Below the pieces are notes generated by a model. That model made no database searches. It was not told the DNA's origin and saw nothing but the letters and a program-made list of their open reading frames with translations. A stretch of 64,000 nt of DNA, taken from NCBI GenBank assembly GCA_044222185.1, contig JBGANV010000001.1, forward strand, positions 224,001-288,000. The letters are read 5' to 3'. The position numbers and the translations under genes were made by a program. Positions within the stretch are counted from its first letter, which is position 1. Each line of letters starts with the position of its first letter. Source of the stretch: Planctomycetota bacterium (GTDB taxonomy: Bacteria; Planctomycetota; GCA-002687715; CAIWVZ01). Positions 1 to 64,000 of the stretch are shown here, piece by piece.

Positions 1-1035
1 CAGGAGACGCGCGGCGAGATGCTCGGCATCGGCGTCGACATGAGCGCCATCGGCGAAGCGCTCGTGATCGGCTACGTCGTACCCGGGAGCCCCGCGGCCG
101 AGGTCGGTTTGCGGGCCGGGGAGCGCCTGGTGACGATCGCCGGCAAGCCCGTCGACGCCGCGAAGCGCTTCGACGAAGCCGCGCGCGATCTGCGTGGTCC
201 CGCAGGTACGCGAGTCGCCGTCACGGTGGCGGCTCGCAACGGAGGCTCACCGCGCGACGTCACGATCCGCCGCGACACGTTCGACACGCCCACCGTCCAC
301 GCGCGAATGCTGCCCGGAGAGGACGGCGTCGCCCACGTCCGGATCACGGCCTTCCGGACCAACACGGCGCAGGCGTTCAATCGGTCGATCGCCGACCTGC
401 GGCGACGCGGTCTGAAACGGTTGGTTCTGGACCTTCGCTTCAACCGGGGCGGGACGTTCGACTCCGCGGTCGAGATTGCCGACGAGTGGATCACGGACGG
501 CGTCATCGTCCGGACGCGGGGCCGCGCGCGATACTCCGAGAACCGCGCCACTCCCGCGGCGCCGCTCCACGAACTGCCCACCGTGGTCCTCGTCAACAAT
601 CAGACGGCCTCGGCGGCCGAGATCCTCACCGGCGCGCTCCAGGACATGCACGTCGCGGCGATCGCCGGCGAGCGGACCTACGGGAAGGGTGTCGTGCAGG
701 AAGTGCAGGCGTTCCAGTCGTGGGCTGGCGGCATGAAGATCACGACGGCTCATTACTACACTCCGGCAGAGCGGTGCATCGAGCGGCAGGTCGCGCCGCG
801 GCCCGACCGCCAGGAAACCTACGGCATACTCCCGGATGTGGTCGTTCGCGTGGACGACGCGGCTCGTGAACGCATCACGCGCGCCATCGAGGTCCTTCAT
901 TACGATCCGGAGGTTCGGCGTGAGGTCCTGGCGCGTGCGTCCCTCACAGGCGAGCCGTCGGAAGACCCGCAGCTGTCGGCGGGTCTCCACCTCCTCCACG
1001 GCGAGGTCGTCGATACATCGGTCGCGAAGCGGTGA
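1..1035 (+). CDS. S41 family C-terminal processing peptidase with PDZ domain (5' truncated by window)
   Basis: Frame open from base 1; PDZ (GIGV...GSPAAEVGLRAGE), LVLDLRFNRGG, catalytic TASAAEI and TYGKG motifs, ITTAHYYTP. Confidence 0.92.
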   Translation, partial: QETRGEMLGIGVDMSAIGEALVIGYVVPGSPAAEVGLRAGERLVTIAGKPVDAAKRFDEAARDLRGPAGTRVAVTVAARNGGSPRDVTIRRDTFDTPTVHARMLPGEDGVAHVRITAFRTNTAQAFNRSIADLRRRGLKRLVLDLRFNRGGTFDSAVEIADEWITDGVIVRTRGRARYSENRATPAAPLHELPTVVLVNNQTASAAEILTGALQDMHVAAIAGERTYGKGVVQEVQAFQSWAGGMKITTAHYYTPAERCIERQVAPRPDRQETYGILPDVVVRVDDAARERITRAIEVLHYDPEVRREVLARASLTGEPSEDPQLSAGLHLLHGEVVDTSVAKR

Positions 1036-2105
1036 ACATGCTCACACTCGGAATCGAGACATCCTGCGACGAGACGGCGGCGTCCGTCGTGCTGGACGGC
1101 CGGCGGGTTCTCTCGTCGGTCGTGTCGAGCCAGGTCGCGCGCCACAAGCGCTGGGGCGGAGTCGTGCCCGAGATCGCCGCGCGCGAACACACCCTGGGAA
1201 TTCTCCCGGTGCTCGACGCCGCGATAGGCGACGCGGGCGTGACGCTCGCGCAGATCGGCCTCATCGCCGTCACGTGCGAGCCGGGTCTCGTGGGCTCGTT
1301 GCTGCTCGGCGTCGCCGCCGCAGAGGGGTTGGCGCAGTCGTCGGGAATCCCCATCGTCGGGGTCAATCACGTCGAGGCACACCTGTGCGCGCCGTTCCTC
1401 ATCGAGGGCGAGGCCATCGACTACCCGCTGATCTCCCTCGTCGTCAGCGGCGGCCACACGCACATCTTCCGCTCGAGGAACGCCTGTGAACACGAGCTTC
1501 TGGGCGCCACGTTGGACGACGCCGCGGGAGAGGCGTTCGACAAGGTGGCCGCGGCCTTGGGGCTCGGATACCCCGGCGGCCCCGCCGTGGAGAAGGTCGC
1601 TCGCGACGGCGATCCGCGGGCGTTTCCATTCAAGCGGCCCCTGCTCGATCCGGATGCGCTCGACGTCTCGTTCTCGGGCCTGAAGACCGCCGTCAAGTAT
1701 CGCTGCTTCGGGCAGAACGCCGACGGGCGCGCCAGGACCGAGCTCCTTCCTGGAGTGACCGTCGCCGACGTGGCCGCGTCGTTCCAGGCTGCCGTCGTCG
1801 ACACGTTGGTGGCGAAGGTGTCGCGGGCGGTCCAGATGACCGGGATCCGCCGCGTCGCCGTCGGCGGGGGAGTGGCGTGCAACGGACCGTTGCGGCTCGC
1901 GCTGACCGAACGCGGCCGCAAGGAGGGGTTCGCGGTCCACCTGACGCCGCCGTCTCTTTGCACGGACAACGCCGCGATGGTCGCTGCCCAGGGGTTCTTC
2001 ACGTTTCATCAACGGGGAGCTGACACGCTTCCCCTGCGCGTCCGTGTTCGGGGCGAGTGGGTGCGGTCGGATCCGGCACGTTGCACCCGGCCTGCGAGCG
2101 GTTAG
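1032..2105 (+). CDS. tsaD: tRNA N6-threonylcarbamoyladenosine transferase TsaD
   Basis: LGIETSCDET, GGVVPEIAAREH, HVEAH metal site, LVVSGGHT, DDAAGEAFDK, SFSGLKT, CTDNAAM; GTGA overlap with upstream stop. Confidence 0.96.
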   Translation: MNMLTLGIETSCDETAASVVLDGRRVLSSVVSSQVARHKRWGGVVPEIAAREHTLGILPVLDAAIGDAGVTLAQIGLIAVTCEPGLVGSLLLGVAAAEGLAQSSGIPIVGVNHVEAHLCAPFLIEGEAIDYPLISLVVSGGHTHIFRSRNACEHELLGATLDDAAGEAFDKVAAALGLGYPGGPAVEKVARDGDPRAFPFKRPLLDPDALDVSFSGLKTAVKYRCFGQNADGRARTELLPGVTVADVAASFQAAVVDTLVAKVSRAVQMTGIRRVAVGGGVACNGPLRLALTERGRKEGFAVHLTPPSLCTDNAAMVAAQGFFTFHQRGADTLPLRVRVRGEWVRSDPARCTRPASG

Positions 2106-2220
2106 AACGGGCGCCCGGGGAACCCCCCGGGGAGCGCGGCGCCTGCCGTGTTCTGTCGCCCCGGGTCAGCGGCGCCACCGTGCGCGCGCACCCTCCCGGC
2201 CGAAGCCATCGCCGGGTCCC

Positions 2221-3000
2221 ATGGAGCGCGCCCGGATGCGTGACGATGCGTCGCTGCTCGATGTCCTTGCCGACGTTGCAAGTGGCCGGCTCACACCCGG
2301 TCAGGCTGCGCATCGACTTCAGCCCGAATCGCCGCTCGGCTTCGCCCGTGTCGACCTGGACCGGGAGCGCCGCTGTGGGTTTCCCGAGGTGATCTTCGGA
2401 CCCGGCAAGACGGTCGGGCAGATCGCGGCAATCGCCGCGCGCATTTTCGAGCACTCAGGACGGGTGCTCGCAACGCGCGTGACTCGGGACCAGGCACTGG
2501 CGATCCAGTCTGAGATCCCCTCGGCGGAGCACCACGAGACGGCCGCGGTCGTCCACGCCGATCGGGCCCCGCGCAAACCCGTCGGCCGGGTGGTGGTCGT
2601 CTCCGCGGGGACTGCCGATCTACCGGTGGCTGAGGAGGCTGCGGTGACGGCGACCGCCCTCGGCGCGGCCGTCGAGCGCGTCCATGACGTGGGAGTGGCC
2701 GGCATCCACCGGTTGCTCTCGCAACTGGAACTCCTGCGCACGGCGCGCGTGGTGGTCGTCGCGGCGGGCATGGAGGGGGCACTCGCCAGCGTGGTCGGCG
2801 GCCTCGTCGCCTGCCCGGTGATCGCCGTCCCGACGAGCGTCGGATACGGGGCGTCGTTGCGAGGGCTCGCGGCGTTGCTCACCATGCTGAACAGTTGCGC
2901 GCCCAACGTCTCGGTCGTCAACATCGACAACGGATTTGGTGCGGGCTACTCTGCGGCGCTCGTCAATCGAACGACCCAGACTTCGGAGGAGAACGGATGA
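2221..3000 (+). CDS. larB: Nickel-pincer cofactor biosynthesis protein LarB (PurE-like NaAD carboxylase/hydrolase)
   Basis: DLDRERRCGFPEVIFGPGK, SAGTADLPVAEEA, DVGVAGIHRL, AGMEGAL, PTSVGYG, MLNSC, VVNIDNGFGA; start at ATG 2221 or 2236. Confidence 0.92.
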   Translation: MERARMRDDASLLDVLADVASGRLTPGQAAHRLQPESPLGFARVDLDRERRCGFPEVIFGPGKTVGQIAAIAARIFEHSGRVLATRVTRDQALAIQSEIPSAEHHETAAVVHADRAPRKPVGRVVVVSAGTADLPVAEEAAVTATALGAAVERVHDVGVAGIHRLLSQLELLRTARVVVVAAGMEGALASVVGGLVACPVIAVPTSVGYGASLRGLAALLTMLNSCAPNVSVVNIDNGFGAGYSAALVNRTTQTSEENG

Positions 3001-4145
3001 CGGCGCGATTCGACGCGCGATTGGTGCTCGAGGACGGAACGATCTTCTCGGGACGTGCGTTCGGCGCACGCGGTGAGGCCAGCGGCGAGATCGTGTTCAA
3101 CACGAGTCTCACGGGCTACCAGGAGGTTCTCACCGATCCGTCGTACCGCGGCCAGATCGTCGTGATGACCTCCCCGCTCATCGGAAACACGGGGATCACG
3201 CTGGAGGACGACGAGTCCGAGCGCCCGTGGCTCTCGGGGTTCGTGGTCCGCGAGTTGTCGGCGATCGCGAGCAACTATCGATCGAGGGAGTCGCTCTCGG
3301 ACTGGCTCGCGCGCAACCACATCCTCGGGATCGAAGGGCTCGACACGCGCCGGCTCACGCGGAAGATCCGCGACCAGGGCGCGATGACGGCGCTGATCTC
3401 GACCGAGGTGACCGACCCGGACGAGCTGATCCGTCGCGTGAAGGCTGCGCCACCGCTCGTGGGGCGCGACCTCGTCAAGGAGGTGACCCGCGGCAAGCGG
3501 TTCACCTGGAGCGAGGCCTACGACCGCGAGATGCAGCCCGCCCTCGCACCGGCGGGAGCGACCGGCCGCCGCCCCAAGGTCGTCGCGATCGATTACGGCG
3601 CGAAGGAGAACATCTTCCGTTCGCTCGTGGACGTGGGATTCGACGTCGTGGTCCTTCCCAGTACGGCGAGTTGCAAGGACGTGCTCGCGGAGAGTCCCGA
3701 CGGGGTGTTCCTCTCCAACGGACCTGGCGACCCGAGCGTCCTCGCGAACGAGGTCCAGACGATCCGCGACCTCCTGGGGAAGAAGCCGATCTTCGGCATC
3801 TGCCTCGGGCATCAGCTCCTTGGCCAGGCGATCGGAGCGAAGACGTTCAAACTCAAGTTCGGGCACCACGGCTCGAACCAGCCCGTGAAGAACCTGCGGA
3901 CGGGCCAGGTGGAAATCACGGCACAGAACCACGGATTCGCCGTGGACCCCGCGTCGGTTCCCCAGCCGCGAGCCAAGGTGACACACATCAATCTGAACGA
4001 CGGCACGTGCGAAGGCCTGGAGTTGCCCGGGGAGTCGGCGTTCAGCGTCCAATATCACCCGGAAGCGGCGCCCGGTCCTCACGATTCGCTGTACCTGTTC
4101 CGCCAGTTCAAGGCTCTCGTCGACGCCAGCCAGGGAGCGGCCTGA
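2997..4145 (+). CDS. carA: Carbamoyl-phosphate synthase small subunit
   Basis: LVLEDG, GEIVFNTSLTGYQEVLTDPSY, SNGPGDP, GICLGHQ, QNHGF, QYHPEA; ATGA overlap with larB stop. Confidence 0.97.
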   Translation: MTARFDARLVLEDGTIFSGRAFGARGEASGEIVFNTSLTGYQEVLTDPSYRGQIVVMTSPLIGNTGITLEDDESERPWLSGFVVRELSAIASNYRSRESLSDWLARNHILGIEGLDTRRLTRKIRDQGAMTALISTEVTDPDELIRRVKAAPPLVGRDLVKEVTRGKRFTWSEAYDREMQPALAPAGATGRRPKVVAIDYGAKENIFRSLVDVGFDVVVLPSTASCKDVLAESPDGVFLSNGPGDPSVLANEVQTIRDLLGKKPIFGICLGHQLLGQAIGAKTFKLKFGHHGSNQPVKNLRTGQVEITAQNHGFAVDPASVPQPRAKVTHINLNDGTCEGLELPGESAFSVQYHPEAAPGPHDSLYLFRQFKALVDASQGAA

Positions 4146-5422
4146 TGCCCGTCAGTGCGTTGGTCGGACTCCAATGGGGTGACGAGGGCAAGGGCAAGGT
4201 CGTCGACGCGCTCTCGTCTCGTGTGGACATGGTCGTCCGCTGTCAGGGCGGAGCGAACGCCGGCCACACCGTCATCGTCGGGACGCAGAAGCGGGTGCTG
4301 CACCTCGTTCCGAGTGGGATCCTCTATCAGCACGTCACGGGCGTCATCGGCAACGGTGTCGTCATCGACCCGCTGCAACTCGTCGACGAGATCACGTCGC
4401 TGGAGGCGGCGGGATACACGTTGACGGACCGGCTGTTCATCTCGGACCGCGCGCACATGGTGCTGCCGTGGCACAAGGAGATCGACAAGCTCGGCGAAGA
4501 CCTGCGCGGCGCCGCGAAGATCGGGACGACGGGGCGAGGCATCGGCCCGACCTACGCCGACAAGGCTTCGCGGACCGGGATCGTCGCCGGCGATTTCATT
4601 CGTGAAGACCGCTTCGTCGCGCTGTTCGATCAGCAGCTCGATGCGAAGAACCGACTCCTCGCTGCCTACGGGCGCAAACCGCTCGAGCGCGATGCGCTTC
4701 TCTCTCCCATGCTCGCGGCGGCGCGGCGCCTCGCGCCGCTCGTGACCGACACGGTCGAGCGCGTCCACGCGGCGATCCGCGATCGTCGCGAGGTCTACCT
4801 GGAGGGTGCGCAGGGGACGATGCTCGACATCGATCACGGCACCTACCCCTACGTGACGTCCAGCAACACGTACGTCGCGGGCTTGCTCCTCGGATGCGGT
4901 GTGGCGCCCAAACAGCTCGACCGCGTGATCGCGATCGCCAAGGCCTATTGCACGCGCGTGGGTGCCGGGCCGTTCCCGAGCGAGGAGATCAGCCCGGTCG
5001 GCGACCTCATCCGCACCCGCGGAAAGGAGTTCGGCGCGACGACGGGTCGACCGCGGCGTTGCGGTTGGTTCGACGCCGTCGCCGCCCGCTACGCCATTCA
5101 GGCGAACGGCGTGGACGAGATCACGTTGACGAAGGCCGACGTTCTCTGTGGCGTCGACGAGATCAAGGTTTGCGTGGCCTACCGCACGGGCAACTCGGAG
5201 TCGACGAGGTTTCCGTCCAGCTCGGACCTCGTGGGGGTGGAGCCGGCCTATCGTGTCTTCCCAGGATGGAAGGAAGAGTTCGCGGACGTTCGCCGATACG
5301 AGGACCTTCCGCTGAACCTCCGCAGGTACATCGAGTTCCTCGAGTCGTGCCTGAACGTCCCGATCACCGCCGTCTCGACGGGCCCGGAGCGCGGTCAGCT
5401 CGTTCGGAGGGACGGCCGGTGA
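4145..5422 (+). CDS. purA: Adenylosuccinate synthetase
   Basis: GLQWGDEGKGK, QGGANAGHT, IGTTGRGIGPTY, EGAQG, GTYPYVTSS, GATTGRPRRCGWFD; TGATG overlap. Confidence 0.97.
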   Translation: MPVSALVGLQWGDEGKGKVVDALSSRVDMVVRCQGGANAGHTVIVGTQKRVLHLVPSGILYQHVTGVIGNGVVIDPLQLVDEITSLEAAGYTLTDRLFISDRAHMVLPWHKEIDKLGEDLRGAAKIGTTGRGIGPTYADKASRTGIVAGDFIREDRFVALFDQQLDAKNRLLAAYGRKPLERDALLSPMLAAARRLAPLVTDTVERVHAAIRDRREVYLEGAQGTMLDIDHGTYPYVTSSNTYVAGLLLGCGVAPKQLDRVIAIAKAYCTRVGAGPFPSEEISPVGDLIRTRGKEFGATTGRPRRCGWFDAVAARYAIQANGVDEITLTKADVLCGVDEIKVCVAYRTGNSESTRFPSSSDLVGVEPAYRVFPGWKEEFADVRRYEDLPLNLRRYIEFLESCLNVPITAVSTGPERGQLVRRDGR

Positions 5423-6144
5423 ACCTCTACGGGGCGCGCCACGTCGCGGTGATCATGGACGGCAACGGCCGTTGGGCGCGTGAACGCGGGTGGCCGCGCA
5501 CGCGCGGACATCGCGAAGGCGTGACCTCCGTGCGCGATTGCGTGACGGCGTGCGCCCAGGCGCACCTCGGCTGGCTCACGCTCTACGCGCTCTCGACGGA
5601 AAACTACCGGACGCGTCCGCGAACCGAGATCCGCTACCTGATGGTCCTCCTCAAGCGATTCCTGATCGCCGAGCGTCCGACGATCATGGAGAACAACATC
5701 CGCCTGCGCAGTTGCGGGCGGATCGACGAACTCCCGGACAAGGTCGTGAAGGAGCTGCGCAAGACCGAGCAGATGTCGGCGAGGAACACCGGCATGTCCC
5801 TCGTGCTCGCGCTGAACTACGGCGGCCGTGCCGAGATCGTCGACGCCGCGCAGTCGCTCATCGACGACGTCCGCGCCGGCCGTCTCGCCCAGAAGGACGT
5901 CGACGAGGCCGCGCTGGCGTCACGTCTCTACCTGCCAGAGATGCCCGACGTGGACCTGCTCATCCGGACCGCCGGCGAGTATCGGATCAGCAACTTCCTC
6001 ATGTGGCAGGTGTCGTACGCCGAGATCTTCACCACGCGCAAGTGCTGGCCCGACTTCCGACGCGAGCAGCTCGCGGAAGCGCTCGCGGACTTCGGGCGCC
6101 GCCGGCGGAAGTTCGGCGGCCTGCTCAAGGAAGAGCTCGTGTGA
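5419..6144 (+). CDS. uppS: Undecaprenyl/polyprenyl diphosphate synthase
   Basis: HVAVIMDGNGRWA, GHREG, STENY, ALNYGGR, DLLIRTAGEYRISNFLMWQ; GTGA overlap. Confidence 0.96.
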   Translation: MNLYGARHVAVIMDGNGRWARERGWPRTRGHREGVTSVRDCVTACAQAHLGWLTLYALSTENYRTRPRTEIRYLMVLLKRFLIAERPTIMENNIRLRSCGRIDELPDKVVKELRKTEQMSARNTGMSLVLALNYGGRAEIVDAAQSLIDDVRAGRLAQKDVDEAALASRLYLPEMPDVDLLIRTAGEYRISNFLMWQVSYAEIFTTRKCWPDFRREQLAEALADFGRRRRKFGGLLKEELV

Positions 6145-7079
6145 GCCAGCGCCGCCTCGGTGTCCGGATCTCCATCGGTTCGCTGCTCGTCGCCGTCGTG
6201 GTTGGAATCACGCTCGCCGATGCGCGGGACGGAGCCTTCCGTTTCGCCCCCCTCGTTGCGGGCGCGGTCGGACTCGTCGCCCTCCTCGAGTACCTGAAGA
6301 TCTGCGCGCGGGCGATCACACCCAAGATGCGGTGGTCCGTGATCGTGGCCGGGTCGATCCTGATGTTCTGGCGGTCCGCCGCCGAACTCGCCGGGATCGA
6401 ACGGGTTTCGGGCGACGTCTTCGAAGTGATCCTCGGCATGTGCGGGGCCATCCCGCTCGTCGTCACGGTGCTGGCGCGTCGTACCTCCGCGGTCGAGCCC
6501 CTCGACTTCGAGTCGGTGGCGGCCGCCACGTTCGGGCTCTTTCTCGTCGCCTACCCGATGGCGGCCCTGAACGAGATCTGCTTCATCGGGGAGACGGTCA
6601 GATACCCTCTCGGCCGGACCTGGGTCCTTCTTGGGTTCTCGGGGTTCACGCCCGGTACCGGCATCGGTTCGTGGCTGCTCGTCGTCACGCTGCTGGCGTC
6701 CAAGCTGAACGACATCGGTGGGTACCTCGTCGGGAGTGCGCTCGGGCGCCACAAGCTCGCGCCAGGGGTTAGCCCCAACAAGAGCGTCGAGGGAGCGCTC
6801 GCCGGCCTCTTTTTGGGCACGCTCTGGTCGTATGCGGCTTTTTCCTGGTTCGGACCCGTGCGCGGAATGCTCACGCCGGGCCACGCCGCCGTATTTGGTG
6901 TCGTGATCGCAGTCACGACTCAACTCGGGGATCTGGCCGAATCGATGATCAAGAGAGCGGTCGGTGTCAAGGACTCGGCCGCCGTGCTTCCGGCATTCGG
7001 CGGAATGCTGGACCTTGTCGATAGCTTCATCCTTTCTGCGCCCACCGGGTACACTTTGCTCCTGTTCTGGTTGCGCTGA
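6141..7079 (+). CDS. cdsA: Phosphatidate cytidylyltransferase
   Basis: Multi-TM protein with DIGGYLVG, KLAPGVSPNKSVEG, GDLAESMIKR..VKDS..LP.FGGMLD; follows uppS. Confidence 0.93.
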   Translation: MSQRRLGVRISIGSLLVAVVVGITLADARDGAFRFAPLVAGAVGLVALLEYLKICARAITPKMRWSVIVAGSILMFWRSAAELAGIERVSGDVFEVILGMCGAIPLVVTVLARRTSAVEPLDFESVAAATFGLFLVAYPMAALNEICFIGETVRYPLGRTWVLLGFSGFTPGTGIGSWLLVVTLLASKLNDIGGYLVGSALGRHKLAPGVSPNKSVEGALAGLFLGTLWSYAAFSWFGPVRGMLTPGHAAVFGVVIAVTTQLGDLAESMIKRAVGVKDSAAVLPAFGGMLDLVDSFILSAPTGYTLLLFWLR

Positions 7080-7110
7080 CGAGGCGTAGCCCCGACCCAA
7101 GGAGAGCCGG

Positions 7111-8283
7111 TTGATCGAACGGACCATCGCGCTGCGGGATCTCGAAGAGGAACGCTTCCTTTACGGCCACCTGGACCGCAACCTCCACCTCCTGCGGCGC
7201 CTGCTCGGGGTCGAGGCCATCAGCCGGGGTGGACAGTTGCGGCTGAAAGGCAACGCCGCCGCGATCGACGAGGCTCTCCGGACGGTGGAACACGCGCTGA
7301 CGCTCTTCCGTGACGGCGGGCAGACGGACCCCGCGACGGTGGAGAAGCTCTTTCGCGAACGACATGCCAACGGCCGCGACGACGATCACCACGGGCATGC
7401 CCACGATCACGGCGGCAACGGGAACGGCAACGGGCACGGACACGCGAACGGCGATGGGCGCGAGCGGCTCACGGTGTCGGCGCGCAGTCGGAACCAACAG
7501 CTCTACCTCGACGCCATCGCAGCAAACACGATCACGTTCGGGGTGGGCCCGGCCGGAACCGGCAAGTCCTACCTGGCGGTCGCGTCGGCGGTGCGGTTCC
7601 TCCGCGCGGCGCAGTACCGGAAGATCGTCCTGTGCCGGCCTGCGATCGAGGCGGGCGAGAGCCTGGGTTTCCTCCCGGGTGACCTCCAGGCGAAGATCAA
7701 CCCGTACCTGCGCCCGCTGTACGACGCCCTGAACGACCTCTTGCCGCGGGGTCAGCTCAAGCGATACGTCGAGGAGGAGATCATCGAGATCCTGCCCCTG
7801 GCGTACATGCGCGGCCGAACCCTCGACCACGCCGTCATCATCCTGGACGAAGCGCAAAACTCGACGATCGCCCAGATGAAGATGTTCCTGACGCGCCTCG
7901 GCGAGCGGTCGAAGATGATCGTCACCGGGGACGTCACGCAGGTCGACCTGCCCGCGCACAAGACGTCCGGGCTCATTCACGCCCACCGGATTCTCGAGGG
8001 CATCGCCGGCGTGTCCTTCATCCACTTCGCCAAGGGCGACATCGTCCGCCATCCGGTCGTCCAGGACGTGCTCAAGGCCTACGCGCAGGACGAGGAGGGG
8101 ATCGGTCCCCCCGAGTTCGAGGACGAGCCGCGGAGCCATCGCCGTGAGTCCGACCGCGACCGCCACCATGGGGCCGACGACGCCCCTGATTCGCGACACC
8201 GATCGGCAACCTCACCCTCCCAGGGCAACTCGGCCCGTGACGGTCGGGGCGGTCGGTCCGAGCGCCCGCGCCGCACCCACTGA
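7111..8283 (+). CDS. phoH: PhoH family ATPase with His/Gly/Asn-rich linker and disordered C-terminal tail
   Basis: GPAGTGKS, RPAIEAGESLGFLPGD, AYMRGRTL, ILDEAQN, GDVTQVDLP, DIVRHPVV; AAGGAG RBS before TTG. Confidence 0.93.
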   Translation: MIERTIALRDLEEERFLYGHLDRNLHLLRRLLGVEAISRGGQLRLKGNAAAIDEALRTVEHALTLFRDGGQTDPATVEKLFRERHANGRDDDHHGHAHDHGGNGNGNGHGHANGDGRERLTVSARSRNQQLYLDAIAANTITFGVGPAGTGKSYLAVASAVRFLRAAQYRKIVLCRPAIEAGESLGFLPGDLQAKINPYLRPLYDALNDLLPRGQLKRYVEEEIIEILPLAYMRGRTLDHAVIILDEAQNSTIAQMKMFLTRLGERSKMIVTGDVTQVDLPAHKTSGLIHAHRILEGIAGVSFIHFAKGDIVRHPVVQDVLKAYAQDEEGIGPPEFEDEPRSHRRESDRDRHHGADDAPDSRHRSATSPSQGNSARDGRGGRSERPRRTH

Positions 8284-8294
8284 CGGGACCTTCG

Positions 8295-8723
8295 ATGATC
8301 GAGGTGGTCTACGACGATCGCCGGATGACGATGGATCCGGCGATCCTCGCACGGCTGCTGCACCTCGTGGAAACCGGCGAGGATCGACGTCTTCAGCTCT
8401 GCGTTCGCGTCGTGGATGACGCCGCGATCCACGAGGCCAACCGGGAGCACCTGGGGCACGACTGGGCGACGGACGTGATCACGTTCGACCTCAGCGATGA
8501 AGGCGACCCGGACACCGCGGGTGACATCCTGATCTCTGCCGAGTTCGCCGAACACGAGGCCCACGAACGTGGGCATGAGCCCCTGGCCGAGCTGTACTTC
8601 TACGTGTGCCACGGGATGCTGCACCTGTGCGGTTACGATGACGCCGATCCCGACGCCCGTCGCGCCATGCTCGAGCGGCAGCGCGACTACCTGCGGAGCG
8701 TGGGGATTCACGTCAACCTCTGA
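8295..8723 (+). CDS. ybeY: rRNA maturation endoribonuclease YbeY
   Basis: NREHLGHDWATDVITF, GDILIS, HGMLHLCGYD; follows phoH. Confidence 0.92.
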   Translation: MIEVVYDDRRMTMDPAILARLLHLVETGEDRRLQLCVRVVDDAAIHEANREHLGHDWATDVITFDLSDEGDPDTAGDILISAEFAEHEAHERGHEPLAELYFYVCHGMLHLCGYDDADPDARRAMLERQRDYLRSVGIHVNL

Positions 8724-8744
8724 ACGCGATCCAGACGACCTCGC

Positions 8745-9869
8745 ATGACAGCAGAAATCGAGAATCTCCCGAGCGACGACGAACTGTTCCTGCGCGCTGC
8801 ACGCCGTGAGGGTTGGGTGAACGACCAGAAGGTCGCGTCCGCGCGCGAACTGCAGGTCAAGATGCGGGACCTGGGACTCGTTCCGAAGCCACTCGCCGCC
8901 ATCCTGCAGGAAACGGGTGTGCTGACGGACGATCAGTTCAAGAAGCTCAACGAGACGGTTCAGCGCGTGAAGGACGCGTTCCGCATCCCGGGTTACAAGC
9001 TCCTCGAGCGACTGGGCCGAGGCTCCATGGGAACGGTCTACAAGGCGCGGCAGCTGAACCTCGATCGGATCGTCGCCATCAAGATCCTCGCGCCATTCCT
9101 CTCGAACAATCAGCCCTACGTCCGGCGCTTCATGAAGGAGGCGCGCGTGATCGGACGACTCAACCACCCGAACGTGGTTCAGGGCTTCGACGCGGGCGAG
9201 GCCGGCGGCGTCTACTACTTCGCCATGGAGTATTGCGAGGGGCCGACGCTCCTGCAGATCCTCAAGCGCGGCGGCGCGATGGACGAGGACCGCGCCATCA
9301 ACATCGTCACGCAGGTGGCCCACGCACTCGAGCATGCACACGAGCAAGGACTGGTCCACCGTGACGTGAAGCCGGACAACGTGATGATCGTTGAGGGCGG
9401 CGTCGCCAAGCTCTGCGATCTGGGCCTGGCGAAGGACGTGGCCATCGAGAGCGGCAGCACGGAGCGCGGGTCGACGGTCGGCACGCCCAACTACATCTCG
9501 CCGGAACAGGCGCGCGGCGAGGGCGGGATCGACATCCGCAGTGACATCTACTCGTTGGGCGCGACGTTCTATCACCTGCTCACAGGCGTGCCGCCGTTCG
9601 ACGGACAGAACCCGGCGGTCATCATGGTAAAGCACCTGAACGAGGATCCGACGCCGCTCCGGGAACGCATGCCCACCGTGCATCCGCTGACGGAGCGCGT
9701 CGTATTGAAGATGCTCGCCAAGCATCCGCGCGATCGCTATCAGACGCCGACGGAGCTTCTGGCCGACCTCGACGCGCTGAGGACGCGGGACACGGATCCC
9801 TTGCCCCCGATCAAGCCCGGCAGCGGGCTCTTCAAGAAGCGTCCGCGTCGCATGCGACGCAGCTACTGA
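8745..9869 (+). CDS. Soluble Hanks-type Ser/Thr protein kinase with short helical N-terminal domain
   Basis: LGRGSMGTVY, VAIK, HRDVKPDN, DLGLA, GTPNYISPEQ, SDIYSLG; no TM segment seen. Confidence 0.93.
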   Translation: MTAEIENLPSDDELFLRAARREGWVNDQKVASARELQVKMRDLGLVPKPLAAILQETGVLTDDQFKKLNETVQRVKDAFRIPGYKLLERLGRGSMGTVYKARQLNLDRIVAIKILAPFLSNNQPYVRRFMKEARVIGRLNHPNVVQGFDAGEAGGVYYFAMEYCEGPTLLQILKRGGAMDEDRAINIVTQVAHALEHAHEQGLVHRDVKPDNVMIVEGGVAKLCDLGLAKDVAIESGSTERGSTVGTPNYISPEQARGEGGIDIRSDIYSLGATFYHLLTGVPPFDGQNPAVIMVKHLNEDPTPLRERMPTVHPLTERVVLKMLAKHPRDRYQTPTELLADLDALRTRDTDPLPPIKPGSGLFKKRPRRMRRSY

Positions 9870-10161
9870 CGACGCGTCGACCTGACTCCCGGATCCCGAG
9901 GTGCTCAGACGAGCGGCGGGTGAAGATCAGCGGGGCGCGACGCCTTGGAGGAGCGACCGGTACGACCGGCGCATCCGATTGAGGGGGTCCCACTGTAGAG
10001 GTATCGAGCCAGGGACGTCGCGCCCCACCAGGCATTCCTACGGCCCTGCCGGTGCGGCGTGAGCGGGGCGCAATTTTCCGCCGGCTGGCGTGCCGTGACG
10101 ACGGGGACCGCGCCGCGGCGCGCTCGCATCGCCGCTTGGAATCGCGCGCGAGGTCGGGGTC

Positions 10162-11634
10162 TCAGTCGGCCGTCCCCGTCGCGAGCCGGAGGATCGCCAT
10201 CTCGGTGAGGTCCGGGCTGCACACTTCGCCGCAGATGCGACCGCGACGCATGACGAGGACGCGATCGCAAAGCTGGATCAGCTCGGGGAGATCGGAGCTT
10301 GCGACGAGGACCGCGGAACCGCTGACCGCCGCCTCGCGAATGAGCCCGTGGATCTCTGCCTTGGCTCCGATGTCGACTCCGCGCGTGGGTTCGTCCAGGA
10401 GGAGGATCGGCGGGTCGCAGAGCAGGCACCTCGCCAGCAGGACCTTCTGTTGATTGCCACCGGAAAGCTCGCTGGGCAAAGACTGTGGGCGAGGGGCTTT
10501 CACCCGACATCGCTCGAGCTGGCGGGCGGCAAGCTCGCGGGCCGCCGGGTCGGTGGCGAGCCGCGCATTGGGCAGGAGGACGTTCTCCGTGATCGAAACG
10601 GTCGGGAGGAGCCCCGTCGCCGCGCGCTCCTCAGACAGGAGCACGATCCCCGCGCGCCGCATCGATGTGGGGCCGCATGGCCCGATCGGGCGTCCGTCGA
10701 CGCGCATGGTTCCGCGGGTTGGGATGACGCCCGCGACCGCGAGAACGAGCGACGATCGCCCCGAGCCTGCAAGGCCCGCGAGTCCCACGATCTCACCGGC
10801 ATCGACGTTCAGGGTCACGCCGGTGATGCGCCCCGGCGAGGTCAGGTCGGTGACGGCGAGGCGGGGGACGGGTGCCGCCTGGACTGCTGGCCGCGGCACG
10901 GACGCGGGAATCTCCCTCCCGATCATGGCCTCGAGGATTCCGTGCCGCGTCGCCTCAGGCGCGGCCCGATCCATGACGACCTGGCCATCGCGCAAGACGA
11001 CGATGCGATCGGCGGCAGCCGCCACTTCCTCCAGACTGTGAGAGACGAAGATCACCGTGTGGCCTTCGTCGCGGAGGCATCGCACGAGGCCGAGCACGGC
11101 GCGTGCTTGCGTTGGTCCGAGTCCCGCCGTGGGTTCGTCGAAGACGATCACGCCTCGATCTCCAGCCTGCTCGAGGGCGAGGAGACCGGCCGCGATTTGA
11201 ACGAGTCGCTGATCCGAGGGCGAGAGATCGCCCACGAGCGACGCCGGGTCGACCGTCGAACCCAAACGCGTGAGGACGCGCCGTGCCGTCGACGCGCAGT
11301 CGGTTGCATCGAAGCGACGAAACAGCCCCATCGCTCCCCGCAGGACGATGTTCTCGGCGACCGTGAGGTGGGGCCACTGCGCGAGTTCCTGGTGGACGAG
11401 GCAAGCGCGCGCGCGTACGCGCGACGCCCCCGCACCGCTCAGCGGCGTCCCGCGGAACTCGACGCGTCCCGCAGTGGGCGACGCCTCTCCCGCGATCACG
11501 CGCGCGAGCGTGCTCTTTCCGGCGCCGTTCTCACCGAGGAGCGCATGGACCGTGCCGGGGTGGAACCGGAGAGTCACGTCGTCGAGCGCGACCGTGGGGC
11601 CGAATCGGATCGATACGTGGTCGACCGTCAGCAT
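10162..11634 (-). CDS. Sugar ABC transporter ATP-binding protein (RbsA/MglA type)
   Basis: GENGAGKST, DEPT twice, LSGGNQQKV, RGVDIGAK; two ABC halves. Confidence 0.93.
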   Translation of the reverse strand: MLTVDHVSIRFGPTVALDDVTLRFHPGTVHALLGENGAGKSTLARVIAGEASPTAGRVEFRGTPLSGAGASRVRARACLVHQELAQWPHLTVAENIVLRGAMGLFRRFDATDCASTARRVLTRLGSTVDPASLVGDLSPSDQRLVQIAAGLLALEQAGDRGVIVFDEPTAGLGPTQARAVLGLVRCLRDEGHTVIFVSHSLEEVAAAADRIVVLRDGQVVMDRAAPEATRHGILEAMIGREIPASVPRPAVQAAPVPRLAVTDLTSPGRITGVTLNVDAGEIVGLAGLAGSGRSSLVLAVAGVIPTRGTMRVDGRPIGPCGPTSMRRAGIVLLSEERAATGLLPTVSITENVLLPNARLATDPAARELAARQLERCRVKAPRPQSLPSELSGGNQQKVLLARCLLCDPPILLLDEPTRGVDIGAKAEIHGLIREAAVSGSAVLVASSDLPELIQLCDRVLVMRRGRICGEVCSPDLTEMAILRLATGTAD

Positions 11635-11656
11635 GATCGGCGGCCAGGCGCCGATC

Positions 11657-12619
11657 TCATCGGCCGAGCCATTGTTTCCACTGGGCCGCCACGTCGTCGA
11701 CGTTCATCCTCGTGACGCGAACGAGGTCGTAGGAGAGGAACGGCTTCGGCGGATCCTTCTTGCGGTGGAGCTTGTCCATGAGCAGGCGCACCGATTGGAC
11801 GCCCCACTCGAAGCACGGCTGCCCCAACAGGACCTCGACCTCGCCCGTCCGCACGTACTCGAGCTCGGGCGGGAGCATGTCGACGGCCACGACCTTGGCT
11901 CGACCGCGGACGGCGTCCAATGCGTGCGCAGTGAAGAGCGGCCAGCCGCCGATCATCGCCCAGCCAGTGATCGACGGATCGACTTGCTGGATCTCGGCGA
12001 CCTTCGCCGCGGCGTCCTGCGGCGTTTCCTTGTGGTAGTAGACGCCAGCGAGTGCGATCCCTGCATGTCGTGCCAGTTCCTCCTTCACTCCCGCGACGCG
12101 TTTCTGGAGGTTCGGAGCGTTCTGATTGCCGGCGAGGATCGCGACCTTGCCCTTCTCACCCATCAGCGTCGCCAGTTCGCGCATGACGGCCTGGCCGCAC
12201 GGGACGTCGTCGGTTCCATAGAAGCAGAACCGCTTGCTGGCTGGCGCGTCCGAGTCGAAGCACATCACGGGGACGCCCTTTGCGACGGCTCCGTCGATGG
12301 CGCCGGTGAGGACTTCGGCATTGCTGCACGAGACGGTGATCCCCTGCGCGCCTTGCCGCACGAGCTGCTCGATCGCCTGCGCCTGGGCCTGCGCGTCCTC
12401 GTCGGCCGGGGTGCGCACGACCACCTCGATGGCAACCCCGAGTTCCTGAGAGAGGCGGGCCGCTTCGGCCTCGGCCCCACGTCGCGCCGTCACGAACACC
12501 TCGTTCGATTGCGCCTTTCCGATGAAGCCGATGGTGTATCCCGCCTTCTTGTGGTCCCCGCACGACGACGAGGCCACGAGCCACACGGCGCACACGATCC
12601 AGAAGCGGGACATGCTCAT
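11657..12619 (-). CDS. Sugar ABC transporter substrate-binding lipoprotein (RbsB-like)
   Basis: Lipobox-like ASSSC, QAQAIEQLV, GVPVMCFDSD, YGTDD, GKVAILAG. Confidence 0.9.
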   Translation of the reverse strand: MSMSRFWIVCAVWLVASSSCGDHKKAGYTIGFIGKAQSNEVFVTARRGAEAEAARLSQELGVAIEVVVRTPADEDAQAQAQAIEQLVRQGAQGITVSCSNAEVLTGAIDGAVAKGVPVMCFDSDAPASKRFCFYGTDDVPCGQAVMRELATLMGEKGKVAILAGNQNAPNLQKRVAGVKEELARHAGIALAGVYYHKETPQDAAAKVAEIQQVDPSITGWAMIGGWPLFTAHALDAVRGRAKVVAVDMLPPELEYVRTGEVEVLLGQPCFEWGVQSVRLLMDKLHRKKDPPKPFLSYDLVRVTRMNVDDVAAQWKQWLGR

Positions 12620-12688
12620 GCGACGAACCCCCGCGCCCCCTGGCGCGCCCGGATTACAACCGAACGGCCCGCGATGCGCCAGCCGCGA

Positions 12689-13726
12689 TCACGTCCGTCC
12701 CCCCACCGACGTTCGGATCCGATCGAGGAGCGTTGCGAGCACGATCGCGCCACCGACGACGACGCGACTCCAGTTCTGGTCGATGGCGAGGATCGAGATG
12801 CCATTCTCGATGAGCGCGATGAGGATGGCGCCGAGAACCGAACCGACGACGCTCCCAGTTCCGCCGGCGAGCGACGTCCCACCGATCACGGCGGCGGCGA
12901 TGGCGTTCAATTCGTAGCCCCGGCCGGCGTCCGACCCGGCTGCGCTGTAGTAGCCGACCATCATGGCGCCCGAGAGGCCGGCGCAGACCCCGCAGGCCGT
13001 GTAGGCGAGGATCTTCACCCGGGCGACGGGGAGTGCCGCATGGATCGCTGCGCGTTCGTTTCCCCCGATGGCGTGGATGTAGCGACCGACGAGCGTTCGT
13101 CTCTGGATCCACGCGACGGCGATGGCGACGGCGATCATGGCCAGCATGGGAACGGGATGAACACCGAATGCGCTCACCTTGATCCCGCCGGCGACGAACG
13201 AGGATGGCACGGGGCTGATCGTCTCGCCGTTCGTGGCCACGAAGGTGAGGCCTCGGAAAATCTCCATGGTTCCGAGCGTGACGATGAACGGATGGACGCG
13301 CAGCATGGTCACGAGCGAACCGTTCACGGCACCGCAGGCCGCGCCGACGAGTCCGGCGATCGCGACCCCGCAGGGAAGGGTGGTCCAGCCGCTCGCCGTC
13401 GGTCCCATGGAGCGAAGGGCGACGGCCGTGGTCACAGCCGACGCGGCGTAGATGGCGCCGATCGAGAGGTCGATCCCGCCCAGGACGATGACGAGCGTGA
13501 CGCCGATCGCGAGCAGCGCGATGAAGCTCGCGTCCTTCGCGACGCCGACGAGGTTGTCGGCCTGAAGGAATCGGTTGGCGGTTCCCTCGACGGTTCCGTC
13601 GGTACCGCGCACGTCGACGTCGCCGCCGATCAGCGCGAGCGCCGCCGCGATGAACACGATCACGAGCGCGAGGCCCGAGCGCTGGATGAGTGAACGGGCG
13701 CGATCGGATCGAGCGGCTGGCGGCAT
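12689..13726 (-). CDS. Sugar ABC transporter permease (RbsC-like)
   Basis: GGIDLSIG, PFIVTLG, AIGGNERAA, YELNAIAAAVIGGTSLAGG. Confidence 0.93.
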   Translation of the reverse strand: MPPAARSDRARSLIQRSGLALVIVFIAAALALIGGDVDVRGTDGTVEGTANRFLQADNLVGVAKDASFIALLAIGVTLVIVLGGIDLSIGAIYAASAVTTAVALRSMGPTASGWTTLPCGVAIAGLVGAACGAVNGSLVTMLRVHPFIVTLGTMEIFRGLTFVATNGETISPVPSSFVAGGIKVSAFGVHPVPMLAMIAVAIAVAWIQRRTLVGRYIHAIGGNERAAIHAALPVARVKILAYTACGVCAGLSGAMMVGYYSAAGSDAGRGYELNAIAAAVIGGTSLAGGTGSVVGSVLGAILIALIENGISILAIDQNWSRVVVGGAIVLATLLDRIRTSVGGRT

Positions 13727-13757
13727 CAGGGGGATCGCCGGGCGGGGCAGGTGTCAG

Positions 13758-13827
13758 TTACAAAATGTAAAGTGCGCTATGAAAATGATGCCATGACAGT
13801 TGCATCATGACAGTTGCGGTGTATAAC
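13758..13827 (+). promoter_or_regulatory. AT-rich divergent promoter region with tandem 12-bp direct repeat and sigma70-like boxes
   Basis: CATGACAGTTGC at 13792-13803 and 13806-13817; TTGCAT 13800-13805 and TATAAC 13822-13827 (16-bp spacer); palindrome TTACA-N3-TGTAA 13758-13770. Confidence 0.6.
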
Positions 13828-13865
13828 AGCCGCCGTCGACCCCACCCATAGGGACGAGGATCCTG

Positions 13866-14120
13866 GTGCCTCCCAAGCCACAGAAGCTCTTCAAGATTGG
13901 TGAGTTGATGGAGTACTCGGGCCTTTCCCGACAAACCATCCACAACTACACGATGCTCGGCCTGATCAAGTCGGCCAAGCGCACAGGGGCCGGCCACCGT
14001 CTCTACGACGAATCCGTGTTCGAACTGCTGGAGCGCATCAAGTCGCTGCGGTCGTCGCACACGCTGGAGGAGATCCGAACGATGCTCGGCCAGGACGCCG
14101 GGGTCAAAGCCAAGACATGA
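13866..14120 (+). CDS. Small MerR-family winged-helix regulator without effector domain
   Basis: FKIGELMEYSGLSRQTIHNYTMLGLI...GHRLYD; 84 aa; GAGGA RBS. Confidence 0.88.
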   Translation: MPPKPQKLFKIGELMEYSGLSRQTIHNYTMLGLIKSAKRTGAGHRLYDESVFELLERIKSLRSSHTLEEIRTMLGQDAGVKAKT

Positions 14121-14280
14121 CCGAAAACGCTCCTCTGTCATGGGGAGCCGGGCGGCGTTTCCGTACGGGACCTTTCGCCGCCCGCCCAACTCGCTTCAGG
14201 GGGATCTTCGACCCGAGGTCCGTGGGACCTCGGTGAAGCCATCACTCGATACCCGATACCTTCTATCTCTCTGAGGCGGG

Positions 14281-14314
14281 GGCGAGGTCGCGCAAGCGGC
14301 CTCGCCTTTTTTTT
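14281..14314 (+). terminator. Rho-independent terminator
   Basis: GGCGAGGTCGC-GCAA-GCGGCCTCGCC stem with GNRA loop followed by 8 T. Confidence 0.88.
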
Positions 14315-14475
14315 CGGGGCCCGCATGAAGACGGGATGCGGGCAGCCCTCGGGGCCGCGATCGTCGCGTGCCGGGTACACTCCGGCCTCGGGATCCCCGT
14401 TCGTCGACCGTGTGAGGGCTCCGCTGCGGATCTCGAACCGGGTTGGAATCGACCGGGCTCTGGAGGCCACCGACG

Positions 14476-16503
14476 GTGTCCGCATTCCGCACAGCCCTTC
14501 TCAGCTTGCTGGTTGCCACGGCGCTCGACGCCCAGGCGGCGGTGCCGATCGCCACGGAGGCCGCAGCGGACCTGAAGACCGTCGAGACGCTCAAGGCCTT
14601 CGAACCCAAGGGCGGGGGACCGAAGCGACTTCGCCCGTCCCTCGGGATCCGATTCGGCGCGTACCGCTCGGCCGGCGCGGAGATCCAAGCCCTCGATCCG
14701 GGCTCACCGGCAGCGGCGGAAGGGCTCCTTCCAGGCGACGTCGTTCGCGTCATCGGCAACGTGAGGATCGTCGACGCGGAGGACCTCGAGATTGCGTTAG
14801 GTGCCTTACGGATCGGAGTCCCGATCACCCTCACGGTGCGGCGACCGGCCGTGAAGCGCGACGCGGTGGTCGAGCCGACACCGGCCGACAAGGCTGGCGA
14901 TCCGGGGTTCGACTATCGACACGCGCAGGGCCGCTTCGTCGTGAGCGCGGTCAGGGCCGGAACGGGCGCGGCACGCGCCGGCCTGAAGGTGGGCGACACC
15001 TTCACGCAGGTGAACGGTGCCGTGTACTCGGGAGTGACGTCGCTCCGGCGCGCCCTTTCGAACATGTCGCGTTTCACGGTCTCCGTGCAGCGCGACCAGG
15101 CAACACTACAGCCCGTGATGAAGCCGGCGGGCGCGAAGGAGGAGGAGGTCCTCGACTGGAAGGGCAAATCGTTCAACCTCGCCGTCCTCCTCGTCGAGTT
15201 CCCGGATCGAAAGCACAACGCCAGTTACGTGAGCAAGGACTTCGAGCGGCTCATGTTCTCCGTCGGTGAGTACGCGAAGGCTCCGGATGGGCGAGCCGTG
15301 TACGGGAGCCTCCGCGACTACTACAAGGAGATCTCCGTCGGTACCTTCGACGTCCACGGGAAGGTTCTCGACTGGGTTTGCGTGCCCGAGAAGTGGGCCT
15401 ACTACGACGCGCAGGATCTCGGCGGCGGGGAGGCGGGGCCCCGGACCGTCTTCCACGACGCGCTGAAAGCGGCGCGCGACAAACACGGTGCATCGGCGCT
15501 CGACGGCTTCGACGGGATCGTCTTCCTGTATGCCGGGCCGCGCGACAGTCTGCGGGGAAGCCAGCTTTGGCCACACCGCGCGTCCGTCCAGGTCGGGTCG
15601 AAGGCAATCCCGTACTACATCATCGAGGAAGGCGGGGAGACGTTCACGTCCATCGGAGTCCATTGCCACGAGTTCGGCCACATGCTCGGGCTGCCGGACT
15701 TCTACGGCTATGGGCACCGGACGGGAGTCGGCCGGTTCTGCGTGATGGCGATCGGTCATCTCGGAGGCGGCGCGTCGGGCGCGGATCGGCCTTTCCACAT
15801 GTGTGCCTGGTGCAAGATCAAGCTCGGGTGGTTGACCGCGCGCACGATCCTGCCGTCCGATCGGCAACACCTCGCGTTGCGCGGCGTCGAGGGTCGGACG
15901 ACGGAGGCGTTGAAGATCCCGCTTTCGCCGACGGGCGAGGAGTACTACCTCCTCGAAGTTCGCGACCGCGTCGGATTCGACGCTGATTTCTTCCGCGACG
16001 GCCTCGTGATCTGGCACGTCGGCGACGACGGTGCGCGCGAGCGGGGTCAGATCAGCGTCCCCATCGACCTCGTCGAGGCTCACGGGAAGAGGTTCTTCGA
16101 TGCGTCCCTCCGCGAGGAGAGCGAGATCCTCTTTCCGAACACGCGCCTGGCGGCGTTCACCCCGTTCACCGTGCCGAGCAGTCGGAGCAACCTCGCGGGC
16201 GGGTACGACGTGATGCTGACGGGCCTTCAGGTCTACGTCCCGGCGACCATGGAGAAGGACGCGAAGATCACCCCTGGCGCCGTGTTCTTCTGGGTCGGCG
16301 ACCGCGACCGTGTGACCACGACGAAGGGTGCGGAGCCAGAGCAGCCGACCTATCCCGATGGGAAACCCGTGATGGCGCTGGACCCGATCACGAAGCTCCC
16401 CGTGCCGTTCACCGTCGACAAGAATGGCGTCGCCGCGCCCGGGCCCGCGATCATGCCGAGGAAGAAGCCGGGGGAGGAGCCGCCGAACTCAGGGAAGCCG
16501 TGA
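14476..16503 (+). CDS. Secreted M6 (immune inhibitor A-like) zinc metalloprotease with two N-terminal PDZ domains
   Basis: GGAGG then GTG 14476; signal peptide ending LDAQA; PDZ motifs GSPAAAEGLLPGDVV and GAARAGLKVGD; AVLLVEFPD, SLRDYYKEIS, HEFGHMLGLPDFY, CVMAIG, EYYLLE. Confidence 0.85.
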   Translation: MSAFRTALLSLLVATALDAQAAVPIATEAAADLKTVETLKAFEPKGGGPKRLRPSLGIRFGAYRSAGAEIQALDPGSPAAAEGLLPGDVVRVIGNVRIVDAEDLEIALGALRIGVPITLTVRRPAVKRDAVVEPTPADKAGDPGFDYRHAQGRFVVSAVRAGTGAARAGLKVGDTFTQVNGAVYSGVTSLRRALSNMSRFTVSVQRDQATLQPVMKPAGAKEEEVLDWKGKSFNLAVLLVEFPDRKHNASYVSKDFERLMFSVGEYAKAPDGRAVYGSLRDYYKEISVGTFDVHGKVLDWVCVPEKWAYYDAQDLGGGEAGPRTVFHDALKAARDKHGASALDGFDGIVFLYAGPRDSLRGSQLWPHRASVQVGSKAIPYYIIEEGGETFTSIGVHCHEFGHMLGLPDFYGYGHRTGVGRFCVMAIGHLGGGASGADRPFHMCAWCKIKLGWLTARTILPSDRQHLALRGVEGRTTEALKIPLSPTGEEYYLLEVRDRVGFDADFFRDGLVIWHVGDDGARERGQISVPIDLVEAHGKRFFDASLREESEILFPNTRLAAFTPFTVPSSRSNLAGGYDVMLTGLQVYVPATMEKDAKITPGAVFFWVGDRDRVTTTKGAEPEQPTYPDGKPVMALDPITKLPVPFTVDKNGVAAPGPAIMPRKKPGEEPPNSGKP

Positions 16504-16612
16504 GCCGATTGGGTCGCGCTGCGACAGCGTCGGTATCGACGGCCGTCGGGCACGGTGGGGCGGTCCCCTCGCGGAAGCGCGTCGTCCCGACTGCGCATGG
16601 CGCGGCGCGAGT

Positions 16613-18235
16613 TCAGGCCGAAGGACCTTCTCGTCCGTCCGTCCGGGGCGAGTCGTCGAGCACGGCCCGAACGATCGACCTGAGGCCACGAGTGGCGAAG
16701 GGCTTCTCGATCCGCTGATTCGACACTTGGTCGAGAAAAGCTCGGGATCGGGGCGTGAACGCGCCGCCGGTCATGAACACCATCCGCTCGGCCTGGGACA
16801 CGGAGATGGCCTTCACGGCGTCGTACACGTCGATCCCGGTCATTTCGGGCATCATGAGGTCGCAAAGGATGACGTCGAAGCGATCACCGCGTGAGATCAA
16901 CTCGACTGCGCTCCGGCCACGGTCGGCCCGCGTGACGTCGTGTTCGGATCCGAGGATCCGGTCGATGAGTTGCAACAGCACCGCTTCGTCGTCGATCACG
17001 AGGACGCGGCCACGGCGGGCCGGGGGCGTTGCTCCTGTCGAATCCGCGCTCGACGCCCTGGTGCTCTGGGGCTGGAAGGCCTGGGGGATCTCCACCGTGA
17101 AGCGGCTTCCTCTCCCGACGGTACTCTCGAAGGCGATCCGGCCCCCGAGCGATCGGACGATCTGATGGCTGATGGCCAGGCCCAGCCCCGTTCCAGCCCC
17201 TGGGGGCTTGGTCGTGAAGAACGGCGTGAAGATGCGCTTCTGCGCGTCGGGCGCGATCCCGCAGCCCGTGTCCGTGACGTCGACGGCAACCCAGCCCTCG
17301 GCCGTCACGCGTGTCGTGACGCGGATCTCGTTTTCGGAGGCTCTGCCCTCCGGAATCGCGTGCGCCGCGTTGACGATCAGGTTCAAGAAGACCTGACTGA
17401 GCCGCGACTGGTTGACCTCGACGAGCGAGACCTGCCCGTAATCCTTGATGAGTCGGGCGCGGTGGCGGACCTCGTTCCAGACCATGCGGACGACGGGGTC
17501 CAGGATCTGGTGGATGTCGAACGTCCCTCGCGTGTCCTCCTCGGTCCGTGAGAAGACGCGCAGGTCACGGACGATCTGGCGGATCCGCTCGCTCGCCTCC
17601 CGTGCGTCCGACAGGCAGTTACGGAGTGCCTTCATCGCGTCGGCGTTCGACTTCGCTCCATCCATCTCGGCGAACGCAAGCTCGATGTTCCCGAGGACGG
17701 CGCCGAGCGGGTTGTTGATCTCGTGCGCGAGTCCGGCGGACAACGATCCGAGCGCTGCGAGACGATCCGACATCATGAGCTGCATCTCGAACCTCTTCCG
17801 CTCGGTGACGTCTCGGATGGAGGCCAGGACGGAGCGCTCGCCGTCCCATTCGCATTCGACGACGCGCATCTCGCCGACGCGTTCGCCCTCGGGCGTCGTG
17901 AAGTTGCGTTCGACGCTGCGTCCCGCCGGTTCCAAGATGGGGAGGCGCTCGCCATCGAGGTCTTCTCTCCGTCGCCCAAACAGAGAGAGGGCATTCGAGT
18001 TCACGAGCTTGATGGAGCCCTCCCGGTCCGTGATCACGACCGAGTCCGAGCTGGCTTCGAGCAGGTGGTGGCACAAGCGCTCGCGTTCCTGTCGCCGCGC
18101 ACGCTCCAGTGCGAGTGCAATCGTCGTCGCTGCGAGTTGGATGCCCGTGGGGTCGCTGGCCACCACGGCGGCTGCCCCTGAGCCGGTCAGGGCTGCATGG
18201 GTCGTTTCCAATGGCGGAGGCGCGACGACGATCAC
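16613..18235 (-). CDS. Hybrid PAS sensor histidine kinase with C-terminal receiver (N-terminal receiver split off by TAG at 18296-18298)
   Basis: PAS, LAHEINNPL, QVFLNLIVNA, DTGCGI, FFTTK, GTGLGL, receiver VLVIDDE / DLMMP / KPF; true start uncertain. Confidence 0.9.
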   Translation of the reverse strand: MIVVAPPPLETTHAALTGSGAAAVVASDPTGIQLAATTIALALERARRQERERLCHHLLEASSDSVVITDREGSIKLVNSNALSLFGRRREDLDGERLPILEPAGRSVERNFTTPEGERVGEMRVVECEWDGERSVLASIRDVTERKRFEMQLMMSDRLAALGSLSAGLAHEINNPLGAVLGNIELAFAEMDGAKSNADAMKALRNCLSDAREASERIRQIVRDLRVFSRTEEDTRGTFDIHQILDPVVRMVWNEVRHRARLIKDYGQVSLVEVNQSRLSQVFLNLIVNAAHAIPEGRASENEIRVTTRVTAEGWVAVDVTDTGCGIAPDAQKRIFTPFFTTKPPGAGTGLGLAISHQIVRSLGGRIAFESTVGRGSRFTVEIPQAFQPQSTRASSADSTGATPPARRGRVLVIDDEAVLLQLIDRILGSEHDVTRADRGRSAVELISRGDRFDVILCDLMMPEMTGIDVYDAVKAISVSQAERMVFMTGGAFTPRSRAFLDQVSNQRIEKPFATRGLRSIVRAVLDDSPRTDGREGPSA

Positions 18236-18460
18236 TGGCGTCGCGCCGGCGGCGGCGACGACATTCGAGACGGTCGCTTCGGCGGTTGCGGCTGGCTAGC
18301 AGAGACCGAGAAGGATCCCGTCGCAGCTTCGCCGTGCGAGCCACTCGGACACATCGGCGACGCCGACCCTCGCAACGACCTCGAAGCCCGGTGCCGCTGG
18401 TATCGATGTCTCGTGCGATGGCGGGATCGCCGCGTCGTCACTCGCGATGACGGCCAGCAT
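18236..18460 (-). pseudogene. Degenerate receiver-domain segment in frame with the kinase, interrupted by an amber codon
   Basis: MLAVIASDD...GFEVVAR...CDGILLGLC*PAATAEATV...TPVIVV follows the receiver pattern; same frame as 16613..18235. Confidence 0.6.
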
Positions 18461-19819
18461 ACGCGGCGTCGGCCCGCTCGAGATGCCTCCTTCTCTCGCG
18501 CCACGATCGTGGCGTGCCGCGGCGTGGTGACTGCCGGAAGCCTGCCCGCGATCGAACATCCCCATGCTCTCGCGGCCGCCGTCATCGGCGCCATGGAACC
18601 CCGGATTCGGTTGGGGCATGTGTCTACCTCTCGGATCGGCTGGCGCGCCGATCTCGCCTTCACCGGCACCCGTGCATTTCAGGTGATGCTATCGGGAGTC
18701 CGCAGGCTCCGTTGGTTTCGTCGCACACGCTTCGAGGAGTGAAACGGTCGGTCAGACGTGTGCTTTCATTCACTGGAGTTCATCTCTGAGGCTCCCACGG
18801 GAATGTCGCGGACCGCATGCGACGGTGCCATCAGGTCTCCTGCGATCATCGACGCCGGAATCCTGGCCGGCATTGTCGCGAAACGCCCTGTGCAGCTTCA
18901 ACGAGGTCTGATGGCGGCACCTGTCTGTGGCAGGCGACACTCCGTACGCGGAACGTCGAGCGCGTGAGCGTGGAGAGGCGGGGCACGCCGCGGGCTCGCG
19001 GCCCGTGCAGTCCGACGTCGTATCGGTGAACGCTCCGGTGCCGTCCCACGGCTGGATCGCGGTGGCACGAGAGAGCACGAACTCTCGGATCGACCTGTGG
19101 TTCGGAACACGCCCGAATCCAGCAACGACGACGAGGGGGACACGCCTGGGTGGCAGGGCGAGGACGCATCGTGTTCGCGCGAAACGATGCCGATCAGGCG
19201 CAGCTCCTTCAGGAAACGGCGACTGAATCTGAGGACGGAGCCGCGCTCAGCCTGTCCGTCGACTTCGCGATGTGCGGCGGTGCTCGAGCTGAGCTGAGTG
19301 GCTCGTCTCCTCCGTTGATGACGTTGCGCCTTCGGCGTCTTCGGCGGCGGCCTTGCCGGCCTGGTCCGCGAGCCCGACGTCGTGTTGCCCGGCGTCGTGA
19401 AACCGAGACTGGTCGAGCCTCGGTTCACTCCAACGAGGCGCAACCGGTCGCGCGCGGGAATCTCGGAAGCGGGCCTGACGTTCCACGATCGCGATTCGAC
19501 CTTCCAAGAGGACGGCTGCGGTTCGGTGGTCCGCTCCGTCGGCTCGATCGTGGTCGAATTCTCGCGCTCGTGGGGCTCGCTCGGCGCGGCTGAACGTCCT
19601 CGCTGATTCAGCGCGCCCTGGCTCCGTCCGGGCAGTTTGCAGCGGAGATCACCTCGTCGTCCACGAACCCTTGCGCGCCGCACCGACTGCCGCCGTCATC
19701 AGCGGCCCGCTTTCTCGCGGCGGCGGCCTCGCTGCCGTGCGCGTCCCGCCCTCGATGCGGTGGTGCCGTGATCCGAGCCCGCGACGTGAATCCCAAACCG
19801 TCGCGCGCTGGCCACGCGA

Positions 19820-21319
19820 TCACCTGGGCGGCTGGCGCTCGCGGAGACGGATCGAATCGAGGCCCAGGTAACGGCCCGTCGAGACGGCGTTCTTGCCTGC
19901 GAGCTCGAAGCGGAGAACGTGCTTGCCGGGTTTCGGCGCGAACGTCCCCAGCGAGATCTCCTCCACGTGGGTCTCGGCGGCGTAGAGGTCGAGCGCGTCC
20001 ACCTTCACCTCTCCGTCCAGCTTGATGCGCCAGATCCCGAAGTCGTAGCTGCGTGTGAGCGGCAGGACGACGGCGCGCCGATCCGTCGGCGTCCACTCGA
20101 AGGTCACGTCGACCGCGGCGGTGTCCGACTCGGTCTTCACGAAGAGCTGACCCGGGGGAGTCCAGTCGTAGCCGGCCTGGAGACTCGGAGTCGCGTTCGT
20201 GGCCGTGGCGCCTGCGAGCAGCGCCGCGCCGTCCACGATGACGTCGATCACTGGTGGGACTCGCGCTGGCGCCGGCGGAAGGGAAGCAAACCGCTTGGGT
20301 TGTCCCAACTGGTACCAGAACGCGACGGTCGCGAAGTCGTCGAACCGTTCCGTGTGCCCGTGGATCTTGCCGTCGGGCTTCTCGTCGCCCGGCACCCAGC
20401 CTTTGTGCTCGACGGTGACGCGAAGCGACTTCTGGAATCGCACGGGGTCGTTCAGATGCCAGCGATACGCACTGGTGATCTGGCCGATGTGTCCCCATCC
20501 ACCTTCGAGCAGCGTCGTGCCGCTGTACGGGAAACTGTTCAGCTTCAGCCCCCAAGCCGAAAGGAAGTAGTCCTCAGTCCCCGTGCCTCGGATCGAGGGC
20601 TTCTCCTCACCGTCGATGTAGAAGCAGTCGTCGCCTTCACCGAACCACTCGGGGGACCGCGAGCGCACGGAGAGGACGCAGCCGACGTAGTGCCCGCGAC
20701 CGACGGCGTCCAGGATGAGGTAATCGCGTCCGGCCACCGCGGGGAACTCCTGCCGATACTGGGCGCAGAAGTACGGGGCGTCGTCGGCGACCGCGACCGC
20801 CTCCCAATCGAGGTGGAAGTACGTCGAGTTCAGCGGCTTCTGGCTCTCGTTCGTCAGCGTCACCTTCGCGGACTTGCGAAATGGCATGGGCCAGAAGGCG
20901 TTGTAGGAGTCGCCGTCCTCCACTTGGACGGGGACCGACCGCACCTCGCGGCGCCGCCCGAACCCGACGGCGAAGAAATCACCGACCGGCGATTCCACGG
21001 CCGGTTCGGTGGAGTCGTCCCAGTAGAAGCGGATGACGATCTCGTCGGGGCGCGCACCGCCGTCCTTCGCGAGCCAGGACGGTCGTGCCTCGGGGAACGT
21101 GAGCCAGAGGTGGCGGATGATGCCCGGCCCCGTGAGCTCGGCGAGGACGCGTGTTTCACCGGGCTTGACGCGCAGGTTGTCCCCGTTGCTGTTTGGATCC
21201 GGCGACGCGGACGACACGCGGTGTGTGCGGCCGTCGCCGAGTTTCAGGAGGCCGTCGAGGCCCGCATTCTGGGAAAGTGCAGAGACGAGGCACGCCGCGG
21301 CGATGAGGAGCGTTCGCAT
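19820..21319 (-). CDS. Secreted DUF2961 / glycoside hydrolase family 172 protein with C-terminal beta-sandwich
   Basis: Signal MRTLLIAAACLVSALS; GPGIIRHLWLT, ESPVGDFF, FWPMPF, WFGEGD, GTGTEDYF, YRWHLNDPV, VAFWYQ. Confidence 0.88.
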   Translation of the reverse strand: MRTLLIAAACLVSALSQNAGLDGLLKLGDGRTHRVSSASPDPNSNGDNLRVKPGETRVLAELTGPGIIRHLWLTFPEARPSWLAKDGGARPDEIVIRFYWDDSTEPAVESPVGDFFAVGFGRRREVRSVPVQVEDGDSYNAFWPMPFRKSAKVTLTNESQKPLNSTYFHLDWEAVAVADDAPYFCAQYRQEFPAVAGRDYLILDAVGRGHYVGCVLSVRSRSPEWFGEGDDCFYIDGEEKPSIRGTGTEDYFLSAWGLKLNSFPYSGTTLLEGGWGHIGQITSAYRWHLNDPVRFQKSLRVTVEHKGWVPGDEKPDGKIHGHTERFDDFATVAFWYQLGQPKRFASLPPAPARVPPVIDVIVDGAALLAGATATNATPSLQAGYDWTPPGQLFVKTESDTAAVDVTFEWTPTDRRAVVLPLTRSYDFGIWRIKLDGEVKVDALDLYAAETHVEEISLGTFAPKPGKHVLRFELAGKNAVSTGRYLGLDSIRLRERQPPR

Positions 21320-21516
21320 GGCGGCGCATCTTGGGCCGAAATGCCGCTGGTGTGAAGCCCTCGACCGGCTTGCGGGCTCCCATGGGGGCGTTTTCAATGA
21401 AGCCCTTCGCAGATCGGCCCATGAGAGGTCGGCCTGGACTCGACGACGATGTGTGCGCAGCGACCCGCATCCGCAACACTCGGTGCCGGGCCGATCCGGC
21501 GCGCAGGAGGTTCGCC

Positions 21517-23913
21517 ATGACGCAGACGACTTCCGGCTACGTCCTCCCGTTCGATCGCATCGACCTCGACGATCTGCCCCGCGTCGGAGGCAAGAACGCC
21601 TCGCTCGGGGAAATGGTTCGCGCGTTGAAGCCGGTCGGTGTCCAGGTGCCCGACGGGTTCGCGATCACCGTCGAAGCCTACCGCGATCAGATCCGAGGCG
21701 CCGGGCTCGAGCACGAGATCTCACGGCGCCTGGGTGCGTTGGACGTCACCGACGTCGGCGCGCTGAGCGAGACGGCGGCCTGGATCCGCGCCCGCGTCGC
21801 CGGCACTCGGCTGTCGAAGCCCATGGCCGATGCGATTCGGGGCGCCTACACGGATCTGTCGCAACGCTACGGCGAGGATGCGACCGACGTTGCCGTTCGG
21901 TCGTCAGCGACGGCGGAGGACCTGCCGACGGCGTCGTTCGCAGGACAACAGGAGACCTACCTGAACGTCCGCGGATTCGAGGCGCTGGATCGCGCGGTTC
22001 GCGATTGCATGGCGTCCTTGTTCACGGATCGGGCCATCGTCTACCGCGTGCAGAATGGGATCGCCCACGCCCAGGTGATGTTGTCGGTCGGGGTCCAGAA
22101 GATGGTCCGCAGCGACCTGGGCGCGGCCGGCGTCATCTTCACCCTCGACACGGAAAGCGGATTCCCGGGCGTCGTCCTCGTCACCGGCGCGTGGGGACTG
22201 GGCGAGGTCGTGGTGCAGGGCCGCGTCAACCCCGACGAGTTCTGGGTTCACAAGCAGACGCTGCGCGACGGGTTCCGTCCGATCGTGCGACGGGAGCTGG
22301 GTGACAAGGCGATCCGGCTCGTCTACGCCGACGGGGGGTCGCGGTCGGTGCGCGAGGAGCGCGTTCCGCGTGAGATGCGCTCCCGCGCGGTGCTGACCGA
22401 CGACGACGTTCTGCAACTCGCGCGATGGTCGCTCGTCATCGAGGATCATTACTCGCGACGCGCGGGCCATCCCACACCCATGGACATCGAATGGGCGAAG
22501 GACGGTCGCTCCGGTGCGTTGTTCGTCGTGCAGGCGCGGCCCGAGACCGTTCACGGGCGCGCGGGCACCCGCCTCGAACTGTTCAAGATGGCGGGACACG
22601 GGACGATCCTCGCGCGGGGCAAGAGCGTGGGAGCGCGCGTGGGCGTGGGTCGGGTCCGGCGCATCCGCGCGACTTCGGAGCTCAAGGACTTCCAACCGGG
22701 CGACGTTCTCGTCGCCGAGATGACCGATCCCGATTGGGAGCCCGTCCTCGCAAGGGCCTCGGCCGTCGTCACGGATCAGGGGGGCCGTACGTGTCACGCG
22801 GCGATCGTCTGCCGCGAGGCGCGGATCCCGTGCGTCGTGGGAACCGGCAACGCCACGTCGAGCCTGCCCGAAGGCGCGGACGTCACCGTCTCCTGCGCGG
22901 AGGGGGAGGTCGGCCGCGTCTATTCCGGGCGCGTGCCGTTCACACGCGAAGAGATCGACCCGGCGGGTCTGCCGACTCCGCCCGTCCCGCTCATGATGAA
23001 CGTGGCCGACCCCGACCAGGCGTTCCATCTTGCGTCGATCCCCGCGTCTGGGGTCGGCCTGTTGCGGATCGAGTTCCTCGTCTCCAATTGGATCGGCATC
23101 CATCCCATGGCGCTCGTCCATCCTGAACGCGTGGCGGACGACCCGACGCGGACCGAGATCGCGCGCCGGATCGGTGGTGCTTCGGATCCCGCAGGCTTCT
23201 TCGTGGACCGGATGGCGTCCGGCGTGGCCGTGATTGCGGCGGCGTTCCACCCCAGGCCCGTCATCGTCCGCTTCTCGGACTTCAAGACGAACGAGTACGC
23301 GCACTTGCTCGGCGGAGCGGCCTTCGAACCCGCCGAGGAGAACCCCATGATCGGGTTCCGGGGTGCGAGCCGTTACTACGACGATCGCTATCGCGAGGGG
23401 TTCGCTCTCGAGTGTCGCGCGCTGCGCAAGGTCCGCGACGAGATGGGGCTTCGCAACGTGAAGACCATGATCCCATTCTGCCGCACGCTCGAGGAAGGGC
23501 GGCGCGTCGTCGAGGAGATGCGCGTGAACGGGCTCGTGCGCGGCAAGGACGGGCTCGAAGTCTGGGTCATGTGCGAGATCCCGAACAACGTGATCCTCGC
23601 CGACGGGTTCAGCGAGCTCTTCGACGGCTTCTCCATCGGGAGCAACGATCTGACCCAGTTGACCCTGGGCGTGGACCGTGACAGCGAGATCCTCGCGCAC
23701 CTCTTCCAGGAGAACGACCCTGGGGTGAAGCGCATGATCGAGATGGTGATCACGACCGCGCACGAGAAGGGACGGAGGGTGGGGATCTGCGGACAGGCGC
23801 CCAGTGACGATCCCGAGTTCGCGGCCTGGCTGGTGTCGGTCGGGATCGACTCCATGTCGCTCACTCCTGATTCGATCGCGAACGTGGCTCGGCGGCTGGC
23901 CGTGCGCGCCTGA
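21517..23913 (+). CDS. ppsA: Phosphoenolpyruvate synthase
   Basis: VGGKNASLGEM, AVRSSATAED, SFAGQQET, QARPETV, GGRTCHAAI, EENPMIGFRG, SIGSNDLTQ, GICGQAPSD; AGGAGG RBS. Confidence 0.96.
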   Translation: MTQTTSGYVLPFDRIDLDDLPRVGGKNASLGEMVRALKPVGVQVPDGFAITVEAYRDQIRGAGLEHEISRRLGALDVTDVGALSETAAWIRARVAGTRLSKPMADAIRGAYTDLSQRYGEDATDVAVRSSATAEDLPTASFAGQQETYLNVRGFEALDRAVRDCMASLFTDRAIVYRVQNGIAHAQVMLSVGVQKMVRSDLGAAGVIFTLDTESGFPGVVLVTGAWGLGEVVVQGRVNPDEFWVHKQTLRDGFRPIVRRELGDKAIRLVYADGGSRSVREERVPREMRSRAVLTDDDVLQLARWSLVIEDHYSRRAGHPTPMDIEWAKDGRSGALFVVQARPETVHGRAGTRLELFKMAGHGTILARGKSVGARVGVGRVRRIRATSELKDFQPGDVLVAEMTDPDWEPVLARASAVVTDQGGRTCHAAIVCREARIPCVVGTGNATSSLPEGADVTVSCAEGEVGRVYSGRVPFTREEIDPAGLPTPPVPLMMNVADPDQAFHLASIPASGVGLLRIEFLVSNWIGIHPMALVHPERVADDPTRTEIARRIGGASDPAGFFVDRMASGVAVIAAAFHPRPVIVRFSDFKTNEYAHLLGGAAFEPAEENPMIGFRGASRYYDDRYREGFALECRALRKVRDEMGLRNVKTMIPFCRTLEEGRRVVEEMRVNGLVRGKDGLEVWVMCEIPNNVILADGFSELFDGFSIGSNDLTQLTLGVDRDSEILAHLFQENDPGVKRMIEMVITTAHEKGRRVGICGQAPSDDPEFAAWLVSVGIDSMSLTPDSIANVARRLAVRA

Positions 23914-24071
23914 TTGTGCTCGCGACGGCCACGGGGAGCGCGGACGGACCGGAGATCGTGCCCCCACCGAAGCAATTCGACTCCCGGCACGGGTGCGCGG
24001 AGTCGTGGTACGCTCTGCCCTCGGTCTTGCAACCGGGTCCGTTTCGCAGTCAATCCTCGGGAGAGCTTCGC

Positions 24072-25709
24072 ATGAAGATCAGTACGGCACGGGTCGCATG
24101 GGTCCTGGCGCTCGGAGTGGCGTCGGTTTGCGGGCAGACGATCCTTCATTCCGGCCCGTTCGCGTTCTCCGGCACGACGAGCAAGAACGTCGTTCGGGCC
24201 GCGTCCGGCACGCTGTACGCCGTGTCCATCGCCGGCACCGGAACGTCGAACCCGGTGATCCTGCAGAGCTCCATCGACGGCGGTCAGACCTGGGCGACGG
24301 ACCCCTTCGTCTTCAACGACGCGACGTCGGGACTCAGCGGCCTGTCGACGACGTTGACGAACACGTGCACGGTCGCCATCGACGATCAGGACACGTTGCA
24401 CGTGACGTGGGCGGCGATCTACTACCCGAGCTACTACGCCCAGTACTACCGCAACTACAACCCGCTCACGTCCATCGCGTCAGCGATCCTCAACGTGGCG
24501 ACCGTGACCGGGGCGACGACGGGCACGGCAACGTTCGCGACGGACATCATCGTCGACCAATCGAACGTCGTCTGGATGGCGGCCAAGGGAACCTCGGCGT
24601 GGACCGAGCGCCTCATCCACAGCACGAACCCGTATGCGGCCGGCAACCTCTTCACCGACGTGGGACCCATCAGTCCGACGGCGTCTGCTCAGGTCAGCCG
24701 CCTCGCGATCGATGCCGCCGGCAACGTCCACTGCACGTTCTACCGGAACGTGGGTGCGGGGAACTACGAGCACCGCGTCTACACGCCCGGCATCGGGTGG
24801 GGGACGTCGATCGTCATCGGCAACACGACGCCGACGAACGACTACTACGGCAACATCGCCGCGGATGCGCTCGGCAACGTTCACGCGATCATCGCCAAGG
24901 ACACGTACACCACGAGCACGTGGCAGTTTCGCTACCGCCGTTGGGACGCGACTTTCGGGTGGGGACCCGAGGTGACGCTGTTCGACGCGACGCCGGCGCA
25001 ATACACCGGGATCGCGAACTACTACATCTTCGCTCTGGGGTGCGAGGAGTCCACCGGACTGGTGTCCGTCGTCTACCGCGACCTCACGTCGGGCGGTGCG
25101 CTGCGCGTCGTGCAGAAGGGGCTCACCGACGTCGCGTTCACCGCGCCCGCGGACATCACGACGCCTGCGGCAACGGCGCACGCCTACTACATGCCCACCA
25201 TCCGTGGCACGTTGTTCCCGGTCACGAACCGCACCGGTTTCGACCTGGACCTGACGTGGCAGGCGCGTCCGGCGGGGACGCCTACGCCGCCGTTCGAGTT
25301 CTGGTTCCGTCGGCTGACGGGCGGCTCGCCCGCGTCGATCACGCTGGGAACTCCGGCCGCGATCGGCACGACCGCCCAGGTGAACCTCTCGAGCCCGTTG
25401 GACCCCACCTCGGTCTACATCTGCGGGTTCTCCTTTGGGAATTCTCCGGGGATCCTCCTGCCTGATTTCCGCGTGATTCCGTTGAACCTGGACGACCTGC
25501 TCACGCTCTCGCTCACCGTCGGGAATCCGATCTTCCTCAACACGATTGGAGCCTTGTCGGCCTCCGGCACGGCGTCCGCCCAGATCGTGATCCCGCCGTA
25601 TCCTCCGATCATCGGAGCGACGATCTACGCTGCGTTCGTCGTGCCGAACCCGTCGACGACCTCCGGAATCGGAACGATCTCGCCCTCGCTCGCCATCACG
25701 TTCCAGTGA
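24072..25709 (+). CDS. Secreted BNR/Asp-box beta-propeller-like protein with shared C-terminal domain
   Basis: Signal peptide MKISTARVAWVLALGVASVCG; Asp-box SSIDGGQTW; repeated (I/A)D..G.(L/V)H blades; Pro/Gly-rich C-terminal domain. Confidence 0.75.
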   Translation: MKISTARVAWVLALGVASVCGQTILHSGPFAFSGTTSKNVVRAASGTLYAVSIAGTGTSNPVILQSSIDGGQTWATDPFVFNDATSGLSGLSTTLTNTCTVAIDDQDTLHVTWAAIYYPSYYAQYYRNYNPLTSIASAILNVATVTGATTGTATFATDIIVDQSNVVWMAAKGTSAWTERLIHSTNPYAAGNLFTDVGPISPTASAQVSRLAIDAAGNVHCTFYRNVGAGNYEHRVYTPGIGWGTSIVIGNTTPTNDYYGNIAADALGNVHAIIAKDTYTTSTWQFRYRRWDATFGWGPEVTLFDATPAQYTGIANYYIFALGCEESTGLVSVVYRDLTSGGALRVVQKGLTDVAFTAPADITTPAATAHAYYMPTIRGTLFPVTNRTGFDLDLTWQARPAGTPTPPFEFWFRRLTGGSPASITLGTPAAIGTTAQVNLSSPLDPTSVYICGFSFGNSPGILLPDFRVIPLNLDDLLTLSLTVGNPIFLNTIGALSASGTASAQIVIPPYPPIIGATIYAAFVVPNPSTTSGIGTISPSLAITFQ

Positions 25710-25847
25710 GCGCGCGCCGGGGGGCCTGCGCGTCCCCGAGTGCGTGAATGCGAGTCTCATGCGCGACGCGTCTTCGCGTCGCGCGAATCCCGCTGGCCGC
25801 GTCGCGGCGGCACAGCCACAATCCGGCATCCTTCGCGGAGCCCAGCC

Positions 25848-26843
25848 ATGGAATGTCCCGGTGTATCTTCCGACGCACGGCACGAGACGTTGGTGCCCTG
25901 CCCACGCGCGACGCCTACGTGCCTCACGACCTCGGGCGTGCTCGACTCCATCGGGAACACACCTCTCATGCTCATGCGCCGCGCGAGCGCCGATACGGGG
26001 TGCGCGATCTACGCGAAGGCGGAGTACCTGAACCCCGGCGGAAGCATCAAGGATCGCATCGCGCGCTTCATCATCGAGGAGGCGGAGAAACGCGGCGAGC
26101 TGCGCAAGGGCTCCACGATCCTCGAGGTGACGAGCGGGAACACGGGAATCGGGTTCTCCATGATGGGAGCGATCAAGGGCTACCGCGTCGTGATCATGAT
26201 GCCGAAGACCGTGAGCGAGGAACGTCGCCACATGATCCAGTCGTTCGGGGCCGAGCTTCACCTCCTGGAGGAACTGAACCGCATCCAGTCCGCGGTGAAA
26301 CGGACCATCGAGATCGCACGGGAAGATGCATCGATCTTCCTCCCGAGCCAGTTCGCCAATCCGGACAACCCGCGCTGCCACGAACTCACCACGGGTCCGG
26401 AGATCATCCAGCAGACCGGCGGGAAGTTCGACGCGTTCGTCATGGGCGTCGGCACGGGCGGAACGTTGATGGGTGTGGGACGGGCGATCCGTCACGCGAA
26501 GGTCGCCGCGCGCGTCGTCGCCGTCGAGCCCGACGAGTCGGCGGTGCTGTCGGGGGACCGCCCGGGGCACCACGGAATCCAAGGCCTGGCCGACGGGTTC
26601 ATCCCAGAGATCGTGCGCCAGAACGAGATCGACGAGGTGATCCGCATCCGCACCGAGGACGCCAAGGCCGAGTCCTTGCGGCTCGGTCGGGAAGAGGGTT
26701 TGCTCGTGGGCATCTCCGCGGGTGCCAACGTACTCGCTGCCACGCGGCTCGCGCGGCGCATGGGCCCTGGGCACACGATCGTGACCGTCCTTCCGGATCG
26801 GGGCGAGCGCTACCTCAGCCTGAAGACCGCGACGCCGCTCTGA
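25848..26843 (+). CDS. cysK: PLP-dependent cysteine synthase
   Basis: IGNTPL, KAEYLNPGGSIKDR, TSGNTG, GVGTGGT, HGIQG, EEGLLVGISAG, DRGERYLS. Confidence 0.9.
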   Translation: MECPGVSSDARHETLVPCPRATPTCLTTSGVLDSIGNTPLMLMRRASADTGCAIYAKAEYLNPGGSIKDRIARFIIEEAEKRGELRKGSTILEVTSGNTGIGFSMMGAIKGYRVVIMMPKTVSEERRHMIQSFGAELHLLEELNRIQSAVKRTIEIAREDASIFLPSQFANPDNPRCHELTTGPEIIQQTGGKFDAFVMGVGTGGTLMGVGRAIRHAKVAARVVAVEPDESAVLSGDRPGHHGIQGLADGFIPEIVRQNEIDEVIRIRTEDAKAESLRLGREEGLLVGISAGANVLAATRLARRMGPGHTIVTVLPDRGERYLSLKTATPL

Positions 26844-26858
26844 GGGCCTGCGACGCCA

Positions 26859-28559
26859 TCATGGACGCACGACCCGCAGGAAGCGGTTCACAGCGACCCG
26901 CGTGAGGTTCGTCAGCGTGCCGTCGGGCCACCTCACGACGACCTCATCTGCGATCGTCGCCGCACCGATGCCGAAGTGGAGTCGCGGGTCGGGCGCACTG
27001 AGGTACGAGTCGCTGCTGAGAACCTCCCGCCGCTGGCGGCGTCCGCCAGCCACGACCTCGACCACCGTGCCCACAGGTGGGGCTTTTCCTTCGGCCGCGC
27101 AGACGATCGTCAGCCACGCGCCGTGCGGTGAGTCGTTCCGAAGCAGCGTCGGTGGCGCGTCGAGGTTCGAGATCGCGACGTCCAGGTCGCCGTCGTTGTC
27201 GTAGTCGCCGGCGGCGAGTCCGCGGCTGCAGCGCGCGACCCGGAACCCGGGTCCAGCGCGGGAGGACGCATCCGCGAATTTCCCCGAGCCGTCGTTTTCG
27301 AGCAGCGTTGGCGGCTGGAGGTACGTCGCTCCCTTGTCCGGATGCAGGTCGACCTGGGGGTAGATGTGCCCGTTCGCGACGACGAGGTCCAGATCGGCGT
27401 CGCAGTCGAAGTCGGCGAACGTCGTGCCCCAGGACATGGGGTGGAACGTCGCGGCAGCGATCCCCACTGCCGCGCTCACGTCCTCGAAGAAACCCTTGCC
27501 CGTGCCCCGGTAGAGCGTCGATGCATCGTCCGCGAAATTGGTGACGAAGACGTCGACGATCCCGTCGCCATCGGCGTCGCCGAACGTGAGTCCCATGCCT
27601 GCCTGCGCGGCGCCGTTGTGATCGAGCGCCGCCCCCGTCCACAATCCCACCTCTTCGAACGTCCCACCGCCCCGGTTGCGGAAGAGGTAATTCGGGTCGG
27701 AGTCGTTCGCCACGTAGAGGTCGACGTCGCCATCCTGATCCAGGTCCGTTGCGCCGGCGGCGAACCCAAAAGCCAGTGCCGCGTCCGTGAATCCCTGCGC
27801 CTTCGTGCGATCGGAGAACCGACCGTCGCCGTCGTTGTGAAGGAAGTGATCTGGCGCGCCGGCCAGTCCGAACGGGCCCACGGCCACCTTCTCGACGCCC
27901 TTCCAATCGAGCGTTCGTTGGGCGGAGAGGACGCTCTCGAGGGTGCAGTCGATGTAGGCGGCGACGTACAGATCGAGTCGACCGTCGCCGTCCGCATCGA
28001 AGAAGACCGCGCCAGTGTTCCAACGTGGAATCGTCACCCCCGCGCGCTCGGCCACGTCCTCGAAGGTGCCATCGCCTCGGTTGCGATAGAGGAGGTTGGC
28101 GCCGAACGTGGTCACGAACAGGTCTGGCCGACCGTCCCCGTCGAAGTCGCCGACGGCCACGCCGTTGCACCAGCGGCCTTCGCCGCCGACGTGCGCCTGC
28201 TCCGTCACGTCCTCGAACGTGCCGTCCCTCCGGTTGCGATAAAGCGTGTTGCGGCCGCGCTCGGAAACCGCGCCGGCCTGGATCGACCAGCCGTCGAGCA
28301 CGTAGAGGTCGATCCAACCGTCGCCGTCGAAGTCGATCCACGCGAGACCACACCCTGCCGAGTCCAGCAGGTGATCCTTGCCAGGCCGGCCCGCGTGACT
28401 GGCGCGGGTGATGCCGGCAGCAGCCGCCACGTCGACGAACGCGAACCCGACGGCCGCCGTCGCCGCTGCGGGCGCGGCCGTTTGCGGTGGAGAGCACCCC
28501 GTACCGAGGGCTGCGACGAACCAAACCCCCGCAACGGCGATGCGGGCCGCGCGCGTCAC
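26859..28559 (-). CDS. CRTAC1 / ASPIC-UnbV family FG-GAP repeat lipoprotein
   Basis: Lipobox ALGTGC; repeated DFDGDG..DLYV and LYRN.GDGTFEDV; QAGMG; C-terminal LHFGIG...VRWPDG; GTG overlaps upstream stop (alternative ATG 28586). Confidence 0.9.
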   Translation of the reverse strand: MTRAARIAVAGVWFVAALGTGCSPPQTAAPAAATAAVGFAFVDVAAAAGITRASHAGRPGKDHLLDSAGCGLAWIDFDGDGWIDLYVLDGWSIQAGAVSERGRNTLYRNRRDGTFEDVTEQAHVGGEGRWCNGVAVGDFDGDGRPDLFVTTFGANLLYRNRGDGTFEDVAERAGVTIPRWNTGAVFFDADGDGRLDLYVAAYIDCTLESVLSAQRTLDWKGVEKVAVGPFGLAGAPDHFLHNDGDGRFSDRTKAQGFTDAALAFGFAAGATDLDQDGDVDLYVANDSDPNYLFRNRGGGTFEEVGLWTGAALDHNGAAQAGMGLTFGDADGDGIVDVFVTNFADDASTLYRGTGKGFFEDVSAAVGIAAATFHPMSWGTTFADFDCDADLDLVVANGHIYPQVDLHPDKGATYLQPPTLLENDGSGKFADASSRAGPGFRVARCSRGLAAGDYDNDGDLDVAISNLDAPPTLLRNDSPHGAWLTIVCAAEGKAPPVGTVVEVVAGGRRQRREVLSSDSYLSAPDPRLHFGIGAATIADEVVVRWPDGTLTNLTRVAVNRFLRVVRP

Positions 28560-29101
28560 CGTGCGGATATTCCGAGCAACTCCCATTGCGCCGCGACGCG
28601 GCTGAACGCCGCGGAGAGTTGATCGGTCGTGCCGCCATCCGCGGCCTTGCCGATCGTCGTCGCGACATCGAGCAACGCTTTCTTCGCGGCTCGCGTGACG
28701 ATCACGTATCCCTCGTCGTACAGACCCTGCGCCTCGGCATTCGCGTGGTGGTGATGGCCGCCGTCGATGAGCCGTTTGCGAATTCCCCCGACGGCGTTGT
28801 CGCCCTCGTTGCCCAGTTCGGCGACCAATGCCGCGAGCGATTCGATCTCCACCTTCGCGGGTTGTCCGGCCTTGAGCTTGGCATTCGCCTGTTCGAAGGT
28901 GCTCCGAGCGCGCTCGTAGGTCTCGGCGAGGATCGCGCGCACGATGTTCGACTCCGTCTTGTTCAACGCGAGGATCCCGTCGGCGAGGCTGCTGTACGTC
29001 GCGACGAGATCTTTGGGCGTTGCTCGCGGGGCTTCGGCGCGGTGGAAATAGCCCAGACATCCAACTGCGACGCAGGCGACGATGCAGGACGTTGTCTTCA
29101 C
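28556..29101 (-). CDS. Secreted alpha-helical hypothetical protein with GGHHHH motif
   Basis: GAGGAG RBS, N-terminal hydrophobic signal, amphipathic helices, NEGDNAVGGIRKRLIDGGHHHHA. Confidence 0.75.
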   Translation of the reverse strand: MKTTSCIVACVAVGCLGYFHRAEAPRATPKDLVATYSSLADGILALNKTESNIVRAILAETYERARSTFEQANAKLKAGQPAKVEIESLAALVAELGNEGDNAVGGIRKRLIDGGHHHHANAEAQGLYDEGYVIVTRAAKKALLDVATTIGKAADGGTTDQLSAAFSRVAAQWELLGISAR

Positions 29102-29314
29102 GGGTTCGGCTCCTCAGATTCTCCGGCGGGCCCACCGTCGTTCGGCGGGCCCGCCACCCTGGGCGCGTCGATCGCGGAATACGATCGTGGGCGAATTGTC
29201 CCACGCGGGCCGCGCGCGCGCGAGCGTTCCCATGACGTGGCCCCTCGCAGTTCACGGCATCGACGACCGAGAGCCGGGGAGGTGCCCGCGGCTTCGTGCG
29301 ATCGCGACGCCGCC

Positions 29315-29974
29315 TCACCGGCCCGGAAGGACGCTGCGCTCGGCCAGGATCTCCACGACCTCATGGTCGTCCACCTGCCGGAAGTCGTCGTAGTAGTCAC
29401 CGATGGCGACCAGATCGGTCGGGGCCGTGAGCGTGCAGATGCCGTGGACGTCGGCTGCGAAGGAACGGATGGACGACGCCGCCGCGACCGGGACGGCCAG
29501 GATGATCCGTCGTGCACCTCGTTCGCGGGCCAGCATGACGGCAACCCGCGCGGTCGCCCCGGTCGCCAGGCCGTCGTCCACGATCACGACGTCCTTCCCG
29601 CGAATCACCGGGCGTGTCCGATCGGCGACGAAGCGGCCGATTCGGCGTGCGAGCTCGCTCTGAGCCGTCTCGACGGCCTTGTCGACGGCATCGAGGTCGA
29701 GCCCTGCGGCGTCGACGGCGTCATGGTCGATGTACTCGACTCCATCCTCGGCGACCGCTCCTACGGCGTACTCGGGGTTGTCCGCCGGCGTGACCTTGCG
29801 AACGACGAAGACATCCAGGGGAGCGCCGAGCTGTCGTGCCACGGCGTCCGCGACGACGACACCTCCGCGAGGAAGGCCGATCACGATCGGTGAGATCCCT
29901 GGAAACGAAGTGAGAACGCTTCGGCCCAGGAGTTCGCCCGCTTCCCGGCGATCGCGGAAGATTGGCGCGTCCAT
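29315..29974 (-). CDS. Type I phosphoribosyltransferase family protein
   Basis: FRDRREAG, GLPRGGV, VIVDDGLATGAT, AIGDYYDDFRQV. Confidence 0.9.
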   Translation of the reverse strand: MDAPIFRDRREAGELLGRSVLTSFPGISPIVIGLPRGGVVVADAVARQLGAPLDVFVVRKVTPADNPEYAVGAVAEDGVEYIDHDAVDAAGLDLDAVDKAVETAQSELARRIGRFVADRTRPVIRGKDVVIVDDGLATGATARVAVMLARERGARRIILAVPVAAASSIRSFAADVHGICTLTAPTDLVAIGDYYDDFRQVDDHEVVEILAERSVLPGR

Positions 29975-30072
29975 GGTCGACCTCCGATGTCGCGGAATGT
30001 ACAGCGGAGGCTCGTCATCAACCGACAGGTCTTGTGCGTAGCCGCAAAGTGCGAAGCGACGGCCGCGCGCGA

Positions 30073-31785
30073 TCACTGCGCGCGATAGGGTCGGTACACC
30101 GGTTCCCACATCACGGCATCGACCCGCGCATCGATCTCGGCCTCCGTGAAATCGCGACTCGCGCGGGCTTCCACGATGGCGCGTCCCACGGCACGGGCGA
30201 CGTCGCCGGAGACGGCGCGCAGCGACTCGATCGGCGGGAAGATCGGATCTTCGCGCTTCGTGAGCGTGCTGCTGTACTCGGCGACGGCTTGGCTTGCAGC
30301 CAGGAATACCGAGTCCGGCAACCAGCGGGCGCCGACGGCGATCGCGCCGAGACCGACGCCTGGGAAGATCAGCGCATTGTTTCCCTGTCCGACGGCGATC
30401 TTCGCGCCCTGATAGTCGACGGGCGGGAACGGGCTGCCGGTGCCGATCGTCGCGGCGCCGTCGGTCCAGCGGATGATGTTCTCGGGAGTCGCCTCGATCT
30501 TCTTCGTCGGGTTGCTGAGCGCGAGGATGATCGGCCGCGGGCATCCGGCGTGGATCGCGCGCACGATGTCCTCGGTGAACGCGCCGGGCTGTCCGGAGCA
30601 TCCGACGACGATCGTCGGCTTGAAGCCACGCACGACGTCCATGAGTCCGAGGGGGCCGGAGCCTGCCGGCCGGAAGCTCTGGACGAGGGAGGTGGGGGCC
30701 GCGAGCGCCGCCTTGTGGCCTGAAAGACCAGGGCGGTCTGCGACGATGAGGCCACGCGAATCGAGAAGCACGACGCGGTCACGAATTGCGGCGTCGTTCA
30801 AGCCCGCGGCGGCCATGAGCCCGCGGACGGACATGGCGCACCCGCCGCCGGAAGCCCCGGCGCCGTAGAAGACGACGCGTTCGTCGCGGATGGAACGGCC
30901 GAGGCGGTGCAGCGCCGTCTCGATGCCGGCCGCGACGATGGCGCCCGTCCCCTGGATGTCGTCGTTGAAGCAGGCGATCCGCGTCCGGTACCGCTCGAGG
31001 ATCGCGAACGCGTTGTCGTTGGAGAAGTCCTCCCACTGAACGACCACGCCGGGGAGCACCGCGGCGATCGCCTCGACGAGCTCGTCGAGGAGTTCGAAAT
31101 ACGGAGCCCCGCGCAGGCGCTTGTGCCGGACGCCCAGGTAGAGCGGGTCCGCCAGCAGCGCTTCGTTGTCCGTGCCCACGTCGAAGTCGATGGGGAGGCA
31201 CGCAGCCGGATGGATCCCGGCACCTGCGGTGTAGAGCGCGAGCTTGCCGATGGGGATTCCCATCCCGCCCACGCCGAGATCGCCGAGCCCCAGGATTCCC
31301 TCGTTGTCGGTGAGGACGATGATCCGCGCTTCCTCACGCCGTGCCGCGCGGAGGACGTCGATCATGCGTCCCTTGTCGCGCGTGGAGATGTAGATGCCGC
31401 GGGGTCGCCGGAAGATGTGGCTGTACTCTTCGCACACACGTCCCACGGTCGGCGTGTAGATGATCGGCGCCATCTCTTCGATGTGGTCGATGACGAGCCG
31501 ATAGAAGAGCGTTTCGTTCCTGTCCTGCAGGGCCGAGAGGAACAGGTATTTCGCGACGTCGTCCTTGCTGCGCTGGTAGTTCTCGTAGGCGCGGAGCTGC
31601 TGCTCCTCGAACGTCGAGATGGCCGGTGGGAGGAGACCCTCGAGCCCGAGGGCCCGTCGCTCCTCCGCCGTGAAACAGGTTCCCTTGTTCAGGAGGGGGT
31701 CGTTCAGAAGCGCCTGGCCGCGCTTCGTCACTCCCAGTCCCATCTCGATCGAAAACGAACCGGCCCTGGTGTCTCCGCGACTCAT
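30073..31785 (-). CDS. maeA: NAD-dependent malic enzyme
   Basis: LNKGT, LQDRNETLFY, PIIYTPTVG, ILGLGDLG, IGKLALY, QWEDF, FNDDIQGT, GAGASG, LSNPT, GQGNN. Confidence 0.95.
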   Translation of the reverse strand: MSRGDTRAGSFSIEMGLGVTKRGQALLNDPLLNKGTCFTAEERRALGLEGLLPPAISTFEEQQLRAYENYQRSKDDVAKYLFLSALQDRNETLFYRLVIDHIEEMAPIIYTPTVGRVCEEYSHIFRRPRGIYISTRDKGRMIDVLRAARREEARIIVLTDNEGILGLGDLGVGGMGIPIGKLALYTAGAGIHPAACLPIDFDVGTDNEALLADPLYLGVRHKRLRGAPYFELLDELVEAIAAVLPGVVVQWEDFSNDNAFAILERYRTRIACFNDDIQGTGAIVAAGIETALHRLGRSIRDERVVFYGAGASGGGCAMSVRGLMAAAGLNDAAIRDRVVLLDSRGLIVADRPGLSGHKAALAAPTSLVQSFRPAGSGPLGLMDVVRGFKPTIVVGCSGQPGAFTEDIVRAIHAGCPRPIILALSNPTKKIEATPENIIRWTDGAATIGTGSPFPPVDYQGAKIAVGQGNNALIFPGVGLGAIAVGARWLPDSVFLAASQAVAEYSSTLTKREDPIFPPIESLRAVSGDVARAVGRAIVEARASRDFTEAEIDARVDAVMWEPVYRPYRAQ

Positions 31786-31803
31786 TGGCTCATACCCCTC
31801 AGA

Positions 31804-33111
31804 CTACTTCCGGTCCTCGATCCGCACGTACCGGCGCAGCCCGGGGCCGGTGTAGACCTGGCGCGGCCGGCTGATGCGGAAGTCGGGATCCCGGCGCATC
31901 TCACTCCAGTGAGCGATCCACCCGGGCAGCCGTCCGAGGGCGAACATCACGGTGAACATGTTCACCGGGATCCCGAGCGCCTTGTAGATGACGCCCGAGT
32001 AGAAATCGACGTTCGGATACAGCTTGCGGCTGATGAAGTACTCGTCCTTCAGGGCGATCTCTTCGAGCTGCATGGCGATCTCGAGCAGACGGCTCGAACC
32101 ACCGAACTTCTGGACGACTTCCGTGCACGCGCGCTTCAGGATCGTCGCGCGCGGATCGTAGTTCTTGTAGACGCGATGGCCGAATCCCATCAGGCGCGCA
32201 TTGCCCTGCTTGTCCTTGGCTTTCGAGACGTAGGCCTGCACGGAGTCGCCACCCTGGGCGATCTCCTCCAGCATCTCGATGACCTCCTGGTTCGCACCGC
32301 CGTGAAGCGGACCCCACAGGGCGCTGATTCCCGCGGAGATGCAGGCGAACAGGTTGGCCTTGGAGCTGCCGACCATGCGCACGGTGCTCGTGGAGCAGTT
32401 CTGCTCGTGATCGGCGTGGAGGATCAGCAGCAGGTCCAGGGCCTTCGCGGCGACGGGATCGACGCGGTATTCCTCGCACGGCGTCGCGAACGTCATGCGG
32501 AGGAAGTTCGAGGCGTAGTCCAGCGAGTTCATCGGGTAGACGAAGGGCTGGCCGAGCGAGTGCTTGTACGACCACGCCGCGATCGTGGGCATCTTGGCGA
32601 CCAGGCGGATCGCTGCTTCCGTCACGTTCGCGCTGTCGCCGAGGTGGTCATAGAACGTCGACAGGGCACCGACCGCTGCAGCGCAGACGGGCATGGGGTG
32701 CGCATCCTTCGGCAGGGCGCCGAAGAACCGGCCCAGGTCCTCGTGGAGCATGGTGTGGCGGGTGATCGCCGTCGTGAACTCGGACAGCTGCTGCTTCGAC
32801 GGGAGTTCGCCGTTGATTAGGAGCCACGCCACTTCGAGGAAGCTCGCGCGCTCCGCCAGCTCTTCGATGGGATATCCCCGGTAACGGAGGATGCCCTTCT
32901 CGCCGTCGATGAACGTGATCGCGCTCCGGCACGCACCTGTATTCCCAAAACCGGGGTCCAGCGTGATCGCTCCGGTGGTGTTGCGGAGCTTCTCGATGTC
33001 GACCCCCACCTCGCCCTCCGAGCCGATGACGACTGGGAGGTTGATCGTGCGGTCTCGGAACGTGAACTGAGCCTGGCCATCTCCCGCCGATACGGGCTTC
33101 TCGCTCGCCAT
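31804..33111 (-). CDS. gltA: Citrate synthase (type II-like)
   Basis: DPGFGNT, IDGEKGILRYRGYPIE, HPM, LHADHEQNCST, GPLHGGAN, GFGHRVYK, YPNVDFYSG. Confidence 0.97.
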   Translation of the reverse strand: MASEKPVSAGDGQAQFTFRDRTINLPVVIGSEGEVGVDIEKLRNTTGAITLDPGFGNTGACRSAITFIDGEKGILRYRGYPIEELAERASFLEVAWLLINGELPSKQQLSEFTTAITRHTMLHEDLGRFFGALPKDAHPMPVCAAAVGALSTFYDHLGDSANVTEAAIRLVAKMPTIAAWSYKHSLGQPFVYPMNSLDYASNFLRMTFATPCEEYRVDPVAAKALDLLLILHADHEQNCSTSTVRMVGSSKANLFACISAGISALWGPLHGGANQEVIEMLEEIAQGGDSVQAYVSKAKDKQGNARLMGFGHRVYKNYDPRATILKRACTEVVQKFGGSSRLLEIAMQLEEIALKDEYFISRKLYPNVDFYSGVIYKALGIPVNMFTVMFALGRLPGWIAHWSEMRRDPDFRISRPRQVYTGPGLRRYVRIEDRK

Positions 33112-33445
33112 GAGAGGAGTCCTTTCCACTGGGCTTCGACCGCGAAGGGCCGCGGCCGAGCCGCGGCAGCACACCATTCCGGTCGATGCGACGGGGGAGT
33201 GTACCGAGACTCCGTCGCCATCGCGTACGGCTGAATGCGCACGGGCCGGTACGGCCGCGGAGGGGTGTCCGGCGTCGGGGATGACTTCACTGCGCTGCGC
33301 GATCGGCCGCAGGGTTTCGCCAAGTTTTCTAGGAAAAACGCCGCGCATCCCAGCCTGCCAGCCGTCGAGGCCGGGTTGGCCGGAGCGGGGTCGTCCGTGG
33401 AGGGGGTTGTTCCCGCGGCACGCAGATGCGGCCTCCGCCCGGGCC

Positions 33446-33946
33446 TCAGCCCCGAGGGCCTCGGGGCCCCGGACCGCTCTCGCAGGCGCGCCGCCACACC
33501 GCCAGCATGCCGGCGTGAGCGGCCGTGTGCCCCGCCAGCGAGTAGATGACGGCGTGCCCGATCGTCGGCAGGCGGCTCCGCCACCGCACGTCGGGCAGAG
33601 GTGCGCGCAGGCCCGACTCACCGAGCTCGTGCAGACGGTCCGTCACGCGCCTTTCCCCGTCTGCGAGGGCCTGAAGAAGTGCGTCGGTCGCCGGGTAGGC
33701 GGCGTCGGCGCCCAGTGCCGTGCTTCCCGGCGCGAACAGACGGGTCCACTCGTCCGACAGCCACCGTGGGATCCCCAGTTCGTCCCCGATCGCCTGGCAG
33801 GCGAACGTGACGTGTCCCAACGTCCACGCGCCATGGCAGCGGATGCCCGCAGGTTGGCGCGTCATCTCCGTTGGCGAAAGGCCCGTGCAGGCCTGGCGGA
33901 TCTCCGTCAGGCTCATCCGCCAAACGGTCAGGACTTCGTCGATCAT
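33446..33946 (-). CDS. DinB / bacillithiol-transferase-like four-helix protein
   Basis: HGAWTLGHV and HTAAHAG metal-site pattern. Confidence 0.75.
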   Translation of the reverse strand: MIDEVLTVWRMSLTEIRQACTGLSPTEMTRQPAGIRCHGAWTLGHVTFACQAIGDELGIPRWLSDEWTRLFAPGSTALGADAAYPATDALLQALADGERRVTDRLHELGESGLRAPLPDVRWRSRLPTIGHAVIYSLAGHTAAHAGMLAVWRRACESGPGPRGPRG

Positions 33947-34133
33947 GGGGGGATCTTATCCGCGGTTTGGACTGCCCTACGGAGTGGATCGTCGCCCAAG
34001 CGGACGCATCGCCTCCGGCCAGCGGGCACGCCGAGCGCGCACGATTCCGGCGTCCGTCACACCGCGCGAGGGTGTGGGGTGCGATCCCGCGCGCTGTCGC
34101 GTGCCGGTCCGACGTGGAGCGACGAGTGACCCC

Positions 34134-34820
34134 ATGGAATCTGAATCAACCTGCTCGACGTTGATCCGGGCCGCCGCCAGCGGTGACCAATCCAAGCGTG
34201 AAGAGTTCGTGCGGCGCTATGGACCGGTCATTCGCTCGTACTTCGAGTCCACCGCGCGCACCTGGTTGCCGGGGCCCCTCGTGGACGACGCCGTCCAGGA
34301 CGTGTTCATCGAGTGCTTTCGGGTGGGCGGCGTCCTCGATCGGGTCGACGATGACAGGCCCGGCGGGTTCAGGGCATTCCTCTTCGGCGTCGTCAGGAAC
34401 GTCGGCCTGCGAATTCGCATGCGGCAGGCTCGACAGCGCGAAAAGGAGGCTCCGGGCGAGTTCACCTTCGACGCGTTCGAGACGGACGAGACGGACGCCC
34501 CGAAGCGATTCGACGAGGCCTGGGCGGAGGGCCTCATGAAGGAGGCCGCGACCGTGCAGGCCGAGCGGGCACGATCCAGAGGAGTGGACGCGACGCGGCG
34601 CGTCGAGCTCCTCCGCTTGCGGTTCTTCGAAGCGCTCCCAATTCGCGACATTGCCCAGCGATGGGGCTCCGATCCGGCGACGCTTCACCGCGAATACGCG
34701 AAGGCCCGCGGGGAGTTCCGCGACGCATTGCGTGAGGTCGTGAGTTTCGACCATCCGGGGACGAGCGACGAGATCGACGCGCGATGTCTCGAGTTGCTGA
34801 TCTTGCTGGGGCGGCGCTGA
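34134..34820 (+). CDS. ECF sigma factor (kinase-associated, planctomycete type)
   Basis: EEFVRRYGPVI, DDAVQDVF, FRAFLFGVVRN, FDEAWA, region-4 helix-turn-helix PIRDIAQR. Confidence 0.85.
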   Translation: MESESTCSTLIRAAASGDQSKREEFVRRYGPVIRSYFESTARTWLPGPLVDDAVQDVFIECFRVGGVLDRVDDDRPGGFRAFLFGVVRNVGLRIRMRQARQREKEAPGEFTFDAFETDETDAPKRFDEAWAEGLMKEAATVQAERARSRGVDATRRVELLRLRFFEALPIRDIAQRWGSDPATLHREYAKARGEFRDALREVVSFDHPGTSDEIDARCLELLILLGRR

Positions 34821-34897
34821 AGTCGGGCGGGGATGGGCCCTCGTCGGCGTTGGACTCCCGATCGAAACAGCTCGCGCGAAACCGTTCGGCCGGATGA

Positions 34898-37800
34898 ATG
34901 AGAAGCGGGGGCGACCCCCTTCGGAGCGCAACCGGAATGGATGAAGCACAACCATCGCCGCGACCTGACCCGACAGATTCGCTCTGGGAAACCGCCATGC
35001 GCGCCGAATTCGGGCGGGAAGGCGATGGGGGTCATTCGCACCGTGACCCGTCGTCGGAACTCTGGGTCGGCGGGTCCCTTGGCTCACTTGCCGTGAGCGG
35101 GCTGCGGGCAGTCGACAACTTCGCTCTCGTCGGTGAGATCGGCCGCGGCGGGATGGGGGTCGTGCTCAAGGCTCGTGACGTCATCCTCGAGCGCGACGTG
35201 GCGGTGAAGTTGTTCGCGGGACACCCGACCAGGCCTGAGGAGTCCGCCCGGTTCGATCGCGAATGCCGCGCGATCGCCAAGCTCGATCACCCCAACGTCG
35301 TGCCCATCTACGCCGTCGGCAAGTGCGGCGGCCTTCGCTACTTCGCCATGCCGCTCCTGCCCGGCGCCTCCCTCGCGGGCAGGCTTTCTGCGATGCGGGC
35401 GGCGGGTACCCGCGGCTTTCCGCCGCGTGACGCCGCCAGAATCGCGGCCGGCATCGCCAGCGCGCTCGTTGCCAGCCACGGCGCGAACGTCCTCCACCGC
35501 GACCTGAAACCGTCGAACGTGTTGTTCGACCGCACCGGCGAACCCATGCTCATCGACTTCGGCCTGGCGCGCGATCAGGATCGCGACGACCCGACGCTCT
35601 CCATCGGGTTCCTCGGTACGCCGCGCTACGCCGCGCCCGAGTGCCTTTCAGGCCGAAGCCGGAACGACGTCCGGCTGGACGTGTTCGGGCTCGGCGCCGT
35701 GCTCTACGAGATGCTGACGCTGCGCCCGCCGCGTTCTGGCGAGACGCTGTCCGAGATCCTCGCCGAGGCGCGGGACCGCGAGCCACTGCCGCCGCGCCAG
35801 CTCGACCGACGCGTTCCGAGAGACCTCGAGACGATCTGCTGCAAGGCCTTGGATTGCGATCCGGAGCGTCGGTATCGGACCGCCGCCGATGTCGAGGCCG
35901 ACCTGCGCAGTTTCCTCGACCACCGACCCATCGCGGCGAAGCCCGCCAGTGGCTCGTTGCGGCTGCGGCGGTGGGTCCGCCGCAACCCTTCGAAAGCCAC
36001 GTTGGCCGGAGTCTCCATCGCGGTGCTCATCGGGATGCTGGTGTGGATGTTCGCGCCGGCCGGGGTCGTCGTCGAGACGGAGCCGCCGGGTGCGGCGATC
36101 CTCGTGGACGGAGCGGACACGGGGTCCGCGACACCGGCACGTGTTTCTGCATGGCCTGCGGGCCGACACGAGATTCGCGTCCGCCTGCCGGGCTACGAGC
36201 CACAGGCCCGCGTCGCGCCGAGTGAGCACACGACGGATGGGAGTCCGGTGCGCTTCACGCTCGTCCCCGTGCGTGGATTCTTGACGGTGACATCACCGCT
36301 CAGCGGGGTGCGGGTCGAACTCACGCGAAACGGTGTTTCCGCGACGATGTACGCGCCGTTCACCGACACGAGCGTCGATGCGGGCAGCTACACCCTTCGT
36401 GCGTCACTCGCCAACTACAGGGATCGCCGGCAGGACGTCGTCGTGCGCGAGGGGACGATGACGCGCGTGAACGTCGACTTGGAGCCCATCCTCGTTCGCG
36501 ACATTCCGCTCGACGGCGCCGCGGCGGGCGGCCTGGCCGCGGCCGATTTCGACGGGGATGGGACTCCCGACCTGGCCGTCGTGAGTCGGACGCGACCGGA
36601 ATACGGCACCCTTTCGCTTCTGGACGTGGTGAGCGGTGCGTCCGGGCTTCGCATCTGGAACCGGGGACTCGGACCGCGGGATGGCGTGTCCATTCTCGTC
36701 CTACGGGACTTCGATGGGGACGGCGTGCCGGACGTCGCGCTCGCGTGCTGGTCGCATGGACGGGCCGGTGACGTGTTCGTCTTCTCCGGTCGTACGGGAG
36801 CGCGGCTGTGGCATCGGGTCGGCCCGACAGCCGTCCTGCGGCTCGAGGCCGCCGGGCACGAGACGGATGGGACGCCACGGCTGGTCGCAATCCTTCAGGA
36901 TGGGTCGGTCGAAGGATATTCCGTTCGAAGCGATACGCTCGTGTTCCAGCGGTGGCTCTCGGAGAACGGGAAAGCCGACGCCATCTCGCTCGGTTGGGTC
37001 TGGGATTCAGGCGACCAGGGGCCGTTGATCGCGGGCGGGTGGCCCGATGGTCGGTTCCGCGTGCTTCGTGCGGATGGCTCGGCGACCGCCATCCGCATCG
37101 GTAGCGAGCCGACTGCCGTCGTTCGGCCGTCGGCTGATTGCGACGATGTCGTCGTCGGCTGCAAGGACGGGTCGGTGCACCTGTTGACGCGAGGCGGTAG
37201 TCGTGAACTCGATCGGCTCGAAGGCGGCGCCGTCCTTCGCCTGATCGCCGTGCCCGATCGGAATTCCGATGGCGTCTCCGACATGCTCGTCGCCTGCGGG
37301 GATGGATCGCACGACGTCGTCGCCATGCCGGGCGGCGCTCTCTTGGCGCGTATTCCCGCCGCGGAAGCCGAGGTTGCGGCCAACGATGCCATCCTCGCCA
37401 GCTCGAGCGGCGGCGAGGGCGACGTGGCGTTTGCAGAGAACACGACCGAGGGGCGCTCACGTAACGTGGGCTACGTCCGGTGTACGTCGGTCGATGGGAG
37501 CCGCACCCAGGCGTTTTGGCTCCAGGACTGCATCGCCGTCGGCTTGGCGGCGGCCGATTTCGACGGCGATGGCCTGGAAGACGTGGCGGTCGCGTTCGCG
37601 AACTCCGTATCGCACTCGATGTCGGTGAAGATCCTGTCGTTCCACCCGAGGGGAACGCTTTGGCGCTTCGCCACCGGCGGTCGCGTCTGGTCTTCGCCCG
37701 CAACGGCAGACTTCGATCGCGACGGCCGTCCCGACGTGGTGATCGGATCGAACGACGGCAATCTCTACGCGCTCAGCGGCCGTGATGGCCACGTTCTCTG

Positions 37801-39466
37801 GACAGTGGCGACGAAGGGGGCGGTGTGGTCATCGCCCGTGCTCGCCGACCTCGACGAGGACGGCATGGTCGACGTCGTCGTCGGGTCGGACGACGGTCGG
37901 TTGTACGCCACGTCAGGAGTGGACGGGTCGTTGCTGTGGCCGCCAATCGACACGGGTGGCGAGGTGAGCTGCACACCCGCGCTCGCGAGGGTCGATGACG
38001 ACGACGTGCCCGACATCGTCGTGGGTTCGTTGGCGGGGCACGTCCACGTCGTGTCGGGGCGAACGGGGAGAGAGCTGCGCCCGCCGCTCGGCCCATCCCC
38101 CTCGGGCAGGAATCACGGTTTCTACGCCACTCCGATCGTTCGTGACCTGGATGGCGACGGCCGTCCAGAGATCATCGCACCCAGTTTCGACGGCAAGGTC
38201 CACGTCTTCGCCGGCCGCGGGGGTGTGTTTTGTGACCCCCTCGGCGGCGGAGGGACGATGCACTCGAGTCCCGCCTGGGCGGACATCGACGGAGACGGAA
38301 CGGAAGAGCTGGTGCTCGGTACCGGGACTGGCGAGCTGTGTGTGCTCCGCGGTCTTCGAGGCGCGTTGAAGGGGACGCGCCTTCGTTGTTCGAAGATCAA
38401 CTCCTCTCCCGCGCTCGGGGACTTGGATGGCGTCGGTGTATTGGATGTCGTCGTGGGAAGCGGCTGCGATTTCGATGGACAGGACGTCTCGGCGATCTCA
38501 GGCGCGGATCGATCGGAGCTGTGGGTCTACCGGACGGGCCGGGGGACGTGGTCGACACCGGTGCTGAGGGACGTCGACGGCGACGGTGAGCTCGATGTCG
38601 TCGTCGGTTCGGCCGACTCGCACCTCTATGTCCTCGGTGGACGCGACGGCGCGTTGTTGTGGAGATTCCACATCGGGGCCGAGACCCACAGCCGTGCAGC
38701 GCTCGCAGACCTCGATGGAGATGGCGTCCTCGAGGCGATCATCGGTGGCTGGGACGGCGCCGTTCATGCGGTTTCGTTGAGCGAGAACTCATTGCGGGCC
38801 CGACGCCGCAACCTGGATCCTTGCACGCGGGCGCTGCAGAGCCTTGCGGCGTTCGATTACTCGGCCGTGATCGGGGAACGGGACCGCGATCCTCACCCCT
38901 CCGCCCTGCTGCGGTTTGCCGCCGGTGTCGCACGGCTCCAGCGTGGTGCCGAGCGCGACTCTCTCGTCGAGCTTCGCGCGGCTGCCGCCGCAGGCCTGCG
39001 CGCGCCCGGCCTCTCGATTCACCTGATGTCGTGCGCGCTGATCGCTGGGGAGCCTCTCGACACCGACGTCATCGCCGCAGGTATCGCCGTCGACCCCGTC
39101 GGCTTCGCCGATGGCATGATCCAGCAACGCGACTTCCGCGCGAAGATCGACGTCGGCGTGGAGCGACGCGCACTCGAGGGGATTCTCCGAGTCCTTCCCA
39201 CCCGGACCGATCGGGAGCGTCTCGTTTTCAGCACCGTCGCGCTCTTCGCCGGGGTCACCGCAAATCCGCCCGCACCCGATCGATTCGAAGGTGACCCCGT
39301 GTTTGCCGATCTTGCGCGCATTCTGGCGCGAGCCGACGAAAGCCTTGCGAGGACGGCGACGCACACCTCCGACCAGACGTACACGACGCCGGGGGCGCGA
39401 CTCGTCGGTCGAATCCCGCAAGAGGCTCCAGCGCTTCGCCAGCTCCTCCGCATGGACGCGCGATAG
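34898..39466 (+). CDS. Membrane Ser/Thr kinase with PEGA domains and FG-GAP/PQQ-type beta-propellers
   Basis: IGRGGMG, VAVK, HRDLKPSN, DFGLA, GTPRYAAPE; TM AGVSIAVLIGMLVWMF; PEGA VETEPPGA.ILVDG; many SSP...D.D.DG..DVVVGS repeats; alternative start 34937. Confidence 0.9.
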   Translation: MRSGGDPLRSATGMDEAQPSPRPDPTDSLWETAMRAEFGREGDGGHSHRDPSSELWVGGSLGSLAVSGLRAVDNFALVGEIGRGGMGVVLKARDVILERDVAVKLFAGHPTRPEESARFDRECRAIAKLDHPNVVPIYAVGKCGGLRYFAMPLLPGASLAGRLSAMRAAGTRGFPPRDAARIAAGIASALVASHGANVLHRDLKPSNVLFDRTGEPMLIDFGLARDQDRDDPTLSIGFLGTPRYAAPECLSGRSRNDVRLDVFGLGAVLYEMLTLRPPRSGETLSEILAEARDREPLPPRQLDRRVPRDLETICCKALDCDPERRYRTAADVEADLRSFLDHRPIAAKPASGSLRLRRWVRRNPSKATLAGVSIAVLIGMLVWMFAPAGVVVETEPPGAAILVDGADTGSATPARVSAWPAGRHEIRVRLPGYEPQARVAPSEHTTDGSPVRFTLVPVRGFLTVTSPLSGVRVELTRNGVSATMYAPFTDTSVDAGSYTLRASLANYRDRRQDVVVREGTMTRVNVDLEPILVRDIPLDGAAAGGLAAADFDGDGTPDLAVVSRTRPEYGTLSLLDVVSGASGLRIWNRGLGPRDGVSILVLRDFDGDGVPDVALACWSHGRAGDVFVFSGRTGARLWHRVGPTAVLRLEAAGHETDGTPRLVAILQDGSVEGYSVRSDTLVFQRWLSENGKADAISLGWVWDSGDQGPLIAGGWPDGRFRVLRADGSATAIRIGSEPTAVVRPSADCDDVVVGCKDGSVHLLTRGGSRELDRLEGGAVLRLIAVPDRNSDGVSDMLVACGDGSHDVVAMPGGALLARIPAAEAEVAANDAILASSSGGEGDVAFAENTTEGRSRNVGYVRCTSVDGSRTQAFWLQDCIAVGLAAADFDGDGLEDVAVAFANSVSHSMSVKILSFHPRGTLWRFATGGRVWSSPATADFDRDGRPDVVIGSNDGNLYALSGRDGHVLWTVATKGAVWSSPVLADLDEDGMVDVVVGSDDGRLYATSGVDGSLLWPPIDTGGEVSCTPALARVDDDDVPDIVVGSLAGHVHVVSGRTGRELRPPLGPSPSGRNHGFYATPIVRDLDGDGRPEIIAPSFDGKVHVFAGRGGVFCDPLGGGGTMHSSPAWADIDGDGTEELVLGTGTGELCVLRGLRGALKGTRLRCSKINSSPALGDLDGVGVLDVVVGSGCDFDGQDVSAISGADRSELWVYRTGRGTWSTPVLRDVDGDGELDVVVGSADSHLYVLGGRDGALLWRFHIGAETHSRAALADLDGDGVLEAIIGGWDGAVHAVSLSENSLRARRRNLDPCTRALQSLAAFDYSAVIGERDRDPHPSALLRFAAGVARLQRGAERDSLVELRAAAAAGLRAPGLSIHLMSCALIAGEPLDTDVIAAGIAVDPVGFADGMIQQRDFRAKIDVGVERRALEGILRVLPTRTDRERLVFSTVALFAGVTANPPAPDRFEGDPVFADLARILARADESLARTATHTSDQTYTTPGARLVGRIPQEAPALRQLLRMDAR

Positions 39467-39723
39467 GGGGCGTGCGACTGGGAATGGTCCGCGGTCGTAC
39501 CCGCGGTCGTGCCCTCCGAACGGCCGCGGGCCTGCGGACGCTCGCCCGGTCCAAGTGAGGCCGCCGTGCATTTTCTGGACGCCCGGCGCGAAAACCACGT
39601 TCGGCGAGAACCTGGAAACGGAGCCGGAAGCACGCGCCTGTTCGAGTGATCTGCGACGCACCTGTCGTTCGGAGCGATCACCAGCACGTGTCGTCGAGCC
39701 TCGCTCCGCTTGAGGGTGCACAC

Positions 39724-41112
39724 ATGAAAGCCTGGATGACATTTCGTGATCTCGGGAGGCGTTCCGCTGGCGTCGTCGCTTTGTGCGTTGTCGCCACTGT
39801 TTCCTCGGGCCAGGGCACGTGGAGTACGCCTCCCGGAGCCAGCCCGACACAGCGCCGCGGCGCGTCCCTCTGTGCAGTGAACGGTGTCATTTTCGCCATC
39901 GGGGGTGCGGCTCCCGGATCGACGTCGTCGGTGAACACAGTCGAGTCGTTCGATCCGTCGTCGAATGCGTGGACGCCTCGCCCGTCGCTGCCGATCGCGA
40001 GCCAACAGCTCGCGGCGGTGACGGTCGCGGGAAAGCTGTACGCGATCGGCGGCGGGAGCTGCTGCGCGCCGTCGAGCTCGGTTCAGATCTACGACTCGAC
40101 CTCCAACTCGTGGTCGGTGGCGAACGCCATGCCCACGGCGCGCTATGCACCGGGAGCTGCCGTCGCGAACGGCGTCATCTACGTGCTCGGTGGTGCTTCC
40201 GGGTTCGGGAACGCCTATACGAACCTGGAAGCCCTCGACACCTCGATCCCCAATGCGCCGTGGGTTCAGAAAGCCCCGTTGCCTGCGTACCGGGGAAACC
40301 TCGCGCTGGCGTCGGTGAATGGTCGCCTCTATGCGATCGGCGGTGCGACCCTCGGAGGGACTCTGGTCGCGACGACGGAGGCCTACGATCCGGCCACGAA
40401 CTCCTGGACGCCGAGGGCTTCCATGCTCACGCCGCGATCCTCGGCTGCTGCGATCGTGATCGGTGGACTGATCTACGTCATCGGCGGTGATACTCCGGTT
40501 GGAATCTCACCGGCCGTCGAGGCCTACGATCCGGACTCGAACACCTGGACTTCGCGGGCGCCGGTGCCGCTTCCGCTGTATGGGCGCAGTGGGACGGCCG
40601 TCGGGTCGGCGGCCTACGTCGCTGGAAACGTGATCCCTTACCCTGCGGGCGCACCGTTGACCGTCGAGCGCTTCGATCCTCTGGCCTACCCGGGGACCAA
40701 CGACGATTTCGCCATGACGAGCGCGCTCGGGCTGGGCCTTCAGACCAGCGGGCTTGGGCGGAACGTCAGAGGATGCTCGGGCGGAACGACGGTCACGGTC
40801 CACCTCGCATCCGCTGGCGGGGCCTTCAACTTCGCGCCACTCCTCCTGCTGGCTCAGCAATTCACCATCGGCTCGCCCCCGTCACCAATCGGCCCGAACG
40901 TCTGGGTCGGGACCACATTCACGACGATCCTCGGCGCAACCGCGGGCCCACTGGGGCCGATCCTGCTCAGTCCTGCTGGCATGGACCTTTCGTTCTCGGT
41001 GCCGGTCGGATTCGCCGGGTCGAGCGTGATCCTTCAGGCAGGCGTTCTGTCGGCCGGCGCGACGAACCACCTCTACGCGACGAGCGAAGCCCTCGAATTG
41101 CAGATCCGGTGA
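39724..41112 (+). CDS. Secreted Kelch-repeat protein with shared C-terminal domain
   Basis: Signal VVALCVVATVSSG; about six repeats G.(I/L)Y.IGG...(E).YDP..N.W. Confidence 0.88.
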   Translation: MKAWMTFRDLGRRSAGVVALCVVATVSSGQGTWSTPPGASPTQRRGASLCAVNGVIFAIGGAAPGSTSSVNTVESFDPSSNAWTPRPSLPIASQQLAAVTVAGKLYAIGGGSCCAPSSSVQIYDSTSNSWSVANAMPTARYAPGAAVANGVIYVLGGASGFGNAYTNLEALDTSIPNAPWVQKAPLPAYRGNLALASVNGRLYAIGGATLGGTLVATTEAYDPATNSWTPRASMLTPRSSAAAIVIGGLIYVIGGDTPVGISPAVEAYDPDSNTWTSRAPVPLPLYGRSGTAVGSAAYVAGNVIPYPAGAPLTVERFDPLAYPGTNDDFAMTSALGLGLQTSGLGRNVRGCSGGTTVTVHLASAGGAFNFAPLLLLAQQFTIGSPPSPIGPNVWVGTTFTTILGATAGPLGPILLSPAGMDLSFSVPVGFAGSSVILQAGVLSAGATNHLYATSEALELQIR

Positions 41113-41343
41113 GACTCACTCCCGCGGCGTGCTGGCGCGCCCCGCGGCGCGGCCTGTCGGGTCCGTCGATGGAACGCGTGGAACGGGGGGTGCGGCCCAG
41201 CGTGCTCCCACGGCCGTCGCGGGTGCGACGCGGCGGTCGGCCTGCCCTTTTCTTGACCCGACCCGATCCGGGCGAGCGCACTGAGGGGTTGTGACGCCGC
41301 CTTCTGCCGCGCCTTCCGTTGCGGCCGGGCTCCCGTCCGGAGA

Positions 41344-44300
41344 GTGAAAATGATTGGGATCGAGAGTGCTCGCGGGTCGCGTTGGGTGCGTACGAGTTTG
41401 CTGCTGGGGCTCGCGGTCATCCTTCGGGCCGAGGCCGTCGCCCAGGTCGCGCCGGCGGCCGTGCTCTTGGCGCCCGTGGCCATCGCCAGCGGTGCCGTCG
41501 GCAACCCCGCGCCTGGAACCCAGGTCGTCTGGTCCCAGACCGTGTCGATCCCGGGTGCGGCGACGATGCAGCTGCGGTTTGCGAACGTCAGCCTGCCGGA
41601 TCCCGCTGACGCGATCGTGGTCACGGGCGCTCTGGACGATCAAACCCAGGAGCTTCATGCCGACACCCTCGCGCAGTGGGGGAGCCGGAGCGCCTGGTTC
41701 AACGGGGACGTCGTCACGGTCTCCTTGTCCATCGCGTCAGGCTCCGTCGGGTCGGCGACGATCGTCGACGCGCTCGCCGTCGCTGGAACTCCCATTCCGG
41801 CCGTCGGGACCGACAACCAGTGCGGTCCGACCGACGATCGGACCTTGAGCAGCTCCGCTGCGGTGTTCCGGCTGATCCTCACCGACGGGACTTCGGTGGG
41901 CGGGTGCACGGGAACCGTCGTCAACAATTCCAACGTCTGCATCTCTGCCGGGCATTGCTTCGCCGCTTCTTCGCCGCTCACCGGGGTCGCGCAATTCAAC
42001 GTTCCCATGTCGAGTGGCACCGGCGTCATCAATGCTCCGCCGATCCAGCACCAATACCCGGTGGACATGAGCACGCTGCAATCCGAGAACGCGGGGGTCG
42101 GGTTGGACTGGGCGGCGTTCCGCCTCCACCCGAACAACTTGGGCCAGACGGCGTTCAGTCAGCAGGGCGCGAGGAATGCCGTGGCGACCACGATCCTCCC
42201 GGGGACGACGCTGCGCGTGACTGGCTACGGCACCGACACGACGCCCAACGCCACCTTCAACCAGGTCCAACAGACGGCCACCGGGCCGTTCGTCGGTTTT
42301 CTTGCGAACGTGATGACGTACCAGGTCGACACGGAGCCGGGCGATTCGGGCGCGCCAATCATTCGTGAGGCCACGGGCGACGTCATCGGAATTCACACGA
42401 CCGGTGGCTGCAACACTCCCGGGGCGGTGAATTTCGGAACGGCCATGTCCTACGCAGCGATCACGACGGCCATAGCGTCACTCACCGGCTGCGCGACGAC
42501 GAACCTCCAGAACAACTTCCCGGCGCAGTTCTTCTGCTGGACGCAGCTCTTCGTCGCCCCGACGAACGCGAGTCGATGGAACGTCGTCGCCGTCGGCAAC
42601 CTGCCCGGCGCCGATTGGGACGTGCAGGTGAACGGCGTCTTCTCCAGCTTCAACGGCAACTTCGCCGACTTCGTCATCTCCAACGGACATCTGGGAAGCG
42701 GGACCGCACCCGTCATCGGGTCGGCAGGTCACACGAGCGGCGCGAACGGCGCCGTACTCGAGTTCCAGGAGGCGGTACCAATCTTCCTTGGGTTGCCGAC
42801 GACCGTCACCTGGAACCCTGCGGGCGTCGTCGAGCTGTTCGAGTTCAACGTGACCATTCCGGGGACCTACAACATCTTCACGCACGGCGACGCGTCGCTG
42901 TTCTGGGACCTGTACGACCCGGGCTCGGGCTCCGAATGGCGTCCGCGAGGGGCGTCCGTCTATGGCCAGGTTGGCGCCGCGCCGGCCCTGGGAGTTTCGC
43001 TCAGCGCCGGATGGCACTGCCTCGTCGTCGTACGGGACCCGGGCCCTGGCCCGGTCACGGTGTCCGATCTGACGGTCGCGGTGTACCGAGCGAGCAACCA
43101 GTTGAACGTGAACCTCGTCGCGGGCGTGCCGGCGGGATCGGATCAGGCGTCGCTCTCCAGCACCTCGCGGTTCAGCCTGACACCGACGGCCGGAGTCTGG
43201 AATGCCGTCAGCGCCGCGTCGGCCGCATCGGATTGGAGCCTGTCGTTGGGCCCGGTGACGTCGCATTTCCCTCAGCCTTACAGCGACTTCGTCCTGGCGA
43301 ACGGGCACCTGGGCGCCCTCTCGCCGACGGACGGCCACGTCGATCGTGCGACAGGCTCCACGAGTCGCGTGCTCGAGCACGTCGTCGCGTCGGCGCTGAC
43401 GCCGGGCAACGTCGTCGAAACGTCGCTTCCCGCGGGCCACGTGATGGCGCTTTGGGAGTTCAACGTCCCGGCGACGGGTAACTACACGCTCTCCGTGCAA
43501 GGAAATCCGGGCCTCCTCTGGGACATCTACGGCCCCGGCACCGATGCGAGCTGGCGCCCGCGTGGCGCGATCTTCTACGGCACCGTGGGCTCATCGCCCA
43601 TGACGGGTGTTTCCTTGAGTCCTGGGGTCTGGGCGTTGGCCATCATTCGCGACGGCGGCGTCTCGACGAACGCGTTGCCGTACACGATCGACATCTGCCC
43701 CAGCGCGGCTCCGGTGGACTTCCCGCAGACCGGCGGACTGGTGTCGTTCAGCGGTCCGTGCATTCCCTTCATCATGCATCCGACGCCCGCGTCGGGCGCG
43801 AAGTGGAACGTGGTCGCCGTGGGATCCACGGCTTCGAACTGGGATCTGTCGATCGGTGCGGCGCTCGCGCACACGGGTACGGGCACGGACACCGAGTACG
43901 CGATCATGAATGGTCACAACGGACTGCCGTCCGTGTGGGAGGGGATGTTCTCGCGTCTCACGGGCGGAGCTTCCGCCGTCGGTCAGCACGTGAACGCGCC
44001 GACTCTCGCCGTCGGCGCCACGCTCTCGACGTCGCTGCCCGCAGGCGCCATCGTCGCCATGCACGAGTTCAACGTGACGGCGGCCGGCAACTACGACGTG
44101 GCGTTGCCCGGCGGTGCCGGTCTCACGTGGGATCTGTACGCGCCTGGCACGACGTCCGACTGGCTTGGTCGCGGCGGGTCGACGAACGTGACGTTCGGCG
44201 CGGTCGGCGGAGCTCCGCAGGTCGTCGCGCTCGGCGTCGGATGGCATGCGATCGTCGTCGTGAAGGATGGCGGGCCGTCAGCATCTTCGATTCCCTACTC

Positions 44301-46767
44301 GGTCTCCGTCTGCGCGAGCGCGACCACGCTGGCCTTCGGTTCTGGCGGCGGAGTTCAGTCCACCACGAACGCCACGTGTCAGCCGTTCACGATCACGCCG
44401 ACGTCCAACGCCTGGAACGTCGTCGCCGTCGGGGGTGGCGGCAACTGGGACATGAGCCTGGGTACGACTCAGAGCGCGTCACCCACGAACAACACGGATT
44501 TCGTCATCGCGAACGGACACAACGGCGCGATCGCGCCCACGTCGGGTGTCGTGACCAAGGCATCAGGCGCCGCGTTCGGCACGGTTCAGGCTGCGCCGGC
44601 AACACCGCTGACGATCGGCATTCCCCACGTCTCCACGCTTCCTTCCGGCTCGTTGATCGCATTGAGGGAGTTCTTCATTGCGTCGTCGGGTGTGTATCGA
44701 GTGACGACGGCGGGGGATCCCTCGCTGATCTGGGACATCTACACACCGGGTTCCGGCTCCAGTTGGATTCCGCGCGGCGCCCCGTTCTTCGGAACGCTCG
44801 GCAGCGCCACGCAGACTCCCACGCTCGGCGTCGGTTGGCACGCGATCACGGTCACGAAGGACACGGGGCCGGCGACGGCGCCGATGGCGTTCTCGCTGAC
44901 GATCTGCCCGAACTCGACTCCGCTGAATTTCCCCGCGGGGTCGGGTTCGGGGAACGTCACGACGAACTGCGCGCCGTTCACCGTGACGCCGACTGCGAAT
45001 CGGTGGGTGGTTGCTGGAGTCGGAGGGTCGACGTCGGATTGGAACATCGGCGCAGGCCTGGCGTACTCGCAGCGCGCGAACCCCGACGTGGACTTCGTCG
45101 TGGCCAACGGCCACAACGGTGCCGTCGCTCCCACGGAGGGGCTGGCCGTGCGTGCGTCCGGTGCGACCGCTGCGCGCGTCCAGGTGGCGACGGCTGCGGC
45201 ACCGGCAACGGTTCCCGCCACGATCCCCACCACCGTCGACGTGGTCGGCATCGTCGAGTTCACGATCCCGACTGCGGGCGTGTATGGGATCTTCGTCAGC
45301 GGCGCCCCGATACACACCGGGTTCGTCTTCGCCCCGGGGACGACGTCAGGGTGGCTGGCGCGAACCCAGTCTGCTGCGAGTTTCGTCGCGAATGCGAGCT
45401 GGCATTCGCTCACGTTCGCCGCCGGGACCTACGCGCTCGTGATCGTTCCCGATCAAGAGTCGACGGCCTCGCCGTTCTCCGTGAACGTGTCGATCGCACC
45501 CGAGAACCCGACGCCGACGGTGACGACACTGACGCCGAACTCCGCGCCCGTCGGCAGCCCGAACCTCGCGATCACGCTCTCAGGGACCGGGTTCTTGTCG
45601 TCGAGCATAGTGGCCTGGAACTCGACCCCGTTGTTCGCGCCGACGTCGGTCACGAGCACGAGTCTCACGGCGACGATCCCGGCGTCGTACCTGGCAGCGG
45701 TCGGTACGGCGTCGGTTTCAGTCTTCAACTCTGGCCCCGGCGGCGGTGAGTCGAACCTGCTCACGTTCACGGTGGCCAACCCCGCGCCCGTTCTCGCATC
45801 GATCACGCCGTCCACCACGACCACCTGCCCTGCGCTGACGACGCTGGGCCTGACCGGTTCGGCGTTCGTCGCCGGGAGTGTCGTCTCGATCGACAACGTC
45901 GCCGTCGCGACGACGTTCAACGGTCCGACGAGCCTCACGGCCAGCGTGCCACCGGCCGTGGCGTCGAGCGTGGGGCCGCACCAGATCACGGTCCAGTCTC
46001 CAGGCCCGGGCGGGGGGACGTCGGCGCCGCGGACGCTGACGATCGAGCCACTGAAGGTGCTTTCGGCCAGCCCGTCGAGCATGGCGGCGCTCGGACCGGC
46101 ATCGCCACCCATCACGATCCTCGTGACGGTGAACGCCAATCCGAACACCGTGGGGACGAACATGACGGTCTACGCGGGAGGCGCGGCCCTGGCGACCTCG
46201 CCGGTGGCCAACTCGAACTTCCTTCAGGCGGTGCTTGGACCGACCGTGGTCCAGGCGCAGATGCCGGGCGCACTCGCCATCGCAGTCCGGGGCTGTGGCA
46301 ATCAGTCGTCGAATGCCGTGCCGCTGCGCGTGGGCGCCGGTGGCTCCGCGAACAACCAGGGGCTGGTGGGACATCACCCACTCGCCGACCCGCTCGTCCC
46401 CGGCGCACCCTTCGACCTCGTGATCGAAGGCGGGGTCGTCGGCCAACCGTTCGTGCTGGACATCGACCCGGGCAACCCGCCTCCGCAGACCGGCTGGCCG
46501 AACGCCACGGCCAACATGGTGTACGCGCTCGGGTCGCCGGCGGAGCAGGTGATCCTGGACGGGCTCGGCTTCGTCGGACCACCTATGCCGTTCGCCGTGT
46601 TTTCTCCCGGCGGGAGCACGGCACCCGGCGGAGTCTTCGTTCTCCCGTCCATCGTGGCCCCGAGCCCTGCGGCGGGAGTCACCTTCACCATGCAGTGCTT
46701 CTTCCTCGATCCGGCGAGCCCCGCGGGATTCCGACTCGGGTGGCCACGTTATCTCATGGGGATCTGA
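41344..46767 (+). CDS. Large secreted trypsin-like serine protease with five ~200-aa repeats, IPT/TIG domains and shared C-terminal domain
   Basis: Signal LLLGLAVILRAEAVA; triad motifs SAGHC, LDWAAF, PGDSGAP; NP.P....TP Ig-like starts near 45505 and 45778; start 41344 or 41350. Confidence 0.88.
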   Translation: MKMIGIESARGSRWVRTSLLLGLAVILRAEAVAQVAPAAVLLAPVAIASGAVGNPAPGTQVVWSQTVSIPGAATMQLRFANVSLPDPADAIVVTGALDDQTQELHADTLAQWGSRSAWFNGDVVTVSLSIASGSVGSATIVDALAVAGTPIPAVGTDNQCGPTDDRTLSSSAAVFRLILTDGTSVGGCTGTVVNNSNVCISAGHCFAASSPLTGVAQFNVPMSSGTGVINAPPIQHQYPVDMSTLQSENAGVGLDWAAFRLHPNNLGQTAFSQQGARNAVATTILPGTTLRVTGYGTDTTPNATFNQVQQTATGPFVGFLANVMTYQVDTEPGDSGAPIIREATGDVIGIHTTGGCNTPGAVNFGTAMSYAAITTAIASLTGCATTNLQNNFPAQFFCWTQLFVAPTNASRWNVVAVGNLPGADWDVQVNGVFSSFNGNFADFVISNGHLGSGTAPVIGSAGHTSGANGAVLEFQEAVPIFLGLPTTVTWNPAGVVELFEFNVTIPGTYNIFTHGDASLFWDLYDPGSGSEWRPRGASVYGQVGAAPALGVSLSAGWHCLVVVRDPGPGPVTVSDLTVAVYRASNQLNVNLVAGVPAGSDQASLSSTSRFSLTPTAGVWNAVSAASAASDWSLSLGPVTSHFPQPYSDFVLANGHLGALSPTDGHVDRATGSTSRVLEHVVASALTPGNVVETSLPAGHVMALWEFNVPATGNYTLSVQGNPGLLWDIYGPGTDASWRPRGAIFYGTVGSSPMTGVSLSPGVWALAIIRDGGVSTNALPYTIDICPSAAPVDFPQTGGLVSFSGPCIPFIMHPTPASGAKWNVVAVGSTASNWDLSIGAALAHTGTGTDTEYAIMNGHNGLPSVWEGMFSRLTGGASAVGQHVNAPTLAVGATLSTSLPAGAIVAMHEFNVTAAGNYDVALPGGAGLTWDLYAPGTTSDWLGRGGSTNVTFGAVGGAPQVVALGVGWHAIVVVKDGGPSASSIPYSVSVCASATTLAFGSGGGVQSTTNATCQPFTITPTSNAWNVVAVGGGGNWDMSLGTTQSASPTNNTDFVIANGHNGAIAPTSGVVTKASGAAFGTVQAAPATPLTIGIPHVSTLPSGSLIALREFFIASSGVYRVTTAGDPSLIWDIYTPGSGSSWIPRGAPFFGTLGSATQTPTLGVGWHAITVTKDTGPATAPMAFSLTICPNSTPLNFPAGSGSGNVTTNCAPFTVTPTANRWVVAGVGGSTSDWNIGAGLAYSQRANPDVDFVVANGHNGAVAPTEGLAVRASGATAARVQVATAAAPATVPATIPTTVDVVGIVEFTIPTAGVYGIFVSGAPIHTGFVFAPGTTSGWLARTQSAASFVANASWHSLTFAAGTYALVIVPDQESTASPFSVNVSIAPENPTPTVTTLTPNSAPVGSPNLAITLSGTGFLSSSIVAWNSTPLFAPTSVTSTSLTATIPASYLAAVGTASVSVFNSGPGGGESNLLTFTVANPAPVLASITPSTTTTCPALTTLGLTGSAFVAGSVVSIDNVAVATTFNGPTSLTASVPPAVASSVGPHQITVQSPGPGGGTSAPRTLTIEPLKVLSASPSSMAALGPASPPITILVTVNANPNTVGTNMTVYAGGAALATSPVANSNFLQAVLGPTVVQAQMPGALAIAVRGCGNQSSNAVPLRVGAGGSANNQGLVGHHPLADPLVPGAPFDLVIEGGVVGQPFVLDIDPGNPPPQTGWPNATANMVYALGSPAEQVILDGLGFVGPPMPFAVFSPGGSTAPGGVFVLPSIVAPSPAAGVTFTMQCFFLDPASPAGFRLGWPRYLMGI
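42550..45495 (+). repeat. Five diverged intragenic ~600-bp repeats
   Basis: W(N/V)(V/A)V-type motif codons at 42577, 43198, 43804, 44413, 45004; each unit has D/EF/Y..NGH.G and EF...G.Y...(WD).Y.PG...W. Confidence 0.85.
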
Positions 46768-46911
46768 TGCCGGGTCTCGATCGCCGGTGCGGCGCGCGAT
46801 CGGACGGTCGTGGCCGGCGCTGCGACGGCCGTCGGACGCCCACGGTCAGGGGGGCTGCGGGCCGTCCTCGGCCGCGGCCCTCGCGTTCCTGTGGTAGAAA
46901 CGTCCCCACGC

Positions 46912-47553
46912 ATGAGCGTGGGAGTCGACAATTCGAGCCCGGATGGCGTTCCCGGGAATACCCGAGGCCGCGGCGCGCACGACCTCGCCGCGGTCGTCGC
47001 CACGATCACCCGATCGGGCGATCGTCTCTGCGCCGACGACATCCTGCCTGGGATCTATGCCGAGCTGCGACGCCTCGCGGCCGCACGACTCGCGCGGGAA
47101 CGCGACCCGAGGAGCCTCACGCCGACGGCCCTCGTTCACGAGGCCTATCTGCGCGTCGTCGCCGGACTCGGTGGCGTCGAGCCTTCGTGGAATGGGAAGG
47201 GCCACTTCTTCGCCGCGGCCGCGCTCGCCATGCGACGGATCCTCGTGGAGCGGGCGCGGCGCAAGCGGCGTGCGAACGATCCGGTCACGGTGTCGGGACT
47301 GGCGGCGCCAGATCCAGCGGAGGGGTTCGGCGGCGAGCGTGGCATCGACCTCGTGAGCCTCGACGAGGCGCTGAAGCAACTCGAGCGGGTGGACAAGCTC
47401 AAGCACGACATCGTGATGGCGCGGTACTTCGGCGGACTCACCGTCGATGGCGCGGCCGAGGTGCTGCGCATCTCGCCGTCGACGGTGAAGCGGGAGTGGA
47501 ATTTCGCTCGGGCGTGGCTTCTCGTTCGGATGGACGGCGAGGAAACGACGTGA
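46912..47553 (+). CDS. ECF sigma factor, TIGR02999 / ECF43-like
   Basis: IYAELRRLA, SLTPTALVHEAYLR, HFFAAAALAMRRILVERAR, RYFGGLT, TVKREWNFARAWL. Confidence 0.92.
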   Translation: MSVGVDNSSPDGVPGNTRGRGAHDLAAVVATITRSGDRLCADDILPGIYAELRRLAAARLARERDPRSLTPTALVHEAYLRVVAGLGGVEPSWNGKGHFFAAAALAMRRILVERARRKRRANDPVTVSGLAAPDPAEGFGGERGIDLVSLDEALKQLERVDKLKHDIVMARYFGGLTVDGAAEVLRISPSTVKREWNFARAWLLVRMDGEETT

Positions 47554-47583
47554 CGCGAATGCCGGACTCGCGCGAGGGTCATC

Positions 47584-50500
47584 ATGGGCCTGCGTGACGA
47601 GGAGGCGTTGTTCCACGAGCTCGTGGACCTCGCGCCCGAAGCGCAAAAGGTCCGCCTGGAACTCATCGACGACCTCGCACTTCGCGACCGACTGATCCGG
47701 CTCCTGCGTGCGTTCCGGAGCGAGGCGCTTCCCGACCCTCTCGGAGTCCCGCTCGAATGGCTGGGTGGAGACCCGGCTCCGCTGATCGGTCGATCCATCG
47801 GCGAGTATCGGATCGAGAGACTGCTCGGCCACGGCGGCATGGGCTCGGTCTACGTCGCGACCCAGGAACACCCCCGCCGGCGCGTCGCGTTGAAGGTCAT
47901 CGGGGCTGGCGTGCTCTCGCCGTCCGCGCGTCGACGGTTCTCCACCGAAGTGCAGGTGCTCGGCACGCTCAAGCACCCCGGGATCGCGCAGATCTACGAA
48001 GCGGGCGTTCACGATCTCGGGGGTGCGCCCCTTCAGTGGTTCGCCATGGAACTCATCGAAGGGGAGAGCCTCGTCGACTTCTGTCGGCGTCACGCGTGCG
48101 ACCACCGCCGGATCCTGGAGTTGTTCGCGCAGGTCGCGGAGGCCGTGGGGCACGCCCATGCGCGGGCGATCGTGCATCGGGATCTGAAGCCGTCGAACAT
48201 CCTCGTGGAGTCCGCGTCGGTGGATCGACCGGACCTCTCGGGTCGGGCGAAGGTCCTCGACTTCGGCGTGGCGAAGTCCATCGCGGAGCACGATGCGGCC
48301 GGCGCGACCGCAACCGGTGGCGTCGTGGGGACTCTCCAGTACATGAGTCCCGAACAGGCCGCGGGTCGACCGGACGTCGATTGCGCGAGCGACGTCTACT
48401 CTCTTGGCCTCATCCTCTTCGAGCTTCTGGCCGGCCGGCGAGCCTACGAGATCGAGGGACTCTCGTTCTCCGCGGCCGTGCGGGTGGTCACCGAGTCGCA
48501 ACCTCCGACGGTCCGGCGTTTCGACCGTGACGTGCCTGGCGACGTGGACGTCATCCTTCGCAAGTCGATGGACAAGGAGCCGGAGCGCCGCTACCCGAAT
48601 GCGTCGCACCTTGCAGCCGACATCCGCCGGTATCTGTCGAACGTGCCGATCACGGCGCGGAGTCCCACCGTCTTCTACCTCGCGTCGCGTTTTGCTCGCC
48701 GGCATCGGGCGCTCGTCATCGGCTTCGCGGCGACGGCTCTCGCGCTGGCGATCGGTGCGGCCGCGACCTGGTCGAAGGCCGTCGATCTCGATCGCGCACT
48801 CGAGAACGTCGCGGTCGAACGCGGCGTCAGCCGGCTGCGCGGATACGTCGGGTTGATCGCGACGGCCGATGGAGCCCTGGGCAACGGGGACGTGCGGGCC
48901 GCGCGCGCGGCCCTGGACGCGGCGCCGCCGGAGCTGCGGAACTTCGAATGGTGGGCGTTGTATCGACGGCTCGATCAGAGCGTTCGCACGATCACGCCCG
49001 GGCGGCCGACCTTCGGGCTGTTTGGCATGGCGGCGAACGGGAGCCAGATCTGCGGCGTCGGACCCAAGAATGGGTTACGCCGCTGGGACGCGGCGTCGGG
49101 AGCCGAGCTTTCGACGCTGCGGCCCGCGGTGGGTTCGATCCACGCCTGGGCGTCGGATTCCACGGGGCGGAGGTTCGCGTTCCTCACGGCCGAGCGTCGC
49201 GTGGCGGTGAACTCCGAGGATTCGGCGGAGGGCTCGCGCGAGATCCTGGGCCCTCAGCCCGACCTCGAGCAGATCGCGTGGCACGGGGACCGCATCGTCG
49301 TCGCCGGGGCGACGCGCGCGCTCGAGATCGACCCGGCCGCCGGCGCCACGCAGCGCCCACGCGCCATCGATCTGTCCGGTGGACTGCTTCTGCGTCTGAG
49401 CCCATCGATGGGTTGGATCGCCGTGCTCACGCCGGACCGGCGGTGGGAGGTCCGAGACGACCGCGGTGCGGTCGTGTTGTCCGACCCCACGTCGACGGGG
49501 GTGGCGCGCTACGCATGGTCTTCTGATGGCCGCATCTTCCTCGTCATCGACGGGGACGGCCGTGGTTCGACCTGGAACCTCGAGACGAGGCAGCGCGTGT
49601 CACGCGTCGCCCTTCCCGCCGAGCCATTCGCGTTGGAGTGGGTCGTGTGTCCCTCGGGTCGACAGGTCGCGTGCGTCGGGCCCAGCCAATCGATTCGCGT
49701 CTTCGACACCGCCGTGCTCCAAACGGCGGGAACGCGGTGGCTCGGGCACCGCGACGTCGTGGTCGGTGCGGGGTACTCGCGCGACGGATCGCTGTGGACG
49801 GCGTCTGGTGACCGGACGTTCAAGCGATGGCCGGCCTCGGGCGCGGACGTCATCTCGGGAACCGCCGGGACGGTGCAACCGGCGGACGGATCACTCGTCA
49901 CGGTCGGGAGCGACGGTGCCATCACACGATACGAGGATGGCGAGAGCCGGCTCCTCGCGCGGCTTCCGCAGGATGTTCGACCGTTTCTCGCGAGGCTGTC
50001 GCCCGATGCGAGCCACGTGTTCACGATCGGGGCGCCACGGCAGTCGGCGGCGGTCGTCTGGTCCGTGGATGGGCCACGACGCCTGCGGCAGCTCTCGATG
50101 CCGAGTGACTTCACCGCGTTGACTTCCACACGGGTGATCGAGTGGGACAGAGTGTCGTCGCTCTCGTCGTATCGATTGGACGCCCCGGGCACGCCCGAGT
50201 GGACGAAGCCCATCCAAGGCGCCTACCTCAACGCCGCGGCCGTCGACGCCACCGAGTCGTCTCTCGGTTTCGGTCTCGCAGGCGGCGCCTTCGTCGTTCT
50301 CGACGTGGCGACGGGCTCGGTCGTCCGAGCCTTCCCCGGCGTCGGGGGCGCGGTCACGGTTGGCTTCGCGTTCGATCGCCCGTCGTCTCGCATCGCCGTC
50401 GCGTACTCGGACCGGCTGATCCGCATCTGGAACCTGCGCACCGGGACGATCGACATCGTTCTGGAGGGCCACTCCATGGAGGTGTGCGGGCTCGCGTTCA

Positions 50501-51228
50501 ACGACGACGGAACGAGGCTCGCGAGCGGATCGCCGAACGGCGCCTTGCGGCTTTGGGATACGCGTACGGGTGCCTGCGTCCTGAACGTGCGGCGCGGAGT
50601 CTCCATGGACGAAGGCCTTTCGTTCTCCGCCGATGGATCGCGATTGATCGGACGCGATCTCGCCGTCGGCGACGCGTGGGTGCTCGACGCCGGATCGGCG
50701 GCCGAGCGTCGCGTCCTGCGACGGCTCGACGAGGTGTGCTCTCCGTCGAAGGTTCGCGCGGCCCTCGAGGCCGACGCGATGCTTTCGCCCGACGAGCGGG
50801 GCCACTCGATCGAATGCCTCTCGCGTGTGGGGCATGACGCTCAGCGGTTGAACGACGATGCCTACGCGCTCTGCAACTGGGGCAGCGCCACGCCGGGCGA
50901 GCACGAGCGGGCCTACGAGCTGGCGGCGGCTGCGGTCGAACTCGCGCCGAACGCCGGCTGGTTCCTCAACACCCTCGGGTGTGCACAAGTGCGCACGGGG
51001 CGATTCTCCGAGGCCGTCGCGACACTCGAGCGGGCAGTCGCCCTCAACGAGACGATGCAGTCGGACTTCGCGTTGCTCGCGATCGCTCAGGCGAGGTCAG
51101 GGCACGTCACCGAAGCGCGCGCCGCCCTCGAGCGGGCGCGTTCGCTCGTCGGTCTCGGCGCCAGCGAGGTGGCACTCCTGATGGAAGCCGAAACCGTGGT
51201 GGGCGCCCCCGTCAGCGGCGGGCGGTGA
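47584..51228 (+). CDS. Ser/Thr kinase with WD40 repeats and C-terminal TPR-like helices
   Basis: LGHGGMGSVY, VALK, HRDLKPSN, DFGVAK, GTLQYMSPEQ; hydrophobic ALVIGFAATALALAIGAAA; LRNFEW; GH...WD repeats; LNTLG...GRFSEAV. Confidence 0.92.
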   Translation: MGLRDEEALFHELVDLAPEAQKVRLELIDDLALRDRLIRLLRAFRSEALPDPLGVPLEWLGGDPAPLIGRSIGEYRIERLLGHGGMGSVYVATQEHPRRRVALKVIGAGVLSPSARRRFSTEVQVLGTLKHPGIAQIYEAGVHDLGGAPLQWFAMELIEGESLVDFCRRHACDHRRILELFAQVAEAVGHAHARAIVHRDLKPSNILVESASVDRPDLSGRAKVLDFGVAKSIAEHDAAGATATGGVVGTLQYMSPEQAAGRPDVDCASDVYSLGLILFELLAGRRAYEIEGLSFSAAVRVVTESQPPTVRRFDRDVPGDVDVILRKSMDKEPERRYPNASHLAADIRRYLSNVPITARSPTVFYLASRFARRHRALVIGFAATALALAIGAAATWSKAVDLDRALENVAVERGVSRLRGYVGLIATADGALGNGDVRAARAALDAAPPELRNFEWWALYRRLDQSVRTITPGRPTFGLFGMAANGSQICGVGPKNGLRRWDAASGAELSTLRPAVGSIHAWASDSTGRRFAFLTAERRVAVNSEDSAEGSREILGPQPDLEQIAWHGDRIVVAGATRALEIDPAAGATQRPRAIDLSGGLLLRLSPSMGWIAVLTPDRRWEVRDDRGAVVLSDPTSTGVARYAWSSDGRIFLVIDGDGRGSTWNLETRQRVSRVALPAEPFALEWVVCPSGRQVACVGPSQSIRVFDTAVLQTAGTRWLGHRDVVVGAGYSRDGSLWTASGDRTFKRWPASGADVISGTAGTVQPADGSLVTVGSDGAITRYEDGESRLLARLPQDVRPFLARLSPDASHVFTIGAPRQSAAVVWSVDGPRRLRQLSMPSDFTALTSTRVIEWDRVSSLSSYRLDAPGTPEWTKPIQGAYLNAAAVDATESSLGFGLAGGAFVVLDVATGSVVRAFPGVGGAVTVGFAFDRPSSRIAVAYSDRLIRIWNLRTGTIDIVLEGHSMEVCGLAFNDDGTRLASGSPNGALRLWDTRTGACVLNVRRGVSMDEGLSFSADGSRLIGRDLAVGDAWVLDAGSAAERRVLRRLDEVCSPSKVRAALEADAMLSPDERGHSIECLSRVGHDAQRLNDDAYALCNWGSATPGEHERAYELAAAAVELAPNAGWFLNTLGCAQVRTGRFSEAVATLERAVALNETMQSDFALLAIAQARSGHVTEARAALERARSLVGLGASEVALLMEAETVVGAPVSGGR

Positions 51229-54039
51229 TCAGGCCTGGGGCGCTTGCGCGGCCGTCCCCGCCCGCGGCGCGAACAGGAAGCCCGCGGCATAGACCGCGGC
51301 GGCGACGACGAAGACTGCGGCGAAGCCCATCCCCATGGCGAGGATGACGGCCACCAGCGACGTGAACACGGACCAGAACCCGTTGATGGCCCAGGCCCAG
51401 GGAAGGAGGGCCGGCGACGTCGCTTCGACGGCGCGCACGCCCAGCGGAAGAGCCATCCCGAGGACGAACCCCACGGGCGCCACGAGCGCGATGGCGATGG
51501 CGACGCGCACCGGGAACGCGAGCCCGAGCATCCCGTTCAGGCCGAACGCCGCGACGGCTCCGGTCAAGAGGATCAGGCTCACGATCACCACGCCCGTCAT
51601 GATGATCGACCTGCGGGCGTCGCCACGGATCCGCGCGGAGGCGAGGGCGCCAAAGCCGCTGAACGCGAGCATCGCCGCGAGCACCACCGAGAGCGAGTAC
51701 GACGGGTGACCGAGGAACAGCGAGAGCTTCTGCATCAGCGCCACTTCGACGAGCATGAATCCCGCCCCGAGCGCCGCGAAGTAGGTGAACGTGCGACCCC
51801 GCTCCCGCAGCGGCACGCCCTGACGGCGCAGTCGTCGCAGCGGCGCCAGGATCATCACGAGGGCGAGCAGGCTGATCTGCCCCAGCGACGACAACAGCAC
51901 CATGTGGCCCACGGGGAAGTCCGGGTGATACCCCGCTTCGTTCGTCGTTCGGCTCGCCCACATGTCGCTGAAGCGCTTCATGCGGAAGTAGTCGAAGAAG
52001 AACGGCTTGTCGTCCGTGCTCGGCGTGAGGTCGTAGAAGTAGTCGGCGACGAACCGGTCGCGCTCGTCGGACGCGCCGCGGATGATCGTGGCGAAGTTCC
52101 TCTGCGCCGCTTGGAACCCTTCGCGGGAGCGGACTCCGTACTCGACGGCGTCGTCCCGTCCCTTCTTCAGCGCCGCGAGAACCGAGGCTCGGACCTCGTC
52201 CGCTGCGGGGATCGAGTTCGCGACGCCAGCGAGCGCCACATCCGAACCGGCACGATCACCGTCCAGGGCCTTCCACAGGCTCGATGCCACGGCGCTCGTG
52301 ATGGCCGGCGGCAGCGCGAGCGTTCCGACGGATCGGGCGTCGGCCACGTCTTGGAGCACCCTCTGCGCCATCACGTCGCTCCACGTGGCGGAGATACGTC
52401 CCGGGTCGAGGGGGCCGTCCCGGCCGCGCAACGGATCGAACACGAGGCCCATGAATCGCTCGTCGTCGACGAACTTGCGCATGGCGAGCACTTCGGGCTC
52501 CGTGAACGGCCCCTTTCGGATCATGGTCGATGCCCAGCCGAACCCCTGAAGGATGAGGATGTGGCGCCAGGGCTCGGCGACTCCCGACTGCGCGAGGGCC
52601 TCGCGGGCGATGTTCGCGAGGCGGATCGTCTCCCGCGGCCGCTTGGGGTAGTTCAGGATGAAACGCGAGTAGTTGAGGATGCCGTCCGGGTTCAGGTGCG
52701 CGTAGAAGTCCTTCACCGCCTCGACGGTGTAGAGGTAGCTCTCGCTCAACGTGTACGCACCGCTGTTCAGCGCCGTGTAGCTGTCGACGCCGCTGAGCTG
52801 GATGAGGTCGAAGGACTTCTCCGAGCGACGCAGGAAGGATCGACCCTCGGCTTCGATGAGTTCGACCTTGGGGTTGGAGAAGAGGTTCCCGAGGTACCCG
52901 GCGAAGTCCCGCGTGACCATGCGGATCATCGCCGGGTTGATGTCGACGGCCGTCACGTTCTTCGCGCCGTGGAACAGTGCCGCCATCACGTCGACACCGC
53001 CGCCCGTGCCGATGACCATCACCTCGGGTGTCGTGAGTCCGCGCGCTTTCAGCGAGAGGTATCCGCTGACGGCCTGCGTGTCGTCCAGCGCATCGAAGCG
53101 CTTCACGTCGGCGGCGTTCTCGTAGAGGCAAGTCGGTGCCGTGCCGTCCTGCGTGACCGCGCGCATGGGCACCGCGCCGCGCCCCAGGTCGCCGAAGTCG
53201 CCGCCGATCATCATGGCGCCGTCGTAGGGTCGCGAGACGTCGACTTGCGCGATCGCGCTGGGGATCGTCGCATCCGCGGTCTGGCCGGGGAAGAACGACA
53301 GTGCGTCCTTCTGGAGACCGAAGGGAACGCGGATCTCGATCTTGGGGATCCCACCGCCTCCGCCGCAGACGCCGACCAGGAGGAGGGCCAGCACGATCGC
53401 CGGGATCGCGTGCACGACGAACCGTCGCCGGCCCGTCGCCGCCGCGTAGGCCGCACCACCCAGCGCGGCGAGCGCGGCTGCGGCGACGATCGTCGCCGGG
53501 GCACCGATCCGGTTGAGGAGCGTGGGTGCGATGGCGGCGCCGATCGCCGATCCGACCAGGTCGGCGAAATACAGGCGATTCACGGCGGCGGGATGTCGCA
53601 CGAGCGTCGTGCCCACGGTCACCCCTGCGAGCAGGAGCGGGATCGCGAGGACGGCGTAGCACGAAAAGAGTTTCAGGAAGTGGCTGACGTCCGTCCAGAC
53701 GGCGAGCGAGTCGATCTGGAGTCGTACGACGAGGAACAACGCGAGGACGGTCGTGATGGCGTAGGTCGTGGCGGACGCGGAGGCGATCGCCGCCGTGGAC
53801 GCCGCACGCTCACGAATGCGTACGGCCGTGAGGATGCTCCCGGACGCACCGAACCCGAGAAGCGCCAACGAGATCACCATGTAGGCAAAGTGATGCCACA
53901 TGAGGATCGCGAAGACGCGCGTGACGGCCACCTCGAGCAGGAGGACGGACATCGCCGTGAGAAGCATCCCCGCGTAGAGGGCCCGCCCCGGCGGAGTCTC
54001 GGCGATCGTCGGCTGCGATGGCGGCGTGGCAGTCGTCAT
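51229..54039 (-). CDS. Polytopic membrane protein with central spermidine-synthase-like SAM-binding domain
   Basis: N-terminal TM block (LYFADLVGSAIGA), VMVIGTGGGVDV, VDINP, EGRSFL, YLYTVEA, TDDKPFF, C-terminal TM block (WAWAING). Confidence 0.85.
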   Translation of the reverse strand: MTTATPPSQPTIAETPPGRALYAGMLLTAMSVLLLEVAVTRVFAILMWHHFAYMVISLALLGFGASGSILTAVRIRERAASTAAIASASATTYAITTVLALFLVVRLQIDSLAVWTDVSHFLKLFSCYAVLAIPLLLAGVTVGTTLVRHPAAVNRLYFADLVGSAIGAAIAPTLLNRIGAPATIVAAAALAALGGAAYAAATGRRRFVVHAIPAIVLALLLVGVCGGGGGIPKIEIRVPFGLQKDALSFFPGQTADATIPSAIAQVDVSRPYDGAMMIGGDFGDLGRGAVPMRAVTQDGTAPTCLYENAADVKRFDALDDTQAVSGYLSLKARGLTTPEVMVIGTGGGVDVMAALFHGAKNVTAVDINPAMIRMVTRDFAGYLGNLFSNPKVELIEAEGRSFLRRSEKSFDLIQLSGVDSYTALNSGAYTLSESYLYTVEAVKDFYAHLNPDGILNYSRFILNYPKRPRETIRLANIAREALAQSGVAEPWRHILILQGFGWASTMIRKGPFTEPEVLAMRKFVDDERFMGLVFDPLRGRDGPLDPGRISATWSDVMAQRVLQDVADARSVGTLALPPAITSAVASSLWKALDGDRAGSDVALAGVANSIPAADEVRASVLAALKKGRDDAVEYGVRSREGFQAAQRNFATIIRGASDERDRFVADYFYDLTPSTDDKPFFFDYFRMKRFSDMWASRTTNEAGYHPDFPVGHMVLLSSLGQISLLALVMILAPLRRLRRQGVPLRERGRTFTYFAALGAGFMLVEVALMQKLSLFLGHPSYSLSVVLAAMLAFSGFGALASARIRGDARRSIIMTGVVIVSLILLTGAVAAFGLNGMLGLAFPVRVAIAIALVAPVGFVLGMALPLGVRAVEATSPALLPWAWAINGFWSVFTSLVAVILAMGMGFAAVFVVAAAVYAAGFLFAPRAGTAAQAPQA

Positions 54040-54875
54040 GGGGCGCCGATCGCACGGCGAATCCGGAGCACCTGCTCGAGAAGCGGGCGCAGGTCGGTGA
54101 GAGCAAGCGCGTTCGCTGCGTCGGAGCGGGCGATCGCCGGGTCCTCGTGGACCTCGAAGAAGAGGCCGTCGACGCCCACGGCGGCGGCCGCGCGCGCGAG
54201 GTACGGGACCATCGTCCGGTCGCCGCCGGTCTTGTCGCCGAGGCCGCCCGGCTGTTGGACCGAGTGGGTCGCGTCGAAGACGACCGGAACGCCGATGCCG
54301 CGCATGATCGGCAACGCCCGGAAGTCGTTCACGAGCGTGTTGTATCCGAACGAAACGCCGCGCTCGGTGATCGTCATGCGGTCATTGCCCGATTCACGGA
54401 CCTTCTCGATCAACGGCTTGATGTCCCACGGTGCGAGGAATTGTCCCTTCTTCACGTTCACGATCCGCCCCGTCTTCGCTGCAGCGACCAGCAGATCCGT
54501 CTGTCGGCACAGGAACGCAGGGATCTGGATGATGTCGGCGACTTCCGACACCGGAATGCACTGATCGGGGTCGTGGACGTCCGTGAGGATCGGGAGTCCC
54601 AGGTTCCTCTTCACCGACGCGAGGATCCTCAATCCCTCCTTGATCCCCGGGCCGCGATAGCTCTTCAGCGACGATCGATTCGCCTTGTCGAACGAGCACT
54701 TGAAGACGAAGGTGACCGGCAGGTCGGCCAGCTCCTTCCTCAGCGCTTCGGCGTGGCGCAGCGTGACGACCTCGGGCTCGACGATGCAGAGCCCGGCGAT
54801 CACCAGGAGGGGGTGACCGGGGCCAATGGAAATCCGGCCGTCCGTTACGGGTTTGGGCTGTACTTCGGAACTCAT
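54036..54875 (-). CDS. kdsA: 3-deoxy-D-manno-octulosonate 8-phosphate synthase
   Basis: IAGLCIVE, FDKANRSS, TDVH, QIPAFLCRQTDL, KKGQF, ERG, FDATHSVQ, FFEVH. Confidence 0.97.
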   Translation of the reverse strand: MSSEVQPKPVTDGRISIGPGHPLLVIAGLCIVEPEVVTLRHAEALRKELADLPVTFVFKCSFDKANRSSLKSYRGPGIKEGLRILASVKRNLGLPILTDVHDPDQCIPVSEVADIIQIPAFLCRQTDLLVAAAKTGRIVNVKKGQFLAPWDIKPLIEKVRESGNDRMTITERGVSFGYNTLVNDFRALPIMRGIGVPVVFDATHSVQQPGGLGDKTGGDRTMVPYLARAAAAVGVDGLFFEVHEDPAIARSDAANALALTDLRPLLEQVLRIRRAIGAP

Positions 54876-55795
54876 GCGTGCGCTCCGTTCGCTGCGATGG
54901 CCGGCGGTCGGATCACGCGCGCCGCGGCGGGCAGGATGGTGATCGTGGCTGGAAGGAATCCGTAATCGTCGCCATCGGCCTGCATGGGAACGGGACCCTG
55001 ATCCTGTGACTCGATGCGGATCACGCGTCCCGATCCGTAGACCGCGTGGGTCGCGCCCATCTCGCGTCTCGTCGCGGCGGCGATGAACGATTGGAGCAGT
55101 GCGAACTTCCCCGGGCGGCGGTAGGCGACCCAGTGGAGCAGTCCGTCGTCGATGCGCGCCTGTGGCACGGCGGCGAAGAACCCGCCGTAGTTGCGCGTGT
55201 TGGCGATGATGGCGCCGAAGACGGGCCCGTCGACGCGTACTCCGTCCACCGTGAGGGCGAGGGGCGTCGATCGATAGCGCGACAGCGCACGCAGCGACGG
55301 CCGAACGTAGGTGAGCTTGGAGATCGGCCCACGCCGCGCCTCGGCAATCGCGTGAACGATGGCGCCGTCGAACCCGACCCCGAGCATGGCGAGGAATCTC
55401 CGATCGTTGATGCGGCCCACGTCGATCGGCCGTGCGTCGCCCGAGAGAATCAACTCGGCGGCCCGTCGAGCCGCCAGCGGAATCCTCAGGTCGCGCGCGA
55501 CGACGTTCGCCGTTCCGACCGGCACCAACCCCACGGGGATGTTCGCAGTGAGGCCCGTCACGACCTCGTTGAGCGTCCCGTCGCCGCCGACCGCGACGAC
55601 CAACGAGCTCGACGGATCGAGTCGCGACGCGATCGCGCGACCCTCGCCCGCCGAAGTCGTCACGTGACGCACGACGGAAACGCCGGCTGCTCGGAGCAAA
55701 CGCTCGGCGACGTCGGCCGCGCGCAGCGACGCACCCTGGCCGGATATGGGGTTGATGATGAAGTCCGCGCGCTTCAAGGCCGGGCAGGGTATCAA
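54872..55795 (-). CDS. Diacylglycerol / lipid kinase family protein (YegS/DgkB-like)
   Basis: IINPISG, GGDGTLNEV, PVGTANVVA, IDVG, GVGFDG, YGG, DDGLL, QADGD. Confidence 0.9.
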   Translation of the reverse strand: MIPCPALKRADFIINPISGQGASLRAADVAERLLRAAGVSVVRHVTTSAGEGRAIASRLDPSSSLVVAVGGDGTLNEVVTGLTANIPVGLVPVGTANVVARDLRIPLAARRAAELILSGDARPIDVGRINDRRFLAMLGVGFDGAIVHAIAEARRGPISKLTYVRPSLRALSRYRSTPLALTVDGVRVDGPVFGAIIANTRNYGGFFAAVPQARIDDGLLHWVAYRRPGKFALLQSFIAAATRREMGATHAVYGSGRVIRIESQDQGPVPMQADGDDYGFLPATITILPAAARVIRPPAIAANGAHA

Positions 55796-55817
55796 AGGCG
55801 CTGCGCGGCGGGCACGT

Positions 55818-56270
55818 TCACCCGGCGGGGCACCCAGGCGCGATGAGCTTGGTGAGGCCGAACTGCGGATAGGGGATTCGCTCCATCCGGCCCGTCCGGA
55901 TGATCGTCACCTCCAGGATGATCGACGCGACGGCGCGGAATACGTGCCCGCCGAACGCGGCGAAATCCCGGCCCGTGAAGAGGCCATGCGCATGCAGGAA
56001 GGGCTTGCCGTCCTTCATCGACAGGTTCCCGGAAAGGGCGACGACTTCGACCCGCTCGAGCACTCGCCGGCGCATGTAGACGTTCTCGGGCAGGCTGAAG
56101 TACCCCAGCTCCATGTCGTCCACGGCCCCGATCGCCGAGACGACGCCGCCCTCGATCCCGTGTTTCGCGGCCGCGTCGATGACCGAGGCGTGAAGCTCGT
56201 CGCCAGGTGACAGGGTGACGAGCGTCGCCTTCGTGCCCCCAGCCGGATGATCGATGTCTGCGGTGTCCAT
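55818..56270 (-). CDS. PPC / DUF296 domain protein
   Basis: SAIGAV, EVVALSGN, HAHG, GGHV. Confidence 0.88.
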   Translation of the reverse strand: MDTADIDHPAGGTKATLVTLSPGDELHASVIDAAAKHGIEGGVVSAIGAVDDMELGYFSLPENVYMRRRVLERVEVVALSGNLSMKDGKPFLHAHGLFTGRDFAAFGGHVFRAVASIILEVTIIRTGRMERIPYPQFGLTKLIAPGCPAG

Positions 56271-56399
56271 GGCGGGCGTTTTAGACGGTCACTCGGCTCG
56301 AATCAGCGCGCGCACGCGGAATCGCGTGCCGTTGCCCGTGGGCGACCGCCGTGGAATCATGGCCGCTCGCCGATTTTGGCCGAGATTCCGAGGCGCGAC

Positions 56400-59048
56400 A
56401 TGACCGAGCTCTCCACCCGCTACACGCCCAACGAGGTCGAGGACCGCTGGTACAAGACCTGGTCCGACGAGAAGTGCTTCAAGCCCGAAGCCGTAGACGG
56501 TGCGACGAAGTCCCACGTCATCGTCATCCCTCCGCCGAACGTCACGGGCGCGCTGCACATGGGGCACGCGCTCAACAACACGCTCCAGGACATCCTGACG
56601 CGCTTCCGCCGCATGCAGGGGTTGGCGGCGCTCTACCTTCCCGGCACGGACCACGCGGGCATCGCCACCCAGAACAGGGTGGAGAAAGCCATCGAGAAGG
56701 AAGGCAAGACGCGGGATCAGCTCGGGCGCGACGCCTTCATCGAACGCGTGTGGGCGTGGAAGGAGCAGTACGGCGGCCGGATCATCGGCCAGTTGAAGAA
56801 GCTCGGCTGCTCGTGCGACTGGGACCGCGAGCGCTTCACCATGGACGAGGGCCTGTCGAAGGCCGTCGCCCACAGCTTCGTGGCGCTGCACGAGAAGGGG
56901 CTGATCTACCAGGGCGAGCGGCTCATCAACTGGTGTCCGCGGTGCCTCACGGCGTTGTCGGACGAGGAGGCGGAGGCGAATCCCGAGAACGGCTCGTTCT
57001 TCCACCTGCGTTATCCCGTCGAAGGCGAGCCCGGTCGCTACGTGGTCGTGGCGACGACGCGCCCCGAAACGATGTTCGGCGACACGGCCGTCGCCGTGCA
57101 CCCCGACGACGAGCGCTACCGCGGCCTCATCGGCAAGCGACTCATCCTGCCGATCGCCGACCGGCCCATTCCCGTGATTGCCGACCACCACGCCGACCCG
57201 ACCAAGGGCTCGGGCGCGGTGAAGATCACGCCGGCGCACGACTTCAACGACTTCGAGGTGGGCAACCGCCATGGCTTGCCGCGCGTGCGCGCCATGGACG
57301 AGCACGGTCGGATGACGGAGGCGGCGGCGCCGTTTACCGGTCTCGATCGTTTCGAGGCGCGCAAGAAGCTCGTCGCGCTCCTCACGGAACGCGGCCTCCT
57401 CGATCGCGTGGAGGACAAGGAGATCCCGCTCCCGCGCTGCTACCGCTGCACGACGGTGGTGGAACCGCGCCTTTCGAAGCAGTGGTTCGTGAAGATGCGT
57501 CCGCTGCTCGAGCCCGCGGCGGAAGCCGTGCGCGACGGCCGCATCCGCTTCGTGCCCGAGCGCTACGCGCGGACGTACTTCGACTGGGTCGAGCAGTACC
57601 GCGATTGGTGCATCAGCCGCCAGATCTGGTGGGGGCATCGGATCCCTGCGTACACCAACGGGCAGGGGAAGACCGTGGTCTCGCTCACGCCACCCAAGGC
57701 CGCGCCAGGGGAGACGTGGACGCAGGACCCGGACGTGCTCGACACGTGGTTCTCGTCCCAGCTCTGGCCATTCAGCACGCTCGGGTGGCCGGACGCGACG
57801 CCGGACCTCGCGCGGTTCTATCCCACGGACGTCCTCGTGACGGCACGGGACATCATCTACTTCTGGGTGGCGCGCATGGTGATGTGCGGCCTGGAATTCA
57901 TGGGGAAGGCTCCGTTCCACACGGTGTACATCACGGGCACCGTGCTCGACGACCAGGGCCGCCGCATGAGCAAGTCGCTCGGCAACGGCATCGATCCGGT
58001 CGAGATGATCGACAAGTACGGCGCGGACGCCGTGCGCTTCTCGCTGGTCACGCTCGCGACCGAGGGGCAGGACATCAAGCTTGCCGAGAGCCGGTTCGAG
58101 GGCGGCCGCAACTTCGTCAACAAGCTGTGGAATGCGTCGCGCTTCGTGATGATGACGACGCAGGACTGCGCTGGCGGCGAGCCGAAGGGCCCGCTCGCTC
58201 CCGAAGACCGTTGGGTGCGCAGCCGCGCGAACGCCGCGATCCGCGAGGTGACCGAGCAACTGGACAAGCTCCGGTTCGCGGATGCCGGCCGCACGCTCTA
58301 CGAGTTCACGTGGAACGTCTTCTGCGACTGGTACCTCGAGCTGACCAAGTCGCGCATGCAGGATCAGTCGCCGGAGGGTGCTGCAAGCCGCGGCACGGCG
58401 CAGGCGATCCTGATCCAGACGCTGGACGTGATCCTACGGCTGCTCCACCCCATCGCGCCGTTCGCGACGGAGGAGATCCGCAGCCACCTCCTCGCGAAAC
58501 TGCCCGGCGCGCGCAACCGTTTGATCCTCGAGCATTGGCCCGTGGCCAATCCCGCGTGGGACGATCCGGCCGCCGAGCGCGAGATCGACGTGCTCGTCGC
58601 CATCGTGAAGACGGCACGCGTCGTCCGCGAGGAGCTGAAGCTCGAGAAGCGCAAGCCGCTGAAGCTGCTCGTGAACGTCCGCGATGCGTCCGCCATCCGC
58701 GTGATCGACGCCGTGCGCGACCGCTGCGTCGCCATGGGCATCCTGGAGGAACTGCGCGTGGGCGTCGGCATGGACAAGCCCAAGGGCGCCGTCACGAAGC
58801 TTGCGCTCGATCTCGAGATCTACATCCCCATGGAAGGTCTCGTGGACGTGGAGGCCGAGCGCGCGCGGCTGAAGAAGCAGCTCGAGGAGGCCGAAGGCTT
58901 CGCCGAAGGCAAGCGGAAGAAGCTCGGCAATCAGGACTTCGTGGCGCGGGCGAAGCCCGAGGTCGTGGATCGCGAGCGGGCGCAGCTCGCCGAGCTGGAA
59001 GAGAAGGCGGCGCGCCTCAAGCAGAGTCTGATCGACCTGGGCGGATGA
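56400..59048 (+). CDS. valS: Valine--tRNA ligase
   Basis: PPPNVTGALHMGH, DHAGIATQ, ATTRPET, DWCISRQIWWGH, DVLDTWFSS, RMSKS, C-terminal coiled coil. Confidence 0.97.
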   Translation: MTELSTRYTPNEVEDRWYKTWSDEKCFKPEAVDGATKSHVIVIPPPNVTGALHMGHALNNTLQDILTRFRRMQGLAALYLPGTDHAGIATQNRVEKAIEKEGKTRDQLGRDAFIERVWAWKEQYGGRIIGQLKKLGCSCDWDRERFTMDEGLSKAVAHSFVALHEKGLIYQGERLINWCPRCLTALSDEEAEANPENGSFFHLRYPVEGEPGRYVVVATTRPETMFGDTAVAVHPDDERYRGLIGKRLILPIADRPIPVIADHHADPTKGSGAVKITPAHDFNDFEVGNRHGLPRVRAMDEHGRMTEAAAPFTGLDRFEARKKLVALLTERGLLDRVEDKEIPLPRCYRCTTVVEPRLSKQWFVKMRPLLEPAAEAVRDGRIRFVPERYARTYFDWVEQYRDWCISRQIWWGHRIPAYTNGQGKTVVSLTPPKAAPGETWTQDPDVLDTWFSSQLWPFSTLGWPDATPDLARFYPTDVLVTARDIIYFWVARMVMCGLEFMGKAPFHTVYITGTVLDDQGRRMSKSLGNGIDPVEMIDKYGADAVRFSLVTLATEGQDIKLAESRFEGGRNFVNKLWNASRFVMMTTQDCAGGEPKGPLAPEDRWVRSRANAAIREVTEQLDKLRFADAGRTLYEFTWNVFCDWYLELTKSRMQDQSPEGAASRGTAQAILIQTLDVILRLLHPIAPFATEEIRSHLLAKLPGARNRLILEHWPVANPAWDDPAAEREIDVLVAIVKTARVVREELKLEKRKPLKLLVNVRDASAIRVIDAVRDRCVAMGILEELRVGVGMDKPKGAVTKLALDLEIYIPMEGLVDVEAERARLKKQLEEAEGFAEGKRKKLGNQDFVARAKPEVVDRERAQLAELEEKAARLKQSLIDLGG

Positions 59049-59087
59049 GCGCGCGCCGGGTCGACGAACCCGGCGCTGCGATCGAGG

Positions 59088-61250
59088 TCACTTGAAACCG
59101 GCCAGGCTGTTCGGCGCGCCTTCGAGGCGGAACTCGACGAAGTAGCGCGCTTCCTTCCGGTCGCGGACCTGGAAGCTCATGAGGCACACGAGGGTCGAGC
59201 CCTTCTCGACGGAGACCTTCGTCGCCTCCGACGACTTGGGAACTACGACGGGGTTGACGTTCGGGACGGGGATCAGCGCTCCTGAGGTCGCCTTCAGGTA
59301 GAGCCCCTCCTGGGCCTGGATCTTCTCCTTGCCCTGCATGATCGTGTGGCCCGTGGACCACATGACGCAGTAGCTGCCCTTCGGAACGGCGCCGTTCATC
59401 AGATCAACTTCCGTCGCGAGGAAGCCCAGCAGGATCGGGCTCTTCTGATCCCGTGCGAGCGTCTTCATGCGCGCGGCATCCACGAATTCCTTCGTGTCGC
59501 GAATCGCAAGCGCGATGTTCTTGGCGCGGGCCGGGAGCTGTTTCTCGGCGTCCCATCCGCCGGTCATCACACCGCCGAGCTTCGACGCATCGTCCATGGC
59601 GATGCGCGGCATGTCCTTCTCGTCCTTCAGCGGCGGGCCGCTGTCCTTCATGCGCGCCGCGATGAGGTTTCCGCCGGCGATGCGCTCGAGGTAATCGCGG
59701 CCCTTCGCCTTGGACGCCGCCACGCGGAATCCGACGAGCTCGGCTGAATCCTTGACGCGCGCCGTGCGCCATGCGGAGGTCACGCAAAGGTCCGGGTGAA
59801 GCGCACCGCCACCGCGCAGTGTGAGCAGGCCCGAGCTGAACTCGGGTTGGGCGGCGCCCTTCGTGGGGCACTTGTCGGGGCTGTAGCCCGGATAGGCCTC
59901 GAACTGGCTCGACGTCATCTCGAGGGCGTTGCCGGCCATGTCGTTGATGCCGAGTGCCGACTTCCCGCCTGGGAACGACCCAACGGGGAGGAGCTTGTTC
60001 TTGCCTTGCCGGTTCGGGTGGGCGGCCGCGCTCTGGTTGTTGCACACGGGCTTGCCGCGATCGTAGTCGTCACCCCACGGGAAGATGTGGTTCGCCTTGT
60101 CGTTCGCGCCCTTGGCCCGGGCCGCCGCTTCCCACTCGAACTCGGTCGGCGGGCGGACGCCGCACCACTCACAGAAGGCGACCATGTCCTCGTAGGTGAC
60201 CCACGTCACCGGGTAGTCCTCCGTGCCCGGAGCCGGGACGCGCTCGCCCGAGGCGGCGGTCGGAGCCGCCGCGGCCTGCTGTTCCGTGGGGCCTGGGCCG
60301 GGACCCGCCGGAGCGGTGCCCACGGAGGCGGGTGCGCCGCCCTTCGGCGCACCTGCGCCATCGACGGGCACCCAGTGCTTGGGCGCCGCATGGCCCGTGT
60401 CCTTCACGAATTCGAGGTACGCGCGGTTCGTCACCTCGTTGATGCCGATGTAGAAGTCGTCGATCTGTACCTCGCGTGCCGGCCACCCGATGCCGGCCTG
60501 GAAGTTCAGCCCCTGGTCGCCCGAGTAGGAGAGCAGCTTGCGGAGTGCCGTCTGCTCGTCGGTGTCCATCCCGATGCGGACCTTGCCACCGGGTACGAAG
60601 ACCATTCCCGGGGGAGCGCCGAGGGCTCGGGCCTTCGCCGTCGCCGCGAGGTCGTCCATCCGGCGTTTCAGCGCGGCCATCTCGTCCTGGACCTCGGTGA
60701 GTTTCTTCTCGAAGGTCGGGGCCATCTTCTTGTAGGCCTCGTCGAAGTTCTTCGTCTCGAAGACCTCACCCAGCGTTTCACCGACGACGGCCCCGTAGTT
60801 CACGGGCGCGTCGCTCCTCAAAGCGTCGAGGAGTGCCGCCGACATGGGGACTTCGAGGACGAGCGAGAGGTTGCGCCCGATGGTCGTGGCGATCGCTTCG
60901 CGGACCTCGGTCTGGACCGTGGTGTAGACCTGAGGCTTGGCGCCGGGCTTGCCCCCGGCTGCAGCGGCCATCTTGGCGGCTTCCTGGACCTGAGTTCTGT
61001 ACTTCGTCCCGGTCTCCTCGAGCTTCTTCGCGAGGCTGCCCTTCGTGTCGGCGTTGCCAGCGTTCTTGAACTCGACGGCGACCGCTTCCTTCTTCTTGTT
61101 GGCGCGATCCTGCTCTTCCTTGATCCGGGCTTCGACCTTCTTCATCTCGGCCTGGATCTTGGCGCCCTCGTCCTGACCCGATGCGAGCGTCGAGCACGTC
61201 AGGATGAGGATCAGCAGGGCAAGCGTATGGCGCGGGCGCGCATCGAGCAT
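59088..61250 (-). CDS. Exported FGE-sulfatase (SUMF1) domain protein with N-terminal coiled coil
   Basis: Signal ALLILILTCSTLASG; K/E-rich helices; GMVFVPGG, EVTN, PVTWV, PTEFEWEAAAR, FPWG, DMAGNALE, GFRV; alternative start 61280. Confidence 0.85.
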   Translation of the reverse strand: MLDARPRHTLALLILILTCSTLASGQDEGAKIQAEMKKVEARIKEEQDRANKKKEAVAVEFKNAGNADTKGSLAKKLEETGTKYRTQVQEAAKMAAAAGGKPGAKPQVYTTVQTEVREAIATTIGRNLSLVLEVPMSAALLDALRSDAPVNYGAVVGETLGEVFETKNFDEAYKKMAPTFEKKLTEVQDEMAALKRRMDDLAATAKARALGAPPGMVFVPGGKVRIGMDTDEQTALRKLLSYSGDQGLNFQAGIGWPAREVQIDDFYIGINEVTNRAYLEFVKDTGHAAPKHWVPVDGAGAPKGGAPASVGTAPAGPGPGPTEQQAAAAPTAASGERVPAPGTEDYPVTWVTYEDMVAFCEWCGVRPPTEFEWEAAARAKGANDKANHIFPWGDDYDRGKPVCNNQSAAAHPNRQGKNKLLPVGSFPGGKSALGINDMAGNALEMTSSQFEAYPGYSPDKCPTKGAAQPEFSSGLLTLRGGGALHPDLCVTSAWRTARVKDSAELVGFRVAASKAKGRDYLERIAGGNLIAARMKDSGPPLKDEKDMPRIAMDDASKLGGVMTGGWDAEKQLPARAKNIALAIRDTKEFVDAARMKTLARDQKSPILLGFLATEVDLMNGAVPKGSYCVMWSTGHTIMQGKEKIQAQEGLYLKATSGALIPVPNVNPVVVPKSSEATKVSVEKGSTLVCLMSFQVRDRKEARYFVEFRLEGAPNSLAGFK

Positions 61251-61687
61251 GGGAGTTCGCTCCGGCGAAGGGTGATTCATTCCGTCATCGGCGGACCGTG
61301 CGGGTCGGTGGCCGGGCCGAATGCCGAGCCGAACCGGACCGTCGATCCGCGGGCTGCACCTTGGTTTCGCACCACGCCACGATGCCCGGACGCCGACCAC
61401 CGAGCGCGTTCGCTCGTGATTGGCCATCGGGGTGGGAAAGTGCCATGTCGGGAAGTCAGGGCTCAGAGTGTTTGGGAACCGACATGGGGGCCGAGGAGTG
61501 GCTCCATCCTTGGCACGAGGTGTTGGCGCAGAGTCTACGGGCGCCGACCCTGGAAGCAAGCGCTCCGCGGCACCCGCGAAGCCCCGCTTCACCCCGGTCT
61601 CCTGACGCCCGGACCGTCCATGGAGGGACGGACGGCCTGGGCTCCCCGAGGTGACAGCGGACCCGCGGAGACGGTCTCAGCGCCCGT

Positions 61688-63139
61688 TCAGTTGATCGTG
61701 AACTGGCGGCCGTTCGACAGGCGGACCCCGCCGTCTCGGTCGACGGTCACCGCTTGCAAGTACACGGGCAGCCCGGAGATGCCTGGGGCGACGGGGATCG
61801 TGAACCCGGCGGAGGCCTGCCCGGCGACGCTCCCCGTGCCGCTCGCGAGAACGTCGAACGGGGGAGTCAGCAGGACGGTGTGGGGCCCGGCGATGATGGG
61901 GCCGGCCCCGGACAACGAGACGTAGATCGCCCAGGGGGACTGGAACTCGCAATTCGCGACGCCCAGGGTGAGGCCGGCCCCCTGGTTGACGGTCGCCGGC
62001 GCCGTGAGCGAAAGGGCATAGTTCGGAAGGTGGCAGAGGACGTCGACGCGGGTTCGGCCCTGCATCGAGACGACGATCCGGCTCCCGTCCTGGGTGAAGA
62101 CGGCGTCGTTCGGGCGCGCCGTGCTGCCATGGTCGTAGACACTCAGCACGCCGAACGTGGCGAGATCGACGAGCACGGTCTCGCCCCCGTTCAGCGACGT
62201 GACGGCCGCGGTCGTTTCGCTCGCGTTGACTCCGAGTCCGTGGAGCACGATGCCCGTCACGGTGTTCAGGTTCAGCGTGCGGAGAACGGCGCCCGTCGTC
62301 AGGCTGCACTCGTAGAGCGTCGGAAAGACCTCGAATCCCACGGTCACGAGGACCCGATTGCCGCTGATGACGTGCGCCTCGTACGCCGCCGTGTAGTGGT
62401 TGACGATGGGCTGGGTGATGGCGTACGGGGTCTGATTGGACGGATTCGTGACGTCGACGATCGTGAACCCCGCGATGGCGAAGGAGAACGTGGGGTCGTA
62501 GGTCGACGTGGGGACGACCATCAGCGGCCAGGTCCACCAGGACGGGCGTCCGCCACCGCCGACGACGGTGAAGGAGCTGAGCCGCGTGTTGAACGTCGGG
62601 CTCGTCGGGTCGACGTCGAGGACCTCGACGACGTCGCAGCCGCCGACGGTCGTCACGTAGAGCCGTGTCTGGTCCGGCGAAACCAGCAACCCGAACGGGA
62701 AGCTCCCCTGGAAGACCGAGCCGAAGCAGGGCGACAGGGCGATCGTCGCGATCGGTTGGAGGTTCGGGAGCAGGCACGTCACGGTCCCGCTCGTCGAATT
62801 CGAGACGTAGAGGTGCCGCGTCGCACCGGATGCGTCGCGCAGGACGGCGATGTCCTCGGGGAACAGCCCCGTCTGGCCGATCGCGGTCTGCGCACCGGTG
62901 AACAGGTCGAAGGAGACCACGTCGTCGTTGTTCGGCGCCGTGCCTGGGAACGACAGCTCGCCCGCGATGGTGGCGTACGCATGGACGCCATCAGGATCGA
63001 GAGCGACGCCGAATCCCTTGTCGGGGGACAGCGGGTCGCCGTCGTTCAGCATGAAGCTGCGTTCGAGCGACTGCGCGGCGAGCACTTGGGGAATGACGAA
63101 CGCGATGCCCAGGACCAGGGCGAAGGAAAGGACTTTCAT
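61688..63139 (-). CDS. Secreted YncE/YVTN-type beta-propeller protein with shared C-terminal domain, under cobalamin riboswitch
   Basis: Signal MKVLSFALVLGIAFVIPQVLA; blades GLFPEDIAV, LYVSNS, FPFGLLVSPDQTRLYVT, RPNDAVFTQDGSRIVVS. Confidence 0.85.
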   Translation of the reverse strand: MKVLSFALVLGIAFVIPQVLAAQSLERSFMLNDGDPLSPDKGFGVALDPDGVHAYATIAGELSFPGTAPNNDDVVSFDLFTGAQTAIGQTGLFPEDIAVLRDASGATRHLYVSNSTSGTVTCLLPNLQPIATIALSPCFGSVFQGSFPFGLLVSPDQTRLYVTTVGGCDVVEVLDVDPTSPTFNTRLSSFTVVGGGGRPSWWTWPLMVVPTSTYDPTFSFAIAGFTIVDVTNPSNQTPYAITQPIVNHYTAAYEAHVISGNRVLVTVGFEVFPTLYECSLTTGAVLRTLNLNTVTGIVLHGLGVNASETTAAVTSLNGGETVLVDLATFGVLSVYDHGSTARPNDAVFTQDGSRIVVSMQGRTRVDVLCHLPNYALSLTAPATVNQGAGLTLGVANCEFQSPWAIYVSLSGAGPIIAGPHTVLLTPPFDVLASGTGSVAGQASAGFTIPVAPGISGLPVYLQAVTVDRDGGVRLSNGRQFTIN

Positions 63140-63296
63140 CGGGACGCTCCGGGGCGACGGAAGGCCGCCCCACGGGTACCGAGGTCAATCGCGGACGATG
63201 ACTTCGACGTGGAGCGCACGGTCGCTCGGCGCAAGTGCGCCGCTGCCGGGACGCCACCTCCAGCTCCTGACCTCGAGGAGCTTCAGAAGTCCAAAT

Positions 63297-63440
63297 CCCA
63301 GGCAGGTATCCTGACTCATGGCCGCCGACGGAAGGCGTGTTGCACGCACTCCGACGGCACCATTCACAGTGGCGGGTCCGCGACGGATTCGCACCGTCTT
63401 CCCCCCGCAACCCCAGCGATGGGGCTGCGGCTCCGCGGCG
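63297..63440 (-). ncRNA. Cobalamin (B12) riboswitch
   Basis: Minus strand reads hairpin CCGCAGCCCC/GGGGTTGCGG, GGGAAG-ACGGTGCGAATCCGT, CCCGCCACTGTGA, and B12 box GAGTCAGGATACCTGCC in canonical order. Confidence 0.93.
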
Positions 63441-63661
63441 ATCGACCGCGAAGCGCACCGGGATCGGCCCGTGGTCGCACGGGCGGGGCGGAGTCTATGC
63501 TCGACGCGATTGCGGATCAAGCGATCGAGACCGGGGTGCCGCCGGTCGACCGTCGGTCTCGAAACGTGCATCGCTCCGAACCCGTGACGGGCGAAACCCT
63601 TCATCCGCGTCGCGGTCCATGCCGACGTATACACTTGGTGTCGATTGGGAACGGGGACGCG

Positions 63662-64000
63662 ATGGATCCAACCGAGCGGACAACCGAGGGTGAGGGCGGA
63701 GCGGCATCGTTCCGACTCGTTGCTGAGCCCGCCGACGCAGGGCGGCGGCTCGATCACGTCCTCGCCGAAAGGCTGCCCGCGCACTCGCGCACGCTGCTGA
63801 AGAAGCTGGTGAAGGCCGGCGGCGTCCAGGTGAACGGCGCGGCGGTCAAGCCGAGCCACAAGCTCGAAGCCGGCGAGGTGATCTCGGGCGACACGAGCAC
63901 CCTGCCGACGGACGACCTGAAACCTCAGCAGATGGATCTGCGGATCCTCCACGAGGACGCAACCGTACTCGTCATCGACAAGCCGCCCGATCTCGTCGTG
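63662..64000 (+). CDS. rluD: RluA/RluD family pseudouridine synthase (3' truncated; absent from ORF track)
   Basis: Own translation from ATG 63662: GRRLDHVLAERLPAHSRTLLKKLVKAGGVQVNG (S4 domain), LRILHED, VIDKPPDLVV. Confidence 0.85.
   Translation, partial: MDPTERTTEGEGGAASFRLVAEPADAGRRLDHVLAERLPAHSRTLLKKLVKAGGVQVNGAAVKPSHKLEAGEVISGDTSTLPTDDLKPQQMDLRILHEDATVLVIDKPPDLVV

Follow-up and report, generated by a model that had tools for sequence, protein, structure and literature searches.

The 64-kb stretch of DNA analysed here as a whole (the window) carries four genes whose products, according to a preliminary description, begin with signal peptides and end in a shared C-terminal domain attached to different passengers. 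All four open reading frames were found to be as described. Gene 1 (24072..25709, plus strand) encodes a protein of 545 aa from an ATG at 24072; its ORF and translation read as a signal peptide, a beta-rich passenger and a tail (tail 1, 25341..25706, plus strand). The product of gene 2 (39724..41112, plus strand; 462 aa) is composed of a signal peptide, a Kelch propeller and tail 2 (40687..41109, plus strand, with an aligned core at about 40891-41061), and an identical 462-aa protein, P0059, is already on record. Translation of gene 3 (41344..46767, plus strand; 1807 aa) gives, in order, a signal peptide, a region resembling S1 proteases, a series of five ~200-aa repeats, a pair of PGGG repeats of the 'choice-of-anchor Z' type and tail 3 (46396..46764, plus strand), which includes an insertion of about 17 residues. 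Finally, gene 4 (61688..63139, minus strand; 483 aa) translates into a signal peptide, a YVTN/YncE-type propeller and tail 4 (61691..62041, minus strand), the founding member of the family described below.

The passenger labels assigned earlier fared unequally. Pfam confirmed the Kelch label of gene 2 (Kelch_1, 2.6e-50, five stretches), and the YncE propeller label of gene 4 was supported by similarity of its passenger to the surface layer protein PDB 1l0q (1.6e-10); the name YncE itself is given to gene 4 relatives by one source. For gene 3, the trypsin-like protease label was retained in a weaker form, as the region carries a GDSG motif and S1-type protease PDB matches at only about 1e-3. 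The BNR label of gene 1 could not be confirmed: its passenger had no match in Pfam, NCBIfam or PDB sequences. Gene 3 also matched CoaZ_rpt_PGGG (NF058597) with 3.8e-39 and 132.6 bits, in two stretches near residues 1389-1477, and by this score, which exceeds the curated cut-off of 30, its product classes as a choice-of-anchor Z repeat protein. The passengers are indeed unrelated to one another, in the window as well as across the family.

All four proteins had a signal-peptide-like N-terminus, both on visual inspection and in a crude test for hydrophobic stretches that was passed by one of 12 cytoplasmic-type window proteins used as control. At the other end, the final 20 residues contained neither a hydrophobic helix nor a cluster of basic residues in any of the four. 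This agrees with the earlier statement that the tails are neither PEP-CTERM nor LPXTG signals, and no model of these was matched. PEP-CTERM, LPXTG, MYXO-CTERM and GlyGly-CTERM likewise terminate surface proteins and follow domains of the 'choice-of-anchor' type, but they consist of a motif, a transmembrane helix and a basic tail within about 25-35 residues, whereas the tails described here would be folded domains of about 115 residues.

Similarity among the four tails

As the preliminary description had indicated, identity among the four tails, all from one genome, is low (about 20-28%). All-versus-all BLASTP of the last 160 residues placed pairwise similarity at chance level with the exception of a single match between proteins 1 and 4 (27 residues; E 0.003, the database being four sequences). 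The route suggested in that description, HMMs made only of window tails, failed in leave-one-out builds, the left-out tail never being recovered. When MAFFT was given only the four tails, it placed tail 3 wrongly.

A 52-sequence family profile was grown from tail 4 only, tails 1, 2 and 3 being excluded. Aligned to this profile with hhalign, tail 1 scored 29.5 (P 8.5e-5, 90 columns), tail 3 scored 22.7 (P 0.0019, 89 columns, full length) and tail 2 scored 18.7 (P 0.011, 25 columns), every alignment being in register with the C-terminus. An earlier hhalign comparison with the family profile had given P values of 3.1e-5 (92 columns), 0.0099 (48 columns) and 0.021 (24 columns) for tails 1, 3 and 2, respectively. 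The 140 decoys combined 22 passenger segments of the four proteins with the last 145 residues from each of the remaining 118 window ORFs that encode 200 aa or more. None of them reached 18.7 (decoy maximum 15.9), none of the 60 shuffles made of each of tails 1, 2 and 3 reached the observed score of its own tail, and the three tails obtained the three top scores among 121 window C-termini.

Among the 633 ORFs of the window, HMMER detected tail 4 (E 7e-39) and tail 1 (E 2.9e-4 and 0.0034 in two runs). With phmmer, tail 1 matched P0043 (23.3 bits) and P0023 (17.1 bits), for a reversed-database maximum of 5.6. By these sequence comparisons tails 4 and 1 certainly have a domain in common, and we are highly confident that the family is real and shared by the two. 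In tail 1 the Y.QA motif is without its Q, a residue that is nearly constant elsewhere in the family.

It is quite improbable that tail 2, tail 3 or both are not homologous to the others, their likeness being that of any Gly/Pro/Ala-rich, beta-rich C-terminus, in which case only two of the four proteins would share the domain. Several results point in that direction: hmmsearch was blind to both tails (a non-significant 2.2 bits for tail 2, tail 3 not found in the window), hhalign probabilities were low (2-14%), the best phmmer match of tail 3 was out of register, and its AlphaFold model, predicted from the single sequence without alignment, had a pLDDT of 36.4. Tail 2 lacked relatives for a profile, no close ones being found by word-indexed protein search, and its score was not higher with a profile to which tails 1 and 3 had been added. 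However, both tails beat every decoy and every shuffle, both aligned in register with the C-terminus (tail 3 over its full length), and they rank with tail 1 above all other C-termini of the window. Moreover, tail 2 matched the family member P0048 by phmmer over 51 residues, again in register (11.7 bits; reversed-database maximum 6.0), and the Atlas neighbours of tail 3 were of the same kind as those of tail 4. Judged on these alignments, tail 3 is probably a member of the family and tail 2 plausibly so. The proposal of a C-terminal domain shared by four proteins thus holds for tails 1 and 4, probably extends to tail 3 and reaches tail 2 as a plausible, weakly matching member.

Regular-expression motifs also select tails 2 and 3 among the window ORFs; these motifs were composed after both tails had been viewed and do not constitute evidence.

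Unrelated passengers and a common last domain

AlphaFold predicted tail 4 as an Ig-like sandwich of ten strands (pLDDT 95.0, pTM 0.86), and on this model the tail domain would span about 105-115 residues and form an Ig-like beta-sandwich. Foldseek, queried with the model, returned only generic Ig-like folds among the best 50 of at least 500 matches; the best listed were superoxide reductase, SoxZ, V-set Ig, macroglobulin MG domains and an S-layer protein, with TM scores of 0.45-0.63. Of the structural likeness to type IX secretion system (T9SS) C-terminal domains envisaged earlier, the Ig-like sandwich was thus predicted, but no T9SS C-terminal domain appeared among these best 50 of at least 500 matches. 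Against PDB sequences the family profile reached a best E of 0.09, all matches being antibody light chains.

Library scans gave no known identity. The four window tails produced one chance-level match (0.67) in Pfam at E <= 10, and no Pfam or NCBIfam family was matched at E <= 1 by more than one of 27 aligned family tails. Carbohydrate-binding, PKD, Big, FN3 and pre-peptidase C-terminal (PPC) models of Pfam were matched neither by the window tails nor by the 27 family tails; a known carbohydrate-binding family, the identity that the preliminary description had set against its own reading, found no sequence match in Pfam or NCBIfam. A CHRD domain identity, a lead from the Atlas (scores 0.77-0.80), was rejected for want of support in the Pfam scans. 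Titles and abstract openings in the literature held no description of this domain. As far as profile searches reach, the family is absent from the Pfam and NCBIfam libraries and so far uncatalogued.

When 1.84 billion representatives were searched in depth with a profile made from tail 4 together with two orthologues, 47 proteins matched at E <= 1e-3. Word-indexed protein searches recovered very little of the family: two relatives for tail 4, seven matches for the 27-sequence alignment and none for tail 2. Members share the recurring pattern G..l.l.v.g ... SL.G.GP ... l.L..P ... D..G.A...l.vP..P.L.G..vY.QA ... rlSN.l.l.i, and the final strand of the domain, which is conserved, stops at the C-terminus. 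As negative-control DNA we used 80 ValRS loci from many phyla (ValRS 44-54% identity), among which neither a close relative nor synteny was seen: in the 1.33 Mb that these 80 other genomes contributed, the tail HMM had no match at E < 0.5, versus two HMMER-detectable copies in the 64-kb window.

The preliminary description had asked whether relatives are terminal and carry Sec signals. The domain ended at most six residues from the C-terminus in 49/52 matched proteins, and a signal-peptide-like N-terminus was present in 26 of 32 full-length members (crude test; at least 250 aa, M start), compared with 1/12 cytoplasmic-type controls. Two members, P0046 and P0047, carry the domain at the N-terminus, directly after the lipobox or signal peptide; in P0046 it is the first domain behind the lipobox, i.e. 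at the membrane-proximal end. The passengers comprised FG-GAP (P0033, P0037, P0041, P0043 and P0052, and also P0058 from a separate search with the 27-sequence alignment), subtilase (P0034), PETase-like hydrolase (P0038), beta-helix (P0040), SBBP (P0053), LVIVD (P0054-56, from the search with the 27-sequence alignment) and YVTN propeller. Tandem copies were not seen in true members. Weak multi-stretch similarity to the tail domain was observed in P0018, a CARDB-repeat protein. Among 17 gene 4 relatives, tails were 29-55% and passengers 29-59% identical, indicating similar rates of divergence; the domain has stayed joined to its passenger through long divergence. The family is thus, almost always, the last domain of proteins with unrelated passengers and signal-peptide-like N-termini.

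Possible roles of the tail domain

The preliminary description likened the tail to the C-terminal domains of T9SS cargo in Bacteroidota. A tag of this type would be read by a dedicated outer-membrane translocon and then cleaved or used for covalent attachment. The resemblance is that of an Ig-like sandwich, as predicted here, which forms the very end of Sec-exported proteins with a wide range of passengers, copies within one genome sharing low identity. The conserved last strand that stops at the C-terminus and, in gene 3, the position after choice-of-anchor repeats also speak for it. However, the T9SS C-terminal domain models, TIGR04183 for type A and TIGR04131 for type B, were matched neither by the four proteins (E <= 0.1) nor by the 27 family members (E <= 1). 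Ten predicted strands over about 115 residues also depart from the compact seven-strand 3+4 Ig-like sandwiches described for T9SS C-terminal domains in PMC11285876, and none of the best 50 of at least 500 Foldseek matches was such a domain. No T9SS machinery component was matched among the 33 other ORFs scanned in the 64-kb window, and no candidate machinery was seen there. By its ValRS, which falls among Planctomycetota in a tree, the host is probably a planctomycete; T9SS is not known in Planctomycetota. Furthermore, the N-terminal copies in P0046 and P0047 argue against an obligatory C-terminal export signal. We consider a T9SS-like tag unlikely. Equally unlikely in our estimate is that the domain would be the cargo tag of an undescribed Planctomycetota outer-membrane export or surface-attachment system, analogous to T9SS but unrelated to it in sequence, the N-terminal copies then being secondary re-uses.

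Ig-like C-terminal domains without a sorting role are common in secreted bacterial proteins. The tail may be an accessory Ig-like module (ligand- or glycan-binding, spacer or folding) that has no part in sorting and shows a mere tendency towards the last position in secreted multidomain proteins, a possible reading although a somewhat doubtful one. It is favoured by the generic character of the predicted fold, by the N-terminal occurrences, by the weak likeness to P0018 and by a divergence rate equal to that of the passenger. Since tail and passenger diverge alike, nothing suggests that a shared receptor constrains the tail more than any ordinary domain would be constrained. On the other hand, a binding module spread by shuffling would not normally be so nearly confined to the terminus across seven or more passenger types, and neither tandem copies in true members nor sequence matches to carbohydrate-binding, Big, PKD or FN3 models were found. 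The PPC domain, a terminal beta-sandwich domain of secreted bacterial enzymes, is comparable in ending secreted proteases and hydrolases, and a subtilase is the passenger in P0034. Unlike PPC, to which neither the window tails (E <= 10) nor the 27 family tails (E <= 1) matched, the new family also occurs on non-enzymatic propellers.

We tentatively favour a third reading, in which the tail domain would be an envelope-proximal retention module. Tail-bearing proteins would be exported via Sec; after export the tail would form a common envelope-proximal module that binds an envelope component non-covalently, and it would in this way keep working domains as different as propellers, proteases and hydrolases at the cell surface. 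The tail would thus serve retention or display rather than being a cleaved export tag. This reading is drawn from three observations: the domain of P0046 sits first after the lipobox, membrane-proximal; the tail of gene 3 comes after choice-of-anchor Z repeats; and the gene 4 passenger resembles the archaeal surface-layer protein 1l0q. In gene 3 the tail thus occupies the spot where other lineages have a surface anchor, 'choice-of-anchor' being the term applied in 10.1101/2023.03.06.531300 to domains found in surface proteins with alternative anchors. The likeness of gene 4 to 1l0q concerns the general plan as well as the passenger, a propeller being followed by an Ig-like domain. PDB 1l0q presumably pairs its YVTN propeller with an Ig-like PKD domain, but the tail matches no PKD model, and organisms and envelopes differ.

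Some observations were counted against retention, namely the many Ig-like C-terminal domains of secreted bacterial proteins that play no role in sorting, the similar divergence of tail and passenger among gene 4 relatives, the low identity among the four tails of one genome, the missing Q of Y.QA in tail 1 and the weak membership of tail 2.

Planctomycete protein transport across the outer membrane and surface retention are poorly understood, and a terminal domain shared by many unrelated exported proteins provides a concrete handle on both. The family profile can be used for genome surveys and for phylogenetic profiling of partner machinery. Even if the tail were merely an accessory Ig-like module, it would represent a well-defined family with a confident model, missing from current Pfam and NCBIfam, and cataloguing the domain would annotate part of many 'hypothetical' proteins.

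Four exported-protein genes and their surroundings

The window is chromosomal DNA of 66-69% GC; besides housekeeping genes it encodes a planctomycete-type ECF sigma factor (PF07638) and has two Ser/Thr-kinase loci. All four ORFs of the preliminary description were found: gene 1 (24072-25709, +), gene 2 (39724-41112, +), gene 3 (41344-46767, +; 1807 aa) and gene 4 (61688-63139, -; 483 aa). As it had claimed, the four products have signal-peptide-like N-termini, according to visual inspection and a crude hydrophobic-stretch test (positive for 1 of 12 cytoplasmic-type window proteins used as control), and a terminal hydrophobic helix with basic tail is absent from all of them.

The passengers, the parts in front of the C-terminal domains (tails), agreed with their first labels to different degrees. 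Gene 2 does encode a Kelch propeller (Kelch_1, 2.6e-50); its identical 462-aa protein is already on record (P0059). The YncE propeller proposed for gene 4 is borne out by a PDB match to the propeller of the archaeal surface-layer protein 1l0q (1.6e-10) and by relatives labelled YncE in one source. For the trypsin-like protease of gene 3, a GDSG motif (nt 42340) was present and the S1-type serine protease matches were weak (about 1e-3). Two 'choice-of-anchor Z' PGGG repeats follow (nt 45733 and 46003; 132.6 bits against a cut-off of 30). Between the S1-like region and these repeats, the interior of gene 3 (42670-45120) contains five repeats of ~200 aa matching no Pfam family, each with an [FY][VA]x-x-NGHxG motif (residues 443, 649, 852, 1053 and 1251). 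The gene 1 passenger had no match in Pfam, NCBIfam or the PDB, so that its 'BNR' label is unconfirmed.

On either side of genes 2 and 3 lies a gene pair: a sigma factor, then a giant Ser/Thr kinase. On one flank are a protein with a C-terminus sigma-like by eye and no Pfam match (33720-34820) and a kinase with PEGA and FG-GAP domains (34898-39466); on the other, the PF07638 sigma factor (46810-47553) and a kinase with WD40 and TPR domains (47584-51228). These pairs may regulate the two surface-protein genes. Two further probable exported or surface proteins lack the tail: one of 834 aa adjoins gene 4 and has an FGE-sulfatase domain (59088-61592, -), and the other, of FG-GAP/ASPIC type, lies near gene 1 (26859-29318, -).

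The tail family and its predicted fold

Tail 4 (61691-62041, -) has two orthologues, and a seed profile of these three sequences was scored against 1.84 billion representative proteins, giving 47 matches at E <= 1e-3 and 13 at E <= 1e-10. About half of the 47 are gene 4 relatives with propeller and tail. Other passengers recognized by Pfam were FG-GAP (P0033, P0037, P0041, P0043, P0052), subtilase (P0034), PETase-like hydrolase (P0038), right-handed beta-helix (P0040) and SBBP (P0053); P0054-56 (LVIVD), P0057 (no Pfam match) and P0058 (FG-GAP) came from a subsequent word-indexed search. P0018, P0027 and P0030 were discounted as multi-stretch or low-complexity matches, absent with a broader profile. 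P0018 (2750 aa, 19 CARDB repeats) shows 14 weak stretches with the narrow profile, at profile positions 9-36, reflecting either distant Ig-like kinship or composition. An alignment of 27 tails has a clear pattern, its C-terminal end reading ...D..G.A...l.vP..P.L.G..vY.QA......rlSN.l.l.i.

With this alignment, AlphaFold predicted tail 4 as an all-beta domain of ten strands in 115 residues (pLDDT 95.0, pTM 0.86). Foldseek matches listed from the PDB were solely Ig-like sandwiches (TM 0.45-0.63, 8-19% identity): superoxide reductases, SoxZ/SoxY, T-cell receptor and nanobody V domains, a macroglobulin MG domain, the Deinococcus HPI S-layer protein and a chitin-binding (LPMO-type) domain. The preliminary description had read the tails as an outer-membrane export or surface-attachment signal analogous to that of the T9SS. 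The fold class fits a T9SS-like cleaved export tag; the T9SS C-terminal domain itself, a seven-strand 3+4 Ig-like sandwich according to excerpts of PMC11285876 and PMC4804311, differs from the ten-strand model and was absent among the 50 Foldseek matches listed.

Searches of catalogues gave little. The four window tails matched nothing in Pfam at E <= 10 except once (0.67), no Pfam or NCBIfam family was common to two of the 27 aligned members at E <= 1, and the family profile found nothing below E 0.09 among PDB sequences. The family seems to be absent from Pfam-A (2025 copy) and NCBIfam 20.0, and the titles and abstract openings of the papers listed by full-text searches contained no description of such a domain in Planctomycetota. 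In a language-model atlas, tails 4 and 3 adjoin clusters of 111-131-aa 'hypothetical proteins', mostly of Planctomycetota, with no Pfam families (scores 0.91-0.93), a lead rather than a test. Secreted proteins that end in an Ig-like sandwich are in themselves familiar.

Membership of tails 1-3

Compared directly, the four tails are barely above chance: the sole match in all-against-all BLASTP was of 27 residues between the proteins of genes 1 and 4, MAFFT gave three invariant columns with tail 3 misplaced, and profiles built from any subset never recovered the left-out tail. The family was therefore assembled independently of the by-eye alignment. Over 633 six-frame window ORFs, HMMER recovered tail 4 at 7e-39 and tail 1 (25341-25706, +) at E 0.0034 (2.9e-4 in an earlier version); tail 2 (40687-41109, +) reached a non-significant 2.2 bits in correct register, and tail 3 (46396-46764, +) was not recovered.

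The more sensitive profile-to-sequence comparison of hhalign gave, with the 27-sequence profile, P 3.1e-5 for tail 1 (92 columns), 0.0099 for tail 3 (48 columns) and 0.021 for tail 2 (24 columns). With a 52-sequence profile that left these three out, tail 1 scored 29.5 (P 8.5e-5), tail 3 22.7 (P 0.0019; 89 columns, full length with a 17-residue insertion) and tail 2 18.7 (P 0.011; 25 columns), each alignment finishing at the family C-terminal motif. None of 140 decoys (22 passenger segments of genes 1-4, plus the final 145 residues of each of the 118 remaining window ORFs that are 200 aa or longer) reached 18.7, the best scoring 15.9, and 0 of 60 shuffles per tail matched the real score (means 11.1-11.5, SD 1.8-2.5). 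By these controls, the tails chosen by eye are the top three of 121 window C-termini.

We also ran phmmer with each tail against 50 family proteins, taking the reversed database as background. Tail 1 had several in-register matches (P0043, 23.3 bits; reversed best 5.6), tail 2 a single in-register one (P0048, 11.7; 6.0) and tail 3 a single one out of register (P0032, 13.7; 4.4). The score of tail 2, for which no relatives for an alignment were detectable, did not improve when the profile was extended by tails 1 and 3; for tail 3, AlphaFold gave no usable model from the single sequence (pLDDT 36.4). We judge the domain claimed for all four proteins to be certain for genes 4 and 1, probable for gene 3 and plausible for gene 2.

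Distribution, source lineage and possible role

The match to the 27-sequence profile ended within 6 residues of the C-terminus in 49 of 52 proteins and within 3 in 48, and 26 of the 32 members of at least 250 aa beginning with M had a signal-peptide-like N-terminus. Three of the 52 are exceptions to the terminal position. P0016, a 111-aa fragment, has 49 additional Arg/Pro-rich residues where the stop is expected, which suggests that the fragmentary record contains a frameshift or read-through. The other two carry the domain N-terminally: P0046 (709 aa) after a lipobox-type signal (residues 50-160), followed by an M23 peptidase and BTRD1 (polyglycine-hydrolase-like) repeats, and P0047 after a signal peptide (residues 31-136). 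They score 57 and 54 bits without having been in the training alignment, and so are real members.

Of the copies in the 64 kb window, HMMER detects two, and two are weaker. A set of 12,277 ORFs, taken from the 1.33 Mb that surround ValRS genes in 80 genomes from many phyla (eight loci being labelled Planctomycetota), gave no match to the family profile at E < 0.5. The window ValRS (56247-59048, +) shares no more than 54% identity with any of the 80 best matches kept from species-representative genomes, none of them from the window's own genome; by this measure its lineage is apparently poorly sampled among these genomes. A FastTree of 79 ValRS sequences places it in a fully supported nine-row clade, the other eight rows being seven Planctomycetota and one MAG labelled Fibrobacterota. 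The latter (L038, ValRS 10001-12643) is its sister with support 95, which might reflect mislabelling of the bin, gene transfer or long-branch attraction. This one-gene tree, the PF07638 sigma factor and the atlas taxa point to a poorly sampled planctomycete as source.

What the analysis shows is an uncatalogued family of Ig-like domains that come last in nearly all of their proteins, these being exported proteins whose passengers are unrelated. The terminal position, like the fold class, would suit a T9SS-like export tag; N-terminal copies exist, however, a sequence match or close structural match is lacking, and Planctomycetota are not known to have a T9SS, which makes such a tag unlikely. 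In 17 gene 4 relatives, tail and passenger diverge in step (identities 29-55% and 29-59%), as would fit an ordinary accessory Ig-like module, for which the generic fold also speaks. This sober default does not account for a domain that is terminal almost without exception on seven or more kinds of passenger, and we hold it somewhat doubtful.

We tentatively favour a third reading, in which the tail would be a common envelope-proximal module retaining or displaying proteins at the cell surface by non-covalent means, because it is a full stable fold rather than a short signal and because in the lipoprotein P0046 it adjoins the lipid anchor. In addition, the propeller-plus-Ig plan of gene 4 recalls that of 1l0q, whose propeller is accompanied by a PKD half, and the gene 3 tail occupies the anchor's place after 'choice-of-anchor' domains (in the sense given in an excerpt of 10.1101/2023.03.06.531300).

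Follow-up and report, generated by a model that had tools for sequence, protein, structure and literature searches.

A cobalamin riboswitch in the leader of a propeller gene

The window analysed here, a 64-kb stretch of a Planctomycetota genome, carries on its minus strand an ATG-initiated open reading frame for a protein of 483 amino acids (61688–63139, with the stop codon at 61688–61690). A cobalamin riboswitch aptamer lies upstream on the same strand (63284–63430); it matches Rfam model RF00174 over its full length (model positions 1–189) with 57.4 bits against a gathering score of 31.5 and an E-value of 1.3e-11, and is the sole Rfam match at or above the gathering threshold in the window. 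The alignment to RF00174 flags non-standard pairs in the outer helix. A preliminary description made from the letters alone had placed a canonical B12 riboswitch about 160 nt upstream of this gene; the covariance model agrees on the element and on its upstream position, whereas the distance from the 3' end of the aptamer to the ATG is 144 nt. Elsewhere in the host genome no further match was found among the 150 of 492 first-look candidates that were scored, so that a single RF00174 element is a lower bound.

The 144 nt between aptamer and start codon (63140–63283, minus strand) form the 5' leader, or expression platform, and include a GGAG ribosome-binding site 7 nt from the ATG. In the minimum free energy fold of this leader, whose z of −2.18 is weak, the GGAGC of the ribosome-binding region pairs with a GCUCC immediately downstream of the aptamer, and a scan of 61300–63800 returned neither intrinsic-terminator-like sites nor promoters. 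The predicted sequestration of the ribosome-binding site suggests that the riboswitch controls the propeller gene at the level of translation. Two 151-nt contigs from metatranscriptome X20 span 63248–63468, the region of the aptamer, and one contig from metatranscriptome X19 covers 62448–62598 inside the propeller gene; such contigs are no proof of transcription, strand or level, and stretches without a contig carry no information.

The neighbouring genes are a divergent upstream open reading frame with an S4 domain, cut by the end of the window, a downstream gene for an FGE-sulfatase-domain protein, and valS; as first described, no B12 gene adjoins the propeller. All three neighbours are kept within the same order only, and synteny by descent therefore explains their conservation. 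The FGE-sulfatase gene was considered as an operon partner and rejected on these grounds. Outside the order the riboswitch and the propeller are common to the loci and the neighbouring genes are not; the riboswitch and the single propeller gene are one transcription unit.

A seven-bladed propeller with an export signal and a shared C-terminal tail

The protein begins with a signal peptide (residues 1–22; 63074–63139) that has a hydrophobic N-terminus, modelled as a helix at residues 2–15, and no lipobox; there is no cysteine among residues 1–30. The family alignment points the same way: 42 of 51 members have a hydrophobic run ahead of a conserved glutamine column, 48 of 51 retain this glutamine, which directly follows the predicted cleavage site, and just 3 of 51 show a lipobox-like motif. 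Residues 23–372 (62024–63073) form an acidic seven-bladed beta-propeller of the YVTN/YncE type in the AlphaFold model (pLDDT 94.4, pTM 0.90), which aligns 282–306 residues to seven-bladed propellers at Z 35–37.6. Individual superpositions were to 5c2v_B (Z 37.6, rmsd 2.3, 300 aligned), YncE 3vgz_A (Z 35.7, rmsd 2.3, 303 aligned) and the seven-bladed designer propeller 7big_A (Z 36.1, rmsd 1.9, 282 aligned). Profile and fold both assign the protein to the YVTN/YncE type, the family profile matching the solved propellers 1l0q_A (E 1.5e-27), 5c2v_B (7.9e-21) and 3vgz_A (2e-9), while NCBIfam YVTN-repeat matches of the single sequence stay under cut-off. The earlier characterisation of the product as a secreted, non-lipoprotein YncE-like propeller is thus upheld.

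YVTN/YncE-type propellers are the nearest relatives by both profile and fold, with E. coli YncE (3vgz), the Methanosarcina S-layer YVTN+PKD protein (1l0q), the hydrazine synthase beta subunit (5c2v_B) and Leptospira Lp49 (3bws) at Z 33.7–37.6. Like 1l0q, the window protein joins its propeller to an Ig-like domain. Identity to these solved proteins is just 12–20%, and Pfam has no model dedicated to the window family. To our knowledge none of the four is riboswitch-controlled or linked to B12. No Pfam family matched the protein at E<=1, and neither Pfam nor NCBIfam gave a catalytic or enzyme family signature. The propeller has a pI of 4.48, and all 41 of 41 family members lie between 4.05 and 4.94; an acidic pI is common among secreted proteins. 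Mean conservation is similar among loop classes defined from the model strands (0.44–0.48 for D-A and B-C, 0.44–0.53 for A-B and C-D), no conserved face or pocket stands out in this comparison, and the most conserved propeller residues are mostly repeat-structural.

The C-terminus (residues 373–483; 61691–62023) is an Ig-like beta-sandwich modelled with pLDDT 88.5, a module that many secreted proteins of the host genome have in common; its fold matches are generic Ig-like sandwiches only (best Z 9.7). An HMM of residues 368–483 finds 127 other stop-to-stop open reading frames of the host genome at a domain E<0.01 and 71 at E<1e-4; in 61 of these 71 the domain is at the extreme C-terminus, in keeping with the shared C-terminal domain noted at the outset. 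Pfam and NCBIfam have no family for the tail, none of 20 tail domains matched any NCBIfam sorting-domain model, of the T9SS Por_Secre_tail type or another, at E<=0.1, and the closest Atlas clusters are unnamed Planctomycetota proteins. The role in export that the preliminary description gave to the tail is putative.

Conservation of the riboswitch–propeller pairing

Homologues were sought in 400 Planctomycetota genomes, and 29 homologue loci from other genomes were examined for RF00174; these genomes represent 13 families and 21 genera and are related, not independent samples. An RF00174 match above cut-off lies upstream of the homologue on the same strand in 28 of the 29 loci, with 36–43 bits in the closest family and scores of up to 122.9 bits, and the remaining locus has a 28-bit match, under the cut-off of 31.5, 88 nt upstream. 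The aptamer is 96–499 nt from the start of the protein match in 26 of the 28 loci; in the other two the distances are 931 and 1140 nt, with another secreted-protein open reading frame in between. Four of nine metagenome loci also have the riboswitch, one of them at just 27% protein identity, and four weak metagenome homologues (27–34% identity, three of them partial matches) are without it. Place and strand of the aptamer, a leader position, are thus kept in relatives, and judged by the loci compared the pairing is not due to chance.

Whole-genome scans of these genomes, in which about 60 first-look candidates were scored per genome so that counts are lower bounds, gave at least 34 RF00174 matches, at least one or two per genome. 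Thirty of the 34 precede the propeller and the other four head btuF-btuC-btuD-like operons, three of which are led by a PduO-type adenosyltransferase; the detected regulon is therefore one of uptake and salvage only. In 25 of the 29 genomes, counting one with a tandem pair (G094), no gene other than the propeller was found under riboswitch control, and among the matches scored the propeller is the main riboswitch target in these 29 genomes. Within the window's order a second unannotated secreted family of about 340 amino acids belongs to the same riboswitch regulon and sometimes shares one operon with the propeller.

Genes for B12 import near the propeller and in the host genome

Of the 15 annotated genome loci that belong to other orders than the window, 5 have genes of B12-import type next to the propeller. 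A Peripla_BP_2 (BtuF-like) gene is directly 3' of it in four genomes (G033, G063, G069 and G088) and in metagenome locus L007, with a FecCD (BtuC-like) gene also 3' in G069; in G067, btuC/D-like genes and a CobA/HemD gene are just upstream. These btuF/btuC-like neighbours occur in three other families. The preliminary description had asked whether homologues sit behind B12 riboswitches or next to TonB-dependent receptors, and it would have fallen had they never been linked to B12 loci; the former association holds at all 29 homologue loci examined, counting the 28-bit match, and no TonB-dependent receptor is present in any annotated homologue neighbourhood. In two genomes (G271 and G331) the gene downstream of the propeller passes the NCBIfam cut-offs as a true ThiC, a finding that a role in B12 acquisition leaves unexplained. 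A BzaB/BzaF identity was considered for this ThiC-family gene and rejected, its scores being above the ThiC cut-offs and below that of BzaB.

The host genome, which is 93.8% complete, has 18 matches to B12-binding domains, 14 of them above cut-off, and CbiC and CobS were not found in it. It encodes a single TonB-dependent receptor, on another contig, which BtuB models did not match, and elsewhere a btuFCD-like operon without a riboswitch. Across the phylum 37 of 401 genomes yielded CbiC, and none of the 44 with a propeller match did. By this count most sampled Planctomycetota are without corrin-ring synthesis, yet the host has many B12-dependent enzymes; on its gene content, the host would need imported B12.

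Comparison with BtuG and other B12 binders

The preliminary description had suggested a likeness to BtuG, which we take to be the surface B12-capture lipoproteins of Bacteroides thetaiotaomicron covered by Pfam PF16819 (DUF5074). BtuG and the window family are both exported, acidic, seven-bladed propellers, and both share their cobalamin riboswitch control with genes for B12 import. According to PMC10404256, BtuG can bind B12 very tightly, BtuG2 receives the corrinoid, which is positively charged, in the central cavity on a propeller face of negative charge, and the apo form of BtuG2 is PDB 3DSM. Unlike BtuG, the window protein has no match to PF16819 (none at E<=0.001 anywhere in the host genome, window included) and no lipid anchor; its family has no adjacent or recognisable BtuB TonB-dependent transporter; and it bears a C-terminal Ig-like domain, is mostly encoded by a stand-alone gene and belongs to a different phylum. 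The window protein is thus not a member of the BtuG family. The best 50 matches of each fold search (Foldseek, VIA wide, and VIA over the Foldseek top 1000) comprised generic seven-bladed propellers and no BtuG chain, which neither supports nor excludes a similarity to BtuG. Our best reading is that the propeller is analogous to BtuG while lying outside its family, with a putative capacity for cobamide binding.

BtuH and the beta-jelly roll BtuJ/DUF4465 have a like regulatory and ecological role as secreted cobamide scavengers in riboswitch-controlled B12 loci of Bacteroidota and beyond (PMC13398666, PMC8941943), and differ from the window protein in fold; PF14717 (DUF4465) has no match in the host genome. 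Accessory binders of this kind mostly adjoin TonB-dependent transporters, according to PMC13398666. Our literature search found no published description of a riboswitch-linked propeller family.

Discussion

The element described here belongs to the same RF00174 class and occupies the same 5' leader position as the riboswitches of canonical cobalamin regulons (the E. coli btuB leader; btuFCD, cob genes, metE and nrd). In these Planctomycetota, by contrast, an unannotated secreted propeller takes the place of btuB, cob genes or metE as the principal and often sole detected target. The propeller family is a strong candidate for a new B12-acquisition factor, and we think it fairly probable that it is a B12-repressed extracytoplasmic protein of cobamide acquisition, a candidate corrinoid binder that feeds a BtuF/BtuCD importer. 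When cobamide is sufficient, the leader RNA would bind it and the gene would be off, probably because the ribosome-binding site is then hidden; under cobamide shortage, the acidic seven-bladed propeller with its Ig-like tail would be made and exported. Its site of action would be the periplasm or the cell surface, and its task the initial step in acquiring cobamides; most probably it would bind corrinoids and hand them to a BtuF/BtuCD-type ABC importer. In this way it would take the part that BtuB and BtuG play in Bacteroides in an organism without a recognisable BtuB. A more specific form of this proposal is offered tentatively: for the many Planctomycetota with neither B12 synthesis nor a BtuB-type receptor, a TonB-independent cobamide route whose key B12-regulated component, an acidic YVTN propeller binder that arose independently of BtuG, might be held at the surface or in the periplasm by its Ig-like tag and feed a BtuF lipoprotein and BtuCD, with the family of about 340 amino acids accompanying or replacing it. 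The Ig-like tag would in that case be phylum-specific and common to over a hundred other exported proteins.

Against the binder reading stands that the searches made (Pfam, PF16819 and PF14717) linked the family to none of the known B12 binders by sequence. The propeller could instead be induced by B12 starvation and serve some other extracytoplasmic role without itself binding cobamide, for example in corrinoid release or remodelling, as a partner of an outer-membrane channel, or in attachment to B12-producing neighbours. Riboswitch control and uptake-gene neighbours are compatible with whatever part a protein plays in acquiring B12; the relatives of solved structure that come closest, namely hydrazine synthase beta, Lp49 and the archaeal S-layer YVTN protein, are enzyme subunits or surface proteins and not vitamin binders; no conserved pocket-like face was seen; and the second secreted family of the same regulon could be the actual binder. 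However, with the propeller alone under the riboswitch in 25 of the 29 genomes, a helper would there be regulated in the absence of its binder. Moreover, the protein has no signature of a catalytic family, and in BtuG (PMC10404256) there is a precedent for a seven-bladed propeller that binds B12 very tightly. We regard a non-binding role as unlikely, if deserving of attention.

Two further explanations separate the propeller from B12 acquisition altogether. It is established that B12-independent isoenzymes (metE and nrdAB elsewhere) can be repressed by cobalamin riboswitches, and a protein of unassigned function could in principle be such a substitute for a B12-dependent one. The protein is, however, exported and without an enzyme family match, btuF/btuC-like genes adjoin it in three families, and the only other riboswitch targets found in these genomes are genes for B12 import and adenosylation; nor are we aware of any B12-dependent process outside the cytoplasm of these organisms for which it could stand in, and this explanation is very improbable. 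Still less credence, indeed almost none, is given to a fortuitous or decayed riboswitch match in front of an ordinary secreted propeller unrelated to B12. The modest scores here and in the closest family and the non-standard outer-helix pairs would suit such a match, but the score is well over the gathering threshold, place and strand are kept in 28 of 29 loci from 13 families, and just one or two RF00174 matches were found per genome; across the genomes compared, this reading is already contradicted by the conserved linkage of riboswitch and propeller.

The candidate bears on how a 1.3-kDa vitamin may cross the unusual Planctomycetota envelope without BtuB. The propeller family is the one gene consistently under the cell's own B12 sensor in these lineages. 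Should it prove to bind B12, a propeller-type vitamin trap would have evolved a second time, independently; it could then serve as a new high-affinity B12-binding scaffold, and it may aid in reading B12 cross-feeding in the activated sludge, soils and waters that these bacteria inhabit.

Riboswitch and gene order at the propeller locus

The cobalamin riboswitch proposed in the preliminary description was borne out by model search: Rfam RF00174 matches positions 63284–63430 (minus strand) with 57.4 bits (gathering score 31.5), and nowhere else in the window does an Rfam model reach its gathering threshold. The ATG of the propeller gene (61688–63139, minus strand; an ORF of 483 amino acids) lies 144 nt downstream of this match. 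Fold prediction showed that GGAGC ahead of the ATG can pair with GCUCC immediately 3' of the aptamer; the leader fold is weakly better than shuffled sequences (z −2.18), and the scanned propeller-gene region has no terminator-like site. Short RNA-derived contigs from two sludge metatranscriptome libraries, with coverage too small to claim expression, span 63248–63468 including the aptamer (run X20) and 62448–62598, which lies within the coding region (run X19).

An S4-domain ORF, cut off at the window end, lies upstream and divergent; downstream is a gene for a secreted FGE-sulfatase-domain protein (59088–61592, minus strand) with a long, coiled-coil-like N-terminal part; and valS is also a neighbour. 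As had been remarked from the sequence, there are no B12 genes among these flanking genes. The FGE-sulfatase gene keeps its place after the propeller in nine loci from the window's own taxonomic order, together with valS and the S4-domain gene; the arrangement is kept within that order only, and is probably synteny by descent rather than an operon partnership.

A YVTN/YncE-type propeller with a shared C-terminal domain

The N-terminus of the propeller protein is a hydrophobic, cysteine-free signal sequence. It matched no Pfam family at E ≤ 1, and the NCBIfam matches, all sub-threshold, were to YVTN and propeller repeats. Its AlphaFold model, built with 51 relatives as input, is confident (pLDDT 94.4, pTM 0.90): residues ~23–372 form a seven-bladed propeller, the ring of which we take to be closed by the N-terminal strand from the strand order in the model, and residues ~373–483 form a beta-sandwich. 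The family profile matched the solved structures 1l0q_A (E 1.5e-27), hydrazine synthase beta 5c2v_B (7.9e-21) and YncE 3vgz_A (2e-9), and the model aligned with 5c2v_B (Z 37.6), Lp49 (Z 36.5) and YncE (Z 35.7). On the basis of these profile matches and fold alignments the propeller is of YVTN/YncE type by sequence and fold, in line with the secreted YncE-like propeller described earlier. The preliminary observation was correct in all its checkable parts. The family is acidic (pI 4.05–4.94 in 41/41 members); analysis of conservation by propeller face found no conserved face or pocket.

The C-terminal Ig-like domain (61691–62023, minus strand; ~110 amino acids), hereafter the tail, had been described as shared with other proteins, and an HMM of residues 368–483 matched 127 other host ORFs at domain E < 0.01, 71 of them at E < 1e-4. 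It lies at the extreme C-terminus in 61 of those 71; examples are found on host contigs 1 and 8 (C1:730112–730510, C1:735811–736209 and C8:102726–103127). The host proteins that bear it range from 300 to 3363 amino acids, and one ORF (C1:1324424–1325803) has three tandem copies. All 51 aligned members of the propeller family carry the tail; a more distant homologue in genome G067 lacks it. Modelled alone it gave a generic Ig-like sandwich (pLDDT 88.5; best Z 9.7 by VIA, best E 6.8e-5 by Foldseek). No Pfam or NCBIfam family and no T9SS tail model matched it, and the Atlas clusters closest to it consist of unnamed Planctomycetota proteins. The tail seems to be a phylum-specific C-terminal tag of exported proteins; its position in many such proteins would fit a candidate sorting or anchoring tag.

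Linkage of riboswitch and propeller across the Planctomycetota

A clustered protein collection held 22 relatives of the propeller, the named ones labelled Planctomycetota or 'YncE', and 231 representatives were found at E ≤ 0.001 (20 of them at E ≤ 1e-30). Among 400 other Planctomycetota genomes 43 had a match; the 29 with E ≤ 1.4e-12, from 13 families and 21 genera, were taken as loci, the other 14 being short matches to single blades or the tail. It had been suggested that homologues be checked for B12 riboswitches, and RF00174 was found above cut-off in 28 of the 29 loci, in every case upstream and on the gene's strand. In 26 of these 28 the protein match starts 96–499 nt from the riboswitch; the remaining two (931 and 1140 nt) have another secreted-protein ORF in between. 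In the last of the 29, G286, a match of 28 bits lies 88 nt ahead of the propeller gene. Riboswitches were also present in 4/9 metagenome loci, one at just 27% protein identity; of the other five, four are weak homologues, three of which matched only in part, and one is a locus that ends before the gene start. In genome G094, tandem RF00174 matches (L026:3042–3230 and 3440–3601, minus strand; 106.8 and 34 bits) precede one propeller gene, which is followed on the same strand by genes for a 797-amino-acid Big_5-domain protein and a 419-amino-acid ORF.

The B12 regulon

Whole-genome searches, which scored ~60 first-look candidates per genome, returned 34 RF00174 matches in the 29 genomes, a lower bound. 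Thirty precede the propeller, the tandem pair included, and at this depth 24 genomes have just one match; across the set, the propeller is the chief target of the riboswitch. Each of the other four matches stands at the head of a btuF-btuC-btuD-like operon, in three cases with a PduO-type cobalamin adenosyltransferase as its first gene.

Outside the window's taxonomic order there is no conserved neighbourhood around the propeller. Even so, btu-type genes lie beside it in 5 of 15 annotated genome loci from outside that order, spread over three families. A Peripla_BP_2 gene immediately follows the propeller in G033, G063, G088, G069 and metagenome locus L007, and in G069 a FecCD permease gene comes next; the riboswitch in G067 is closely preceded by a FecCD-ABC_tran pair and a CobA/HemD gene. 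In NCBIfam searches BtuF was among the best matches of the binding proteins and BtuC ranked first for the permease, all below equivalog cut-offs. BtuF-like proteins encoded directly after the propeller (L064:7126–7977 and L067:7121–7981, minus strand; L007:4937–5812, plus strand) have lipobox-like N-termini, with a cysteine after the hydrophobic stretch, and are probably membrane-anchored binding proteins.

The full order in G067 (L073:2587–8990, plus strand; the same place as locus L038) is btuC-like, btuD-like, a CobA/HemD fusion, a 249-amino-acid ORF, the riboswitch, a HEAT-repeat secreted protein and the propeller homologue. In G271 (L066:6262–7599, minus strand) and G331 (L071:6404–7747, minus strand) the propeller is followed on the same strand, after 72–146 nt, by a ThiC gene. 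The NCBIfam scores of this gene exceed the ThiC cut-offs but not the one for BzaB, which was rejected, and scanning of parts of these loci gave no TPP riboswitch. The ThiC genes may share a transcript with the propeller and so come under the B12 switch, or may be adjacent by chance.

A second secreted, unannotated family of ~340 amino acids is also part of the B12 regulon. Its gene lies between riboswitch and propeller in G194 (L059:9374–10381, minus strand), and further members are at L104:1792–2853, L105:1832–2860, L106:287–1312 (minus strand) and L107:1852–2898. Five genomes were tested from f3, a sister family with no propeller match: in four, a gene for the ~340-amino-acid protein comes after the sole riboswitch match, and in the other a BtuF-like gene does; the f3 and G194 proteins share 44% identity (E 6e-50).

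Proposed role of the propeller

The host assembly (7.08 Mb, 93.8% complete, Planctomycetota) has near-identical DNA in two activated-sludge metagenome runs of one study (X2 and X3). In the host genome the B12-binding domain PF02310 was matched 18 times (14 over cut-off), and neither CbiC nor CobS was found; given these results the host looks like a cobamide auxotroph with heavy B12 use. CbiC was found in 37/401 Planctomycetota genomes and in 0/44 with a propeller match, where ~4 would be expected by chance, although kinship among genomes weakens the inference. Elsewhere on host contig 1 there is a btuF-btuC-ATPase-like operon, for which a search at E ≤ 0.1 gave no riboswitch; the only B12-sensing switch detected in the host, at 150 of 492 candidates scored, is that on the propeller gene.

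The leader carries a B12 riboswitch, the propeller is exported, acidic and tailed, their linkage is kept phylum-wide, and the rest of the detected regulon consists of import and adenosylation genes only. We consider that the propeller probably has a direct role in cobamide acquisition; that it binds cobamides itself is somewhat less certain. B12 bound to the leader would hide the ribosome-binding site; when B12 is scarce the protein would be made and exported, and would capture corrinoids and hand them to BtuF/BtuCD. A non-binding helper in the B12-starvation response, acting in remodelling, as a channel partner or in adhesion, is a less probable reading, to which the ~340-amino-acid secreted family in the same regulon lends support. 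B12 riboswitches might also suggest a B12-independent substitute enzyme, but export of the protein and its btu neighbours make this improbable, and a spurious riboswitch match is hardly credible with RF00174 upstream in 28/29 loci and 30/34 matches preceding the propeller.

For a direct role in acquisition the closest functional parallel is Bacteroides BtuG, described in PMC10404256 and PMC6143338 as a seven-bladed propeller lipoprotein that forms a lid on BtuB and holds B12 in its central cavity. The fold class, export and riboswitch regulon are common to both, and to this extent the earlier 'BtuG-like' label holds. In contrast to BtuG, the Planctomycetota propeller has no match to PF16819 (the BtuG family; none in the protein or the host genome), no lipid anchor (a lipobox-like motif in 3/51 relatives) and no BtuB partner in annotated neighbourhoods or the host genome, where one TonB-dependent receptor was found, its best NCBIfam model not BtuB. 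It is therefore not a BtuG, and would work in a BtuG-like manner at most by analogy. The acidity of the family would fit, weakly, the type of electrostatic attraction described for corrinoid binding by BtuG2 (PMC10404256). Further riboswitch-linked B12 binders, BtuJ/DUF4465 and BtuH, are reported to have other folds (PMC13398666 and PMC8941943); the host genome has no PF14717 (DUF4465) match.

In the full texts searched, which come largely from outside the subscription journals, we found no published account of a riboswitch-controlled YVTN propeller in Planctomycetota. What would be new in this candidate for a riboswitch-controlled extracytoplasmic B12-acquisition protein is its unannotated family and its lack of a TonB-dependent partner.
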